Source: Phallusia mammillata
Lineage: Eukaryota
Assembly: GCA_965637545.1 (NCBI GenBank)
Contig: OZ281496.1
Span: forward strand, 24,986,001-25,050,000
Direction of reading: 5' to 3'
Length of the DNA: 64,000 nucleotides
In this document: one piece after another, positions 1 through 64,000 of the stretch
Position numbering within the stretch: position 1 is the first letter of the stretch
How the letters are laid out: each line of letters begins with the position of its first letter
Program-made: the position numbers and the translations under genes
The notes under the pieces: generated by a model
The model's input: the letters and a program-made list of their open reading frames with translations, nothing else
Databases searched by the model: none
What the model was told of the DNA's origin: nothing

Positions 1-3000
1 CGCTTTGGGTTCTGAAACAAAACACAAACTTGAAATCTAATTTCCAATGTTTGCAATATTAATCATAATCAAAAGCATTACACTATTTGCCATGCAATGC
101 AAACAACAATCTTCGAAATTTAACATCACAAACTCATTACCTGGAAAAACTTCATAGTGCAATGGAAATGATTGGTTCCACCCTGATGGCAAATCAGTTC
201 GTATCACTTGCACAGTGAAATTGGAGTCACAAACTTTGGTGACTTTCAAAGTAAAGGTATGTTTGGGTAAACCAGGTGCAGTCACCATCACTTCAACACT
301 CTTGTTCAAAGTTTTCTTGAGAGGAAAGGTAAATGATGCAGTTGGAGTAGAACTGCTCGGAATGGTCATTGAACCAGTCTGCAAAGCTGAAAAACAACAG
401 AGAAGTAAAGAGTCGATCATATTTTTCACACAAATCTAGTGGCAAAGGGACTTACTTTGGGGCACACTTGGTGTAGTGGTAGTGATATTTTTGTTGGCAA
501 GAGATTTGGGTTCTGAAACAAAACACAAATTTGAAATTTGATTTTTAATGTTTCCAATATTAACTGTGCATGAGAGCGGTACTCTATCTGGGAACACGAC
601 ACACAGCAAAATATTTCAATTTTAAGAACTCAATCTCATTACCTGGATGGATTTCATAGTGCAATGGAAATGAATTGTTCCACCCTGATGGCAAATCAGT
701 TCGTTTCACTTCCACAGTGAAATTGGAGTCACAAATTTTAGTGACTTTCAAAGTAAAGGTATGCTTGGGTAGACCAGGCGCAGTAACCATCACTTCAACA
801 CTCTTGTTCAAAGTTTTATTGAAAGGAAAGGTAAATGAGGCAGTTGGAGTAGAACTGCTCGGAATGGTCATTGAACCATTCTGCAAAGCTGAAAAACACA
901 AAGAAATGAAGAGTCAGTCAGATTTTTCGCATCAATCTACTGGACAAAGGGCCTTACTTTGGGGCACACTTGGTGTGGTGGTGGTAGTGATATTTTTGTT
1001 GACAAGGGCTTTGGGTTCTGAAACAAAAGACAAACTTCATGTTTGATGTTTCATGTTTGCAATAATAACTGTGCATAAAGAGCGTTACTCTTTTAGGAAC
1101 ACAACACAAGGAAAAATATTTAAATTTTAAGAACACGATCTCATTACCTGGATAGACTTCATAGTGCAATGGAAATGATTGGTTCCACCCTGATGGCAAA
1201 TCAGTTCGTTTCACTTGCACAGTGAAATTGGAGTCACAAACTTTGGTGACTTTCAAATTAAAGGTATGCTTGGGTAGACCAGGTGCTGTCACCATCACTT
1301 TAACGCTCTTGTCCAAAGTTGTATTGAAAGGAAAGGTAAATGAGGCAGTTGGAGTAGAACTGCTCGGAATGGTCATTGAACCAGTCTGCAAAGCTGAAAA
1401 ACAAAAAACAGATAAAGAGTCAGTCAGATTTTTCGCACCAATCTACTGGACAAAGGGTCTTACTTTGGGGCACACTTGGTGTGGTGGTAGTGATATTTTT
1501 GGTGGCAAGCGCTTTGGGTTCTGAAACAAAACATAAACTTGAAATGTAATTTCCATTGTTCGCAATATTAATCATAATCAAAAGCATTACACTATTTGGC
1601 ATGCAATGCAAACAACAATCTTTGAAATTCAACATCACAAACTCATTACCTGGAAAAACTTCATAGTGCAATGGAAATGATTGGTTCCACCCTGATGGCA
1701 AATCAGTTCGTTTCACTTGCACAGTGAAATTGGAGTCACAAACTTCTATGACTTTCAAATTAAAGGTATGCTTTGGTAGACCAGGTGCAGTCACCATCAC
1801 TTCAACGCTCTTGTCCAAAGTTGTATTGAAAGGAAAGGTAAATGAGGCAGTTGGAGTAGAACTGCTCGGAATGGTCATTGAACCAGTCTGCAAAGCTGAA
1901 AAACACAAAGAAATGAAGAGTCAGTCAGATTTTTCGCACCAATCTACTGGACAAAGGGCCTTACTTTGGGGCACACTTGGTGTGGTGGTGGTAGTGATAT
2001 TTTTGTTGACAAGGGCTTTGGGTTCTGAAACAAAAGACAAACTTCATGTTTGATGTTTCATGTTTGCAATAATAACTGTGCATAAAGAGCGTTACTCTTT
2101 TAGGAACACAACACAAGGAAAAATATTTAAATTTTAAGAACACGATCTCATTACCTGGATAGATTTCATAGTGCAATGGAAATGATTGGTTCCACCCTGA
2201 TGGCGAATCAGTTCGTTTCACTTGCACAGTGAAATTGGAGTCACAAACTTTTATGACTTTCAAATTAAAGGTATGCTTTGGTAGACCAGGTGCTGTCACC
2301 ATCACTTTAACGCTCTTGTCCAAAGTTGTATTAAAAGGAAAGGTAAATGAGGCAGTTGAAGTAGAACTGCTCGGAATGGTCATTGAACCAGTCTGCAAAG
2401 CTGAAAAACAACAAAGAAATGAAGAGTCAGTCAGATTTTTCGCACCAATCTACTGGACAAAGGGTCTTACTTTGGGGCACACTTGGTGTGGTGGTGGTGG
2501 TAGTGATATTTTTGGTGGCAACGGCTTTGGGTTCTGAAACAAAACACAAACTTCATGTTTGATGTTTCATGTTTGCAATAATAACTGTGCATAAAGAGTG
2601 TTACTCTTTTAGGAACACAACACAAGAAAAAATATTTAAATTTTAAGAACACAATCTCATTACCTGGAAAAACTTCATAGTGTAATGGAAATGATTGGTT
2701 CCACCCTGATGGCAAATCAGTTCGTTTCACTTGCACAGTAAAATTGGAGTCACAAATTTTAGAAACTTTTAATGTAAAGGTATGCCTGGGTAATCCAGGT
2801 GCTGTCACCATCACTTCAACACTCTTGTTCAAAATTGTCTTGAGCGGAAAGGTAAATGAGGCAGTTGGAGTAGAACTGCTCGGAATGGTCATTGAACCAC
2901 TCTGCAAAGCTGAAAAACAACAAAGAAATGAAGAGTCAGTCAGATTTTTTACACAAATCAACTCGACAGGGGGCCTCACTTTGGGGCACACTTGGTGTGG

Positions 3001-6000
3001 TGGTGGTGGTGATATTTTTGTTAGCAAGCGCTTTGGGTTCTGAAACAAAACACAAACTTGAAATCTAATTTCCAATGTTTGCAATATTAATCATAATCAA
3101 AAGCATTACACTATTTGCCATGCAATGCAAACAACAATCTTCGAAATTTAACATCACAAACTCATTACCTGGAAAAACTTCATAGTGCAATGGAAATGAT
3201 TGGTTCCACCCTGATGGCAAATCAGTTCGTATCACTTGCACAGTGAAATTGGAGTCACAAACTTTGGTGACTTTCAAATTAAAGGTATGCTTGGGTAGAC
3301 CAGGAGCAGTCACCATCACTTCAACACTCTTGTTCAAAGTTTTATTGAAGGGAAAGGTAAATGAGGCAGTTGGAGTGGAACTGCTTGGAATGGTCATTGA
3401 ACCATTCTGCAAAGCTGAAAAACAACAGAGAAAGTAAAAATTCAAATATTTTTTCACAAAAAGGCAGTCGATTAAAAGCCTTACTTTGGGGCAAGCTTGG
3501 TGTAGTGGTAATGATATTTTTGTTGGCAAGTGCTTTGGGTTCTGAAACAAAACACAAACTTGAAATGTAATTTCCAATGTTTACAACATTAACTGTGCAT
3601 AAAGAGTGGTGCTCTAATTGGAACACGACACAAGGAAAAATACTTCAATTTCAAGACCACGAATTCATTACCTGGATAAATTTTGTATTGCAATGGAAAT
3701 GATTGGTTCCACCCTGATGGCAAATCAGTCCGTTTCACTTGTACAGTAAAATTGGAGTCACAAATTTTGGTGACTTTCAAAGTAAAGGTATGCTTGGGTA
3801 ATCCAGGTGCAGTCACCATCACTTCAACACTCTTGTTCAAAATTGTCTTGAGCGGAAAGGTAAATGATGCAGTTGGAGCAGAACTGCTCGGAATGGTCAT
3901 TGAACCACTCTGCAAAGCTGAAAAACAACAAAGAAATGAAGAGTCAGCTATTTTTTGCACCAATCTACTGGATAAAGGCCTTACTTTGGGATACACTTGG
4001 TGCAGTGGTAGCAACATTTTTGTTGGCAAGGGCTTTGGGTTCTGAAACAAAACACAAACTTGATAATTGATTTTGAATGTTTACAATATAAATTGTGCAT
4101 AAACAACGTAACACTATTTGGCAAGCAACACAAGAAACAATCATCGAATTTCAACATCACAAACTCATTACCTGGAAAAACTTCATAGTGCAATGGAAAT
4201 GATTGGTTCCACCCTGATGGCAAATCAGTTCGTATCACTTGCACAGTGAAATTGGAGTCACAAACTTTGGTGACTTTCAAATTAAAGGTATGCTTGGGTA
4301 GACCAGGTGCTGTCACCATCACTTTAACGCTCTTGTCCAAAGTTGTATTGAAAGGAAAGGTAAATGAGGCAGTTGGAGTAGAACTTCTCGGAATGGTCAT
4401 TGAACCAGTCTGCAAAGCTGAAAAAATAAAAAAAAATAAAGAGTCAGTCAGATTTTTCGCACCAATCTACTGGACAAAGGGTCTTACTTTGGGGCACACT
4501 TGGTGTGGTGGTAGTGATATTTTTGGTGGCAAGCGCTTTGGGTTCTGAAACAAAACATAAACTTGAAATGTAATTTCCATTGTTCGCAATATTAATCATA
4601 ATCAAAAGCATTACACTATTTGGCATGCAATGCAAACAACAATCTTTGAAATTCAACATCACAAACTCATTACCTGGAAAAACTTCATAGTGCAATGGAA
4701 ATGATTGGTTCCACCCTGATGGCAAATCAGTTCGTATCACTTGCACAGTGAAATTGGAGTCACAAACTTTGGTGACTTTCAAATTAAAGGTATGCTTGGG
4801 TAGACCAGGTGCTGTCACCATCACTTTAACGCTCTTGTCCAAAGTTGTATTGAAAGGAAAGGTAAATGAGGCAGTTGGAGTAGAACTGCTCGGAATGGTC
4901 ATTGAACCAGTCTGCAAAGCTGAAAAACACAAAGAAATGAAGAGTCAGTCAGATTTTTCGCACCAATCTACTGGACAAAGGGCCTTACTTTGGGGCACAC
5001 TTGGTGTGGTGGTGGTAGTGATATTTTTGTTGACAAGGGCTTTGGGTTCTGAAACAAAAGACAAACTTCATGTTTGATGTTTCATGTTTGCAATAATAAC
5101 TGTGCATAAAGAGCGTTACTCTTTTAGGAACACAACACAAGGAAAAATATTTAAATTTTAAGAACACGATCTCATTACCTGGATAGATTTCATAGTGCAA
5201 TGGAAATGATTGGTTCCACCCTGATGGCAAATCAGTTCGTTTCACTTGCACAGTGAAATTGGAGTCACAAACTTTTATGACTTTCAAATTAAAGGTATGC
5301 TTTGGTAGACCAGGTGCTGTCACCATCACTTTAACGCTCTTGTCCAAAGTTGTATTAAAAGGAAAGGTAAATGAGGCAGTTGGAGTAGAACTGCTCGGAA
5401 TGGTCATTGAACCAGTCTGCAAAGCTGAAAAAAATAAAATAAAGAGTCAGTCAGATTTTTCGCACCAATCTACTGGACAAAGGGTCTTACTTTGGGGCAC
5501 ACTTGGTGTGGTGGTGGTAGTGATATTTTTGTTGGCAAGCGCTTTGGGTTCTGAAACAAAACATAAACTTGAAATGTAATTTCCAATGTTTGCAATATTA
5601 ATCATAATCAAAAGCATTACACTATTTGCCATGCAATGCAAACAACAATCTTCGAAATTCAACATCACAAACTCATTACCTGGATAGATTTCATAGTGCA
5701 ATGGAAATGATTGGTTCCACCCTGATGGCAAATCAGTTCGTTTCACTTGCACAGTGAAATTGGAGTCACAAACTTTTATGACTTTCAAATTAAAGGTATG
5801 CTTTGGTAGACCAAGTGCAGTCACCATCACTTCAACGCTCTTGTCCAAAGTTGTATTGAAAGGAAAGGTAAATGAGGCAGTTGGAGTAGAACTGCTTGGA
5901 ATGGTCATTGAACCAGTCTGCAAAGCTGAAAAACAACAAAGAAATGAAGAGTCAGTCAGATTTTTTTACACAAATCAACTCGACAAGGGGCCTCACTACG

Positions 6001-7950
6001 GGGCACACTTGGTGTGGCGGTGGTGATATTTTTGTTGGCAAGCGCTTTGGGTTCTGAAACAAAACACAAACTTGATAATTGATTTTCAATGTTCACAATA
6101 TAAATTGTGCATAAACAACGTAACACTATTTGGCAAGCAACACAAGAAACAATCATCGAATTTCAACATCAATAATCTGTTACCTGGAAAAACTTCATAG
6201 TGCAATGGAAATGATTGGTTCCACCCTGATGGCAAATCAGTTCGTATCACTTGTACAGTGAAATTGGAGTCACAAACTTTGGTGACTTTCAAATCAAAGG
6301 TACGCTTCGGTAGACCAGGAGCAGTCACCATCACTTCAACACTCTTGTTCAAAGTTGTATTGAAAGGAAAGGTAAATGAGGCAGTTGGAGTGGAACTGCT
6401 TGGAATGGTCATTGAACCATTCTGCAAAGCTGAAAAAAAACAAAGAAAGTAAAAATTCAAATATTTTTTCACAGAAAGGCAGTCGATTAAAAGCCTTACT
6501 TTGGGGCAAGCTTGGTGTAGTGGTAATGATATTTTTGTTGGCAAGCGCTTTGGGTTCTGAAACAAAACACAAACTTGAAATCTAATTTCCAATGTTTACA
6601 ACATTAACTGTGCATAAAGAGGTGCTCTATTTAGAAAATGACACAAGGAAAAATACTTCAATTTCAAGACAACGAATTCATTACCTGGATAAATTTTGTA
6701 ATGCAATGGAAATGATTGGTTCCACCCTGATGGCAAATCAGTCCGTTTCACTTGTACAGTAAAATTGGAGTCACAAATTTTGGTGACTTTCAAAGTAAAG
6801 GTATGCTTGGGTAATCCAGGTGCAGTCACCATCACTTCAACACTCTTGTTCAAAATTGTCTTGAGCGGAAAGGTAAATGATGCAGTTGGAGCAGAACTGC
6901 TCGGAATGGTCATTGAACCACTCTGCAAATCTGAAAAACAACAAAGAAATGAAGAGTCAATTATTTTTTGCAACAATCTACTGGATAAAGGCCTTACTTT
7001 GGGGTACACTTGGTGTAGTGGTAGCGACCTTTTTGTTGGCAAGGGCTTTGGGTTCTGAAACAAAACACAAACTTGATAATTGATTTTCAATGTTCACAAT
7101 AAAAATTGTGCATAAACACAGTAACACTATTTGGCAAGCAACACAAGAAACAATCATCGAATTTCAACATCACTAATCTATTACCTGGAAAAACTTCATA
7201 GTGCAATGGAAATGATTGGTTCCATCCTGATGGCAAATCAGTTCGTTTTACTTCCACAGTGAAATTGGAGTCACAAATTTGGGTGACTTTCAAATTAAAG
7301 GTATGCTTGGGTAATCCAGGTGCAGTCACCATCACTTCAACACTCTTGTTCAAAGTTTTCTTGAAAGGAAAGGTAAATGAGGCAGTTGGAGTAGAACTGC
7401 TCGGAATGGTCATTGAACCACTCTGCAAAGCTGAAAAACAATAAAGAAATGAAGAGTCAGTCAGATTTTTTACACAAATCAACTCGACAGGGGGCCTCAC
7501 TTTGGGGCACACTTGGTGCGGTGGTGGTGATATTTTTGTTAGCAAGCGCTTTGGGTTCTGAAACAAAACACAAACTTGAAATCTAATTTCCAATGTTTGC
7601 AATATTAATCATAATCAAAAGCATTACACTATTTGCCATGCAATGCAAACAACAATCTTCGAAATTCAACATCACAAACTCATTACCTGGAAAAACTTCA
7701 TAGTGCAATGGAAATGATTGGTTCCACCCTGATGGCAAATCAGTTCGTATCACTTGCACAGTAAAATTGGAGTCACAAACTTTGGTGACTTTCAAATTAA
7801 AGGTATGCTTGGGTAGACCAGGAGCAGTCACCATCACTTCAACACTCTTGTTCAAAGTTTTATTGAAAGGAAAGGTAAATAAGGCAGTTGGGGTAGAACT
7901 GCTCGGAATGGTCATTGAACCATTCTGCAAAGCTGAAAACAATATAGAAG
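1..7950 (-). repeat. 16 copies of a ~500-bp monomer (246-nt A-type domain exon plus 57-63-nt linker exon)
   Basis: Domain exons recur about every 500 bp from 141-386 up to ~7690-7930, with linker EPKALANKNITTT(T)PSVPQ. A partial linker exon at 1-11 shows that the array continues past the window edge. Confidence 0.95.
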
Positions 7951-10900
7951 TTTAGTCAAACAGATTTTTCTTGCAAATATACTGGATTTATAGCCTTACT
8001 TTGGGGTATACTTGGTGTAGTGGCTGTGATATTTTTGTTTGCAAGGGCTTTGGGTTCTGAAACAAAATACAAACTTGAAATTTGAATGAATCCACAAAGT
8101 GGATTCAATAGTTTGGAAAACTGACCTGAATACATTTTCCAATACAAAGTTGGCCGTGGCTTTTGGGCAACTGATGTATTTGAACCTGAAATTGTCACAT
8201 CAAATCCCCAGTCACATATTTTTACAACATTAACACTGTAGGTTGATTCTACACTCAACCAAACTCGAACTTGAATGCTCGAGTTCACACATGACTGGAA
8301 TGGAACTTTCAGGATCAATGGCACAGAAGATATTGGAGGAATTCTCATCTTTCCTTCTTGAAGAACTAAAACATTTTCGTAATTTAGTACAGATATTGTC
8401 AAAGCAAGTTCAAAAATAAATCATACAACCATGTTAGCAATAAAACGCAAGTATTAAACTCTCTTACTTTGAGGAGCATTTGATTGTGGTTTGATGGCTG
8501 TTTTGTTTGCAAGTTCTGGTTGCACTGCAATATAAAAACAAACCAGCTTGTCAAATAAAGTTGTAAACAAAAACTTTTGCACCTTTGACAGTTAAAACAC
8601 CTTTTGAAAAAGCAACATAGAAATGAAATAAAAAACTAAAATGATATATACCTGAGAAAACTTTGAATTGCAAAGGGAATGATTGATTCCATCCCAATGG
8701 CAGATCAATTCGTTTCACTTCCACAGTGAAATTGGAGTCACAAACTTTAGTGATTTTCAAAGCAATCCTATGATTTGGGAGACCAACTGCTGTTACCCAC
8801 ACTTCAACATTCTTGCTCAAAGTGCTATTAAATGGATATGTAAGTGAGGCAGTTGGACTAGAACTGATAGGAACAACTACATCACCCTTTTGTAACACTG
8901 AAGAAAACAAACAACAGCATTATTTATATATATTACACTTATTTCATTTCTGTCAGAATTTTACCTTGTGGTATGCCTGCAGTTGGAACTAAAAAAGATA
9001 TATGTTTCATTACTTAAGTATGATTGAAGTGTAATTGCAAGAACCAGTTGAAACAAAGACATTAGCTTACTTGCATCACTCCATCTTATTGCTTTCCAGT
9101 AAATCAGGCCATTTTCCTGCCAACCAACTGCTTTGTCCATTCTTGTGATGGACACATTAAAACCAAGATCAGAAGTAGAAGTAACCTTGACCACAAATGT
9201 TCCATTTTGAGCTAGGAATGTCACTTCAACTTTGGCTGTCTGTTTGATGCATGAGTTGAAAGGAACAAACTCATTCAACACCTGGGTACTGCTTGCTCCT
9301 ACTCCATGGATTCCACTTTGTATAACTACAAATAGAGACGAGATAAGCAAACCACACAATCAAACACCAATTTAACAACGCATGACTACTTGTCCAAACG
9401 CACCTTTTGATAGTGAAGCATTTTTTGTCAAAGCTACAGGTCCTGTAAGACAAAAGATGGAAATAAGCTGCTCTTTGACCCCAAAACTACATTGTTGAGT
9501 GAAGTTTCTACACTTTTCACTGTTACCTGAAAAAACTTCATAGAGCAATGGAAATGATTGGCTCCATCCTGATGGCAAATCAGTTCGTTTCACTTGCACA
9601 GTGAAATTGGAGTCACAAATTTGGATGAGTTTTAGAGTAAAGGTATGTTTGGGTAAACCAGGTGCAGTCACCATCACTTTAACACTCTTGTTCAAAGTTT
9701 TCTTGAAAGGAAAGGTAAATGAGGCAGTTGGAGTGGAACTGTTCGAAATGATCATTGAACCAGTCTGCAATGCTGAAAAAGAATAGAGAAGTAAAGAGTC
9801 GATCAAATTCTTTACACATATCTACTGAATAAAAGGCCTTACTTTGGGGCAGACTGGGTGTTGTGGCAGTGATATTTTTGTTAGCAAGTGCTTTGGGTTC
9901 TGAAACAAAACATAAACTTGAAATTTGATTTTGAGTGTTTGCCATGTTAATTGTGAATAAACTTTAATAAACAAGATTACACTATTTGACACACACAACA
10001 ATTTTTCAATTTCAAGAACATCAATACATTACCTGAGAAAACTTCATAGTGCAATGAGAATGATTGGTTCCACCCTGATGGCGCATCAATTCGTTTCACT
10101 TGCACAGTAAAATTGGAGTCACAAATTTTAGTGACTTTCAACGTAAAGGTATGTTTGGGTAGGCCAGGTGCAGTCACCATCACTTTAACACTCTTGTTCA
10201 AAGTTTTCTTGAAAGTAAAGGTAAATGAGGCAGTTGGAGTGGAACTGTTCGAAATGATCATTGAACCACTCTGCAATGCTGAAAAAGAATAGAGAAGTAA
10301 AGAGTCGATCAAATTCTTTACACATATCTACTGAATCAAAGGCCTTACTTTGGGGCAGACTGGGTGTTGTGGTAGTGATATTTTTGTTAGCAAGTGCTTT
10401 GGGTTCTGAAACAAAACATAAACTTGAAATTTGATTTTGAGTGTTTGCTACGTTAATTGTGAATAAACTTTAATAAAGAAAATGACACTATTTGACACAC
10501 ACAACATTTTTTCAATTTCAAGAACATTAATACATTACCTGAGAAAACTTCATAGTGCAATGAGAATGATTGGTTCCACCCTGATGGCACATCAATTCGT
10601 TTCACTTGCACAGTAAAATTGGAGTCACAAATTTTAGTGACTTTCAACGTAAAGGCATGTTTGGGTAGACCAGGTGCAGTCACCATCACTTCAACACTCT
10701 TGTTCAAAGTTTTATTGAAAGGAAAGGTAAATAAGGCAGTTGGGGTAGAACTGCTCGGAATGGTCATTGAACCATTCTGCAAAGCTGAAAACAATATAGA
10801 AGTTTAGTCAAACAGATTTTTCTTACAAATATACTGGATTTATAGCCTTACTTTGGGGTATACTTGGTGTAGTGGCTGTGATATTTTTGTTTGCAAGGGC

Positions 10901-13900
10901 TTTGGGTTCTGAAACAAAATACAAACTTGAAATTTGAATGAATCCACAAAGTGGATTCAATAGTTTTATAACTGACCTGAATACATTTTCCAATACAAAG
11001 TTGGCAGTGGCTTTTGAGCAACTGATGTATTTGAACCTGAAATTGTCACATCAAATCCCCATTCACATATTTTTACAACATAAACACTGTAGGTTGATTC
11101 TACACTCAACCAAACTCGAACTTGAATGCTCGAGTTCACACATGACTGGAATGGAACTTTCAGGATCAATGGCACAGAAGATATTGGAGGAATTCTCATC
11201 TTTCCTTCTTGAAGAACTAAAACATTTTCGTAATTTAGTACAGATATTGTCAAAGCAAGTTCAAAAATAAATCATACAACCATGTTAGCAATAAAACGCA
11301 AGTATTAAACTCTCTTACTTTGAGGAGCATTTGATTGTGGTTTGATGGCTGTTTTGTTTGCAAGTTCTGGTTGCACTACAATATAAAAACAAACCAGCTT
11401 GTCAAATAAAGTTGTAAACAAAAACTTTTGCACCTTTGACAGTTAAAACACCTTTTGACAAAGCAACGTAAAATGAAATAAAAACTAAAATGATATATAC
11501 CTGAGAAAACCTTATACTGCAATGGGAATGATTGATTCCATCCCAATGGCAGATCAATTCGTTTCACTTCCACAGTGAAATTGGAGTCACAAACTTTAGT
11601 GATTTTCAAAGCGATCCTATGATTTGGGAGACCAACTGCTGTTACCCACACTTCAACATTCTTGCTCAAAGTGTTATTAAATGGATATGTGAGTGAGGCA
11701 GTTGGACTAGAACTGATAGGAACAACTACATCACCCTTTTGTAACACTGAAGAAAACAAACAACAGCATTATTTATATATATTACACTTATTTCATTTCT
11801 GTCAGAATTTTACCTTGTGGTAGGCCTGCAGTTGCACCTAAAAATATATATATTTCATTACTCAAGTATGATTGAAGTGCTATTGCAAAATAAAACCGTT
11901 GAAATAGAGACATTAGCTTACTTGCATCACTCCATCTAAATGCTTTCCAGTAAATCAGGCCATTTTCCTGCCAACCAACTGCTTTGTCCATTCTTGTGAT
12001 GGACACATTAAAACCAAGATCAGAAGTAGATGTAACCTTGACCACAAATGTTCCATTTTGAGCTAGGAATGTCACTTCAACTTTGGCTGTCTGTTTGATG
12101 CATGAGTTGAAAGGAACAAACTCATTCAACACCTGGGTACTGCTTGCTCCTACTCCATGGATTCCACTTTGTATAACTACAAATAGAGACGAGATAAGCA
12201 AACCACACAATCAAACACCAATTTAACAACGCATGACTACTTGTCCAAATGCACCTTTTGATAGTGAAGCATTTTTTGTCAAAGCTACAGGTCCTGTAAG
12301 ACAAAAAATGGAAATCAACTGCTTTTTGACCACCAAAATACATTGTTGAGTTAATTTTTTGGCACTTTTCTCTGTTACCTGAAAAAACTTCATAGTACAA
12401 TGGAAATGATTGGTTCCACCCTGATGGCAAATCAGTTCGTTTCACTTGCACAGTGAAATTGGAGTCACAAATTTGGATGAGTTTTAGAGTAAAGGTATGC
12501 TTGGGTAAACCAGGTGCAGTCACCTTCACTTCAACACTCTTGTTCAAAGTTTTCTTGAAAGGAAAAGTAAATGAGGCAGTTGGAGTAGAACTGTTCGAAA
12601 TGATCATTGAACCATTCTGCAATGCTGAAAAAGAATAGAGAAGTGAAGAGTCGATCAAATTCTTTACACATATCTACTGAATTAAAGGCCTTACTTGGGG
12701 GCAGACTTGGTTTTGTGGTAGTGATATTTTTGTTAGCAAGTGCTTTGGGTTCTGAAACAAAACATAAACTTGAAATTTGATTTTGAGTGTTTGCCATGTT
12801 AATTGTGAATAAACTTTAATAAACAAGATTACACTATTTGACACACACAACAATGTTTCAATTTCAAGAACATCAATACATTACCTGAGAAAACTTCATA
12901 GTGCAATGAGAATGATTGGTTCCACCCTGATGGCAAATCAATTCGTTTCACTTGCACAGTGAAATTGGAGTCACAAATTTTAGTGACTTTCAAAGTAAAG
13001 GCATGTTTGGGTAGACCAGGTGCAGTCACCATCACTTCAACACTCTTGTTCAAAGTTTTATTGAAAGGAAAGGTAAATGAGGCAGTTGGAGTAGAACTGC
13101 TCGGAATGGTCATGGAACCATTCTGCAAAGCTGAAAAGCAATAGAGAAGTGAGGAGTCAATCAGATTTTTCACACAAAACCACTGGAGTTATAGCCTTAC
13201 TTTGGGGCACACTTGGTGTAGTGGTAGTGATAGTTTTGTTTGCAAGGGCTTTGGGTTCTGAAACAAAACACAAACTTGAAATTTGAATAAATTTGCAAAG
13301 TGGATTCAAAAGTTTGGAAAATTGACCTGAATACATTTTCCAATATAAAGTTGCACTTTGGTTCTGGAAAACTGATGTATTTGAACCTGAAATTGTCACA
13401 TCAAATCCCCAGTCACATATTTTTACAACATTAACACTGTAGGTTGATGCTACACTTAACCAAACTCGAACTTGAATGCTCGAGTTCACACATGACTGGA
13501 ATGGAACTTTCAGGTTCAATGGCACAGAAGATATTGGAGGAATTCTCATCTTTCCTTCTTGAAGAACTAAAACATTTTCGTAATTTAGTACAGATATTGT
13601 CAAAGCAAGTTCAAAAATAAATCATACAACCATTTTGGCAATAAAACACAAGTATTAAACTATCTTACTTTGAGGAGCATTTGATTGTGGTTTGATGGCT
13701 GTTTTGTTTGCAAGTTCTTGTTGCACTACAATATAAAAATGAACCAGCTAGTTAAATACAGTTGTAAAAAAAACGTTCGCACCTTTGACAGTTAAAACAC
13801 CTTTTGAAAAAGCAACGTAGAAATGAAATAAAAAACTAAAATGATATATACCTGAGAAAACTTTAAATTGCAAAGGGAATGATTGATTCCATCCCAATGG

Positions 13901-16900
13901 CAGATCAATTCGTTTCACTTCCACAGTGAAATTGGAGTCACAAACTTTAGTGATTTTCAAAGCAATCCTGTGATTTGGGAGACCAACTGCTGTTACCCAC
14001 ACTTCAACATTCTTGCTCAAAGTGCTATTAAATGGATATGTGAGTGAGGCAGTTGGACTAGAACTGATAGGAACAACTACATCACCCTTTTGTAACACTG
14101 AAGAAAACAAACAACAGCATTATTTATATATATTAGACTTATTTCATTTCTGTCAGAATTTTACCTTGTGGTAGGCCTGCAGTTGGAACTGAAAAAGATA
14201 TATGTTTCATTACTTAAGTATGATTGAAGTGTAATTGCAAGAACCAGTTGAAATAAATACATTAACTTACTTGCATCACTCCATCTAAATGCTTTCCAGT
14301 AAATCAGGCCATTTTCCTGCCAACCAACTGCTTTGTCCATTCTTGTGATGGACACATTAAAACCAAGATCAGAAGTAGATGTAACCTTGACCACAAATGT
14401 TCCATTTTGAGCTAGGAATGTCACTTCAACTTTGGCTGTCTGTTTGATGCATGAGTTGAAAGGAACAAACTCATTCAACACCTGGGTACTGCTTGCTCCT
14501 ACTCCATGGATTCCACTTTGTATAACTAAAAATAGAGACGAGATAAGCAAACCACACAATCAAACACCAATTTAACAACGCATGACTACTTGTCCAAACG
14601 CACCTTTTGATAGTGAAGCATTTTTTGTCAAAGCTACAGGTTCTGTAAGACAAAAATTGAAATCAACTGCTTTTTGACCACTAAAATACATTGTTGAGTT
14701 AATTTTTTGGCACTTTTCTCTGTTACCTGAAAAAACTTCATAGTACAATGGAAATGATTGGTTCCACCCTGATGGCAAATCAGTTCGTTTCACTTGCACA
14801 GTGAAATTGGAGTCACAAATTTGGATGAGTTTTAGAGTAAAGGTATGCTTGGGTAAACCAGGTGCAGTCACCTTCACTTCAACACTCTTGTTCAAAGTTT
14901 TCTTGAAAGGAAAAGTAAATGAGGCAGTTGGAGTAGAACTGTTCGAAATGATCATTGAACCAGTCTGCAATGCTGAAAAAGAATAGAGAAGTAAAGAGTC
15001 GATCAAATTCTTTACACATATCTACTGAATTAAAGGCCTTACTTTGGGGCAGACTTGGTTTTGTGGCAGTGATATTTTTGTTAGCAAGTGCTTTGGGTTC
15101 TGAAACAAAACATAAACTTGAAATTTGATTTTGAGTGTTTGCCATGTTAATTGTGAATAAACTTTAATAAACAAGATTACACTATTTGACACACACAACA
15201 ATTTTTCAATTTCAAGAACATCAATACATTACCTGAGAAAACTTCATAGTGCAATGAGAATGATTGGTTCCACCCTGATGGCAAATCAATTCGTTTCACT
15301 TGCACAGTGAAATTGGAGTCACAAATTTTAGTGACTTTCAAAGTAAAGGCATGTTTGGGTAGACCAGGTGCAGTCACCATCACTTCAACACTCTTGTTCA
15401 AAGTTTTATTGAAAGGAAAGGTAAATGAGGCAGTTGGAGTAGAACTGCTCGGAATGGTCATGGAACCATTCTGCAAAGCTGAAAAGCAATAGAGAAGTGA
15501 GGAGTCAATCAGATTTTTCACACAAAACCACTGGAGTTATAGCCTTACTTTGGGGCACACTTGGTGTAGTGGTAGGGATAGTTTTGTTTGCAAGGGCTTT
15601 GGGTTCTGAAACAAAACACAAACTTGAAATTTGAATAAATTTGCAAAGTGGATTCAATAGTTTGGAAAATTGACCTGAATACATTTTCCAATATAAAGTT
15701 GCACTTTGGTTCTGGGAAACTGGTGCATTTGAACCTGAAATTGTCACATCAAATCCCCAGTCACATATTTTTACAACATTAACACTGTAGGTTGATGCTC
15801 CACTCAACCAGACTCGAACTTGAATGCTCGAGTTCACGCATGACTGGAATGGAACTTTCAGGATCAATGGCACAGAAGATATTGGAGGAATTATCATCTT
15901 TCCTTCTTGAAGAACTAAAAACATTTTCGTAATTTAGTACAGATATTGTCAAAGCAAGTTCAAAAATAAATCATACAACCATTTTGGCAATAAAACACAA
16001 GTATTAAACTATCTTACTTTGAGGAGCATTTGATTGTGGTTTGATGGCTGTTTTGTTTGCAAGTTCTGGTTGCACTGCAATATAAAAAACAAACCAGCTT
16101 GACACATACAATTAAAAATATAAAGTTTGTCGCTTTGACAGTTAAAACACCTTTTAACAAAGCAACATAAAAATGAAATCAAAATAAATATGAAAAATAC
16201 CTGATAAAACCTTATACTGCAATGGGAATGATTGATTCCATCCCAATGGCAGATCAATTCGTTTCACTTCCACAGTGAAATTGGAGTCACAAACATTAGT
16301 GATTTTCAAAGCAATCCTATGATTTGGGAGACCAACTGCTGTTACCCACACTTCAACATTCTTGCTCAAAGTGCTATTAAATGGATATGTAAGTGAGGCA
16401 GTTGGACTAGAACTGATAGGAACAACTACATCACCCTTTTGTAACACTGAAGAAAACAAACAACAGCATTATTTATATATATTACACTTATTTCATTTCT
16501 GTCAGAATTTTACCTTGTGGTATGCCTGCAGTTGGAACTGAAAAAGATATATGTTTCATTACTCAAGTATGTTTGAAGTGTAATTGCAAGAACCAATTGA
16601 AATAAATACATTAACTTACTTGCATCACTCCATCTAAATGCTTTCCAGTAAATCAGGCCATTTTCCTGCCAACCAACTGCTTTGTCCATTCTTGTGATGG
16701 ACACATTAAAACCAAGATCAGAAGTAGATGTAACCTTGACCACAAATGTTCCATTTTGAGCTAGGAATGTCACTTCAACTTTGGCTGTCTGTTTGATGCA
16801 TGAGTTGAAAGGAACAAACTCATTCAACACCTGGGTACTGCTTGCTCCTACTCCATGGATTCCACTTTGTATAACTAAAAATAGAGACGAGATAAGCAAA

Positions 16901-19900
16901 CCACACAAACAAACACCAATTTAACAACGCATGACTACTTGTCCAAACTCACCTTTTGATAGTGAAGCATTTTTTGTCAAAGCTACAGGTTCTGTAAGAC
17001 AAAAATTGAAATCAACTGCTTTTTGACCACCAAAATACATTGTTGAGTTAATTTTTTTGCACTTTTCTCTGTTACCTGTAAAAACTTCATAGTACAATGG
17101 AAATGATTGGTTCCACCCTGATGGCAAATCAGTTCGTTTCACTTGCACAGTGAAATTGGAGTCACAAATTTGGATGAGTTTTAGAGTAAAGGTATGCTTG
17201 GGTAAACCAGGTGCAGTCACCTTCACTTCAACACTCTTGTTCAAAGTTTTCTTGAAAGGAAAAGTAAATGAGGCAGTTGGAGTAGAACTGTTCGAAATGA
17301 TCATTGAACCAGTCTGCAATGCTGAAAAAGAATAGAGAAGTAAAGAGTCGACCAAATTCTTTACACATATCTACTGAATTAAAGGCCTTACTTGGGGGCA
17401 GACTTGGTTTTGTGGCAGTGATATTTTTGTTAGCAAGTGCTTTGGGTTCTGAAACAAAACATAAACTTGAAATTTGATTTTGAGTGTTTGCCATGTTAAT
17501 TGTGAATAAACTTTAATAAACAAGATTACACTATTTGACACACACAACAATTTTTCAATTTCAAGAACATCAATACATTACCTGAGAAAACTTCATAGTG
17601 CAATGAGAATGATTGGTTCCACCCTGATGGCAAATCAATTCGTTTCACTTGCACAGTGAAATTGGAGTCACAAATTTTAGTGACTTTCAAAGTAAAGGCA
17701 TGTTTGGGTAGACCAGGTGCAGTCACCATCACTTCAACACTCTTGTTCAAAGTTTTATTGAAAGGAAAGGTAAATGAGGCAGTTGGAGTAGAACTGCTCG
17801 GAATGGTCATGGAACCATTCTGCAAAGCTGAAAAGCAATAGAGAAGTGAGGAGTCAATCAGATTTTTCACACAAAACCACTGGAGTTATAGCCTTACTTT
17901 GGGGCACACTTGGTGTAGTGGTAGTGATAGTTTTGTTTGCAAGGGCTTTGGGTTCTGAAACAAAATACAAACTTGAAATTTGAATAAATTTGCAAAGTGG
18001 ATTCAATAGTTTGGAAAATTGACCTGAATACATTTTCCAATATAAAGTTGCACTTTGGTTCTGGGAAACTGGTGCATTTGAACATGAAATTGTCACATCA
18101 AATCCCCAGTCACATATTTTTACAACATTAACAATGTAGGTTGATGCTCCACTCAACCAGACTCGAACTTGAATGCTCGAGTTCACGCATGACTGGAATG
18201 GAACTTTCAGGTTCAATGGCACAGAAGATATTGGAGGAATTATCATCTTTCCTTCTTGAAGAACTAAAAACATTTTTCGTAATTTAGTACAGATATTGTC
18301 AAAGCAAGTTCAAAAATAAATCATACAACCATTTTGGCAATAAAACACAAGTATTAAACACTCTTACTTTGAGGAGCATTTGATTGTGGTTTGATGGCTG
18401 TTTTGTTTGCAAGTTCTGGTTGCACTGCAATATAAAAAACAAACCAGCTTGACACATACAATTAAAAATATAAAGTTTGTCGCTTTGACAGTTAAAACAC
18501 CTTTTGACAAAGCAACATAAAAATGAAATCAAAATCAAAATGAAAAATACCTGATAAAACCTTATACTGCAATGGGAATGATTGATTCCATCCCAATGGC
18601 AGATCAATTCGTTTCACTTCCACAGTGAAATTGGAGTCACAAACATTAGTGATTTTCAAAGCAATCCTATGATTTGGGAGACCAACTGCTGTTACCCACA
18701 CTTCAACATTCTTGCTCAAAGTGCTATTAAATGGATATGTGAGTGAGGCAGTTGGACTAGAACTGATAGGAACAACTACATCACCCTTTTGTAACACTGA
18801 AGAAAACAAACAACAGCATTATTTATATATATTACACTTATTTCATTTCTGTCAGAATTTTACCTTGTGGTATGCCTGCAGTTGGAACTGAAAAAGATAT
18901 ATGTTTCATTACTCAAGTATGTTTGAAGTGTAATTGCAAGAACCAGTTGAAATAAATACATTAACTTACTTGCATCACTCCATCTAAATGCTTTCCAGTA
19001 AATCAGGCCATTTTCCTGCCAACCAACTGCTTTGTCCATTCTTGTGATGGACACATTAAAACCAAGATCAGAAGTAGATGTAACCTTGACCAAAAATGTT
19101 CCATTTTGAGCTAGGAATGTCACTTCAACTTTGGCTGTCTGTTTGATGCATGAGTTGAAAGGAACAAACTCATTCAACACCTGGGTACTGCTTGCTCCTA
19201 CTCCATGGATTCCACTTTGTATAACTAAAAATAGAGACGAGATAAGCAAACCACACAATCAAACACCAATTTAACAACGCATGACTACTTGTCCAAACGC
19301 ACCTTTTGATAGTGAAGCATTTTTTGTCAAAGCTACAGGTTCTGTAAGACAAAAATTGAAATCAACTGCTTTTTGACCACTAAAATACATTGTTGAGTTA
19401 ATTTTTTGGCACTTTTCTCTGTTACCTGAAAAAACTTCATAGTACAATGGAAATGATTGGTTCCACCCTGATGGCAAATCAGCTCGTTTCACTTGCACAG
19501 TGAAATTGGAGTCACAAATTTGGATGAGTTTTAGAGTAAAGGTATGCTTGGGTAAACCAGGTGCAGTCACCTTCACTTCAACACTCTTGTTCAAAGTTTT
19601 CTTGAAAGGAAAAGTAAATGAGGCAGTTGGAGTAGAACTGTTCGAAATGATCATTGAACCAGTCTGCAATGCTGAAAAAGAATAGAGAAGTAAAGAGTCG
19701 ATCAAATTCTTTACACATATCTACTGAATTAAAGGCCTTACTTGGGGGCAGACTTGGTTTTGTGGCAGTGATATTTTTGTTAGCAAGTGCTTTGGGTTCT
19801 GAAACAAAACATAAACTTGAAATTTGATTTTGAGTGTTTGCCATGTTAATTGTGAATAAACTTTAATAAACAAGATTACACTATTTGACACACACAACAA

Positions 19901-22900
19901 TTTTTCAATTTCAAGAACATCAATACATTACCTGAGAAAACTTCATAGTGCAATGAGAATGATTGGTTCCACCCTGATGGCAAATCAATTCGTTTCACTT
20001 GCACAGTGAAATTGGAGTCACAAATTTCAGTGACTTTCAAAGTAAAGGCATGTTTGGGTAGACCAGGTGCAGTCACCATCACTTCAACACTCTTGTTCAA
20101 AGTTTTATTGAAAGGAAAGGTAAATGAGGCAGTTGGAGTAGAACTGCTCGGAATGGTCATGGAACCATTCTGCAAAGCTGAAAAGCAATAGAGAAGTGAG
20201 GAGTCAATCAGATTTTTCACACAAAACCACTGGAGTTATAGCCTTACTTTGGGGCACACTTGGTGTAGTGGTAGGGATAGTTTTGTTTGCAAGGGCTTTG
20301 GGTTCTGAAACAAAACACAAACTTGAAATTTGAATAAATTTGCAAAGTGGATTCAATAGTTTGGAAAATTGACCTGAATACATTTTCCAATATAAAGTTG
20401 CACTTTGGTTCTGGGAAACTGGTGCATTTGAACCTGAAATTGTCACATCAAATCCCCAGTCACATATTTTTACAACATTAACACTGTAGGTTGATGCTCC
20501 ACTCAACCAGACTCGAACTTGAATGCTCGAGTTCACGCATGACTGGAATGGAACTTTCAGGATCAATGGCACAGAAGATATTGGAGGAATTATCATCTTT
20601 CCTTCTTGAAGAACTAAAAACATTTTCGTAATTTAGTACAGATATTGTCAAAGCAAGTTCAAAAATAAATCATACAACCATTTTGGCAATAAAACACAAG
20701 TATTAAACACTCTTACTTTGAGGAGCATTTGATTGTGGTTTGATGGCTGTTTTGTTTGCAAGTTCTGGTTGCACTGCAATATAAAAAACAAACCAGCTTG
20801 ACACATACAATTAAAAATATAAAGTTTGTCGCTTTGACAGTTAAAACACCTTTTAACAAAGCAACATAAAAATGAAATAAAAATAAATATGAAAAATACC
20901 TGATAAAACCTTATACTGCAATGGGAATGATTGATTCCATCCCAATGGCAGATCAATTCGTTTCACTTCCACAGTGAAATTGGAGTCACAAACATTAGTG
21001 ATTTTCAAAGCAATCCTATGATTTGGGAGACCAACTGCTGTTACCCACACTTCAACATTCTTGCTCAAAGTGCTATTAAATGGATATGTGAGTGAGGCAG
21101 TTGGACTAGAACTGATAGGAACAACTACATCACCCTTTTGTAACACTGAAGAAAACAAACAACAGCATTATTTATATATATTACACTTATTTCATTTCTG
21201 TCAGAATTTTACCTTGTGGTATGCCTGCAGTTGGAACTGAAAAAGATATATGTTTCATTACTCAAGTATGTTTGAAGTGTAATTGCAAGAACCAGTTGAA
21301 ATAAATACATTAACTTACTTGCATCACTCCATCTAAATGCTTTCCAGTAAATCAGGCCATTTTCCTGCCAACCAACTGCTTTGTCCATTCTTGTGATGGA
21401 CACATTAAAACCAAGATCAGAAGTAGATGTAACCTTGACCACAAATGTTCCATTTTGAGCTAGGAATGTCACTTCAACTTTGGCTGTCTGTTTGATGCAT
21501 GAGTTGAAAGGAACAAACTCATTCAACACCTGGGTACTGCTTGCTCCTACTCCATGGATTCCACTTTGTATAACTAAAAATAGAGACGAGATAAGCAAAC
21601 CACACAATCAAACACCAATTTAACAACGCATGACTACTTGTCCAAACGCACCTTTTGATAGTGAAGCATTTTTTGTCAAAGCTACAGGTTCTGTAAGACA
21701 AAAATTGAAATCAACTGCTTTTTGACCACTAAAATACATTGTTGAGTTAATTTTTTGGCACTTTTCTCTGTTACCTGAAAAAACTTCATAGTACAATGGA
21801 AATGATTGGTTCCACCCTGATGGCAAATCAGCTCGTTTCACTTGCACAGTGAAATTGGAGTCACAAATTTGGATGAGTTTTAGAGTAAAGGTATGCTTGG
21901 GTAAACCAGGTGCAGTCACCTTCACTTCAACACTCTTGTTCAAAGTTTTCTTGAAAGGAAAAGTAAATGAGGCAGTTGGAGTAGAACTGTTCGAAATGAT
22001 CATTGAACCAGTCTGCAATGCTGAAAAAGAATAGAGAAGTAAAGAGTCGATCAAATTCTTTACACATATCTACTGAATTAAAGGCCTTACTTGGGGGCAG
22101 ACTTGGTTTTGTGGCAGTGATATTTTTGTTAGCAAGTGCTTTGGGTTCTGAAACAAAACATAAACTTGAAATTTGATTTTGAGTGTTTGCCATGTTAATT
22201 GTGAATAAACTTTAATAAACAAGATTACACTATTTGACACACACAACAATTTTTCAATTTCAAGAACATCAATACATTACCTGAGAAAACTTCATAGTGC
22301 AATGAGAATGATTGGTTCCACCCTGATGGCAAATCAATTCGTTTCACTTGCACAGTGAAATTGGAGTCACAAATTTCAGTGACTTTCAAAGTAAAGGCAT
22401 GTTTGGGTAGACCAGGTGCAGTCACCATCACTTCAACACTCTTGTTCAAAGTTTTATTGAAAGGAAAGGTAAATGAGGCAGTTGGAGTAGAACTGCTCGG
22501 AATGGTCATGGAACCATTCTGCAAAGCTGAAAAGCAATAGAGAAGTGAGGAGTCAATCAGATTTTTCACACAAAACCACTGGAGTTATAGCCTTACTTTG
22601 GGGCACACTTGGTGTAGTGGTAGGGATAGTTTTGTTTGCAAGGGCTTTGGGTTCTGAAACAAAACACAAACTTGAAATTTGAATAAATTTGCAAAGTGGA
22701 TTCAATAGTTTGGAAAATTGACCTGAATACATTTTCCAATATAAAGTTGCACTTTGGTTCTGGGAAACTGGTGCATTTGAACCTGAAATTGTCACATCAA
22801 ATCCCCAGTCACATATTTTTACAACATTAACACTGTAGGTTGATGCTCCACTCAACCAGACTCGAACTTGAATGCTCGAGTTCACGCATGACTGGAATGG

Positions 22901-25900
22901 AACTTTCAGGATCAATGGCACAGAAGATATTGGAGGAATTATCATCTTTCCTTCTTGAAGAACTAAAAACATTTTCGTAATTTAGTACAGATATTGTCAA
23001 AGCAAGTTCAAAAATAAATCATACAACCATTTTGGCAATAAAACACAAGTATTAAACTATCTTACTTTGAGGAGCATTTGATTGTGGTTTGATGGCTGTT
23101 TTGTTTGCAAGTTCTGGTTGCACTGCAATATAAAAAACAAACCAGCTTGACACATACAATTAAAAATATAAAGTTTGTCGCTTTGACAGTTAAAACACCT
23201 TTTAACAAAGCAACATAAAAATGAAATCAAAATAAATATGAAAAATACCTGATAAAACCTTATACTGCAATGGGAATGATTGATTCCATCCCAATGGCAG
23301 ATCAATTCGTTTCACTTCCACAGTGAAATTGGAGTCACAAACATTAGTGATTTTCAAAGCAATCCTATGATTTGGGAGACCAACTGCTGTTACCCACACT
23401 TCAACATTCTTGCTCAAAGTGCTATTAAATGGATATGTGAGTGAGGCAGTTGGACTAGAACTGATAGGAACAACTACATCACCCTTTTGTAACACTGAAG
23501 AAAACAAACAACAGCATTATTTATATATATTACACTTATTTCATTTCTGTCAGAATTTTACCTTGTGGTATGCCTGCAGTTGGAACTGAAAAAGATATAT
23601 GTTTCATTACTCAAGTATGTTTGAAGTGTAATTGCAAGAACCAGTTGAAATAAATACATTAACTTACTTGCATCACTCCATCTAAATGCTTTCCAGTAAA
23701 TCAGGCCATTTTCCTGCCAACCAACTGCTTTGTCCATTCTTGTGATGGACACATTAAAACCAAGATCAGAAGTAGATGTAACCTTGACCACAAATGTTCC
23801 ATTTTGAGCTAGGAATGTCACTTCAACTTTGGCTGTCTGTTTGATGCATGAGTTGAAAGGAACAAACTCATTCAACACCTGGGTACTGCTTGCTCCTACT
23901 CCATGGATTCCACTTTGTATGACTAAAAATAGAGACGAGATAAGCAAACCACACAATCAAACACCAATTTAACAACGCATGACTACTTGTCCAAACGCAC
24001 CTTTTGATAGTGAAGCATTTTTTGTCAAAGCTACAGGTTCTGTAAGACAAAAATTGAAATCAACTGCTTTTTGACCACTAAAATACATTGTTGAGTTAAT
24101 TTTTTGGCCCTTTTCTCTGTTACCTGAAAAAACTTCATAGTACAATGGAAATGATTGGTTCCACCCTGATGGCAAATCAGTTCGTTTCACTTGCACAGTG
24201 AAATTGGAGTCACAAATTTGGATGAGTTTTAGAGTAAAGGTATGCTTGGGTAAACCAGGTGCAGTCACCTTCACTTCAACACTCTTGTTCAAAGTTTTCT
24301 TGAAAGGAAAAGTAAATGAGGCAGTTGGAGTAGAACTGTTCGAAATGATCATTGAACCAGTCTGCAATGCTGAAAAAGAATAGAGAAGTAAAGAGTCGAC
24401 CAAATTCTTTACACATATCTACTGAATTAAAGGCCTTACTTGGGGGCAGACTTGGCTTTGTGGCAGTGATATTTTTGTTAGCAAGTGCTTTGGGTTCTGA
24501 AACAAAACATAAACTTGAAATTTGATTTTGAGTGTTTGCCATGTTAATTGTGAATAAACTTTAATAAACAAGATTACACTATTTGACACACACAACAATT
24601 TTTCAATTTCAAGAACATCAATACATTACCTGAGAAAACTTCATAGTGCAATGAGAATGATTGGTTCCACCCTGATGGCAAATCAATTCGTTTCACTTGC
24701 ACAGTGAAATTGGAGTCACAAATTTCAGTGACTTTCAAAGTAAAGGCATGTTTGGGTAGACCAGGTGCAGTCACCATCACTTCAACACTCTTGTTCAAAG
24801 TTTTATTGAAAGGAAAGGTAAATGAGGCAGTTGGAGTAGAACTGCTCGGAATGGTCATGGAACCATTCTGCAAAGCTGAAAAGCAATAGAGAAGTGAGGA
24901 GTCAATCAGATTTTTCACACAAAACCACTGGAGTTATAGCCTTACTTTGGGGCACACTTGGTGTAGTGGTAGGGATAGTTTTGTTTGCAAGGGCTTTGGG
25001 TTCTGAAACAAAACACAAACTTGAAATTTGAATAAATTTGCAAAGTGGATTCAATAGTTTGGAAAATTGACCTGAATACATTTTCCAATATAAAGTTGCA
25101 CTTTGGTTCTGGGAAACTGGTGCATTTGAACCTGAAATTGTCACATCAAATCCCCAGTCACATATTTTTACAACATTAACACTGTAGGTTGATGCTCCAC
25201 TCAACCAGACTCGAACTTGAATGCTCGAGTTCACGCATGACTGGAATGGAACTTTCAGGATCAATGGCACAGAAGATATTGGAGGAATTATCATCTTTCC
25301 TTCTTGAAGAACTAAAAACATTTTCGTAATTTAGTACAGATATTGTCAAAGCAAGTTCAAAAATAAATCATACAACCATTTTGGCAATAAAACACAAGTA
25401 TTAAACACTCTTACTTTGAGGAGCATTTGATTGTGGTTTGATGGCTGTTTTGTTTGCAAGTTCTGGTTGCACTGCAATATAAAAAACAAACCAGCTTGAC
25501 ACATACAATTAAAAATATAAAGTTTGTCGCTTTGACAGTTAAAACACCTTTTAACAAAGCAACATAAAAATGAAATAAAAATAAATATGAAAAATACCTG
25601 ATAAAACCTTATACTGCAATGGGAATGATTGATTCCATCCCAATGGCAGATCAATTCGTTTCACTTCCACAGTGAAATTGGAGTCACAAACATTAGTGAT
25701 TTTCAAAGCAATCCTATGATTTGGGAGACCAACTGCTGTTACCCACACTTCAACATTCTTGCTCAAAGTGTTATTAAATGGATATGTGAGTGAGGCAGTT
25801 GGACTAGAACTGATAGGAACAACTATATCACCCTTTTGTAACACTGAAGAAAACAAACAACAGCATTATTTATATATATTACACTTATTTCATTTCTGTC

Positions 25901-28900
25901 AGAATTTTACCTTGTGGTAGGCCTGCAGTTGGAACTGAAAAAGATATATGTTTCATTACTCAAGTATGTTTGAAGTGTAATTGCAAGAACCAGTTGAAAT
26001 AAATACATTAACTTACTTGCATCACTCCATCTAAATGCTTTCCAGTAAATCAGGCCATTTTCCTGCCAACCAACTGCTTTGTCCATTCTTGTGATGGACA
26101 CATTAAAACCAAGATCAGAAGTAGATGTAACCTTGACCACAAATGTTCCATTTTGAGCTAGGAATGTCACTTCAACTTTGGCTGTCTGTTTGATGCATGA
26201 GTTGAAAGGAACAAACTCATTCAACACCTGGGTACTGCTTGCTCCTACTCCATGGATTCCACTTTGTATAACTAAAAATAGAGACGAGATAAGCAAACCA
26301 CACAATCAAACACCAATTTAACAACGCATGACTACTTGTCCAAACGCACCTTTTGATAGTGAAGCATTTTTTGTCAAAGCTACAGGTTCTGTAAGACAAA
26401 AATTGAAATCAACTGCTTTTTGACCACTAAAATACATTGTTGAGTTAATTTTTTGGCCCTTTTCTCTGTTACCTGAAAAAACTTCATAGTACAAAGGAAA
26501 TGATTGGTTCCACCCTGATGGCAAATCAGTTCGTTTCACTTGCACAGTGAAATTGGAGTCACAAATTTGGATGAGTTTTAGAGTAAAGGTATGCTTGGGT
26601 AAACCAGGTGCAGTCACCTTCACTTCAACACTCTTGTTCAAAGTTTTCTTGAAAGGAAAAGTAAATGAGGCAGTTGGAGTAGAACTGTTCGAAATGATCA
26701 TTGAACCAGTCTGCAATGCTGAAAAAGAATAGAGAAGTAAAGAGTCGATCAAATTCTTTACACATATCTACTGAATTAAAGGCCTTACTTGGGGGCAGAC
26801 TTGGTTTTGTGGTAGTGATATTTTTGTTAGCAAGTGCTTTGGGTTCTGAAACAAAACATAAACTTGAAATTTGATTTTGAGTGTTTGCCATCTTAATTGT
26901 GAATAAACTTTAATAAACAAGATTACACTATTTGACACACAAAACAATTTTTCAATTTCAAGAACATCAATACATTACCTGAGAAAACTTCATAGTGCAA
27001 TGAGAATGATTGGTTCCACCCTGATGGCAAATCAATTCGTTTCACTTGCACAGTGAAATTGGAGTCACAAATTTTAGTGACTTTCAAAGTAAAGGCATGT
27101 TTGGGTAGACCAGGTGCAGTCACCATCACTTCAACACTCTTGTTCAAAGTTTTATTGAAAGGAAAGGTAAATGAGGCAGTTGGAGTAGAACTGCTCGGAA
27201 TGGTCATGGAACCATTCTGCAAAGCTGAAAAGCAATAGAGAAGTGAGGAGTCAATCAGATTTTTCACACAAAACCACTGGAGTTATAGCCTTACTTTGGG
27301 GCACACTTGGTGTAGTGGTAGTGATAGTTTTGTTTGCAAGGGCTTTGGGTTCTGAAACAAAATACAAACTTGAAATTTGAATAAATTTGCAAAGTGGATT
27401 CAATAGTTTGGAAAATTGACCTGAATACATTTTCCAATATAAAGTTGCACTTTGGTTCTGGGAAACTGATGCATTTGAACCTGAAATTGTCACATCAAAT
27501 CCCCAGTCACATATTTTTACAACATTAACACTGTAGGTTGATGCTACACTTAACCAAACTCGAACTTGAATGCTCGAGTTCACACATGACCGGAATGGAA
27601 CTTTCAGGTTCAATGGCACAGAAGATATTGGAGGAATTCTCATCTTTCCTTCTTGAAGAACTAAAACATTTTCGTAATTTAGTACAGATATTGTCAAAGC
27701 AAGTTCAAAAATAAATCATACAACCATTTTGGCAATAAAACACAAGTATTAAACTATCTTACTTTGAGGAGCATTTGATTGTGGTTTGATGGCTGTTTTG
27801 TTTGCAAGTTCTTGTTGCACTACAATATAAAAATGAACCAGCTAGTTAAATACAGTTGTAAAAAAAACATTCGCACCTTTGACAGTTAAAACACCTTTTG
27901 AAAAAGCAACGTAGAAATGAAATAAAAAACTAAAATGATATATACCTGAGAAAACTTTAAATTGCAAAGGGAATGATTGATTCCATCCCAATGGCAGATC
28001 AATTCGTTTCACTTCCACAGTGAAATTGGAGTCACAAACATTAGTGATTTTCAAAGCAATCCTGTGATTTGGGAGACCAACTGCTGTTACCCACACTTCA
28101 ACATTCTTGCTCAAAGTGTTATTAAATGGATATGTGAGTGAGGCAGTTGGACTAGAACTGATAGGAACAACTACATCACCCTTTTGTAACACTGAAGAAA
28201 ACAAACAACAGCATTATTTATATATATTACACTTATTTCATTTCTGTCAGAATTTTACCTTGTGGTAGGCCTGCAGTTGGAACTGAAAAAGATATATGTT
28301 TCATTACTCAAGTATGTTTGAAGTGTAATTGCAAGAACCAGTTGAAATAAATACATTAACTTACTTGCATCACTCCATCTAAATGCTTTCCAGTAAATCA
28401 GGCCATTTTCCTGCCAACCAACTGCTTTGTCCATTCTTGTGATGGACACATTAAAACCAAGATCAGAAGTAGATGTAACCTTGACCACAAATGTTCCATT
28501 TTGAGCTAGGAATGTCACTTCAACTTTGGCTGTCTGTTTGATGCATGAGTTGAAAGGAACAAACTCATTCAACACCTGGGTACTGCTTGCTCCTACTCCA
28601 TGGATTCCACTTTGTATAACTAAAAATAGAGACGAGATAAGCAAACCACACAATCAAACACCAATTTAACAACGCATGACTACTTGTCCAAACGCACCTT
28701 TTGATAGTGAAGCATTTTTTGTCAAAGCTACAGGTCCTGTAAGACAAAAATTGAAATCAACTGCTTTTTGACCACTAAAATACATTGTTCAGTTATTTTT
28801 TTTGCACTTTTCTCTGTTACCTGAAAAAACTTCATAGTACAATGGAAATGATTGGTTCCACCCTGATGGCAAATCAGTTCGTTTCACTTGCACAGTGAAA

Positions 28901-31900
28901 TTGGAGTCACAAATTTGGATGAGTTTTAGAGTAAAGGTATGCTTGGGTAAACCAGGTGCAGTCACCTTCACTTCAACACTCTTGTTCAAAGTTTTCTTGA
29001 AAGGAAAAGTAAATGAGGCAGTTGGAGTAGAACTGTTCGAAATGATCATTGAACCAGTCTGCAATGCTGAAAAAGAATAGAGAAGTAAAGAGTCGATCAA
29101 ATTCTTTACACATATCTACTGAATTAAAGGCCTTACTTTGGGGCAGACTTGGTTTTGTGGCAGTGATATTTTTGTTAGCAAGTGCTTTGGGTTCTGAAAC
29201 AAAACATAAACTTGAAATTTGATTTTGAGTGTTTGCCATGTTAATTGTGAATAAACTTTAATAAACAAGATTACACTATTTGACACACACAACAATTTTT
29301 CAATTTCAAGAACATCAATACATTACCCGAGAAAACTTCATAGTGCAATGAGAATGATTGGTTCCACCCTGATGGCAAATCAGTTCGTTTCACTTGCACA
29401 GTGAAATTGGAGTCACAAATTTTAGTGACTTTCAAAGTAAAGGCATGTTTGGGTAGACCAGGTGCAGTCACCATCACTTCAACACTCTTGTTCAAAGTTT
29501 TATTGAAAGGAAAGGTAAATGAGGCAGTTGGAGTAGAACTGCTCGGAATGGTCATGGAACCATTCTGCAAAGCTGAAAAGCAATAGAGAAGTGAGGAGTC
29601 AATCAGATTTTTCACACAAAACCACTGGAGTTATAGCCTTACTTTGGGGCACACTTGGTGTAGTGGTAGGGATAGTTTTGTTTGCAAGGGCTTTGGGTTC
29701 TGAAACAAAACACAAACTTGAAATTTGAATAAATTTGCAAAGTGGATTCAATAGTTTGGAAAATTGACCTGAATACATTTTCCAATATAAAGTTGCACTT
29801 TGGTTCTGGGAAACTGGTGCATTTGAACCTGAAATTGTCACATCGAATCCCCAGTCACAAATTTTTACAACATTAACACTGTAGGTTGATGCTCCACTCA
29901 ACCAGACTCGAACTTGAATGCTCGAGTTCACGCATGACTGGAATGGAACTTTCAGGATCAATGGCACAGAAGATATTGGAGGAATTATCATCTTTCCTTC
30001 TTGAAGAACTAAAAACATTTTCGTAATTTAGTACAGATATTGTCCAAGCAAGTTCAAAAATAAATCATACAACCATTTTGGCAATAAAACACAAGTATTA
30101 AACACTCTTACTTTGAGGAGCATTTGATTGTGGTTTGATGGCTGTTTTGTTTGCAAGTTCTGGCTGCACTGCAATATAAAAAACAAACCAGCTTGACACA
30201 TACAATTAAAAATATAAAGTTTGTCGCTTTGACAGTTAAAACACCTTTTAACAAAGCAACATAAAAATGAAATCAAAATAAATATGAAAAATACCTGATA
30301 AAACCTTATACTGCAATGGGAATGATTGATTCCATCCCAATGGCAGATCAATTCGTTTCACTTCCACAGTGAAATTGGAGTCACAAACATTAGTGATTTT
30401 CAAAGCAATCCTGTGATTTGGGAGACCAACTGCTGTTACCCACACTTCAACATTCTTGCTCAAAGTGTTATTAAATGGATATGTGAGTGAGGCAGTTGGA
30501 CTAGAACTGATAGGAACAACTACATCACCCTTTTGTAACACTGAAGAAAACAAACACCAGCATTATTTATATATATTACACCTATTTCATTTCTGTCAGA
30601 ATTTTACCTTGTGGTAGGCCTGCAGTTGGACCTAAAAAAGATATATATTTCATTACTCAAGTATGTTTGAAGTGTAATTGCAAGAACCAGTTGAACCAAA
30701 TACATTAGCTTACTTGCATCACTCCATCTAAATGCTTTCCAGTAAATCAGGCCATTTTCCTGCCAACCAACTGCTTTGTCCATTCTTGTGATGGACACAT
30801 TAAAACCAAGATCAGAAGTAGATGTAACCTTGACCACAAATGTTCCATTTTGAGCTAGGAATGTCACTTCAACTTTGGCTGTCTGTTTGATGCACGAGTT
30901 GAAAGGAACAAACACATTCAACACCTGGGTACTGCTTGCACCTACTCCATGGGTTCCACTTTGTATAACTGAAATTTTGAAAGATGTTCATAACTTTTGC
31001 AATCACGCATTAATTAAACAACAATATCACTGCTTGTCCAATTACAGATGACAGTAAAAATCAACTCACCCTTTGATACAGAAGCATTTTTTGTCAAAGC
31101 AACAGATTCTGTAAAAACAAGAAATTAAAATTAAATTGTTTTAGATCACAAAAATATAGCCTTGAGTAAAGATTTTCGTGTTTCTCACTATTACCTGAGA
31201 AAACTTTATACTGCAATGGAAATGATTGGTTCCAACCTGATGGCATATCAGTCCGTTTTACTTGTACTGTAAAATGTGAGTCACAAACTTTGGTAATTTT
31301 CAAACTAAAGGTATGTTTTGGAAGACGAACAGATGACACCACCACTTCGACATTCTTGTTTAAAGTTGTATTAAATGGAAAGGTGAAAAAGGCAGTTGGA
31401 GTAGAACTGCTTGGAATAACTACATCACCAGTTTGCAATGCTAAAACATAAAAATAAGAGTGACAACTGTATAACTGCATGTTTGTTTCACAATGTTTAT
31501 GGTTATGAAAAAAGTTATCCCCAGTAATCATCTAAACTTACGATCTGTAATACTTTGGAATGCAAAAGAACCTCCCCAACTGGCAAAAGATTTGCTTGTT
31601 ACATTGTTTTGGGTGCTCCCAGTGTATGTAGACTGCCCCTGGTATTTGAAAACAGTGACAATGCCACCAGAATCTAAATAAATAATATTTTTTTGTTAAT
31701 ACCTGCATTAATTCACTTGCCAGAGCTTTTAGATTATTTTAGGCAAACTAAACTAGTTTCAGTCAAGTGAAGTTAGAAAACACAATAACTTTTATGGCAG
31801 TGATGTTTGTGTTTTTACAGGACAATATCATTTTTGATTCACTCAGTTGTGAATGTTTAGTATTTAATATGATATACCTGTTATACGTCCATTATGAATT

Positions 31901-34900
31901 GCTGCAGCACAAATATAAGAATCATCAGTGTACATTCCTGTTCCCCATAACCGTGAAGATGTTGCCTGACAACCGGCTGGACAAGCAAGTGCTACAGAAG
32001 TTCGTCCAGTGAAGTTAAGCTGCCTGGATTGTTTATTGCATGAATCTAAGTAGAAATAAGACAAAGATTTCTTGCATCTGTTCAAATTAAGTAATGTTGC
32101 TTTCCGTATATAATTAAAACAACATAGCATGCACTAAGCTGTGATGTTTGCACATGAACTAGATTTGAAACAAAATGTAAACAAAAATGCTTACATGTAG
32201 GTATGGCTGGCTTTACCAATTCAGGAGGATCTAAAAGCAAATCAATGAAATTGCTAAGTGCAAGATATTTTATCACCTTTTGACACCTTTTGAAAAAGCA
32301 AAATTAAAAATTAAATGAAAATTAAAGTGAAAAATACCTGATAAAACCTTATACTGCAATGGGAATGATTGATTCCATCCCAATGGCAGATCAATTCGTT
32401 TCACTTCCACAGTGAAATTGGAGTCACAAACATTAGTGATTTTCAAAGTAAATGTATGCATTGGGAGACCAACTGCTGTTACCCACACTTCAACATTCTT
32501 GCTCAAAGTTGTGTTGAATGGAAAGGTGAAAAGGGCAGTTGGAGCAGAACTGCTTGAAACAACTACATCACCAGTTTGCAATGCTAAAACATAAAAATAA
32601 GAGTGACAACTGCGTAACTGCATGTTTGTTTTACAACTTTTATGGTTATAAAAAAAGTTGTCCCCAGTAATCATCTAAACTAGGGGTGTGCAACCCGCAG
32701 CCCGCGGGCCACAATCCGGCCCACCAAGCTGTTTAGTGTGACCCTCACTCTGATTCAGAGCAAGTAAAAATGCACATTTTAGCAAAAAATCCCTGCTTTA
32801 GTTTTCGGTAAATCTATAAAGTTGCTATACGTAATAAGAATAAGCTAAACCAGCACATGGAAATTACAATTTTATTTAGCCAGACCTATGGTCTTCTATT
32901 CGTACTACAAGGTGCTTGTTGTGTAACTTCGAACGATCAAATGTGACATAATAACCCTCTTTGCCTTGTAAACAATTACTTTGTTGTGAAAGCCAGTGTT
33001 GCCACAAAACTTACTTGCACCTAACATTTTAAAGTTGATTTGGCAAGCTTGGTGTTGACTTTTGAATTTTTTCTTACGTTGTATATTTACTACAGCAGAC
33101 TAAAGGTAAAGTGACTATTCATTTAATAATTAAAGTTATAACAATAAATATATAACATATGTTGTGACTTATTTTAAATGGTACTTACATGGGCGAAAAT
33201 ATCTGAAATTTATTCTTAGACCCAGCAGTTGACAATACAACACAACCAGCTTACCATAAGTAGTAATAACTTGTGTAACAATCAGTTGTAGTCACACAAA
33301 TAGCTCTACCCAGTAAAGTGTTTATTGGCATGTAAAGCCAACACGAAAGAGTATTTTAAATGCAAAATTATCTGCATATCTGCATGATACTATAATGCAA
33401 GCCGCACCAGCAGTAGGGTAAAAAGGCATAAACAAATACAGTACATGAAACAAATTGTGTGGCCCTCGCTTGATGTCCGAAATTGGTTATATGGCCCACC
33501 GACGAAAAAGGTTGCACACCCCTGATCTAAACTTACGATCTGTAATACTTTGGAATGCAAAAGAACCTCCCCAACCGGCATAGGATTTGCTTGTTACATT
33601 GTTTTTGGTGCTCCCTGTGTATGTAGACTGTCCCTTGTATTTGAAAACAGTGACAATGCCACCAGAATCTGAACAAATAACAAAGTCTTTGGTAATACCT
33701 GCAGTAATCGCTTGCCAGAGCTTTTAGACTATTATAGACAAACTTAACCAGTTTCAGTCAAGTGAAGTTAGAAGCTTTTATGTCAGAAACGTTTTTTTTT
33801 TGTGCAGGCTTTCACTCATAGCGTCTTATGTAAATGTTCAGTATTTAATATGATATACCTGTTATACGTCCATCATGAATTGCTGCAGCACAAATATAAG
33901 AATCATCAGTGTACATTCCTGTTCCCCATAACCGTGAAGATGTTGCCTGACAACCGGCTGGACAAACAAGTGTTACAGAAGCTCGTCCAGTAAAGTTAAG
34001 CTGTCTGGATTTATTATTGCATGAATCTAAATAGAAAAAAAACAAAGCTTTGATATATTAAACTAGAAGGGTGGCTTAGCACATAGTGCCGTTGCACATA
34101 CACTGTGACCTATTTCTTAACATATATTTACATCCGACATTTATTTTATATTGGATCCCATATCATCCACTGTATTTTATAACCTTAGTTGTTTCTGCAA
34201 GCAGAAACTCATGGGTCCCCACACATGCAAAGTTGTAAATAATGCATTTCAAGAGATAACAATGAGAAGGGTTGGCATTGTAACGTCAAACACAGTGATC
34301 GGTACTGTGCATAAATAAATATGTTACATGGAGTACAAACTATTTAAGTTCATTCCATTCATACATTTATTAAGGTTTTTCTATTTTATGACCATCTGAG
34401 AAAAAAGTGTTAAGTAGTGAGAAAATAGGCCAAAACAAAACAATCAGCTCCTATTAATGGTTAATTGCATTTGACTGTAGGGGCCTAGTGGAGTAAATGA
34501 TAGGTACTACTGAGTTTAACAGGACAACCAACACCTACAAATGGTACACTCTACAAACTGTCCAAATATAATTTAATTCATACATTGTTTAAAAAATTGA
34601 ACAATTTTGGGGGGCTAGTGGGGTGTTGGGGCAACAGGGTTAAACACAACATTCTACACCTATAAATGACAAATTCTGCAAGCTTTTCAAATTTCACTAA
34701 ATTCCGACACCGTTTAAAAAACTCACCCATTTTAGGGGGTCAGTGGGGGTAACCAATGGGGTTTTGATACCCAAAAGTATAAAATATGCAACCAGGATGA
34801 CCCAATTAACAGTCATGTAAAATTTCATCCAATAATGTTTAAAATTCTGACCACTAGAGGTGTTATTAGCAACATTCCTCAATGCTTCTGACGTCAAAAG

Positions 34901-37900
34901 GCTGTTAAGACCCCTCTGACTGGCATGTGCGAAAACGTCCAACAAGTAATGCACAAATACAAGTACCATATGTACTGGGGCCTTTATTACACCATTACAC
35001 CACAGAAATCTTTTGTTTGTGCCAACATACAAAAACGTTTTACACTTGGGGTCTAGCAGGGTAAATATTGGGGTTATCAAGTCAAACAAAGCAAATAGCA
35101 CATCTGCATAACTATATCTACCATCTGTAAAAGTTTCAGCCGAATTCACTAAATATTTCATGCCAGAAGTGCATGGACAAACTTCATCGGAGAAAAAAAA
35201 GGGGACCCATAATTCCTCCACTTATTTCATATTGGGTCCCATATTAGTCACCGTCTTTTATAACCGTAGTTGTTTCTGCAGGCAGAAACGCATGGGTCCC
35301 CACACATTTGCAAATAATGCAATTAAAGAGATAACCATAAGAAAATTTGGTGTTGTATAGCAAAACACTTAGATCAGTACTTGGCTTATATAATCATGCA
35401 ATACAAATTGGATTCAAATCAGACATTGTTTAAAGCAGGGGTGTGCAACCTGCGGCCCGCGGGCCAAATGCGGCCCTTGATTAAAGGTTGTGCGGCCCGC
35501 AGTGACGCTTGGATTTCAAATGCACTGGCAAACGAGTTTAACTACTATATATTTTTGAGCAGATTGATGCGCCCGGTGCTATTTTTTGTGACCTGACAAA
35601 ATGTGACTAGAATCAAATGCGAATTTACTTGTAGTTAAGCATATTTGGTAGTCAACAAAGGGAAATCACCTTGTGTTATACACAGGTGCGGCCCGCGATC
35701 AAATTTTGACAACTATATTTGGCCCCACAGTAACAAAGGTTGCACACCCCTGGTTTAAAGTTTTCCTATTTAAAACAATTAATGTTCTATTTTAAAACAA
35801 AGAAGTAAAACACAAAAATCGACACCTATAAATGGCACGTTTTACAAGCTAACCAAAATTCTTACAACTGCAGCCCTGTTTAAAAAACTCCCATCACCCA
35901 TTTTAGGGCGTTAGTGGGGTAAATATTGGGGCTACAGGGTTTAACACAACAATCAGCTTCTCGAAATGGCATTGGCTACAAGCTATCCAAATTTCACCGA
36001 TTCAGACACTGTTTGAAAAAAATCAACCACTTTAGGGGGCTAGTGGGGTAAATATTGGGGCTACAGGGTTTAACAGAAACAATTGACACCTATATATGCC
36101 ATATTCTACAAACTATCCTAATTTCAGCCAATTCCGATACCGTTTAAAAACTCACCCATTTTAGGGGGCTAGTGGGGTAAATGTTGGAGCTGCAAGATCA
36201 AACACAACAATCATCATTTGTAAATGGTAAACTCTACAAGCTATCCAAATGTCAGTCAATTCTGGCCCTGTTTAAATAAATAACCCATTTTAGGGGGCTA
36301 GTGGGGTAATTAATGGGGTTCTGCACCCTAATGTTAAAAATAAGAAACCGCAATGACCCAATCAAAAATTCTGTAAAATTTCGTCCAAATCAGCCAATGT
36401 TTAAAACTGTGACCACCAGGAGGAGTTTTAATCAACAACCATAATGACCTTGTGACGTCATAAGGCTATGAACAACCCCCTAACTGCAATCTGCAAACAC
36501 ATTCATAGCCCAGCCCAGAAACACAAGTAACATATGAGGTTGGCTTTATAACACCACATAAAACTAACGTTTGTGGTCCGCTGCAACAACATGTAACGTT
36601 TTGGGGGCTAGCGTGGTAAATGCTGGGGTTATCGGGGCAAATGAAGCAGATGGCACATCTACATAACTATATCTACCATCTGTAAAAGTTTCATCCAAAT
36701 CCATCAAACATTTGATGACAAAAGAGGGTGGACAAACCGCAGGGAAGAAAAAAAAAGAAATCGAGTAAAATCAAAATGTGTCCACTTCAGGGAAGGGGAC
36801 CCATAATTACAAAGAAACACTCCTCTTGGTATATAGCTGAAAAACTATGGCATGCACCAAAGCAGTGTTGTTTGGACATGCACTGCATTAAGACATTGTA
36901 AACAAAAAAGCTTACATGTAGGTATGGCTAGCTTGGCCAATTCAGGAGGATCTGAAACAAATTAATCAAATTGTAAATTGCAAGAAATTTTATCAAATTA
37001 ACATATTGATCACAAATAATGGACAACAGAATTATATATTTTCTAAACATGTAACTTGATTACCTGCAAAAATTCTCCAGTATAGTGTCGTCGGAGGGCT
37101 CAGCCCCACAGAAGCATTTTGACCTAAGATTCTCACAACAAATCCCCAGTCACAAATTTTGACAACATGGGGTGTACAAGCCGTTGGTCCGACACACCAA
37201 ACTTTAAGTCCAGTGCTGGAGTTTACACAGGATTGAAAAGCAACTTTTAATTGATTTCCATAAGTAAAGCCGGGTGGGACTAGCATCCATCCCAGCTGTA
37301 AAGCTGCAAAACATTTTTGGTTTATTATTTATTTATTTTTTGAGACGCAAAATTTTTGTTAAAACAAATATATATATGCAACATGTTAAAAGCAAGAAGT
37401 CGAACCAGAACTAAAATGAACTGACAAACCCATGAACCCATTTGTGTGTTTTATTTCATTAAACCTGAACTGAACCATAATTTACAATTAATCCTAAACC
37501 ATACTTGAACCGCAAATTTTGTTTGGTGCTGAACCGAAACAGAACCAGCAAGAAAAACCTACTGAAGAATACATGAATTATTATCAGCTATGGGGCAGGT
37601 AAAAATAACAAATAAAAGGTTGTGCACTGTGCACAGTCAAAATTGATACAGAATTTGATAGGCTGTGTAGATAAAGGTAGAATTAAATCAAGAGGATTTT
37701 AACCACTTCCAAACTCGAAAATATATGTCCTTTTAAACCTTAACCGAACCTGAAGTTTGACTCCGTGGTTGAAAGGTTAGGAAAATGTAAATTCAAGTCA
37801 AGTGTGTACAATTTATATCAGTTCATAGATTCTGGAATTATTTTATTATCTAATGGACTTTCATTTTACATGTGTTTTGATTGATAGTGTATAGCACATA

Positions 37901-40900
37901 CAACTGTCCTTACATGGTAATATCCGACTTGAGGTGGTAGTGAGATCAGTCGGTACTGCAACAACAATTAAAATACTTTATTTACTGTTGTTTAGTTATT
38001 TTCAACAACCATTAACTATGGAAACTGCACTTGTACAAAAACTAGCACTAACACAGGCACAAAGTAAACTTATGTTGTTTAAACCAATTTCAGGAGTCAG
38101 AAAAAGAATATATCAGGTACTGCACAAAATGTCTTTTTTGTAAATCTCGATTATGGCAAATGAAACTCTCAAAGTGATAAAAGTATTCTATAGTAAAACA
38201 TCAAGCTTGAAACCACCTGAAGTAATCACAGTTTGAGAAGATCTGCTTATTAGACCAAGTCAGCATTCAACAAGTTTAAAGTAACAGCACACTTAATTTA
38301 TTTTCATAATTCAAACATAATTTAGCACACAAAAATTGTTGTCTATAAAGTCCAGAACTTTTTTGGGTGAGATTGTCAGGCACCTGACCAGTGAAGTTAA
38401 ACCACTTGAAACTATATGAACAAACCATTTATACAAAGCTAAAGTTTGGGAATTTACCACAATACAACCAAAAACTTAACGTTTCTTACCAGTTGAGTTG
38501 ATGTTTTGTAGAGCCAATGGTTCTGGAGATACATGATTTTCGTTAGCAACTGACTAACACAGTACATGGCAGAGTGTAGCTAATTGTATTGTGCAATAAA
38601 ATAGAGATGTGCTAGTCATAAGGTGGCTAACACAGACTGTAATCTACAGCTTAGTGTGTTTAATGCCAGATGTAAATTTTATCACTGACATACAAACCTG
38701 GCAGAGTTTTCCATTGTAAATCAAGAGACTGGTTCCAACCAATTGCCAAATCATTCCGCTTAATAGCAATTGTAAAACCAGAATCACAAATTTTAAGAAT
38801 CCGTGTGGAATACTGGTAATCTGCAGTTCCAGCCAAATAGGTGTGAACAACGTTGCTTGAATTTAAAGACTTATTGAATGGGACTGTAATGGTAGTTGTT
38901 GGGTATAAGCTTGCTGGGACAACACTTAATCCATCTTGTAATGCTATAACAAAACAGAAACATCATTTTCGCACATAGATACTTTGACTTCCCACAAATA
39001 TGATGTTTGGTTGCTGTGTTATATTAATCAATTTATGGTATTTTCGAAGGCAAAGCAGGAAAGGTCCACATTTGTTTTTTGTTTAATAATTAAACTGTTC
39101 TCACATAATTATTGAAATTAGAACCAAAAGTGGTTACAATAAATCTCATTCCGCAATTACTTTGTGGCGCCATTCGCCACCCACATTTAAAAAATGCGGC
39201 CGATGTGCGTCAACTGTTGAAGCGGAACGAAAACAAACAAATCGAATATCTAAATCTGACTTCTTTGTTTTGGTCGTGTCCGATTACAGGAAGTTTTCTA
39301 GCAAACACGTATCCATGCTTAAGTCCGAACCAAGACTACATGCCGTTTTGATGCCCCCAAAGAAATTCTTGCTGTGGTTCTTTTCAAGTTGGATAAAGAG
39401 GTGGGTTCGTGAATGCGCTTTTTTACCAAAAAAATTATGGATACATATATTGTTGGTGAAACAAAATGGCCGACGTCCAATAACTTTTTAGTGCAATTAT
39501 TTGAGCAGTTTTATTGTGCGATTGATTTTTTGTCTTTCACTGCGACATGTAGTTATTAACAAATACTTTTATAGTGGACAAAAAGGCCCGCGTGCCCGCG
39601 TTTGTGAAAATATCGTGTGCACATTCTAAAGTAGCGTATTGGGGCCAATCTAGGCAGCCCTTTGTCCAGTAAGTTTTTTTATGTGTGTTGAAAGTATACA
39701 GGGCTATTTCGAAATACTAATAAAACTTCCTAATTAACCATATCAATATGCTGACGGCACGGTAACGGCCATAGGCGCCGAGTTTTACAAAAATGCAAGG
39801 TGGCGGACGTAAAATATGACGTCATTTCATGTGACGTCACTAATGCGCGCAAGAGCTCAAACTCAAAGCTCAACAAACTTCCAATAGAATGCAAAGTTCG
39901 TCAAAATCATAACAAAAGAGAATTTTTGAAATAATATTTGCGTAGAACACTTTGTTGTAACGTTTTTCATTCGTTTGGCAATGTTCAAAAGATGTTTGGC
40001 CAAGTTGTTGTTGCTTTGTATCACCCAAAATGACCATTTAATACAGTACAATCGCAAAACATTCCATTCACTAGCAAACAATTGTGTGTTTTACGTCATA
40101 AACAACAACTTTTGACGCTTTTATTTGTTGTTATATCGCCAGCACACTTGTTTAAAAGCAAAACCGTTCCTGATTTTCTTCAGATTATACGATGTTTCGT
40201 ACGATACCGCTACCAATAACCCAAATTTTCCACAGTGGCCGCCACCGTGCTTTACAAACCCAAGGTGGCGGCGCCACCCCGCCACCACCTACTTGGCGCC
40301 TATGGTAACGGCTATTAGGTTTGGGATAAAAGTTTCTGCACACAATAACATTATAATTCAATTTCAAATACCCTATTACATGTAAGTTCCGACAAATCAC
40401 TTAGTCGTTCACCCTTTGGTTTTAAAGATATATATATTTCGCTATTACAGCATCGTCAGTATCTACGAACTGCTTGTTCGTAGATACTGACGATGCTGTA
40501 ATAGCGAAATATATATATCTTTAAAACCAAAGGGTGAACGACTAAGTGATTTGTCGGAACTTACATCTATTGTTATAAGGATTTTTAGTCTTCACTCACC
40601 AAGCAACGGACTGGGTGATTCGAGCTTTAAGTTTCAATTACGAGTATTGACCCTATTACATGGTTCCAATAGTAGATTGCGTATTTTATTGAGCCCGTAT
40701 TGCATCGCCTTAGCGCTATTTGGCGCGTGTCATGATGAAAATATATTTATTCTGTGGTTCGTATTATATAATGTAACTTTAGCTAAGAAAATTCAGTGTA
40801 AAAAACCACTAAATCTGTCGCTATATTTTATTTGTTTTATCGAAACACTGATGATGCTTTTATAGCGAAATGCATTTGTTTTGATAAAACAAATAAAATA

Positions 40901-41436
40901 TAGCGACAGATTTAGTGGTTTTTCACACTGAATTTTCTTGATCTGATTTTAATGACCCTGAATCGTCGCAGTCGTTTTACTTGAAAGGAGATTTCAATAA
41001 TAAGAAAAGAATTACTACGTAACTTTAGCTACTGTTTTATTTTGTATAATATGCCTTTAGGGAACTGTTTGCATGGAATGTTACCAAATACAATAATATC
41101 TCTTGGTAAGACGATTTCATACATACATAACGAAAGCGTAACCACTTCCCGTCCCGTTTAAACTCTAAGGGAAGGTGGTCGTCTATCAATCTGCCAATCT
41201 ACAGGATGGATCTGTTTACTGTTTATGCTCGATATTTTATTATTTGATGTTTCGGAGTCTACGTAAACAATACATCTAAGACCATTATAACTGCTGCAAA
41301 GTGAACAAACAACCCCAAAACCAACACAGCGATAAAATACAGCGTTTCATTTTGTAAAATACAAGTTATTTTTACCTGCTGTAATACTTTGTGCTAAAAA
41401 AGCCAAAGCAACCACTATAGGAGCTAGGTTTCTCAT
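1..41436 (-). CDS. Giant multi-exon secreted protein: signal peptide, ~69 tandem H-type-lectin-like domains with Thr/Pro linkers, 2 LCCL domains; 3' end lies outside the window
   Basis: Domain exons of 240-255 nt (e.g. 141-386, 29769-30008, 30714-30968, 38698-38943) alternate with 24-63 nt linker exons (e.g. 456-512, 30608-30631). All checked exons are bounded by AG/GT, are multiples of 3 and are phase 1-1. The ORF track shows no stops inside the domain exons. The fold assignment rests on the pattern LQxG...F...V.V...F.V.V...F.V.V.RxD...GW...Y/W and is inference. Confidence 0.85.
7960..31110 (-). repeat. About 10 copies of a ~2349-bp higher-order tandem repeat, each with 5 domain exons (D-C-B-A-A') and 5 linker exons
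   Basis: Equivalent ORFs recur at 2348-2350 bp steps (e.g. 14161, 16510, 18860, 21209, 23558, 25907, 28255, 30604), and introns are also near-identical between copies. D=VIQSGIHGVG..., C=VLQKGDVVVP..., B=LQEGKM.IPP..., A=ALQNGSMTIP..., A'=ALQTGSMIIS... Confidence 0.95.
31542..32045 (-). CDS. LCCL domain 2 (exons 31878-32045 and 31542-31673)
   Basis: Close paralogue of LCCL 1 with the same 168+132 nt exon split. It is part of a duplicated [linker-LCCL-domain] unit. Confidence 0.9.
32681..33524. mobile_element. Non-autonomous hAT (Charlie/Buster-like) element, 844 bp
   Basis: TIRs (t)aggggtgtgcaacc ... ggttgcacacccctg, with 8-bp TSD atctaaac at 32673-32680 and 33525-33532. The empty paralogous site is visible at ~31530. 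Confidence 0.9.
33537..34026 (-). CDS. LCCL domain 1 (exons 33859-34026 and 33537-33668)
   Basis: CPAGC...LWGTGMYTDDSYICAAAIHDGRI followed by DSGGIVTV...YTGSTKNNVTSKSY..WGGSF matches the LCCL signature (CPxxC, GTxxYxxxSxICxAAxHxG, GS.NGV.S). Confidence 0.9.
34150..36808 (-). mobile_element. Two tandem Helentron/HINE-like non-autonomous elements with internal ~125-bp repeats
   Basis: Each unit has a hairpin gtttctgc-NN-gcagaaac (34191-34208; 35272-35289), then atgggtcccc (34211; 35292) with its inverted copy ggggacccat at the far end (35201; 36795). Internal repeats contain ccattttagggggctagtggggtaa. The family assignment is by architecture only. Confidence 0.55.
35436..35752. mobile_element. 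hAT (Charlie/Buster-like) MITE, 317 bp, nested in a HINE-like element
   Basis: TIRs caggggtgtgcaacct / aggttgcacacccctg, with 8-bp TSD gtttaaag at 35428-35435 and 35753-35760. Confidence 0.92.
36916..38943 (-). CDS. Divergent 5' domain and linker exons: 38698-38943, 38490-38522, 37914-37955, 37064-37303, 36916-36951
   Basis: Manual translation gives ALQDGLSVVPASLYPTTTITVPFNKSL...KICDSGFTIAIKRNDLAIGWNQSLDLQWKTLP; EPLALQNINST; VPTDLTTTSSRILP; SLQLGWMLVPPGF...QSCVNSS...KICDWGF...TLYWRIFA; DPPELAKLAIPT. All have canonical splice sites and phase 1. Confidence 0.8.
40383..40649. mobile_element. Palindromic Penelope-derived mini-element
   Basis: Perfect 91-bp inverted arms (40380-40470 / 40476-40566) with a 5-nt loop, flanked by the 13-bp direct repeat accctattacatg (40370-40382; 40650-40662). 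The arms carry a hammerhead motif. Confidence 0.7.
40482..40520 (+). ncRNA. Minimal type-I hammerhead ribozyme motif (mirror copy on the minus strand at 40426-40464)
   Basis: AGATA-CTGACGA-T-GCT(GTAAT)AGC-GAAA-TATA-T-A-TATCT: intact core, stem I AGATA/TATCT, stem II GCT/AGC, 1-bp stem III with a palindromic tetraloop, and a UH cleavage site. Confidence 0.75.
40786..41018. mobile_element. Second hairpin Penelope-derived mini-element
   Basis: Imperfect ~63-bp inverted arms spanning 40785-40939, flanked by the 13-bp direct repeat gtaactttagcta (40773-40785; 41019-41031). Confidence 0.65.
40838..40886 (+). ncRNA. Minimal type-I hammerhead ribozyme motif at the hairpin apex
   Basis: TATCGAAACA-CTGATGA-T-GCT(TTTAT)AGC-GAAA-TGCA-T-T-TGTTTTGATA: intact core, 10-bp stem I with one G-U pair that extends into the long hairpin, and a palindromic TGCA loop. 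Confidence 0.75.
41376..41436 (-). CDS. Probable first coding exon of the giant gene (signal peptide MRNLAPIVVALAFLAQSITA)
   Basis: ATG at 41436, basic residue, hydrophobic core, small residues near the end. The 61-nt exon ends in a phase-1 GTAAAA donor that matches the downstream phase-1 exons. Not in the ORF track. Confidence 0.7.
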
Positions 41437-43879
41437 ATCACCTCGTCACAGCGACTTATCAGATTCTACTTGTCCTGATAAATCACTTGTCCTGATAAAT
41501 CCTCAAAAACAAATTAACAAGAGTGTGTGCCACATTTGGCCAATTTATATTTTTTCTGTTCAGAAGTTAAAAAGACAAAGTTATTTCAGACCCTAATTGG
41601 ATTATGCCTTACTAATCGTTTTCTAGGCAGATTTTACTAGTGCGTTGCAACCCTAAAAACGTTAAATTTATTTAAAAAAAAGTGCTGTAAATGTGCCACT
41701 AATAGTTGGTTACTTTATTTTTGTCTGTCTGCTGCCGTCCGCCCAAAAATAATACGTAAATTTGTGTGCGTAATAATTTTGCTGCCTGTTTAACGGTAAT
41801 GAAATGCATCCTCATCTCTTCCAAATTTCTACAAATTCTACGTTTCTGTGACAAAGAAAAAGTTTTGCAACTCTGACCGTCTGTTCTTCAACTTAACCAG
41901 CCTTGCATCACAAAGGTCTGCACGCGCCTTTGTTGTGTAACGCTGTATGCGGAACTCCACCCCGAATACCTTCAACACTAACATCCTGTTCATCGAGACT
42001 TGATTTTACAAAGAAAAACTGTTGAGTGAAATTAAAAGTAGAGAAACTAGACGCTACTGTGGCTTGGTTTTGTGCATTTGTGATGTTCATAAATGTTGAT
42101 CTCCATACGAGTAATAACTCATCTTTAAAACAAAGAGTTTTGTCATCCGCAATTTGTTAAAACAAACATATGCTAGACATAATATCTTGCGACTTTTCGT
42201 TTATTCTCAATATGAGGCGTTGGCACGAATGATCAGCAAACAAAGTATATGCAAATAAAACAGGAGAATGTAGTAGAGGAGTCCGATTTTTTTTCAGCGG
42301 ACCTAGTACCTGAATAAATGAACAAATACTACATAACTCATAAACGCTAGGATTAGAGAGCGGAAGAAAGACACCATACCAATTGGCATTCAGTCATTTT
42401 TAAAGCACTTACTGGATATGATTAGTGCTCAAGCTTCTGAGTAAAATAAAACAATTATACAACACACGTTTTACTGAACAGATCTTTTTTGGAAGCTGGA
42501 CGAACTATTCAAGCATATAGTTTGGTGACCCCTGGTACCAATAAGAACAGCAGTAAAACAAGACGAACGATTGGATGCTCTACAAAATGTATCCGTTTTG
42601 GACATACAAAAAATGTGAGCTCAATTTTCAGGTAAACATTGTTTTGTCTGGGACTAAATTCAACCATTGTAATTAAAGTGTATGCCATCTTGCTCTACCT
42701 AAGGCGGACCGTAGACAAAAACACGAAAAAGAGTGAAATAAGGATTTTAGAGGATTCAGGAATTGTGTAGCACATCTCAAAGCTTTTTAATTGTTTATTA
42801 TTAACCTTCATTTTCGCATGAGGTGTAAGGTTAAAGACCATCATCGAAAAAACTTTTGTTGGTGTCATCATAGTATACTAACATGGTAGTCCAGCTATTG
42901 TTACCGTCACGCTTGATTAACACTGCACGCTTGTCGGATACTTGCATTGAGTTGGGTGATTGAAGAGCAGGAAAATGACAAAACTAAGCGTGTGTGGTCG
43001 GTTTTATGCATCTACCATGTGTAATATTACTACGTTTGGTTGAAATTGTGCTGTTGGAGAGTTTTTGTTGCCTTTCAGTCCTTCTTTAAACGCGTTGAAG
43101 TGATTTCAGCGTGGTTTTACTTAACATATTCAAGGGTTACTGATTTAATTAAAGTCTGGTGAAAATGGAACTTTCTGACTGCATTTTTAATGAACAGATG
43201 TTTAACGACATTGACCCCGACCAGGATTTCCGGACAGACGAAAAGTCAAGCTTAAACGAAGACCCTATTTTTCCAAAGTTAATCATTTTAAACCGTTAAC
43301 AAAGGGTAGATTTTTAATAAAAGACCGGATTAGATGAGAGACTATGCAAAAGAGTGCTGTGAAATAAATTATGGCACGCTATTTGCCTTCAGTTTAAGTG
43401 TTTATTACATGGTTATGATTGCATGTGGTGTTTTATTATGTTTAATATTGTAATTAATTGCATTTAAAATGTACATTTACCCTGGCACAGCGGACTACAT
43501 GTTATAGAAACATGGAAGTGAGATAAACATGCCATAGATCTTTGCAACAACATCCAGAACAATCTTGTACGATTACCAAGATGCAAAATCATGGTTTAAT
43601 TTAGATTGAAACAAAGCTTTTTCGATCTAAAATAGGGAACAATAAATTTATGTGCTGGTTAATGGTCATCGACAGTTGGTGTGAGCTAAAAAGACGTATA
43701 GTAAAGCGGATGCTTTATTTCAATGCAGTTCGATGATAGAAGAACGCGCAACAACAAAAACGCGCTTATAAGGCAACAACGACAATGCGAGAAAAAGGCA
43801 AAACGCACGCTTCGATAAACACGATTGTACACATGCAAGAGAGGTCGCCACAGGACCCCCCTCCAGAAGCGGGCATGCG

Positions 43880-46438
43880 TCACGCTTGGTAGCGTTGCGG
43901 GGGATGCACGTTCCGTCTTGGTCGTCCTCTGGCCGGAGGATGCGCGACTGGTACAGGTGCGGTCAAATCTACGTGGGCGGGCTTTAATCGGTCAATAGAA
44001 ATCGTCTGCGGACGACCGCCCATGTCTAACGTAAACGTTTTGTCCGACGTATGAAGGACCTTGTACGGACCATCGTACCGTGGGATCAGAGGAGGTCGGT
44101 GAGTGTCACGACGGACAAACACATAAGGACTGCCCTTCAGCGTTGAAGGGATGGACACGCGAGGGTTGCAGTGGCGTGACATCGGTTGGGGCAAAAGGCG
44201 TTGCAGAGTATCTCGCAACGTTGGCAAAAAAGTTGCAACGGAAGTATCTTCAGTGGCCAGAAAATCACCAGGCACCGTTAAAGGAGTGCCGTAAACCAAT
44301 TCGGCAGACGAAACATTCAAATCTTCTTTGGGGGCGGTGCGTATCCCAAGCAACACCCACGGCAACTCGTCTAGCCAATTGGATCCCGTTAATCGGGCCA
44401 TTAATGCACTCTTTAGGTGGCGGTGGAAGCGTTCCATAAGACCATTCGCTTGAGGGTGGAAAGCCGTCGTGCGGTGAAGATGCATACCTAAACGTTGCCC
44501 AAGAGAAGTCCATAGATCTGACGTGAATTGAGGGCCACGGTCAGAGGATACATGGAAGGGAATGCCAAATCTAGAAAGCCAATGGAAAGTAAGAGCACAT
44601 GCGCAAGTGGCGGTTGTAGCATCTTCCATGGGTATGGCTTCGGGCCAGCGGGTAAAACGGTCGACGACGGTTAATAAATACCTATACCCGCGGCAAGGTG
44701 GAAGTGGACCTACAATGTCTATGTTCACGTGCTGAAAACGAGAAGTGGGAGGGCTGTACTCGTGAAGTGGGGAATGAACATGCTGTTGAATTTTTGCCCG
44801 TTGGCAAGCAAAGCATCGTTTAGCCCACAACGCAACATTCTTTTTCAGCCCATGCCAAACAAACTTGGATGATATAAGCTTCCTCGTGGTACGGATGGAA
44901 GGATGTGACAACCCGTGGATGGCGTCAAAAACTTTCCTTTGCAAAGAGCAGGGAACAACAGGACGTGGTCGTCCAAGAGAAACATCACATAGAATAGTAG
45001 TCGGCGAACCTTCGATTGGAACATCCCTAAGAAGCAACCCAGTCACTGCAGTGCGGTAAGACTGAACTTCATCGGTCTGTTGTGCTTCAGCAAGAGCCTT
45101 ATGATCGAAATCGGCCAAAGAACTGTGTAGAGCATTAACAAACGATCTGGAAAGTGCATCTGCGACAGTGTTTGACTTGCCGCTGATGTGTCTGACATCT
45201 GTTGTATACTCCGAAATACACGACAGATGACGTTGCTGTCGAGCAGACCATGGTTCAGAAACCTTCTTGAATGCGAAAGTGAGGGGTTTATGATCGGTGA
45301 ATGCTGCAAACTTGCGCCCTTCAAGAAAATAACGAAAGTGCCTAATGGCCAGGTGAAGTGCTAAAAGTTCGCGATCAAAGGCGCTGTACTTGGTTTCAGG
45401 TTTTCGCAGCTGACGGCTGAAAAACGCAAGAGGGGCCCAATGACCTTCTGTAAACTGTTCGAGTACTGCGCCAACAGCTGTTTGAGAAGCATCAACTGTA
45501 AGCGCTATGCTGGCTTGCCACTGTGGGTGATGCAACAGGGTTGCACGAGCAAGAGCATTTTTTGCTTGGCAGAAGGCTTCTTTCATCTCAAGAGTCCATG
45601 TGAGTTCCTTTGGTTTACCAGATAAGGAACTATACAGTGGCTTCATGATGGTTGCAATGTTGGGCAGGAATCTGTGATAGAAGTTAAGCATACCCGAAAA
45701 CTCCTGTAAGCCTTTGACCGTTCGTGGCACAGAAAAATTTCGGATGGCATCAATTTTTGCAGGAAGAGGTTTAATGCCATGTTGGTCGACCAAGTGGCCG
45801 AGAAACTGTATGCTTCTTTTGCCAAACTCACACTTCTGGGGATTAACAACAAGTCCGTGATTGGAAAGGCATTGAAAAACTTGCTTTAAGTGTTCCATGT
45901 GAGCTGTCTGGTCTGGACTTGCAACCAGAATGTCATCAAGATATACATATAGAAACTGCAAACCTTGAAAAATGGAATCCATTAGTCTTTGAAATGTTTG
46001 TGCGGCATTCTTCAACCCAAACGGGGTTCGAAGAAATTCAAAGAGACCAAACGGCGTGATGACAGCAGTCTTTGCAATGTCTGCCTCTGCTACCGGAATC
46101 TGGTGATAGCCGCGTATTAAATCTATCTTTGAAAAGACAGTACAGCCATCAAGGCGGGCGGTAAAGTCGTGGATATTCGATATAGAATAACGATCAGCCT
46201 GCGTGGCCTCATTGAGACGACGGTAATCGCCACATGGGCGCCAACCACCGGCAGATTTTTCTACCATGTGAAGAGGGGAAGACCATGGGCTTGATGACCG
46301 ACGAACTATACCCAAATCGAGCATCTTCTGAAATTCTGCCTTTGCCAACAACAACTTCTCAGGCGAGAGGCGCCTGACGCGGCAATGCACAGGTTGCCCT
46401 GTGGTCACAATGTGATGTTGCACACCGTGTTTGGGCAA
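43880..46438 (-). CDS. pol: Gypsy Pol: reverse transcriptase, RNase H, integrase
   Basis: PWSSP, DYRRLN, KIDL..GYHQI, PFGLKNA, YLDDILV (RT); VDAS, DRELLAL, TDHKPL (RNase H); H-H-C-C zinc finger, DIVG/SDRG/ERFH (integrase); GPY motif. The RT-RH-IN order is Gypsy-type. Confidence 0.95.
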   Translation of the reverse strand: MPKHGVQHHIVTTGQPVHCRVRRLSPEKLLLAKAEFQKMLDLGIVRRSSSPWSSPLHMVEKSAGGWRPCGDYRRLNEATQADRYSISNIHDFTARLDGCTVFSKIDLIRGYHQIPVAEADIAKTAVITPFGLFEFLRTPFGLKNAAQTFQRLMDSIFQGLQFLYVYLDDILVASPDQTAHMEHLKQVFQCLSNHGLVVNPQKCEFGKRSIQFLGHLVDQHGIKPLPAKIDAIRNFSVPRTVKGLQEFSGMLNFYHRFLPNIATIMKPLYSSLSGKPKELTWTLEMKEAFCQAKNALARATLLHHPQWQASIALTVDASQTAVGAVLEQFTEGHWAPLAFFSRQLRKPETKYSAFDRELLALHLAIRHFRYFLEGRKFAAFTDHKPLTFAFKKVSEPWSARQQRHLSCISEYTTDVRHISGKSNTVADALSRSFVNALHSSLADFDHKALAEAQQTDEVQSYRTAVTGLLLRDVPIEGSPTTILCDVSLGRPRPVVPCSLQRKVFDAIHGLSHPSIRTTRKLISSKFVWHGLKKNVALWAKRCFACQRAKIQQHVHSPLHEYSPPTSRFQHVNIDIVGPLPPCRGYRYLLTVVDRFTRWPEAIPMEDATTATCACALTFHWLSRFGIPFHVSSDRGPQFTSDLWTSLGQRLGMHLHRTTAFHPQANGLMERFHRHLKSALMARLTGSNWLDELPWVLLGIRTAPKEDLNVSSAELVYGTPLTVPGDFLATEDTSVATFLPTLRDTLQRLLPQPMSRHCNPRVSIPSTLKGSPYVFVRRDTHRPPLIPRYDGPYKVLHTSDKTFTLDMGGRPQTISIDRLKPAHVDLTAPVPVAHPPARGRPRRNVHPPQRYQA

Positions 46439-46439
46439 G

Positions 46440-46780
46440 GTATCAGAAAACCGGGGGATTTGGGGAACATCTGCAATAGCTTGTCGTATGGAGAAAGCAA
46501 AGAATGAAGAGTGCTAAGCTGTGGCGGTTGACAAAGAGACATTTTCATGGGAAAACTTGTGAACGCTTCGGAGTGCACAAGACGTTTTTTGTCAATGTCG
46601 ACCGACAAACGATTAGCACGGAGAAAATCTGCACCAAGCAGTGGACGCGATACATCAGCCAACACAAACCTCCATTTGAAAACTCCAGCTGAAAAATGAA
46701 GTGTAACAGATTTGTAGCCGTAAGTAGCTATGGAACTTCCATTAGCGGCCTTAAGAAAGAAACCCGTATGGTTGGCACGT
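46440..46780 (-). pseudogene. Truncated aspartic protease segment, out of frame with RT
   Basis: LKAANGSSIATYG...FVLADVSRPLLGADFL is the C-terminal half of a retropepsin, and the catalytic DTG is missing. The frame breaks at ~46445-46465, before ...FSDTLPKHGV. Confidence 0.8.
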
Positions 46781-46945
46781 CGGGGTCAAAAGTAAAGCGG
46801 ATGCTTTATTTCAATGCAGTTCGATGATAGAAGAACGCGCAACAACAAAAACGCGCTTATAAGGCAACAACGACAATGCGAGAAAAAGGCAAAACGCACG
46901 CTTCGATAAACACGATTGTACACATGCAAGAGAGGTCGCCACAAT

Positions 46946-47465
46946 TAGGGTTCCTTCCCGGGAATGTCTCGACGGGAAATTCCCGGGATTTCCCGGCAAA
47001 ATTACGTTCCCGAATCCCGGGAAATTTGTTTTCAATTCCCGGGAAACAGACAAACAAGCAAAAACGTGTTAATTTTGTACAAAAATAATGGAAATGTTTA
47101 CATTTCTGCTAGCTGTTACGAAAATACGGCGTTTTGTAATTTTAATGATAAAGTAAGTAAGCGTTTTTATACGAGGTGGCGAATTATTTTCGCGAAAATG
47201 CGCCACCCAGCGGTACTAGAAAAAGCAAATTTATTTTTCGTAATTTCTGAATCTTGTTTACCTTCAAACAAGATTGCAAATATAGTTTAATCGACAAAAT
47301 CATGGCTAATTAGATGCCTCCAGCGAAAATAAACTAATTTTGCGATTGCAATGACTTAATTACCCACAAAAAATCGGCACATTTTTCAGTCGGGAATCCC
47401 GGGAAATGAAAAAATTATTTCCCGATTCCCGGGAATTAAAAAATCCGGGAAATAGAGGAACCCTA
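46946..47465. mobile_element. hAT-like MITE, 520 bp, inserted at the edge of the Gypsy 5' LTR
   Basis: TIRs tagggttcct / aggaacccta, many subterminal cccggga motifs, and 8-bp TSD gccacaat (46938-46945; 47466-47473) that overlaps the LTR terminus. Confidence 0.88.
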
Positions 47466-48494
47466 GCCACAATAGTATATTATTTAGTACGCTTAGGTAC
47501 GCACCGATAATCGCAGTGTGAACGGAAGGGGTCGAAGCAACTGTTGGGGAACCAAAGTGATGGCAATATGATTAATAAGCCAATAGATAGATATGCTGCA
47601 AATACTGCACACTGTTTTGACCTGTAAGGTCTAATCAGTGCACGTGATGACAAGACACAGGCCATGTTGGCTAGTTATGTAACAGACTGAAAAACCTTGC
47701 CTCGCCATTTCGGTTGATTGCCGCAATTTTAAAGCAATTCCTACAAAAAATGCCTGTTTATAAATTTTTAAAAATACACTACAAACAGTTCATACAATTG
47801 AAAGCTAAAAACGTTTTAATACCTCTACATACATTAAACAATAAACCCGATAACTAAAAAACTTCAAAACAGACACAGATTTGTCGCCAGCGGCTTTTAA
47901 AAACTAGCTATTTACCACGTACCTCATACAAAACTTCAGGCGACGTGCAGTGTTAGTCATGCGTAACCGAAATGCGCAGGATAATAAAAGAAACGAGAGG
48001 AAAAGAGGAGCTGGACTACCATGTTAGTATACTATGGTGTCATGTAGTTTAAAGATTCAAAATTTGTGTTTGATTTAACAACAAGAAACAGTGAAGCACA
48101 GCCACCAAAACATGCGTTGACACCATAGTTTTTTTACGCTCAATAAAGAATGGTTGTCTTTTTTTGCTAACGACTGTAGCCTTACAATCCAAGGTCCTAA
48201 TATATGTAATGTTTCTGAATGCAAAAATGCTTGATTTGAACAAATTGTTTGCAAAAACAGAACAGAAGTTAATGTCTCTTCGGCAAGTTGTTTTGGTTGC
48301 AGCGAATGTCTAGGCATGGTACTTTTAATTTACGGAAGTTTGGTCTGGGTGCACAGGCCCGATTTTGAAGCCACGATATAGGTTTCTGCGTTTCAAACGT
48401 ACCATAACTATTGTGGGTACTGTTTCTGCATTGCCCGTTCATCATCGCAAAACACAAACTTGAGCTCCGGGGTGTGCTTAAACCTTCTTTTGTA

Positions 48495-51400
48495 TTACCG
48501 CCCCTGAAAGTTTGGATTTGTCTTTGACGAAACCCTAAAAACAAAAAGTTGAATAATTTTTACGTTTGTGTTTTGTTAACGGACATTAGTTGATGATTTG
48601 TTTATCATCAAAAAAGGCCTTAAATCGGTGTTACGCAATTGTTTCAGGTCCCTAAGATGTTTTCCTATGCACAAGTATCTTTAGAAATGTAACGTATTTA
48701 TACAGTACGCTGTTACTTTAAAATATGTGTACGCCTGTTTGAAATTATTGTAACGGTGGTGGACAATTAAAAAACGGACACGTTGTGCGACTTTGTAAAC
48801 ATTGCCTCAAACCATCCCACATTAACCGAAACAAAACCTTTATCGCATTAAAGCTAAATCTGCATTATTTTCTTATAGCACACAAACATAAACTAAAATG
48901 TCTGTACTTACTTTCCCTTATGTATGAAAAGTGGCTTTCCGTAATCGACAGCAACTTTTTTCCACTTGGCTCTGCAAGCGACAAACGCATCGTCGTACCC
49001 GCAAACCTTCGTTTTCGTGTAGTCCCACAGAATCCAATCCAGTGGCTTATAATTCCAGTATATCTTCAGCATTGCATCAAACTCCCGTAAGGAAGCAGAG
49101 TGAAACGCTTTCCCTGCCCCGCCCACTGATGAAAATGAGTAGTAAAGCCAACCTTTCGGTGCTTGTGCTGACTGTACCGTCTGCAAACAAGCAAAGGTTT
49201 CGTTGAGCTTGATTATTTACAGCATTTAAATAGAGATTGGGATGCTTTAATGAAAGTGGTTAAAATATGAGTTGATTTTGAACAAGATCCAAGGTATGAG
49301 ATTGTTGCTCAGAAAACATTGCTGTTCCAGCGTTACTAATTAGGGTTTTGCTATTGTGTTCTGAACAAAACTATTTGTTTTAAACTCTGTTCTGGCTTTT
49401 ATGGTTAGGTTTTGATCGATTATTGTCTGGGCAAAACCATTTGTGAACCTAATGGAACTGCAAAATAATAGCTTTGTCCTTTTGCAGGAGTTCTTCCTTT
49501 ACAGGAGTTTTTCCTCTTACTTGTAATATTGTTGTCATGTAATCGTTACTAGCGATGACGTCATCTTCCATTAGTAAAAAGTACTCGGGTTTTATGTTGT
49601 GGTCGACGTAGGATACGAGATATTGGGCGTCCAAATTTTGCTTTGATCGCCATGACGACCGCGGATACGAATCTCCAAAGTTGACTTGAACTTTGTCTTG
49701 CCAGTTATGATATAGTTCAGTCGGTGGAGATATAACCTGGAAAAGGCGACGTTTCACTTTGTCAATTACACTAAAGATGTCGGTAGAGCTACTAACACAG
49801 GAACGTACAAGGCGCCCGGTTTGGGAATTTCCGGTAGGTGGAACAACGGAACATAGGCGTTTATGGTGACAACAGCAATTTGCCACATGCTGACTCAGCA
49901 ATTATTGTCGCCGTAAACGCCTATGCTTCGTTGCGCCACCCACAGGAAATTTCCAAACCGGGCGTCTTGTGATTTCCTGTGTTTGTAGTTTTACCAAAGA
50001 TGTCATTGTACAGTGAGGTTTTTCGCTTTAAAATGTTTATTTATTTCTAATGTTCAGTTTTCATAGGATCCCACATGTGTCGTACAGAGCTCCACACACA
50101 GGCTGAGAATTTGACAAAACCATTAAGAAACTTGAACCCATAAGGTATATAATAATTCCATACACTGTGTTTAGTGTACATGCTAAAACGACTTGCTACG
50201 TGAGTCATCTAATATATTTGTGCTTGCTAGCGGGTGTGTATATTGACGTTAAGGCAACTCGGTATGCAGTTCACCATTGCATCGTTTCAGCGCATTTTCG
50301 GCAGTTTGTTATGGGACAGTTCAAACTAGATTTCTCTTGTGGCACTGGTTTAAACTAAAGCAACAAAAATGAAACTAAATTGTTGAATGACACCGACAAA
50401 TTGAAGTGTCTTTTTCCAAACGATTGCGGTTTTAAGCATTCAGGTATTGCCACCACGCTTTCTATTAGATCTGCAAACGCGGACATTGGTAAATGTTACA
50501 AGCTGTTCACTAATGGTGAAACTGTCGGTTTGTAGCCTACATCTGCTCGTTTCAACAACTTCCTTTAGAGTAGCGTTTGCTACGTTAGCAAAACGCGAGC
50601 CATTCAAAAAAAATGGAAGTGAGTTATGTTGTAACATAGTCTTTCGGGATAAGTTCCCAGCTTCTTAGACCGCGGTCTGTTTCCTCAGTCTTTAACGCAT
50701 AGATGCATTCCGGTCTCCAATTACAACCGCACGCCTTTGACCGCGAAGGTCCCAAACAATGCAGCTTTTTCAACCGTGAAAAGCGGCCCCCGTAAAGGTA
50801 TCTCATTCATTGTCGAACTTAATAAAAACACGACGCTACCCCATTATAACGTCACAACACAGCACAATAGGTACACCTGCAATATATACTTTCAGTCAAC
50901 AAAATGTGCTGTGTAAAGATACTACGGCCAAGGGTATAATCATTTTTCACCTACATTCGGGGATTAAAAGTGAAATTTCCTGTTAAGTTCGTTGCACTGT
51001 GCAGTGTAATAATGATGACGCAGTGCTTCTGCATTAACACGTGTCAACAAATAATTAGTCATATGCCTACTGATTAAGGGACATTCATATGTTATATACT
51101 GTTAGTCACCTCACTGTACGTAATGACTATCAACAGTAACAGGGTTAGACTTACCTCTAACAGCTTTGTGTTAATTTCATGCGTAAACTCGTTACAAATG
51201 GTATCCGCCACTTTTCGGAAATCGTTCATGTCCTGCTCAGCAATGTACACCACAAACACACAGTTCTCTTTGTGAACGGCTTTCAATTGGCCGATCATAG
51301 ATCGTAGTGTTTGCAACAGATACGACTCGTTTTGGCGTCTGATAGTTGGTATGCCAACAGCCATTGCAGGTGCTTTTTTAGCGTCCCCATATTTCAGCAT

Positions 51401-51709
51401 TGGTTTTCGTCGTAAATCGAACATGGAAAAGTTTGTTTGGTCTTGGTTTGTCTTATTGGTGGTCGTTACGTTTTTGCAGCCCCACATGATTTCGTTCTTG
51501 TTGCGAATGGTCTCATTTGAAACTATTTCAGGAGTGGAATATATCCTCGTTGTTGGCGGTTTTAATCCGTTTTCGAGTTTATTAGCATCTACCTTTTTTA
51601 ACTCTAAGTTTGTTCTGGTGCCGAGGTCCAAACTCCAAATTTCCAGCAACTGTCCCATACAAATCAGAGAGACCAAAGCTAAGCCAGCAGTTAACCATTT
51701 TCGTTTCAT
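48495..51709 (-). CDS. GT54 family alpha-1,3-mannosyl-glycoprotein 4-beta-GlcNAc transferase-like (MGAT4-like), 4 exons, ~359 aa
   Basis: Exons 51155-51709, 49521-49736, 48912-49180, 48495-48534 total 1080 nt with compatible phases. N-terminal type II anchor; motifs VGIPTIRR..SYLLQTL, VVYIAE, ISPP..LY, FGDS..R..WRSKQNLD, YFLLMEDDV, KPLDWIL, LFIHKG..SS. Confidence 0.9.
49782..49995. mobile_element. Mutator-like foldback MITE, 214 bp, in intron 1 of the GT54 gene
   Basis: About 95-bp imperfect TIRs beginning GGTA and ending TACC, with 9-bp TSD aaagatgtc (49773-49781; 49996-50004). Confidence 0.85.
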
Positions 51710-54067
51710 CTTGCCTGCGATTATATTAAAACAAAACTTATTTTTGTATGTGCTAAATGCTTCTTTGTTGGGAAGACATTTTTGTGCTTAAATTGCCTTA
51801 TCTAGTTGTAACACTGCCTTATGTATACCTAAAAAAACACAGTTTACCGCTTTGCAGATTCTGACAAGGAACAGACAAACCAATATATTTCAAATGCAAA
51901 CGAAACGTAAATTTTTGAAACGTTATGTTTACACATTACGTGTCTGTTTCTCGCCAAAACATTTTAGCTAAATATGAATATGAAACCAGGTTCCAAACAA
52001 TAATTTAACCTTTAAACTGTTTATCCCTGCATGCTGTGCCGCGGCAAGCAATCTTTAACATTTTCGTTTTAAAATGCGGTCGAAGAAGCAGACTGCAGCG
52101 GCATAAACTTTCTTTGCTACCAAAACTGCCTTAAACATTTTTATATAAATCGCGTTTTGATTGCGAAAAATGTCCAGTCAAAATCACGTTAAATAAACTG
52201 TCTTTTATTGTTCTCAATACCAAATCTTCCTTAACTGTTAAGTACAGCTTTCTTATGGTAAAAACTCAATCGTAATCACTAATAAGATGAGACCTTTGTT
52301 CAAACATGCTGTCCTATAAACAACTACGTTTTCATGTTCTTATTATCTACCGTATAGTGCTGTCAACCATAAAAAGAAAATAATGCCCTGTACTGCAAAT
52401 GGTTATGTTTTCTCTTGTATAGACTACTGACTTAACAGGTATTGAAGTGTATGGCAGTAGATACCAGTCATTCGTTCAAAAATTGCATCGTTGCAAAACT
52501 AATCCCGACGTCTGACACGCAGACGCTAACCTATACCTTGTGCTAAAGAAAACATTTTTGTGCATCAGCCTACGCTTCAATTTCCGACCGTAAACTGTGG
52601 AGCCAATGCATTAAGTACGCACTTGCTTATAATTTACAAAAGCATCTCAACCTTGACATAGCCCCTACGCTTCAAATATTTATTTTTACTTACAGGCGTA
52701 CAAGCTGCAGCTATGTTTTATGTTGCCATTACGTGTAGCCCCGCTTACTGCTCTGTCAAATATGCAAGGGCCGGTGGAAATAATGATTATAGGCTTAAGT
52801 ACCGTGAATTCATAGAACTGTGCTTAATTCGCCTTTTGTGCATTCACTTCCTGCTGCCTGCACCTTTTTTTAATGACTTGCGCTCTTTCTTACGTTTGGT
52901 GAGCACGCGTCGAGAAATAAAACTCTTCGTTTCAAACAACGCATGGGAAACCCCATTTCACGCTACTCCCGTCAAGTTGGCTGCGCCCGAACAATTCTGC
53001 TGCCTGCACCTATACGTTTCTTCTGTTGACATGCGCTCTTTCTTACGGTTTATAAGCACGTGTCAAGTAAGCGAGCCTTTTTGTCAAAACTTCCTACGTG
53101 AGGTATAGGTTGTCGCATTTTTTTATTCACCACTGTGTTTTATTATTACACAGGCAGTTGAAGTTTCACGTCACTCAGGTTTACTTGTTACACAACGCTT
53201 GTATATGCGGAAACAAACGTGCTGTTAACCAACCGAGTGGAACATGTCACAAAGGTTATAGTTCAATTGGACTATACTATATGAATCGCTTGTGGTTTTA
53301 GTTCACGCCGTTGATTCAATGTACATTGTATTGTATTAATTTTGAAATCGGGCATGAAAATGGTACATAGCAGTACAGAAACACTACACTATAGTGCCAC
53401 AGAATCGGGAAACAGTTGCAAAACCGAATGCATATAATGAAACGTTGGTAGAAAAGATGTTAGGAGCAATACTGGAAGCGGATATTGCTATTCTGTGGCC
53501 AAAATCTTTGCACGAAGTAAAACTATGAAAACCACAATCAAATATTGGAAATTGACAAAGGCATGATCACCAACGCAAGTTCCTAAATGTTCCCACATAA
53601 ACTCTGCTGTAATCCACCCTCTGCCCTTAACTATTTGGTGTATGTTGGTTAAGGCGGTATGGTATACAATTTGCTGTCAAGAACACATGCATCAGATGCT
53701 GCAGTTTATTTCGACAAATTTGTGAGCTATAGGGCACGCGGGATCAACGCACACATTCTATATGGTACACGCGATCACGGCCAACAAATAATAATCAACA
53801 AGAATTAGAAATAAAAGAAAAATCATAGTCCGTTGAAGTTCCAGTACTGACGATGGGTTTAACATCGCTGGTGTGCTTTCACAACTTTGTGGGTTCGGTC
53901 GACCATTTGCTCAAATACTGCACGAGTGGATTTGCTCACACACACTCCTGTAGACATAGTAACACCGTTATGGCACAGGTTGTAAAATCAAATGCTTGCT
54001 GTTTGTTCGAAGCTTGGATACAAAGGCAATGCAAATCATTATAGGTAGTTTGACCGATACGGCTCAA

Positions 54068-57000
54068 TCAATTTTGTTCGTACTTAATCAACTTGGTCAA
54101 ATCAACGGTATTTTTGCATTGAACATATTTTGAAAGCTCAAAGTCATTTTCCACATAAGATTGATGTGAATGGCACCGCACAAAGGCATTCTTTGAAAGT
54201 AAAATGACATGTTAAACCACCTAGAGAGCCGGTAATCATTCTAATTGTGGTAATTTTGTTTCGCCTCAGCGAAAGGCGCGTTCATTGTGTCGTTACTGTA
54301 GTGTGTTAGAACCAATAATTTTGCCCTTTGATTTGCAGGATTATTTCGCATTGTTACGTCTTTGCTCCTCAAAATAAGGGCCCCAGTGTAACTTTTAAAT
54401 CAGGTGCCTCAAACATTTTGAAAATTTCCAGTTTTGTTGTAGTGGGTTCAAGTAAGTTAGTATCATGAGTTTGTGAAGAGAGTGGTTTTTACTTATACAG
54501 CGGCTCTAAACAATCAATCGTATTTGTGCCTATACGAAGGTTTTGTGGTACGATTTTCTTATGTGGGATGGTTTTGGAAACAGTGCAATAAATTGGAATC
54601 ACATTTCTATGTCGCTTTACTACAACGTTCACTTGCAGTAGACACTGGTAAATCAACATGACGATTGTCACTTTTTGCACATTTGCATTAATCAACTTAC
54701 CACCAGTGTTAAGGACGACGTCCACATGCATGCTCTTACACTCCCCGTGTGTCAATCCAGAATACATAAACACTGATGTAAGGTCGCCTGATAGACTTTG
54801 CACCAAATCGCTCATGTCAGACATCCCGCAGTTCTGTGAAGAAAATTTACATAAATCCCTGCCGTGTACTATTGACAAGTGAATACGGGTTTTTATTACG
54901 TTGCCCATGTACAGTGTAAAATTTACAAAAAAGTTTTTGGCCCTCAAAGCAGTTTGAGTTTGAGACCCCTGGTGTAAATGATATTCTGTAAATTTAAAGA
55001 GTGGTTAAACGAGACTTTGTTAGCTTGTTTTCCCTCAAGACCAGTGAATTCGTTCCGGGTTAGAATATTCGGCATTGGTAACTTTGCTACTTTTATTAAC
55101 TTCAACCTGCATATCGCATGGCGTCTTATTTCAGATTGTTGGGAAACCGATGAAAGTTTGTTGTTCACAATACAATGCTGTTACCCCACGCAACACTACC
55201 CATTATAACTTCTTACCTCGCTGAGTTTCTCTGGGGCAACCACGACCAGTGATTTTGCGATTACCATCGCGCCAGTAGACTTGTAATGATCGGCAACGTA
55301 TTGCAGAGCCCGTTCTGTTGATTGGTGGCTGTATCGTGGCCCATTTAGAGACAGATCACGGAAGATCTGACGTATCTCGCTGTCGCTAAGAGTGTTAAGT
55401 TCAATGGGCGAGGGATCGTATTTGTCTGAGACACCGCCATAAGTCACAAGAACCATGGAGTCGTAAGCCTGAAAATACATAATTACTGTTAACACCCTTA
55501 TACTTACTGTTAATATCCTTATACATGGATATTGACGCATACTTTATTAATAAAGTTGCAGACATCAAACTACATTAGAAAAATCCTATAGTTAAGGATT
55601 ATGCGTTTGAAACCGTGGTTGCGTTCGTTGAGACGTACTTGAGTTTAATTCTTTTTTTCCTTTGTTTGTCGTGCACTGTACTACTACGCGCATTCGGTGT
55701 TATTTACCCTGATGAAGGCGACCCGTGTATGGCGTCGAAAATTACCAAAGGGCTCCATTAATTTGATATTATGCCTGGCAGCAACAGCTTATATACTGTG
55801 GTTGTGATATTTGTGGAAGTTTTAAATGGTCGATCACAATTTTCAGACAATTGGTTGTTTTTTTAGTTAACACAAAGCTCAAACACATGGTTTGAACGTT
55901 TGTATTATTTTATCTCATAAAAATACATCATAAGTGTTTTACTGCAAAAATCACCCGTACACAAGACAAAAATAGAACTTTTTTTCTCACCATATCAGAT
56001 TTCTTTGCTCTGATCGCGATTTTACGGGCAATTCGAGCCGCCGACATTCGGTTGGAGTCACGACTCAAAGACAGCAAAATGAAGAGAGATTTGTCAACAT
56101 TTCTAGGGCCTGAAAAAGTATATGCTGTTGGTAAATACATTTCAAATCTACTTTAGTCATAGACTCGTGGTTGACTTAACATTTTTCCTTTTGTGGATGT
56201 TTTTTTTTAAACAATAAGCTTGGGTACCTGGGTGGCCGTGTTGTTTTAGTCTTTTAATACAGTATTAATTATATTTTGTTTTTGCTCTGCATATATTGGG
56301 CAAAACTCTTGGACTTTTGTAAGGTTTAAAAGGTAATTTGACTTTCTGGTTGGATGACTCGTAATAACAAGATACTTGTCCTTTCGGTTTTTAGCATCAG
56401 TTACCTACAAATGTTATCAGAACAAAAGCATAGTGCTTGTATTTCGCGTCCAAGGTAAATGTTACACGACCAACTTACAGCAGTCGACGAATTTGCTTCC
56501 CATCAAAGTTTGTTTGACGAGAGCTTGTCGATACCAGCATGCATCAACGGCGTACTCTCCTGCGCTACCTAGCGAGCATGCTCTCTTGAAAGAGTGATAA
56601 AAAATCGGGTACATGCTCTTTGCTGAATCAGGAAGTCGCTGGCTGCAATCCATCGCACTTTTTGACTGAATATCCCAGTGTGATGAAATGTGCTAAAACA
56701 TGTAATACGATTTTGGTTAATTTGTACAAAGCTTGTTAGTTTCTAAAAAAAACTTTAGATGTTGAATGCGATAAATCTCAACCTACTCCAGTGTCTGGCT
56801 CCTAAATTTGCACTTACTTTATTTTATTTTTACACATTTGATACTTACGTTCATTGCAACCGGGCAGCTCTCTTGCAAGCGATAAGAGCTGAGCAATTCA
56901 GTCGTTGTCTGAGCTTCGTCTCCATTTGGTAAGAAACGTGTTGGCACAGTGATCTCAGCGTATGCTCCCAATGCACCCACCACGAATGGTATGTCGTTAT

Positions 57001-60000
57001 AAAACTATCAACAAAAGCTCTTCTAAGAAACAGCTGGACACGGTGCACAGGTTTTAAGAAAGGTGTAAATTAAAATTTTATCGATATGCGTTTCTTTCAC
57101 ATGCAAGTGGTTAAAAGAATTTTGTCAGGAAAGCTCCAAACTTGATAAACATTCTGGTAACATATTTTTCAGCCTACGAGTCTTGTAGTGTACTGTGTTA
57201 CACAATAGCTTCTGACTCCTCATACTTATACAAAGCCCTATGTCAGCCTATGAATATATTTTATGGTAAAACTTACCGAGATAGTTCTCATTACTCGGCT
57301 GTTTGTGCCAAACTTAACCCTCAGGCTCATGTAGGGGCATTCGCAGTAGGCCACGTCACCGTTGTAACGGCAGATGACGTCATCACTGATGTAGGGGAGT
57401 TTGACCAGTTCCCGAGCGTTCGTTGTAACGTAAGCGGTGCGTGCAGATGCTAGTTCAATCAGCTTTCCGGGAAGCGCTAAAACAACAGCAATCAATCCTA
57501 AAAAATGTACCTAATACATACATAAATTTTCAACAATTTTTAGCTTTTTCAGTAGTCTTAATATGTCGAGGTTTCGATGTCCCATACGAGACACCTTCAG
57601 CAAGGTAATGACATAAATTGAAAACACAAAGTTATTAAACAACAATAACTTCGTGTTTTCAATTAACTTTGTGTTTTCAATTTATGTTATTACCCTGATA
57701 AAGGTGTCACGTATGGGACATCGAAACGTCGGCATATTGCAATAAAGACTACAATAAAAAAAGACTGCTGAAAGGGCTAAAAAATTGTTGATATATTATG
57801 CCTGGCAGCAACAGTTTATTCACACATAAATTTTCTTTTGCAGTGCTAAAATGCAATAAGCCATGTGCAAGTTAACCAACTTACCAAGGATTAGGCCAGT
57901 GCCTTTGGAAATGACGCTAAAGCGGTTTCGGATAGGATCCGTGGCGTAGACGTAACTGCACGTGCTTGTGGACTCGGGAACTGGAAGTTCAAGGTACTCG
58001 CCTTTGTTAGTTATAACCTGGTTTATTGTCGGCGTCAGAATGTTGTAATAAGTTGCTTCTGAAAATGTACACGGCGTGTCAAAATTGCGAACTGCTGTTA
58101 ATATATACCGTCACTTAGATTAGTTAGCTCTAAATATCTTGCAAATTTACCGAGATAAAACTGAATATTCAATTTCAGAGCGTAATGGGGTGTAACGTTC
58201 TGTTTACTCAATAATGAATTAGACAGAAAAAAAACTTCGTCTATGTTAAACACCCACCGTTGTAGTCAAGTAGGATTGCCCAAATATATTCAATGAGGCT
58301 CGAAGTTTCGTACCAATTGGGTTTAACTGACCATGATTGGTGGAACACTCTCTTTGCGGAGACATAGTGATAATAATGGATGTTCTACGGTCAGGACGAA
58401 AAAATTGTTAAAAGCGAGAAAATCTCTTAGTCAATCTAAATTATATCTATGCCAGCAATTGGTTAGCAAAACGTTAAATGCTAAGAATAAAAAATGTATG
58501 CGATTGCAATGTTAGGTACTATTCCGATACCTGAATTTGTCGCTGCAGAGAAAGTCCCATAACTATTAGGCAGTGGATAATATTTACGAATATTACATTT
58601 TTTGGAAAAATATTACAAACCTCTTCCGTTAAATTTCTTTGCAAAAGCAGATAGTTTACTTTAAACGTCTTATTTTAATATTTTTAATTACTAGCTTAAC
58701 GAATCTTTGGGCAACTTTACCGTTTTCAAAGTTTTATTCGCAAATGTTGAGTAACAATTTACCTCTGTCGCTTCACGGAAAAATTGGACATAGTCTGTAA
58801 GCTCGTAGTCCAATTTCATGTAGGATGGCGTCATGACTTGATACAATCTTCTTGACAGTATTTCGACCTGCGAAGCAAGGAATTTGTTGATGTTAGTTGC
58901 ATTAATTTCTATTGTAAATGCCCTTTCAAAAAGTAACTTAATAACAAAACTTTATATTGTTAAAAGAGGTTTAGTGGAAACGATTTGCACGGCTTCTAAA
59001 CATATGGTACAACTACTTTTAACATTACGACAATATAACACAGAAAAAATTATTACAAAGTTTTACGTAAACACGGTCTGTGTTTGTTGTTATGTGAAGT
59101 AGTTGCACATGGATGTGCGTCTTCATAGTGTCTATGCGCTTTCGCAACGAGAATGCAAATATTTTGGCACATTTTTATGCTATATCGTAGCAGTTGATAA
59201 TAATCTGTGTGGTTCGACAGCTTGGGTCAAGACGATTTGTGCTTTATCTTATTTATGTGCGAATGGGAGACTTTTTCACTGATATAGTATGCCTGTGTGA
59301 TTACGTGACCTTCTTACTGATTCTTTTTTTCGGGTATTTTGTAAAGCTGGACTTGGGTTTACCTTTGAACCGTAGTGGTAGATTTGTTCTGCTCTATCGA
59401 TGAGCTCTTGGGTGATGTACTCCCCAAAGTAGCTCAGTACGTCTCTTATGTAGTCCTCAAATGATTGGCTGTTGGTAAACCAGTTGGGCGCATCGCTAGA
59501 TAGCAGAAAACCTTCCAGTATCATCTTTACAAGCTCTGAAATGAAAATTACAGTTAATTAAACTTGTTAAACCATGCCTATCTATGTTTATATGTCAGTT
59601 TGCCATATTAGTTAAATGTATACTACACAATTATGTCTCAGCTCATTAGTGTGTATTTTAGGCACTTGAATTCAGAATAACTTGTATTAGTTGTACTAAC
59701 TTGTAACTGATTTTTTTTTAATTCAAGTAAATTTATTAGGTGCTGGGATGTCGAACCGCCAGTGAGGGTCACATGCGTTGCACTGCACCGAATTTTCAGT
59801 CAACTCAGCCCACCTCAATTTCCTTGTGTTATTAGGCGCTAGTCTGTAGGTTTACTTAGCATATTTGACCTGTTACCTTGATTGTAGTATTTTGCCACGT
59901 AGTCAACGCTGTATTTCTTGATGTAATGAGCACTCCTTTCGTTCATGTAGTTGATCATTTTGAGGCTCTTCTTGCTAATATAATCACATAGAACATCGCG

Positions 60001-63000
60001 GGCCTCCAAGTTGGTAAAATTAATCATCTGAAACGAAGCAGGTTGATTAGGTTTGCAGTTTAAAACATGTATGGTAAAGACTTTAAAAATCGAAGATGCT
60101 TGTAAGTGCACAAATTGCAGTTATAAACAGTCTTTCACGATGAGGACAACATGGCTTTTTAAAACGCTTACACTTCATAAGTAAGAATGGCCTTTTTCAT
60201 TTTTATTTTATTGTTTCTCTATCTGTAAAACGCGCTTAAATGTAAAGTGCGTTTGTTTTTTAAAAACGTTTGTATCAATTTTTGAGTTGACTGTCAAACA
60301 ACAGGATTTTACCTTTGCGATCTCGCGTTTGAATTCGATTGGTCGGTGTGCCGCCTTGTACAACATAGGTGTGGCGAGCATGGAAAGCTTTATCCAGTTC
60401 TTTGCGTCGTAAAGTTCTTCTTTGGTCCACTCAGCATTACACACTGGGCCCTGGTATATTTCCGACTAAATGCAATGAAGAAAATATTACTTAAAATTTT
60501 GGCTTCTTTTTTTTGTCGAGGCATTTCGAATGTTATCATAACTAAACATCAAGCGCTGTTTTTTGATACGACGCTATTACGGAAGTAGTTTAAGATGTAT
60601 ATGATGAAAAAATTATAATCGACGTGAGGTATAAGGCGTCAAGGTCCTGACGTGTTTAGCCAAGCAAATCGTGTTTTACACAAACCTCCACGTTACAAGT
60701 AAATCTGACAGTAGTTTCAAAGCTGAGTGCACAAGTGTATGGTTGAGCGTTCACATCATTAAATCGGAATCTTAGTTCGCGAATCCAGTTGCTGTCGGAT
60801 GAATGTACGGCGGTGATATTAACACTTTCAGTACTGTCGACCAACGAAAACGAGGCATCAATGAATTCCATAGTCCTGCAAAACGAAGTCCAACTTTTAT
60901 CAAAAAGTATCCTTATTTGAAATGTTTATCGCAGTAAACAATATATTTTTATTGTTGCTAACTTGGTTATTTTTACAAATCTTTCCCGGGATTCTCATTG
61001 AACTTTATTTTGGTAAAATACCGAAAAATCTCTTTCTCGTTCAAAGATTTATAAACTTTACATCAATTTTTCCAGTTGTTGTAGAATGCAGATGATTGAA
61101 ACCACATAAAGTTAGATTGTGTTTGATTGCGCTAATAACTATCTAAAGTACCTTAGGTTCCACTTGCTACCGACCAAAGAGAATATGTTGCGATTGCGCG
61201 TGCATAGAACAGGATTGTTGGCCTCGTCGATAACAGAAATCTCCAATGCCTGATTGAGTTCAGGAATTCTGAAGACAAAAAAGACTACATCAGGAACTCT
61301 AAACAGTACAGTTCGAATACATTGTTCACAAACAGCTTTTTCCCGTTTGTTGGTAGCAACTGCTTAATGCAAAGGAAAAAAAACGACAAACTGTTGACAT
61401 AGCAGGCTTTTTTTGGTTTAGTATGACAAGGCCTAAGTCTTACATCAACATAACAAGCCCTACATTTTCGAGGTTAGACCGATGTTCCAGCCAAACAAAA
61501 GGTTGTTGCTTGGGGTCATCATATGGACTTCAACAGCACCGAATGGAATGTACAGTCGACCGTCCAGAATAGATTTGCCATCTGCACAAATCAAAGCAAT
61601 GTTCTTTATTCATTTTTCTATGCGAACATTTACAGACAGATCTACCTGTGTAGTAAGTGTACAACACATCATAGATATACTTTTTCAGGCTTGTAAGGTA
61701 GCTGTCCAGGTCGTGAGATGCTTTCACGGAAAGGCCAAGTTCCTGCAAAAAAATGGATGCTAATTGTGTTTATTTGAACATTGGTTGGCTGTTTGCGGTA
61801 ATACCGAACTTATGCAAGGGACCGATTCAATTTAAAACAATGCATTTTAAAATAGAGATTACCTGCGACGTTCATTTTGTGGTAAAGTATCAGTCAAATG
61901 TTCTGGATTTTAGTGTTTTCCAGCTCAGTTAAGAACAATGCTATACTCGTTCGATAGTGTTGTGGTTTAAAGCAAGTATATGAAAACTGTGTAGCTGTGA
62001 TGAAAGATGATGGTTCTGCTCTGTCACTTTACCTGCTTAATCAGTGTGGTAATGTTCATTAGTTTAGAGTAGGTCGCCCACTGGTTGATCTTGTTGTAAA
62101 ACGAATCCATGAAAAGGATGGGAATGTTGAAGCGAGCAATCTCTGGTCCCACAGTTTCACCCTAAAACAAAGGCAATATTTTGTCTACAATCGATAGCAC
62201 AAAATAATATACCAGTTGTAGAGCATTTTTAGTTGTTTTTCAAATGTCCTACATCAACTCTATGTGTAATTTTACCTCCATCTCGTTGCAAATGCATGGC
62301 ATTGTCATAGCAGTTGGTGTCGTCCTTTCTGCTTGGCAGCGAACGGTTCGGCCATTTGGCATACCTACGTTGGCGGTCATGCCCATCAAGGCGTTATTGT
62401 CGTTCATTTCCATCGTCATGGTGATGTCGTATCCTCCCATCGACCAATGGAAGTGCAACGGGCGCATAGGAAGACTGTCAACCAATACAGAAGTAATGCG
62501 TGGTTCAACAGGTTATGCTAAAAACTCTCAGATGGAAGTTCACAATAAATTGCCCTTTTGAACAAATAGAAAGTCATTTATCTGCTGGACTCACCGTGCT
62601 GTAAAGGTCAGTGTCGATGTCATGATTGGACTTGTGCATGACAAGGTGGCAATTGATCGGTTTCGTGCGTCTCTTGTCAATCTGAGTTCAAATGTGGCCA
62701 GGGGACGATCGCATCTATACAAACCAATTGATGTATTAATGCGATGAAATTTCGATTAGTCAAAGCATAAGACAGGCCTTTTTTGCCAAAATCCCTACAA
62801 CTTTTTGTTTCAAAGTATTTTAAAGTGTTGACATAATAGATTACATTGACAAGGCACTACTCCTTTTAAATAAAACTTTAACGGGGACGGTTCCGTTGGT
62901 ACGACTAAGATTAGTTTGACCTGAACTCTTTTAGGTGATGTAAGTGCGTTTCAAATTTCAGCTTAATACCACTGTTATAAATCTCTCTAAATTTTCTGTA

Positions 63001-64000
63001 TTTGATTTGAGAGGTCTTACTTAGGGCATGTAACTTCCACTCTGAATACATCGTCGTGGTTGATACTCTCCATCGAAAATCTTAGGTAGTCTTTGCTCAG
63101 ATACGTGGCAATATTACTTGTATATGGCTCAATCAAATCGTAGTAGGGCTTCATGTACAAGTTAACGCGATGCATGGCTTGGTTCACTGCAGAGATTACA
63201 AGGTTGATGTTAAATGCTTTGTTATAATAGTAGAAAATGTTCAAATAATTAAACATACCTATTTCGGGATCATAACTCTTGTTCCATCTTTCAATCAACT
63301 TGTTGTTTTCGGCACACAAGTATGAAGATAGACGGGTACATAAGTCCGGATCATTTACATGGAACCTCTGTTATTAGATAATTTGTTAGTATATCTATAA
63401 GATAAGCTTTGGCGCTGTAATATCTATGAAGCAATAAGTTAGGTCCGGCGGTGGGGTATAGCTGGTTCGCACAGGTTCTATAGATCCGTCTCATGAAATT
63501 TTATGAGATCAGCGAACCGGTTAGCATTACTGGTTACCATCAATGGACTTTTTGTAAGAGAATTGACTGAAAAATATGACTTTTGTGACAGAACCCACTG
63601 GGAAGAAAATTGAATTCCACCACTGGTTAGGTTACTTGTATAAGCTGAAAAATGAAAACGACCTAGGACTAACCGTTCGTAAGGTTTCCGCGATCCAAGT
63701 TTCGTCCAGGCAATGACTGTAATTGAATGTGAAAAGGAATCTCATGACTTTCAGCCAGTCAGCATTTGGCATGTCATATCCGATCACATAACTTGCGTCC
63801 AACCGCCATTCAGCCACAGTCACTGGTCGTGGTGGTGCCTTACCAGAAGGTGGCTGAAAAATAATATATTACCAACCACCTGATAAACAGGGCCACATAA
63901 CTTTATGTCGACTTCAACTATATACACACAACGAAACATGCGTTTTATGTAGGGTGTTAATTTAACTGTATCCGTACCTCAGTTCTGATGCAAGTAAAAG
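54068..64000 (-). CDS. 3' part of a large multi-exon gene, probably a large lipid transfer protein (vitellogenin/apolipophorin-like)
   Basis: Chain of spliceable exons (e.g. 63634-63853, ~63021-63365, ~62277-62475, ~60690-60875, ~59360-59535). Beta-rich and amphipathic helical segments are followed by vWD-like (TCSYVYATD...FSV ~57885-58040; KLPY...C...C ~57277-57498), Cys-rich C8-like (56470-57025) and vWA-like (LVTYGG, 55217-55470) regions. The last exons and stop codon are uncertain, and the 5' end is outside the window. Confidence 0.55.
55700..55790 (+). mobile_element. Relic of the same family as 57532-57823
   Basis: CTGATGAAGGCG...CGTCGAAA followed by tattatgcctggcagcaacag, which is shared with ~57794-57814. 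Confidence 0.5.
57532..57823. mobile_element. Palindromic Penelope-derived mini-element with degenerate hammerhead, intronic
   Basis: Inverted arms ~57530-57635 / ~57664-57791. The motif CTGATAA-A-GGTGTC(ACGTATGG)GACATC-GAAACGTCGG has a core G8 mismatch. Flanked by the 12-bp direct repeat acataaattttc (57520-57531; 57824-57835). Confidence 0.65.

Follow-up and report, generated by a model that had tools for sequence, protein, structure and literature searches.

A predicted 9,132-residue adhesion GPCR with a tandem array of phase 1-1 exons in Phallusia mammillata

The exons between positions 141 and 38943 of the window (the whole 64,000-nt stretch of Phallusia mammillata DNA that was analysed) are best read as part of one adhesion-GPCR gene with a predicted protein of 9,132 aa, whose ectodomain would have arisen by tandem duplication of a phase 1-1 exon pair and which is likely to act as a multivalent, glycan-gripping tether signalling via its 7TM domain. 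This reading as a whole is considered probable, by a modest measure. The phase symmetry of the exons is a precondition and a footprint of the array expansion and does not point to a splicing code; by itself it is ordinary, class 1-1 being the usual state of mobile extracellular modules in the available portion of PMC8001218.

Gene model and exon phases

Exons were rebuilt on the minus strand using tblastn domain matches and AG/GT sites. The resulting model comprises 188 exons in a single open frame of 9,132 aa, with GT-AG introns throughout and the sole stop at the end of the frame; the predicted mRNA is 27.4 kb long and the predicted protein has a mass of about 997 kDa. Its predicted content is 83 one-exon beta-sandwich domains with Thr/Pro linkers, two LCCL domains, an HRM/GAIN-like region, a GPS, and an adhesion-type 7TM, the last of which is encoded outside the window. 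An earlier note on this DNA had given the extent of the exons as 141..38943; exons were found there as described, but the gene begins at 41436, with the signal-peptide exon, and runs beyond base 1 to a stop at G000:C3:24967822, 18 kb past the window. The note had not recognised these exons as belonging to an adhesion GPCR. The features of the model are as follows.

41376..41436, minus: first coding exon, signal peptide (20 aa), ending in phase 1; prediction from sequence and model, without an RNA joint
38698..38943, minus: domain 1 (predicted H-type-lectin fold), 246 nt, phase 1-1, then linker exons 38522-38490 and 37955-37914
37064..37303, minus: domain 2 (divergent, D-like), 240 nt; linker 36951-36916
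33537..34026, minus: LCCL domain 1 in two phase 1-1 exons, 34026-33859 (168 nt) and 33668-33537 (132 nt)
32195..32583, minus: domain 3 and linker, by exon model
31542..32045, minus: LCCL domain 2 (168 + 132 nt), a duplicate of LCCL 1 by near-identical translation
31070..31440, minus: domain 4 and linker, by exon model
8126..30968, minus: five-domain array, domains 5-53, nine E-C-D-A-B units followed by E-C-D
1..7932, minus: single-domain array, domains 54-79, unit about 503 bp; 16 copies in the window and 10 further to G000:C3:24981101
1..11, minus (marker for the part beyond the window): domains 80-83, two Thr-rich linkers, HRM-like exon pair, GAIN-like region
beyond the window, minus: GPS at C3:24971458-24971595, then six 7TM/tail exons and the stop at C3:24967822

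Both halves of LCCL copy 1 passed Pfam PF03815 (49.9 and 23.4 bits against a cut-off of 22.6). The claim that the exons are symmetric and flanked by phase-1 introns was confirmed for all 142 exons modelled within 141-38943 (69 domain exons, 69 linker exons, and 4 LCCL half-exons), each of which is phase 1-1 on the minus strand. The previously listed exon lengths matched exactly: 24 (10 exons), 33, 36 (2), 39 (10), 42, 57 (39), 60 (5), 63, 132 (2), 168 (2), 240 (11), 246 (48), and 255 nt (10). Because the copies duplicate a few types, these 142 exons are not 142 independent trials. As a check against chance, linker exons were chosen by splice-site score alone with the frame unconstrained, and 75 of 75 were multiples of three (one was manually extended from 45 to 57 nt; 8 other linkers were placed by hand or by anchor). 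As an internal control, the 14 exons that begin with the second HRM-like exon and end at the stop include none of class 1-1, their classes being 0-0, 0-1, 0-2, 1-0, and 2-0. Paralogous domain exons elsewhere were 1-1 in 77 of 87 cases by splice score alone and in 23 of 23 outside the C5 cluster, single-copy genes included; such symmetry goes far back in the history of this module. The variable residues named earlier were also present: among 26 single-array copies, position 50 is K in 20, Q in 2, and E in 4, and positions 61 and 65 vary too.

Array duplication, transcripts, and splicing

Growth of the array by DNA duplication of exons with their introns is supported. Eight E-C-D-A-B units of 2,348-2,350 bp each are 96.4-99.8% identical, introns included, and the ninth has an extra B. 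The unit of the single-domain array is a 246-nt domain with a 57-, 60-, or 63-nt Thr/Pro linker, with a local period of 6 units, and its intron divergence (0.14-0.19) is about equal to that at synonymous sites (pS 0.13). Since the copies carry their introns and the module is 1-1 in other genes too, the fallback offered in the earlier note, that symmetry merely permitted genomic expansion, is supported. The giant gene holds 83 module copies, and at least 87 were counted elsewhere in the stretches fetched. The exon pair, encoding an H-type-lectin-fold domain and a Thr/Pro linker, would have been amplified in tandem in the DNA; the engine may be unequal crossing-over with gene conversion, which would also vary array length between haplotypes, and such length polymorphism is plausible.

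In DNA run X2, depth was 565-1,803 at three repeat positions and 12-33 on unique contigs, and the reference holds 15-35 copies at >=92% likeness. X2 depth sums overlapping contigs and hence gives no copy number, and no polymorphism claim was drawn from it; the far higher depth on the repeat than on the unique flanks indicates many copies in the X2 sample too. That assembly error accounts for part of the array's length, or that two genes are present, one for a secreted lectin polymer and the other for a receptor of 1,100 aa, appears highly improbable. Units up to 99.8% identical are difficult to assemble, the public record P0002 starts at domain 80, and C5 holds related genes of several domains that have signal-like exons but in which no 7TM was detected. 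Against this, no two five-domain units are identical, X2 depth on the repeat (though no copy number) stands far above that of the flanks, and the array contains neither a stop exon nor a long gap; all 150 array introns measure 66-133 nt, so that a gene boundary inside the array has no room. P0002 itself begins at an internal Met and has no signal peptide.

Over its final 1,086 aa the model agrees residue for residue with P0002 (CAB3229160.1, 'CD97 antigen-like', Phallusia mammillata). The runs used for transcript evidence were taken as RNA by guess, backed by spliced joints, none of those listed being recorded as RNA. In contig 12 of run X15 (3,072 nt, RNA-type), domains 81-83 lie where the model predicts them on the record, as do exons 180-182, and the contig extends 1,163 nt further, where the model requires 987 nt of 7TM exons; domains 81-83 are joined to the GPS in a single RNA-type contig. 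An RNA-type contig of 1,014 nt holds exons D, C, and E in series, with lengths that fit 57- and 24-nt linkers, and D-linker, E-C, and B-linker-E joints were found in runs of two studies. Among the joints listed, none connects domain 79 with domain 80; one contig reaches 145 nt 5' of domain 80, further than the length of the 48-nt linker. No contig spans the whole gene. The signal peptide, domain 1, and LCCL exons had no contig cover in any of four runs, which was not counted as evidence, and exon structure alone ties the 5' part, with the signal peptide, domains 1-4, and LCCL, to the gene. The full 27.4-kb mRNA with every exon would be the main form.

The suggestion that the 1-1 cassettes are skipped combinatorially, yielding many isoforms and recognition diversity, found no support and is judged very unlikely. 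Each exon is removable in frame, and splicing alters the N-terminal domains in 72% of the mouse aGPCRs surveyed, according to the accessible part of PMC6667449. Among the 7 array joints listed of 39, 6 follow genomic order. The seventh (29064 to 29643) resembles an exon skip, but two of its letters match a single-array exon start and not exon 29066, and its depth is 17 and 50 against 8-15; the best reading is therefore that reads of a paralog were placed on the wrong copy. Short introns, such as the 66-133 nt of this array, favour exon inclusion. P0019, in which a single-array domain comes after a five-unit linker, could also be taken for a skip, but both P0018 and P0019 change copy type within exons and go backwards along the gene, which splicing cannot produce. 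Together with P0001, they were rejected as splice or allele evidence as mosaics, 77-92% identical to their best place, though real rearranged alleles are conceivable for these three. P0001 and P0018 end by running into introns, so unspliced or truncated RNAs exist. The 83 domains comprise 56 distinct proteins, and amino-acid change is not in excess: pooled pN/pS was 0.26-0.63, below 1 in all five domain types (non-independent pairs), and diversifying selection was rejected on that ground. Since contigs drop rare variants, combinatorial splicing keeps a small probability.

Receptor core and predicted lectin-fold domain

Judged from sequence, the gene is classed as an adhesion GPCR with a 7TM of the secretin/adhesion type and a modular ectodomain joined to it, the full length being given by the model. 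All 19 PDB sequence matches were adhesion GPCRs (best E 3.5e-9, P0002 residues 767-1052). Pfam 7tm_2 scored 24.1 bits against a cut-off of 20.6 on the TM2-3 exon, the one match among six TM/tail exons; when whole P0002 was compared with Pfam at E <= 0.001, 7tm_2, GPS, and GAIN were all unmatched. The GPS gave E 0.0033 and 18.3 bits, below the 22.5 cut-off, and the HRM-like Cys domain gave a weak GPR128_N match (E 0.018). For GAIN, Atlas leads of at most 0.85 pointed to GPS and GAIN+HRM clusters, and a phmmer match to ADGRD1 spans the GPS (684-1042). The GPS reads Gln-Val-Thr, with Gln at the catalytic His position, and the catalytic His is missing from all 9 GPS motifs detected across the C3 cluster. 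Self-cleaving aGPCRs have His-Leu/Ile-Ser/Thr at this site and non-cleavable members exist (PMC13197933, available portion); as such members are on record, a His-less GPS does not take the gene out of the class. Because of the Gln, self-cleavage would be absent, so that a GAIN left intact would transmit load or clustering. The one R-x-K/R-R site in the protein, at residue 8686, may be a furin cut.

Nine neighbouring 7TM receptor genes carry 5, 0, 1, 2, 0, 2, 6, 0, and 0 detected domains. A near-length orthologue search returned two matches, the protein itself and one mollusc aGPCR at 23% identity; a weak search for relatives at 1,902-5,000 aa, a range that ends below 9,132 aa, returned none, and neither an orthologue nor a match from another tunicate appeared. 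The database label LOC100182044 may hint at a counterpart in Ciona. The domain profile search gave 4 matches, all Phallusia. Of 15 matches in a further search, 2 were Phallusia, 2 were H_lectin-scoring metagenome proteins, and 11 were dropped as short (several cadherin-like).

The module has a predicted H-type-lectin fold and is not placed as a member of family PF09458, the link running via P0003. The domain model (pLDDT 91) is a six-stranded beta-sandwich; the single-sequence fold was poor (pLDDT 65). The best six structural matches (Z 8.5-10.6) were Helix agglutinin, discoidin I, and phage or pyocin fibre tips, with Z of 9.3 for Helix pomatia agglutinin (2CCV), 9.2 for discoidin I (2W94), and 7.5 for coral SLL-2 (3WMP) at an rmsd of 2.1-2.4 over 79 residues. 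Identity to solved lectins is 8-10% (8-19% over H-type lectins and phage tip domains), and a shared fold alone is no proof of function. Using hhalign, the domain aligned at 96% to P0003, which itself scores 63 bits on Pfam H_lectin, and 11-42% of the members of its Atlas neighbours carry H_lectin or Gp53-like_C. None of 10 domain exons matched H_lectin at the PF09458 gathering cut-off, Foldseek gave no match at E <= 0.001, and the domain sequence gave chance matches only against the PDB; a PF09458 search of the genome and its control search were likewise without match. In a 100-row tree, giant-gene domains group with six metagenome domains at 90/75, unstarred and without a one-clade test; gene transfer from microbes is not claimed, and a microbial origin of the six domains is a guess.

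Sugar binding is proposed via the conserved R62-x-D64...G68-W69 loop, probably with three domains acting together like known H-type lectins, and the array would likely grip sugars on surfaces. Conservation in 94 ascidian domains is 93% for R62, 70% for D64, and 71% for W69, and all three residues occur in 6 of 6 domains of two metagenome proteins passing Pfam H_lectin; D-type domains are without the R-x-D...GW motif. This conservation speaks against an inert, heavily glycosylated spacer, a mucin-like stalk of the same gene and origin that binds no sugar and displays LCCL and domains 1-4 at a great distance from the membrane or serves as a mechanical antenna, as does pN/pS below 1, though fold constraint alone would fit the latter too. 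The spacer is considered unlikely but draws on the 342 N-glycan sequons, linkers with 17% Thr and 17% Pro, the unmatched Pfam H_lectin, near-identical copies that give length and not new specificity, and the glycosylated spacer of about 2,000 residues in ADGRG4 (PMC13197933, available portion). Beyond the glycan-gripping tether, a speculative and rather doubtful extension would make the protein the largest GPCR so far: a glycan sensor of megadalton size and polymorphic length, its 83 domains forming trimers in the manner of phage fibre tips or snail agglutinin. It would stand at the head of an ascidian family in which copy number (0 to 83), varying between genes and individuals, adjusts reach and avidity towards microbial or self glycans.

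Comparison with known systems

In the 2008 survey (PMC2396169, available portion), 21 of 30 Ciona aGPCRs had GPS-only annotation and 24 were unclassified; unrecognised modules such as this one may explain part of them. Within the cluster, one receptor core occurs with 0, 1, 2, 5, 6, and 83 copies, a natural series in which ectodomain length could be tested against signalling, and the array shows the expansion and homogenisation of a domain while they are under way. Dscam1-type arrays likewise supply a surface receptor with numerous paralogous exons that encode one fold. Unlike in Dscam1, each domain exon here is paired with a linker exon of its own, and neighbours are joined one after another, none being chosen singly; the 1,014-nt contig retains D, C, and E, contrary to a one-exon-per-cluster rule.

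With adhesion GPCRs the protein shares a signal peptide, a long modular ectodomain, an HRM-like Cys domain, a GPS-like motif, and a 7tm_2-type 7TM, the closest 7TM sequence matches being ADGRG2, ADGRD1, and ADGRG6, with the weak GPR128_N match in the HRM-like region. It differs from known members in its GPS without His and in an ectodomain of predicted H-type-lectin fold and LCCL; no report of such an ectodomain, of this gene, or of H-type-lectin aGPCRs was found in the literature searched, which was mostly open-access. ADGRV1/VLGR1, with 35 Calx-beta domains, likewise has a giant ectodomain of tandem copies of one domain. It has been called the largest aGPCR, at 6,306 aa in human (PMC9496679 and PMC13197933, available portions). 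If the model holds, the Phallusia protein, at 9,132 aa, is about 45% or ~2,800 residues longer, with a different domain in a very recent homogenised array versus old divergent repeats, and it adds a new ectodomain module whose H-type-lectin fold is invisible to Pfam. The six-stranded beta-sandwich is shared with H-type lectins (2CCV, 2W94, 3WMP) and phage gp53-like tips. Known H-type lectins are trimers with the sugar site between subunits (bioRxiv 10.64898/2026.06.18.733164, available portion); unlike them, the ascidian module has 83 copies in one membrane protein and no Pfam match. Like the class 1-1 shuffled modules of PMC8001218 (available portion), it has one mainly-beta domain per 1-1 exon and a phase-1 intron after the signal peptide; compared with them, it appears unannotated and lineage-expanded.

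Gene model of the giant receptor and its support

The first 31 kb of the window (G000:C3:24986001-25050000) consist of tandem repeats. On the minus strand, every repeat has an exon of 80-85 codons plus a short linker exon, and the introns are GT-AG. The repeats were modelled as part of a giant adhesion GPCR (aGPCR) gene that begins with the following feature.

Window 41436-41376, minus strand: predicted signal-peptide exon, upstream of the array, phase-1 end

Downstream of the window, the single-domain array continues with 10 further copies. After them come four divergent domains, linkers rich in Thr, a pair of exons that contain Cys (weak GPR128_N match), a GAIN-like region, and a GPS-like exon; the six final exons encode the 7TM and tail. 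Joining of 188 exons by script gave 27,399 nt spanning 59.6 kb, with a terminal stop as the only one, and a predicted protein of 9,132 aa (~997 kDa). The model contains 83 repeated domains (types A to E and unique copies) in the order 4 unique (with 2 LCCL domains interspersed), 9x E-C-D-A-B, B, E-C-D, 26 A-type, and 4 unique. The long intron ahead of LCCL 1 (window 34000-36800) is full of dispersed repeats, including a 129-bp tandem, which attract very high contig depth.

The public Phallusia mammillata record P0002 (CAB3229160.1, 'CD97 antigen-like') matches the model's last 1,086 aa at every residue, which places the DNA in that species or one very near to it. In X15, one of the runs taken as RNA, a single 3,072-nt contig holds domains 81-83 together with exons 180-182, each at its predicted record position, implying that all small exons in between are included, and it extends on by a length fitting the 7TM exons plus 176 nt. 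Shorter contigs of X13, from the same study, contain these joints too; the two exon joints listed were absent from DNA run X2. In the five-domain unit, a contig of 1,014 nt from X12, also taken as RNA, links D to C to E in that order, and the distances between them agree with linkers of 57 and 24 nt. Runs of two studies contained the D-linker, E-C, and B-linker-E joints. No contig among the runs examined spanned the whole gene, and its 5' part is predicted, being placed by gene structure alone.

The 7TM is of adhesion type: 7tm_2 scored above the Pfam cut-off on one exon, and all PDB sequence matches to this part (19/19) were aGPCRs. The GPS scored under the Pfam cut-off, the GAIN-like region returned Atlas leads only, and a Pfam scan of the whole of P0002 missed the 7tm_2, GPS, and GAIN families. 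Since the cleavage triplet is Gln-Val-Thr in place of the His-Leu/Ile-Ser/Thr described for self-cleaving aGPCRs (PMC13197933), self-cleavage at the GPS is unlikely. The entire protein contains one R-x-K/R-R site, ~100 residues ahead of the triplet.

Fold and exon phase of the repeated domain

None of 10 domain exons scanned matched a Pfam family over cut-off. A structure model built from a 17-copy alignment (pLDDT 91, six strands) was compared with 48,161 chains, and six matched at Z 8 or more: Helix pomatia agglutinin (Z 9.3, with 79 residues aligned at rmsd 2.1), discoidin I (Z 9.2), three tailspikes (two from Pseudomonas phages, one Acinetobacter), and an R1 pyocin fibre. These lectins and fibre domains form one known structural group (PMC6116203), which Foldseek also ranked at the top, without significance. 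The repeated domain shares the motif F..V.RxD...GW...L.W with two metagenome proteins of three domains each, both recognised by Pfam H_lectin. The domain is modelled as an H-type-lectin fold and is not classed as a member of the family. In discoidin, W235 and Y241, the aromatic residues of the pocket, are near the domain's C-terminal end and the sugar site sits between trimer subunits (bioRxiv 10.64898/2026.06.18.733164); by aligned ranges alone, R62-D64-W69 may fall in roughly the same region as these aromatics.

An earlier note had claimed that every exon it checked in 141-38943 is phase 1-1 and a multiple of 3. This held for all 142 exons of the rebuilt model in that stretch, whose lengths are exactly those it had listed. 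Linkers picked on splice score alone were multiples of three in 75 of 75 cases (one was later lengthened from 45 to 57 nt). The array copies stem from few types, and the regularity represents few independent facts seen many times over. None of the last 14 exons of the gene, which have mixed phases, is 1-1. Scoring with no frame prior covered 87 homologous domain exons from other parts of the stretches fetched, of which 77 were 1-1 (23/23 outside contig 5, 54/64 on contig 5), from candidate splice sites already biased to phase 1 (161/263 acceptors, 137/324 donors); several are the sole copy in their gene. Extracellular modules spread by shuffling are as a rule 1-1 (PMC8001218). The symmetry is real, yet ordinary.

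Array copying and splicing

Copying of the array took place at the DNA level: eight of the five-domain units are 96.4-99.8% identical, introns included, and single-domain units have near-twins six units apart (up to 99.8%). Intron distances approximate synonymous distances between copies and pN/pS is 0.26-0.63, pointing to unequal exchange in the recent past, with mild purifying selection rather than diversification. The suggestion that symmetry merely allowed genomic expansion is supported by these intron-inclusive copies and by the occurrence of 1-1 phase in single-copy genes.

Combinatorial splicing, the other proposal, found no such backing: no regulated skipping was seen, and among the 15 joints listed, with 32 more beyond the listing, seven are array joints, six of which follow genomic order. 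The seventh (29064 to 29643), considered as an exon skip, has two extra letters that match single-array exon starts and a higher depth, and is best explained by a paralog placed at the wrong copy. All array introns (150/150) are within 66-133 nt. Three short public records (P0001, P0018, and P0019) are mosaics, two of which change type within exons and run backwards. Low-level exon skipping is quite possible, because contigs drop rare transcript forms and aGPCR N-termini are frequently spliced (PMC6667449). Array length differences between haplotypes would be expected for an array of this kind.

Unspliced or intron-reading forms were observed at window 29515-29715 (contig 22 of run X17) and in the same three records. 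If real, their frame would end to give a secreted ectodomain; pre-mRNA or DNA would explain them equally well.

Genome neighbourhood and comparison with known systems

The following features were located around the gene and on contig C5.

G000:C3:24756000-24968000, same strand as the giant gene: nine-gene aGPCR-like tandem cluster with GPS/7TM exons
G000:C5:18200000-18310000, both orientations: domain cluster, 65 matches, several signal-peptide-like first exons
Window 43690-46950, minus strand: LTR retrotransposon-like element whose 877-codon frame encodes RT, RNase H, and integrase domains
Window 48200-51800, minus strand: glycosyltransferase gene of the MGAT4 family, with PF04666 matches in three exons
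Window 52000-64000, minus strand: another gene, seen as several exon-like frames; no Pfam match over cut-off

The nine genes, directly downstream of the giant gene, have related GPS/7TM exons and 5, 0, 1, 2, 0, 2, 6, 0, and 0 detected domains (assigned by position, not full gene models). The catalytic His is in none of the GPS motifs found in this cluster; two GPS motifs on C2 are canonical. Single-domain aGPCR candidates are at C2:21.70 Mb and C3:21.69 Mb. No 7TM was detected in the C5 cluster, which probably encodes lectin-fold proteins with several domains, either secreted or anchored. Within this lineage-expanded family, the giant gene is the extreme case. Contigs C1, C3, and C4 contain 161 matches to 7tm_2, many of like extent (profile ~93-225) and clustered on C1, indicating that 7TM genes of the secretin/adhesion type have expanded greatly. 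The retrotransposon-like element has a direct repeat on either side (~43731 and ~46822) and no gag-length frame among the ORFs listed. The MGAT4-family gene lies upstream of the receptor on the same strand.

A search of the available literature returned no aGPCR with an H-type-lectin fold and nothing on the giant gene. Closest to it were four items: a membrane protein of Toxoplasma that has a single H-type lectin domain (PMC9670195); a paper stating that H-type lectins are not expanded in molluscs or brachiopods (PMC8878817); a survey covering the aGPCRs of Ciona (PMC2396169); and a choanoflagellate GPCR survey, in the available part of which lectin or LCCL is unmentioned (PMC12716839). ADGRV1, called the largest aGPCR, has 6,306 aa (PMC9496679, PMC13197933), compared with 9,132 aa for the predicted receptor, and the giant gene is notable for both its size and its ectodomain module.

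Follow-up and report, generated by a model that had tools for sequence, protein, structure and literature searches.

A predicted giant adhesion GPCR gene with a tandem array of H-type-lectin-like domains in the ascidian Phallusia mammillata

On the minus strand of a 64,000-nucleotide stretch of the Phallusia mammillata genome (assembly GCA_965637545.1, contig OZ281496.1, positions 24,986,001 to 25,050,000; hereafter the window), a signal exon is followed by a long run of small repeated exons, and the reading frame is still open at the left window edge. What kind of protein does this array build, and where does it end? A first-pass annotation took it for a secreted poly-lectin. We propose instead, with good though incomplete confidence, a single minus-strand adhesion GPCR gene of ~59.6 kb encoding ~9,050 aa with 83 H-lectin-like and two LCCL domains. 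In our best model the gene extends from window position 41436 to 18,175 bases past the left edge (about C3:24967825) and comprises roughly 180-190 exons, which would all be joined in one transcript, the window holding the first roughly 7,000 codons.

Within the window the minus strand carries 69 intact domain exons (240-255 nt) and four LCCL exons, with 68-70 short linker exons besides; every one is of phase 1-1 with AG/GT borders, and together they encode ~7,000 aa. A mechanical scan for domain exons (bordered by AG and GT, a multiple of 3 in length, without an in-frame stop and starting with [LIVM]-Q-x-G) yields exactly 69, from 38943 to 141, against ~69 in the first-pass annotation. The searches described below used single exons or public protein records, and product length is the sum of exon lengths: 141 phase 1-1 exons besides the signal exon amount to 20,997 nt, or 6,999 codons. 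The first-pass figures of ~144 exons, ~7,000 aa and a frame open at the left edge hold, because the stretch from the first domain to the second holds one or two more linker exons than the 141-exon sum counts; its picture of symmetric phase-1 exons strung like beads is confirmed by the exon model. Fourteen further domain exons lie outside the window, giving 83 in total, every one open and with AG/GT borders.

The chain starts with exon 1 (41376..41436, minus strand), recognised by reading the sequence and by its phase-1 GT donor. It runs from the ATG at 41436 to 41376 (MRNLAPIVVALAFLAQSITA) and encodes the start codon and a 20-residue signal peptide, as had been claimed; upstream of the ATG stand an in-frame TGA, at a distance of four codons, and a TATAAA at about 110 nt. 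None of the contigs from four small runs guessed to be RNA reaches exon 1, which leaves its junction to the array predicted by the model only. The first H-lectin-like domain exon, D0 (38698..38943, minus strand), is of a unique type, was found by the exon scan and is covered by contigs of runs X1 and X2. A contig of X2 shows a splice from 38698 to 38522: the 175 nt between them are skipped, with GT..AG on the minus strand and exactly at the predicted borders. The linker exon after D0, 33 nt long and phase 1-1, occupies 38490..38522. A second domain exon from the scan, D1 (37064..37303), and its modelled linker (36916-36951, PPELAKLAIPT) precede LCCL domain 1 (33537..34026), which is split over two phase-1 exons (34026-33859 and 33668-33537). 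A second copy of the domain-linker-LCCL module follows, its domain part at 32195..32583 (scanned domain exon 32583-32338, modelled linker 32230-32195, PPELVKPAIPT) and its LCCL domain 2 at 31542..32045 (phase-1 exons 32045-31878 and 31673-31542), all on the minus strand. The LCCL domains reported in the first pass are thus real, and all four halves exceed the Pfam PF03815 gathering score of 22.6 bits (domain 1, E=3.3e-13 and 7.6e-6, 50.0 and 26.5 bits; domain 2, E=2e-13 and 2.3e-6, 50.7 and 28.1 bits).

An H-type-lectin-like fold had been suggested for the repeated domain, and it is upheld by structure and profile comparison, although Pfam H_lectin (PF09458) matches none of the 13 trimmed domain types or domain ORFs at E up to 10. 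The AF2 model of the domain has a pLDDT of 92.4. Its top structural match by VIA-align is the C-terminal domain of the LKA1 tailspike (Z 10.6), followed by Helix pomatia agglutinin (2ccv; Z 9.3, 79/81 residues, rmsd 2.1), the discoidin I C-terminal domain (2w94; Z 9.2) and SLL-2 (Z 7.5). The top ESM Atlas match (TM 0.83 over 81 residues) comes from a cluster with a Pfam H_lectin share of 93%. A Foldseek search of the PDB picked out the right families, but with weak E-values (0.012 or higher); VIA-align and the Atlas were clearer. A 13-domain profile retrieved 104 proteins among 1.84 billion, and among the matches scanned with Pfam, H_lectin was found in 35/54 and Gp53-like_C in 15/54, the latter together with LKA1 bearing out the kinship with phage tail fibres raised in the first pass. 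By hhalign the probability is 99.3% (E=7.6e-21, 80 columns) against targets that were retrieved by the same profile and are not fully independent; searched against PDB sequences, the domain-alignment profile gave chance matches only. On model and profile, then, the repeat unit is a divergent H-type lectin domain, predicted to be a six-stranded sandwich.

This sandwich is shared with Helix pomatia agglutinin, the discoidin I/II C-terminal domain and SLL-2, and the fold with the C-terminal fibre domains of LKA1 gp49, phi297 gp61 and AP22 gp53/gp54. The phage tailspike, tail-fibre and R-pyocin domains are receptor-binding C-terminal tips of trimeric fibres of viral or bacterial origin, whereas the animal domains stand in tandem. 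The closest non-self relatives are small lectins of the ascidian Clavelina lepadiformis (E 1e-11 to 4e-17; 169-251 aa, two or three domains, no 7TM), some of which are named H-type lectin domain-containing. A 1,217-aa Clavelina relative (P0011) was set aside, having only the lectin domains in common and no adhesion-GPCR similarity. Known H-type lectins are secreted and small and have a single carbohydrate-recognition domain; they act as trimers or hexamers (in part PMC8878817), in contrast to the 83 copies predicted here on one chain of a receptor.

The best-conserved segment, R-x-D-x3-G-W-x-Q, is common to the 13 domain types and to bacterial and ascidian relatives. In solved H-type lectins the sugar sites are at protomer interfaces, GalNAc lying between trimer protomers in Helix pomatia agglutinin and discoidin, so that a tandem chain may or may not act as a lectin. 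A substantial possibility, which we take seriously without favouring it, is that the domains form a rigid glycosylated spacer that has kept the H-lectin fold and lost sugar binding, comparable to the Calx-beta, Ig or FN3 repeats of giant surface proteins, with the LCCL-bearing N-terminal tip binding the ligand. The interface position of the known sites, the silence of the Pfam H_lectin model and the N-x-S/T sequons, about three per domain and more than 300 along the chain, agree with a spacer; a homotrimer prediction for the single domain lent no support to trimers (score 0.00, which counts neither for nor against). The conservation of R-x-D-x3-G-W-x-Q points to a functional site rather than scaffold alone, and the purifying selection on the copies, described below, also speaks against a mere spacer.

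Exon scan, typing and unit identity divide the array into two parts on the minus strand. The periodic part (8000..31440) opens with a lone domain exon (31440-31195), followed by ten five-domain units of ~2,349 bp, each running type 3, type 2, type 4, type 5a, type 5b. Types 2, 3 and 4 are present in 10 copies apiece, every domain exon is followed by one linker exon (24-57 nt), and an extra type-5 copy lies near 10278. The homogeneous part, delimited by the exon scan (1..7932), contains 16 type-5 domain exons together with Thr/Pro linker exons of 57-63 nt; across the left edge it continues with 10 more copies, 26 near-identical ones in all. Four divergent domains follow this run, where introns become long (about 0.9-1 kb). 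Linkers along the chain are 8-20 residues and Pro/Thr/Asn-rich. The array expanded through recent tandem duplication of exon-intron units.

The 2,349-bp units are 97-99.8% identical, with a mean identity of 98.6% in exons vs 96.6% in introns, so that exons of the array have diverged about 2.5 times less than introns, and dN/dS between copies is 0.24-0.39. The domain copies are shown by these values to be under purifying selection, and 83 open exons with low exon divergence and such dN/dS are the pattern expected if the copies are translated. Support by contig or public record comes in short pieces. The X2 contig is the sole spliced one, has a depth of 2.5 and stems from a run only guessed to be RNA, while most contigs on the locus are intronic dispersed repeats; P0002, a public two-domain fragment on record as an uncharacterised protein, contains the predicted domain-linker-domain junctions and maps best in 1..7932. 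Unit identities, dN/dS, protein fragment and spliced contig together establish that the array exons are not chance.

The length of the mature product is less firmly set. With phase 1-1 throughout, exons can be gained, lost or skipped and the frame stays intact. It is rather unlikely, though well worth bearing in mind, that the gene is real and its mature protein much shorter, through exon skipping or an array inflated or collapsed in assembly, in which case 9,000 aa would be a ceiling. Any subset of exons would splice in frame, the RNA support is thin, units are up to 99.8% identical and their copy number comes from one assembly. P0002 reaches at most 93% identity to any copy in the assembly, so either the array varies among individuals or it is mis-assembled somewhere. 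Against a much shorter protein stand the 83 of 83 domain exons that are open with AG/GT borders, and the exon constraint and dN/dS given above.

Past the left edge the phase-1 exon chain goes on to encode a stalk, a GPS motif and then a 7TM domain. This part is already on public record as P0001 (CAB3229160.1, 'CD97 antigen-like [Phallusia mammillata]', 1,086 aa), which can be placed exon by exon, at 95-100%, on -5868..-18175, left of the window, and covers the fourth-last domain through the 7TM, joining the last four domains to stalk, GPS and 7TM. P0001 lacks its own signal peptide and starts at an internal Met inside a domain exon (-5851), and the record must therefore be N-terminally incomplete. 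Its stalk is Thr-rich with a small Cys-containing module and a faint GPR128_N-like match (E=0.0035); the chain then runs through a GAIN-like region bearing the GPS and the seven-helix domain to a short acidic tail. Searched as single exons left of the window, the 7TM exon matches Pfam 7tm_2 (E=2.2e-5, 24.3 bits vs a cut-off of 20.6) and the GPS exon scores below its cut-off (E=0.0066, 17.4 vs 22.5 bits); Pfam on residues 380-1086 of P0001 listed neither 7tm_2 nor GAIN. The pattern CKSY..W..C..CIC of this candidate GPS aligns with the GPS of ADGRG2. A phmmer search of the C-terminal half of P0001 against PDB sequences returned adhesion GPCRs only, with ADGRG2 best (8.4e-12, GPS through TM7), and the nearest named Atlas clusters of this region all combine 7tm_2 and GPS. 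Judged by these matches, the 7TM is shown to be of the adhesion-GPCR class. A single-sequence AF2 model of the stalk/GAIN region (residues 405-752) was unusable (pLDDT 36), and a homologous-protein search with P0001 returned itself only, finding no orthologue of the whole C-terminal part.

At the GPS the gene reads Q-V-T-D-Y in place of the cleavage consensus H-L-T/S. Some bona fide adhesion GPCRs are also not cleaved, and the deviation therefore does not exclude membership of the class. Reading Q-V-T instead of H-L-T, the receptor is probably not cleaved, and signalling would proceed with its ectodomain unshed. Two neighbouring paralogues that we examined, with V-L-A-S-F and K-L-A-S-F at the GPS, each consist of one H-lectin-like domain and the same stalk, GPS and 7TM, the domain lying directly upstream of stalk and 7TM in one gene-sized interval.

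We consider it improbable that two genes lie head to tail here, a secreted poly-lectin made of signal exon and array and a separate ordinary adhesion GPCR beginning near the divergent domains: P0001 does begin inside the domain exon at -5851, exactly where long introns and divergent domains set in, no contig of the four small runs guessed to be RNA bridges the type-5 array to P0001's first domain, and small secreted two-domain H-type lectins exist in Clavelina, but P0001, without a signal peptide and with a mid-domain Met after a phase-1 AG acceptor, looks 5'-truncated, a well-scoring phase-1 linker exon of 48 nt spans the gap from the last type-5 domain to P0001's first domain, no in-frame terminal exon was seen, and both paralogues have the domain directly upstream of stalk and 7TM. 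A gel-forming mucin was dropped, as the only Pfam families on the scanned pieces are LCCL, GPS and 7tm_2.

Returning to the single receptor gene, the free secreted polymer of the first-pass annotation (mucus net, tunic, egg coat) is not supported: exon chain and P0001 reach GPS and 7TM, and the protein is most likely membrane-anchored. At the N-terminus it would begin with a signal peptide and two H-lectin-like domains, after which two LCCL domains are each followed by a single H-lectin-like domain. Ten five-domain units and 26 type-5 domains come next, then four divergent domains, and the chain would close with the Thr-rich stalk, the GAIN-like region with the GPS at its end, the seven-helix domain and the short acidic tail. 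The ectodomain may form a heavily glycosylated, sub-micrometre cell-surface tether that binds glycans, or another repeated ligand, multivalently, and pull or binding on the tether may be passed to the 7TM by analogy with other adhesion GPCRs.

[quoted passage not shown] ADGRV1, however, has 6,306 aa with Calx-beta repeats, LamG/PTX and EAR, vs ~9,050 aa predicted here with H-lectin-like and LCCL domains; no Calx-beta match was obtained on the scanned domain, linker and stalk pieces, and VLGR1 was not found in Ciona by Kamesh et al. (PMC2396169). The Phallusia gene is not an ADGRV1 orthologue. Its best 7TM/GPS matches are ADGRG2, ADGRG6, ADGRG7/GPR128 and 'unclassified' ascidian adhesion GPCRs. 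Ciona has 24 lineage-specific adhesion GPCRs, and in 21/30 the GPS alone was recognised (PMC2396169); described ADGRG-type and ascidian members lack H-lectin and LCCL domains and, when cleaving, have H-L-T where the Phallusia gene has Q-V-T. Literature searches for H-type lectin or H_lectin with adhesion GPCR or GPS, for LCCL with Ciona adhesion GPCRs and for ascidian H-type lectins found no description of this architecture, the only co-mention of H-type lectin and GPCR being a Toxoplasma rhoptry-exocytosis study (paper and preprint). The first-pass remark that the architecture was not recognised from any named protein is roughly right for the whole, though the C-terminal 1,086 aa are on record as CD97 antigen-like.

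Taken to its furthest, the locus would encode the largest GPCR yet seen (~9,000 aa) and a new adhesion-GPCR class, with 83 functional H-type lectin domains in a sub-micrometre ectodomain, multivalent glycan contact translated directly into G-protein signalling, and a young array whose copy number varies among individuals and so tunes reach or avidity; we regard this full combination as speculative and unlikely. Candidate glycan contacts under it are microbes, tunic, eggs and neighbouring cells.

For annotation, the public 'CD97 antigen-like' record becomes the tail of a far larger gene. The array is a clear-cut case of exon units amplified recently and kept under purifying selection, and offers a system for asking how very long repeat ectodomains take part in adhesion-GPCR mechanosensing and whether H-lectins can bind sugar when not assembled as trimers. 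Should the full-length product exist, it would exceed ADGRV1, the largest receptor of the class known in humans, and would be the first case in the literature searched of H-type lectin domains on a GPCR, and of their long tandem arrays in any protein. Ascidian adhesion GPCRs have been deemed mostly bare; the Phallusia locus points to at least one lineage-specific group with a cryptic lectin-fold N-terminus, one member of which has amplified this domain to 83 copies.

In the simplest model, a single minus-strand gene would run from a signal exon in the window, through an array of H-lectin-like domains, to a GPS/7TM region left of it (the window is C3:24986001-25050000; negative positions lie left of it). 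Exon 1 (61 nt, ATG at 41436) codes for MRNLAPIVVALAFLAQSITA, and its donor is a phase-1 GT; the ATG is preceded by an in-frame TGA at a distance of four codons and by a TATAAA about 110 nt away. Domain exons were called mechanically on the minus strand: each had to have an AG before it and a GT after it, be a multiple of three nucleotides long, read through in phase 1 with no in-frame stop and give a product that begins [LIVM]-Q-x-G. Exactly 69 such exons of 240-255 nt were recovered between 38943 and 141, the same number that had been counted in the first-pass annotation. After each comes a single short linker exon, 24-63 nt long (among them EPKALANKNITTTTPSVPQ, EPVALTKNASLSK, VPTAGLPQ and VQPELANKTAIKPQSNAPQ), all of them phase 1-1 and with polypyrimidine tracts and donors of good quality; the splice signals are weaker in two linkers, near 12293-12255 and at 11879-11814. 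Near the tip of the product lie two LCCL domains (34026-33537 and 32045-31542, minus strand), each encoded by two phase-1 exons and scoring above the Pfam cut-off, as parts of a duplicated module consisting of domain, PPEL-K-AIPT linker and LCCL. Exon 1 aside, the window model holds 141 exons and 6,999 codons, with one or two additional linkers between the first two domains, which bears out almost to the number the earlier description of about 144 phase-1 exons and roughly 7,000 aa. A 129-bp tandem repeat (3.9 copies, 35809-36318) occupies part of the 2.9-kb intron that precedes the first LCCL exon. Two ORF-like stretches, at 36770-36567 and 35221-34700, have the motif FTDGRYSY.DV in common and appear to be copies of a further intronic repeat.

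Splicing was compared with public records and contigs. P0002, a 204-aa Phallusia protein record, reads domain, E-PKALANKNITTTTPSVPQ-T, domain, with the split codons exactly as predicted; it continues into the intron after exon 3917-3672, and its identity to the copies in the assembly does not exceed 93%. For 36400-41500, contigs of four small runs guessed to be RNA were inspected. One of them splices 38698 to 38522 (a 175-nt GT..AG intron, minus strand), which is exactly the predicted pairing of the linker acceptor with the donor of the first domain exon (D0, 38943-38698); another spans D0 unspliced, and the signal exon is covered by no contig from these four runs. High-depth pile-ups with loose ends on both sides occur at 36571-36912 and 40162-41187 in the same kind of data, and parts of intron 1 have many genome copies at 75-99% identity. 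The pile-ups were rejected as exons of the receptor gene and assigned to dispersed intronic repeats.

When 30 kb left of the window were fetched to follow the gene, the array was found to continue with ten further type-5 domains and four divergent ones, bringing the total to 83 domains, and the exons beyond it match Pfam GPS (E=0.0066) and 7tm_2 (E=2.2e-5). The strongest match in an exhaustive protein search with the domain profile is CAB3229160.1 (P0001), a 1,086-aa Phallusia mammillata protein named CD97 antigen-like, which aligns exon by exon, at 95-100% identity, to positions -5868 to -18175. It consists of the four divergent domains with their linkers, a Thr-rich stalk with a small Cys module faintly resembling GPR128_N, a helical and then a beta-rich region, a GPS (CKSY..W..C..CICKQVTDYSLVV), seven helices and an acidic tail. 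Its C-terminal half matches adhesion GPCRs only among PDB sequences, the best being ADGRG2 (8.4e-12), aligned from GPS to TM7, and its nearest named Atlas clusters are all 7tm_2+GPS families; the anchor is that of an adhesion GPCR. P0001 lacks a signal peptide and opens with an internal Met that lies five residues into a domain exon, which marks it as 5'-incomplete. Within the 951-nt gap between the last type-5 domain and the P0001 start lies a well-scoring phase-1 linker exon of 48 nt that bridges the two. The single-gene model would yield a product of roughly 9,050 aa (about 7,935 aa to the last type-5 domain, one linker and about 1,092 aa to the stop), a figure that is a sum of exon lengths only.

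At that length the predicted receptor would exceed ADGRV1/VLGR1, its functional analogue and the largest adhesion GPCR as described (6,306 aa, with Calx-beta repeats; PMC9496679, PMC13101372). It is not an ADGRV1 orthologue, because the domain, linker and stalk pieces scanned show no Calx-beta and Ciona is without VLGR1 (PMC2396169). Most Ciona adhesion GPCRs have been described with the GPS as their only domain (PMC2396169), and known members of the H-type lectin family are small and secreted, have one recognition domain each and do not form expanded families (PMC8878817). In our literature search, no adhesion GPCR was described as bearing H-lectin or LCCL domains.

The repeated domain had been described at first reading as H-type-lectin-like and phage gp53-like, which holds for its fold and remote homology and fails for strict Pfam membership: none of the 13 domain types matches Pfam H_lectin, even at E up to 10. 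Four lines agree on the H-lectin fold. The AF2 model built from an alignment of the 13 types is confident (pLDDT 92.4) and has six strands. In a structural search against representatives, rows 1-13 are all H-type lectins or related phage/pyocin fibre tips, with matches to LKA1 gp49 (Z 10.6), Helix pomatia agglutinin (Z 9.3, 79/81 residues, rmsd 2.1), the discoidin I C-terminal domain (Z 9.2), phi297 gp61 (Z 9.2), the R1 pyocin fibre (Z 8.6), SLL-2 (Z 7.5) and AP22 gp53 (Z 6.4); Foldseek returned the same families with weak E-values. The top ESM Atlas match is a cluster that is 93% Pfam H_lectin (TM 0.83 over 81 residues, rmsd 1.6). Finally, an exhaustive HMM search with the domain profile matched 104 proteins, of which 54 were scanned with Pfam, giving H_lectin in 35/54 and Gp53-like_C in 15/54, and profile-profile comparison with segments of the H_lectin/Gp53-like_C type gave 99.3% probability over 80/81 columns. 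The common core reads Q-x-G ... F-P-x-x-F ... G-F-x-V-x-V-x-R-x-D-x3-G-W-x-Q-x-L-x-L-x-W.

The N-terminal side of the array has two unique domains and two type-2-like domains adjoining the LCCL domains. Next come ten units of about 2,349 bp, each with five domains arranged as type 3, 2, 4, 5a, 5b, and then a homogeneous type-5 run; at 9772-10784 three consecutive type-5 domains stand in place of two, a small irregularity in otherwise regular units. Between units, identity ranges over 97.3-99.8% in exons and 92.5-99.7% in introns, the mean divergence being 1.4% in exons versus 3.4% in introns, and comparison of the copies gives a dN/dS of 0.24 (type 2) and 0.39 (type 5). These values therefore argue that the array is young and that its copies behave like translated sequence under purifying selection. 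Exon-by-exon translation gives 315 N-x-S/T sequons in the first ~7,900 codons, the linkers are 17% Thr and 17% Pro, and heavy glycosylation of the product is predicted. A single Cys is found in most domain types and two in type 4, for a total of 92 Cys over 78 domain exons.

We propose that the product would be a long glycosylated cell-surface tether, in which the lectin-fold beads, perhaps together with the LCCL tip, may bind a repeated ligand at high avidity; by analogy with the H-type lectin family, glycans would be the obvious candidate. A serious rival to this role is that most domains are purely structural spacers, since solved H-type lectins bind sugar between protomers. For the ligand-binding tether, binding or pull would be reported by the 7TM, as in other adhesion GPCRs. 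At the H-L/T cleavage site the position of the catalytic His is occupied by Gln in the giant receptor and by Val or Lys in its paralogues (C-x-C-x-V/K-L-A-S-F in both fetched copies), so an uncleaved receptor is expected; the hydrophobic pattern seen in tethered agonists is preserved in the T-D-Y-S-L-V-V segment.

An 852-aa open frame with reverse transcriptase, RNase H and integrase domains (43880-46438, minus strand), situated about 2.4 kb upstream of the first exon, represents the pol of a Ty3/gypsy-type LTR retroelement. Two open frames at 49449-51709 (minus strand) match the MGAT4 conserved region (E=3e-18 and 1e-15), and the same-strand upstream neighbour is therefore an MGAT4-like N-acetylglucosaminyltransferase gene.

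Directly downstream, on the same strand, lie tandem paralogues of the 7TM. The two that were fetched (C3:24904001-24914000 and C3:24888001-24898000, both minus strand, on the contig of the window) each have one H-lectin-like exon, the same stalk, GPS and 7TM, and the locus is a local cluster of lectin-headed adhesion GPCRs. More 7TM copies occur between C3:24754505 and 24934981. Weaker copies of the H-lectin-like domain are found elsewhere in the genome. In another ascidian, Clavelina lepadiformis, the domain has its nearest relatives in small proteins with two or three domains, some of which bear the name H-type lectin domain-containing; longer ones also exist, and the 1,217-aa relative that was tested has no adhesion-GPCR similarity. 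Thus, in this lineage, an H-type lectin domain appears to have been placed ahead of a lineage-specific adhesion GPCR and then amplified more than eighty-fold in one member.

Follow-up and report, generated by a model that had tools for sequence, protein, structure and literature searches.

Human ADGRV1 (VLGR1) has 6,306 aa encoded by 90 exons (available text of PMC12481715), and it is termed the largest adhesion GPCR (aGPCR) in the accessible part of PMC13197933. Higher-order repeats (HORs) inside coding genes have also been described, namely the 3-mer HORs of NBPF/Olduvai and the quartic HOR of hornerin (available text of PMC9584774). In Ciona, 24 of 30 aGPCRs are "unclassified", and 21 of these 24 carry only a GPS in the N-terminus, according to the accessible portion of PMC2396169. 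The Phallusia mammillata gene analyzed here resembles each of these systems in part. As in ADGRV1, whose ectodomain forms fibrous inter-membrane links, a very long ectodomain made of one repeated domain is placed on a seven-transmembrane (7TM) domain in the gene model. However, the ADGRV1 module is Calx-beta, whereas an H-type lectin fold is predicted here, and our model predicts a 9,118-aa protein from 187 exons, with young, near-identical repeats in higher-order register. There is no sign of orthology to ADGRV1; the best 7TM matches, to ADGRG2, D1, G6, and E1, score only 30-38 bits. Like NBPF, the gene has diverged two-exon monomers fixed in a block that was tandemly amplified in a coding gene, introns included. 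It differs from NBPF and hornerin in its 2.35-kb five-module unit, in monomers diverged to ~30% aa identity, and in being an ascidian receptor ectodomain. The unclassified Ciona aGPCRs are likewise ascidian-specific, without vertebrate orthologs, and arranged in paralogous clusters, but the accessible part of PMC2396169 names no H-type lectin modules among them.

The window, a stretch of 64,000 nucleotides, carries the gene on the minus strand. An initial annotation of this DNA had proposed an HOR inside a coding gene, and self-BLAST and the exon map both show that it is real. Self-BLAST gave a 19,087-bp alignment at an offset of ~2,346 with 97.3% identity, and extra alignments at each multiple up to 8 units. 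Tandem Repeats Finder, with its period limit of 500, is blind to the pentamer unit. On the exon map, ten units each start with a D exon, the D exons lying between 30968 and 9325, and the unit starts are spaced by 2372, 2348, 2349, 2349, 2349, 2350, 2349, 2349, and 2851 bp. The about ten D-C-B-A-A' copies claimed earlier thus hold as ten D units, but true pentamers number only eight. Units 1-8 (12379..31108, starting at 31108, 28736, 26388, 24039, 21690, 19341, 16991, and 14642) are pentamers of the form l1-D-l2-C-l3-B-l4-A-l5-A', each of 2,348-2,372 bp and 489 aa, in agreement with the ~490 aa noted before. Every domain exon is paired with its own short linker exon, and the 10 exons of a unit are all phase 1-1 with AG/GT ends. 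Frames are open across all units, with no frameshifted exon. Unit 9 (9527..12293) is a hexamer of 2,851 bp with an extra A (D-C-B-A-A-A'). Unit 10 (8126..9442) is partial, contains D-C-B only, and merges into an array of 26 A-type monomers of ~503 bp each, whose in-window part covers 1..7932. An A-type monomer consists of a 246-bp domain exon and a 57-63-bp Thr/Pro linker exon; we ended the A and C exons at the 246-bp donor, a GT in each, and not at late donors of 279-282 bp. The monomer array includes a partial duplication of six modules (3,028 bp) and extends another 4.9 kb past window position 1, reaching contig position 24,981,101 (G000:C3). Searched at the protein level, the own genome yielded 83 matches; every one lies on C3, within 24.896-25.025 Mb.

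The five module types had been called clearly diverged, and this applies to D and B, which share 28-34% aa identity with any other type. It does not apply to A and A', which are 84% identical; C shares 67% with A and 63% with A'. In the accessible text of PMC9584774, a coding HOR is recognized by an inter-unit divergence (<5%) far below the monomer divergence within the unit. The pentamer array shows this NBPF-like pattern, with exon divergence of 0.07-2.5% between units and 16-72% aa difference between module types. The analogy to centromeric HORs drawn earlier is apt as a description but not new, since the NBPF/Olduvai triplets and hornerin are already coding HORs. The introns are near-identical, as annotated, yet they diverge about twice as much as the exons (2.2% versus 0.97% in units 2-8). 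Variants among units comprise 30 non-synonymous and 20 synonymous changes (pN/pS 0.46, p=0.011), and pN/pS of the A-type monomers is 0.36. The modules are under modest purifying selection. The idea of the initial annotation that the array expanded recently or evolves in concert finds support: no more than 4-18 nt separate the sequences of the central units 3-7, edge units diverge more, and the non-adjacent units 2 and 8 have 39 private variants in common, mostly in one tract. We consider a recombination-driven expansion of the array likely. The variant pattern points to unequal crossing-over and gene conversion as the likely means by which a block of five modules was copied and kept uniform. 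Because linker and domain exons are both phase 1-1, module duplication in any whole number keeps the frame.

The initial annotation had missed the identity of the gene; the array likely makes up the ectodomain of an aGPCR whose 3' end lies beyond the window. Exons could be traced in frame for 18 kb past the window start, where they encode a GPS motif and, after it, a 7TM domain. With a predicted signal exon included, the resulting model comprises 187 exons that encode 9,118 aa, made up of a signal peptide, 83 modules, 2 LCCL domains, GAIN/GPS, and 7TM. From module N1 to the stop, the open frame is 9,097 aa over 186 exons, all with AG/GT ends. The predicted first coding exon (41376..41436, minus strand) encodes a signal peptide of 20 codons, ends in phase 1, and joins in frame; of two hydrophobic, ATG-started candidates between 38990 and 48300, the one with higher hydrophobicity and the better donor was chosen. 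It is followed on the minus strand by linker exons and the diverged N-terminal modules N1 (38943-38698) and N2 (37303-37064), together 37064..38943. In the tree, N2 clusters with type B (100/98) on a branch flagged as long. Two LCCL domains of two exons each (31542..34026, minus strand) have a C-like module between them (32583-32338). Both exons of the first LCCL copy are over the Pfam PF03815 cut-off, and the second copy is 74-87% identical to it. By exon map and tree, a lone A/C-like module (31195..31440, minus strand) stands ahead of the higher-order array. Outside the window, on the minus strand of G000:C3, the model continues with the four diverged modules T0-T3 (~24,980,260-24,976,390). 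A stalk rich in Thr, the GAIN-like region, and the exon for the GPS come next and reach to ~24,971,460, and the 7TM domain, the tail, and the stop codon extend to ~24,967,820. The last 1,086 aa of the model align without gaps and at 100% identity to P0002, a 1,086-aa Phallusia mammillata database protein annotated "CD97 antigen-like" (CAB3229160.1). P0001, P0003, and P0004 are database fragments resembling array pieces; in the databases searched, the gene is present only as such unconnected pieces, and the module is without a domain call.

Several features of the C-terminal part are those of an aGPCR. All 18 PDB matches of P0002 (E<=0.01) are adhesion GPCRs, most over ~270 residues, and the alignments to ADGRD1, G6, E5, and G3 reach over the GPS. 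The exon for TM2-3 scores 24.3 bits with 7tm_2, over the cut-off of 20.6, and six hydrophobic stretches pass the threshold used. Directly before TM1, the GPS motif has its four Cys and one Trp; its Pfam score (E 0.0033, 18.3 bits) is below the cut-off of 22.5, and a whole-protein Pfam scan of P0002 lists neither 7tm_2 nor GPS. Top atlas matches of the GAIN region are GPS/GAIN clusters at 0.86, which we treat as a lead only since this is below 0.9. Self-cleaving aGPCRs have His-Leu/Ile followed by Ser/Thr at the GPS (accessible text of PMC13197933). Here the site reads Gln-Val-Thr, and the catalytic His is also absent in the six neighbouring paralogs examined. With Gln at the position of the catalytic His, the receptor likely stays uncleaved; according to the accessible text of the same source, non-cleaved aGPCRs exist, and the missing His is compatible with the family. 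A word-limited search for orthologs of the GAIN-7TM part, which is weak evidence, found only P0002 itself and none among longer proteins. None of the other proteins compared has at least 3 hydrophobic segments or a match to the C-terminal part.

Splicing of the model agrees with sequencing runs that we took as RNA from their GT-AG spliced joints; none is recorded as RNA. In the pentamer, the B/l4 intron and the D-l2-C junction are seen in all four runs (2 studies) and the l3/B intron in three, a single 1,014-nt contig spans D, C, and B, and the RNA contigs agree with the exon model. In the 3' part, 12 listed GT-AG joints fit the model in three of the four runs (12, 12, and 11 of 12; one study), one contig of 3,072 nt covers T1 up to and including the GPS exon, and the GAIN acceptor of the model agrees with both an RNA joint and P0002. 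Among the pieces listed, none covers the signal, N1, LCCL, or first A exons, which is uninformative on their expression, and no contig of the full gene was seen. A joint from l4 directly to an A'-type exon occurs in three of the four runs; it could reflect exon skipping or an origin in the monomer array, which are indistinguishable here.

Both the size of the array and its connection to the receptor could be questioned. Array copy number was taken from one assembly, the comparison used assembled contigs only, and units 4 and 5 differ at just 4 nt, as would be expected if the assembly inflated the unit number. We regard such inflation as very improbable. None of the 28 unit pairs is identical (4-100 differences each), no exon is frameshifted, the longest exact repeat (1,615 bp) is shorter than one unit, and the variants are enriched for synonymous changes. 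Moreover, each of the six differences from unit 1 that are listed for RNA contigs in exons B and C is an allele present elsewhere among the assembled units. The locus might also hold two genes, a secreted LCCL/lectin polymer made by the array and a separate adhesion GPCR of ~1,090 aa beginning at T0. P0002 begins inside T0, intron size jumps between the last A monomer and T0, and no RNA joint or contig among the best-supported rows bridges the two. But the model gives the array neither a stop nor a terminal exon; a phase-1 GT donor closes its last exon, after which come a phase 1-1 linker exon and T0. The start of P0002 has no hydrophobic segment, and RNA contigs carry 48 and 145 extra letters upstream of T0, as modelled, their placement being outside the pieces listed. 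Two genes are accordingly an improbable arrangement, and one gene from the array to the 7TM is very likely. A long modular ectodomain on the 7TM chain is shown by the RNA contig from T1-T3 to the GPS and by P0002; for the pentamer array, the open in-frame model is the basis.

The module is predicted to have an H-type lectin fold. The A module model (pLDDT 93) is a six-stranded beta-sandwich that VIA-align places close to Helix pomatia agglutinin (HPA; 2ccv, Z 9.3, rmsd 2.1, 79 aligned), discoidin I (2w94, Z 9.0), SLL-2 (3wmp, Z 8.5), and a phage tailspike C-terminal domain (Z 10.6). Across these lectins and the tailspike domains (4ru4, 4ru5), which are six-strand sandwiches too, Z is 8.5-10.6 and rmsd 2.0-2.4 over 79-81 residues. 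Identity to H-type lectins is only 10-12%, 83 copies stand in one chain versus a homotrimer, and sugar binding here is putative. Foldseek E-values for the fold are only 0.01-0.1. At the sequence level, the link runs through relatives of the module: Pfam H_lectin (E<=0.01) was found in 24 of the 33 scanned among 106 profile matches, 19 of them over the cut-off. Single modules scanned and P0001-P0004 had no direct PF09458 match, and module-profile searches against the PDB gave chance matches only, with no alignment to HPA or discoidin. A PF09458 search of the own genome had no match and is uninformative because the controls were equally silent. An A-module homotrimer prediction scored 0.00 with the alignment unused and is evidence for neither side. 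For three tandem A-type modules, AlphaFold2 gave domains of ~90 pLDDT, linkers <50, and pTM 0.35; the low pTM is weak evidence because of a shallow alignment (19 rows). The linkers are 35% Pro+Thr, and N-glycosylation sequons number 20 per unit.

The array is probably the middle of a giant aGPCR ectodomain (predicted 9,118 aa) and would act mainly as a long, flexible, glycosylated tether; the narrower claim that it serves mainly as length is an even call. Modules would fold as six-stranded H-type-lectin sandwiches on Pro/Thr-rich linkers without fixed packing. The chain, estimated at ~0.3-0.7 micrometres from typical domain sizes, would keep the diverged head (N1, N2, and the LCCL pair) at a distance from the membrane; GAIN may relay binding or pull to the 7TM, as the family suggests. 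It is conceivable, with appreciably less weight, that the modules all work as lectins and that the array is a multivalent glycan sensor whose avidity rises with copy number. Its targets may be microbes, tunic, egg coat, or neighbouring cells, and its sites may lie between modules of three receptor chains or adjoining modules. The predicted fold and the relatives bearing H_lectin are consistent with such a sensor, as are the 2 or 3 module copies in 35 of 104 relatives, the near-invariant Arg and Gly before the last strand in distant relatives, and the purifying selection. The same module is also the sole ectodomain unit sought and detected in the small paralogs, which suggests a binding rather than a spacer role. 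However, the known H-type pocket sits between trimer subunits, and the discoidin pocket residues are Trp/Tyr (accessible text of 10.64898/2026.06.18.733164). Modules here did not align by sequence to HPA or discoidin in our searches, leaving the pocket residues putative; type B is without the Arg and Gly-Trp of the motif, and each module carries 2-5 sequons. Titin and nebulin have super-repeats as selected units, and the ~490-aa super-repeat had been proposed as the functional or structural unit here. All 8 pentamers keep the order D-C-B-A-A', their linkers (7-18 aa) differ by module type, and the two Cys in B and the one in D could, judged from sequence, pair across modules. But block duplication suffices for a constant order, the same gene and frame also accommodate one hexamer, one incomplete unit, and 26 A-type monomers, the introns are homogenised too, and AlphaFold2 folded the three A-type modules independently, with no packing predicted. 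Selection on the 489-aa pentamer as a unit is unlikely, and that proposal is unsupported.

What is new at this locus is the receptor architecture and its size; the coding HOR as such is already known and is a clean further example beside NBPF and hornerin. Our literature search, with subscription papers mostly outside its scope, found no description of the gene or its architecture. "H-type" does not occur in the accessible text of PMC13197933, nor "lectin" or "LCCL" in PMC12716839. We tentatively suggest, as a rather doubtful reading, that this is the largest GPCR described (~9,100 aa), joining an H-type-lectin-fold chain to a 7TM, with reach and glycan avidity tuned by satellite-like copy-number change and symmetric-module skipping in a local family of 0 to 83 modules. 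If the full-length model is true, the receptor is ~2,800 residues longer than ADGRV1 and brings a further domain type to the aGPCRs. The locus would then also offer a natural experiment in how ectodomain length and valency affect signalling, since paralogs with a related 7TM bear 0-6 modules versus 83 here and copy number is typable in wild animals. Each of seven neighbouring paralogs carries between 0 and about 6 modules, 6 being a lower bound for the largest.

Between about 8.0 and 31.4 kb the window aligned with itself at a period of 2.35 kb, with 19,087 bp at 97.3% at the one-unit offset and further alignments at each multiple up to 8 units. A second period of ~503 bp ran from window position 1 to 8.1 kb. 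Exons were mapped on the minus strand from splice sites and similarity. Each module comprises a short linker exon and a 240-255-bp domain exon, and every exon has phase 1-1 and AG/GT ends. The self-alignment and exon map confirm the tandem higher-order repeat in a coding gene that the initial annotation had proposed. The size of its ~490-aa super-repeat also holds, as units 1-8 are each D-C-B-A-A' in 10 exons encoding 489 aa. The pentamer had been put at about 10 copies; there are ten D exons, but only units 1-8 are true pentamers. Unit 9 is a hexamer of 2,851 bp, and unit 10 is D-C-B merging into 26 A-type monomers, all on the minus strand. Similarly, five domain types exist, but they are not all clearly diverged as described. 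A and A' share 84% amino-acid identity, C shares 67% with A and 63% with A', and D or B share 28-34% with the remaining types. There are therefore three deeply diverged lineages (D, B, and A/C), with which the tree of modules is concordant. Each unit carries 20 N-glycosylation sequons, and Pro and Thr make up 35% of the linkers.

We considered whether the array could be an assembly artefact. None of the 28 pairs among units 1-8 is identical (differences 4 to 100 nt), the longest exact repeat within the array is 1,615 bp, and no exon contains a frameshift or stop. In exons B and C, six departures of RNA contigs from unit 1 were listed, and each was an allele of another assembled unit. The exact unit count is that of one assembly, with reads compared as contigs only. 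Titin and nebulin have super-repeats. The higher-order repeat is genuine and of an ordinary type; coding examples already known include hornerin and the NBPF 3-mers, whose monomers have two exons, according to the available text of PMC9584774.

The exon chain runs on beyond window position 1 (loci L001 and L002 on the same contig) and ends 18.2 kb before the window start. This part contains, in order, the remaining monomers, four diverged modules (T0-T3), a Thr-rich stalk, a GAIN-like region, a GPS exon, and 7TM. The joined model is a single open frame of 9,097 aa in 186 exons, with 83 modules and two LCCL domains close to the N-terminus. Including a predicted signal exon at 41436-41376, the full-length receptor is predicted at 9,118 aa. 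P0002 (CAB3229160.1), a "CD97 antigen-like" protein of Phallusia mammillata, has the same sequence as the C-terminal 1,086 residues of the model; the PDB entries that P0002 matched were adhesion GPCRs in 18 of 18 cases. In Pfam scans, the TM2-3 exon exceeded the cut-off for 7tm_2, and the GPS exon fell below its own; neither 7tm_2 nor GPS was among the matches of whole P0002. The array-bearing gene is likely an adhesion GPCR, notable for its module and predicted size. ADGRV1, named the largest aGPCR in the portion of PMC13197933 consulted, has 6,306 aa and 90 exons (PMC12481715, in part). The GPS reads Gln-Val-Thr in the giant gene, whereas His-Leu/Ile-Ser/Thr is typical (PMC13197933 section 10), so from sequence the receptor is probably not cleaved there.

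Contigs from four sequencing runs presumed to be RNA, from two studies, were compared with the gene model. Most of the unit is spliced: the B/l4 intron (l1-l5 being the linker exons) was absent from contigs in all four runs and the l3/B intron in three. An insert of mini-exon size between D and C, and l1 ahead of D, were found in all four, and a single 1,014-nt contig extends over D, C, and B. In three of four runs (one study), listed GT-AG joints of the 3' part (12 in total) agreed with the model; a contig of 3,072 nt spans T1 through the GPS exon. No contig spanned the gene in full, and among the matches listed none showed the last monomer joined to T0; continuity there is suggested by the matching phase and by the model having no terminal exon at that point.

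The Pfam scan assigned the module to no named family. Atlas placed it near H_lectin and Gp53-like clusters (0.93-0.94), weakly, since the recognition value was below threshold. The AlphaFold2 model has six strands (pLDDT 93). Among 48,161 chains, the top six in VIA-align included a phage tailspike C-terminal domain (Z 10.6), Helix pomatia agglutinin (Z 9.3, rmsd 2.1, 79 aligned), discoidin I (Z 9.0), and SLL-2 (Z 8.5); Foldseek gave the same folds at E 0.01-0.1. By sequence, no alignment of the modules with these H-type lectins was obtained. A 15-module profile matched 106 of 1.84 billion proteins at E<=0.001, with named relatives including Clavelina and Branchiostoma proteins; of 33 scanned, 24 matched H_lectin at E<=0.01, 19 of them above cut-off. 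The module is predicted to have an H-type lectin fold. Two Clavelina lepadiformis proteins without a database name (P0010, P0015) are likely secreted and carry 2-3 H-type modules ahead of a Gly-rich region. Three tandem A-type modules were modelled as separate domains with disordered linkers (AlphaFold2, pTM 0.35), and the modules are predicted to fold independently.

We propose that the array may lengthen a glycosylated, beads-on-a-string ectodomain to an estimated 0.3-0.7 micrometres. Such a tether would hold the diverged head (N1, N2, and the two LCCL domains) far from the membrane, and binding or pull could be transmitted to GAIN and 7TM for receptor signalling. The main alternative, compatible with the tether role, is that the array would act as a multivalent lectin. 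H-type lectins are described as Gal/GalNAc binders in the accessible part of PMC11377244, with pockets between subunits of a trimer (10.64898/2026.06.18.733164, in excerpt).

Between units 2-8, exons diverge by 0.97% and introns by 2.2%, which agrees with the near-identical introns described initially; pS is 1.3% and pN 0.87%. Units 1-8 contain 30 non-synonymous and 20 synonymous distinct variants (pN/pS 0.46, binomial p=0.011), and pN/pS in the monomer array is 0.36. Units 3-7 are 4-18 nt apart. Of 164 variable columns, 76 are private to unit 1; most of these lie toward its outer end, and its first intron there is longer by 23 bp. Thirty-nine columns are common to units 2 and 8 and concentrate in the C-B part, and units 9 and 10 are each other's nearest in D-B (33 differences). 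Five exon pairs of the A-type monomers are identical or near-identical at a six-module lag. The homogeneous centre, diverged edges, and tracts common to distant units support the suggested recent expansion or strong concerted evolution, and by established theory would fit unequal crossing-over with conversion. Any such event would be frame-safe because the exons are symmetric. Within the A-monomer array, at window 1-7000 plus 1.5 kb ahead of the window start, six modules (3,028 bp) are partially duplicated as a higher-order block of patchy identity; pentamer units 2 and 8 are likewise six units apart.

At least seven further same-strand 7TM genes of adhesion-GPCR kind lie in tandem within about 100 kb downstream of the giant gene (G000:C3:24,869,000-24,953,000 on the contig carrying the window, L004-L012; 33-117 kb before the window start). 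They have 5, 0, 1, 2, 0, 2, and at least 6 module exons, assigned by position only, with an iterated profile that included many hits and a best reversed-frame control of E 0.096. With few modules in these seven against 83, the giant gene is therefore an outlier in a lineage-specific family. The GPS His was absent in six of six paralogs examined, and a genome-wide TM2-3 search gave 20 matches on three contigs. Several paralogs resemble recent duplicates. For Ciona, the seen part of PMC2396169 lists 24 unclassified aGPCRs, 21 reported with GPS alone. The literature searched, with most subscription journals outside it, yielded no description of the gene or of an aGPCR with H-type modules.

Several exon-like frames of other gene(s) occupy 55196-63370 (minus strand); in Pfam scans of six, five had no match and one had a weak match below cut-off. 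Upstream of the predicted signal exon, 43880-46513 (minus strand) contains an 877-aa pol frame of LTR-retrotransposon type with RT, RNase H, and integrase; on either side, near 43690-43870 and 46790-46950, lie ~170-bp stretches that resemble each other. Between N2 and the first LCCL, the long intron contains a 129-bp tandem repeat (3.9 copies) and related elements at 35809-36318 and 34450-34760; many diverged contigs matched this intron, so the region is probably a dispersed repeat. A short inverted repeat (arms of about 50 bp) was seen by eye at 40400-40505, within the intron that follows the predicted signal exon. At 48269-51787 (minus strand) lies an MGAT4-like glycosyltransferase gene, with two exons above the Pfam MGAT4_cons cut-off.
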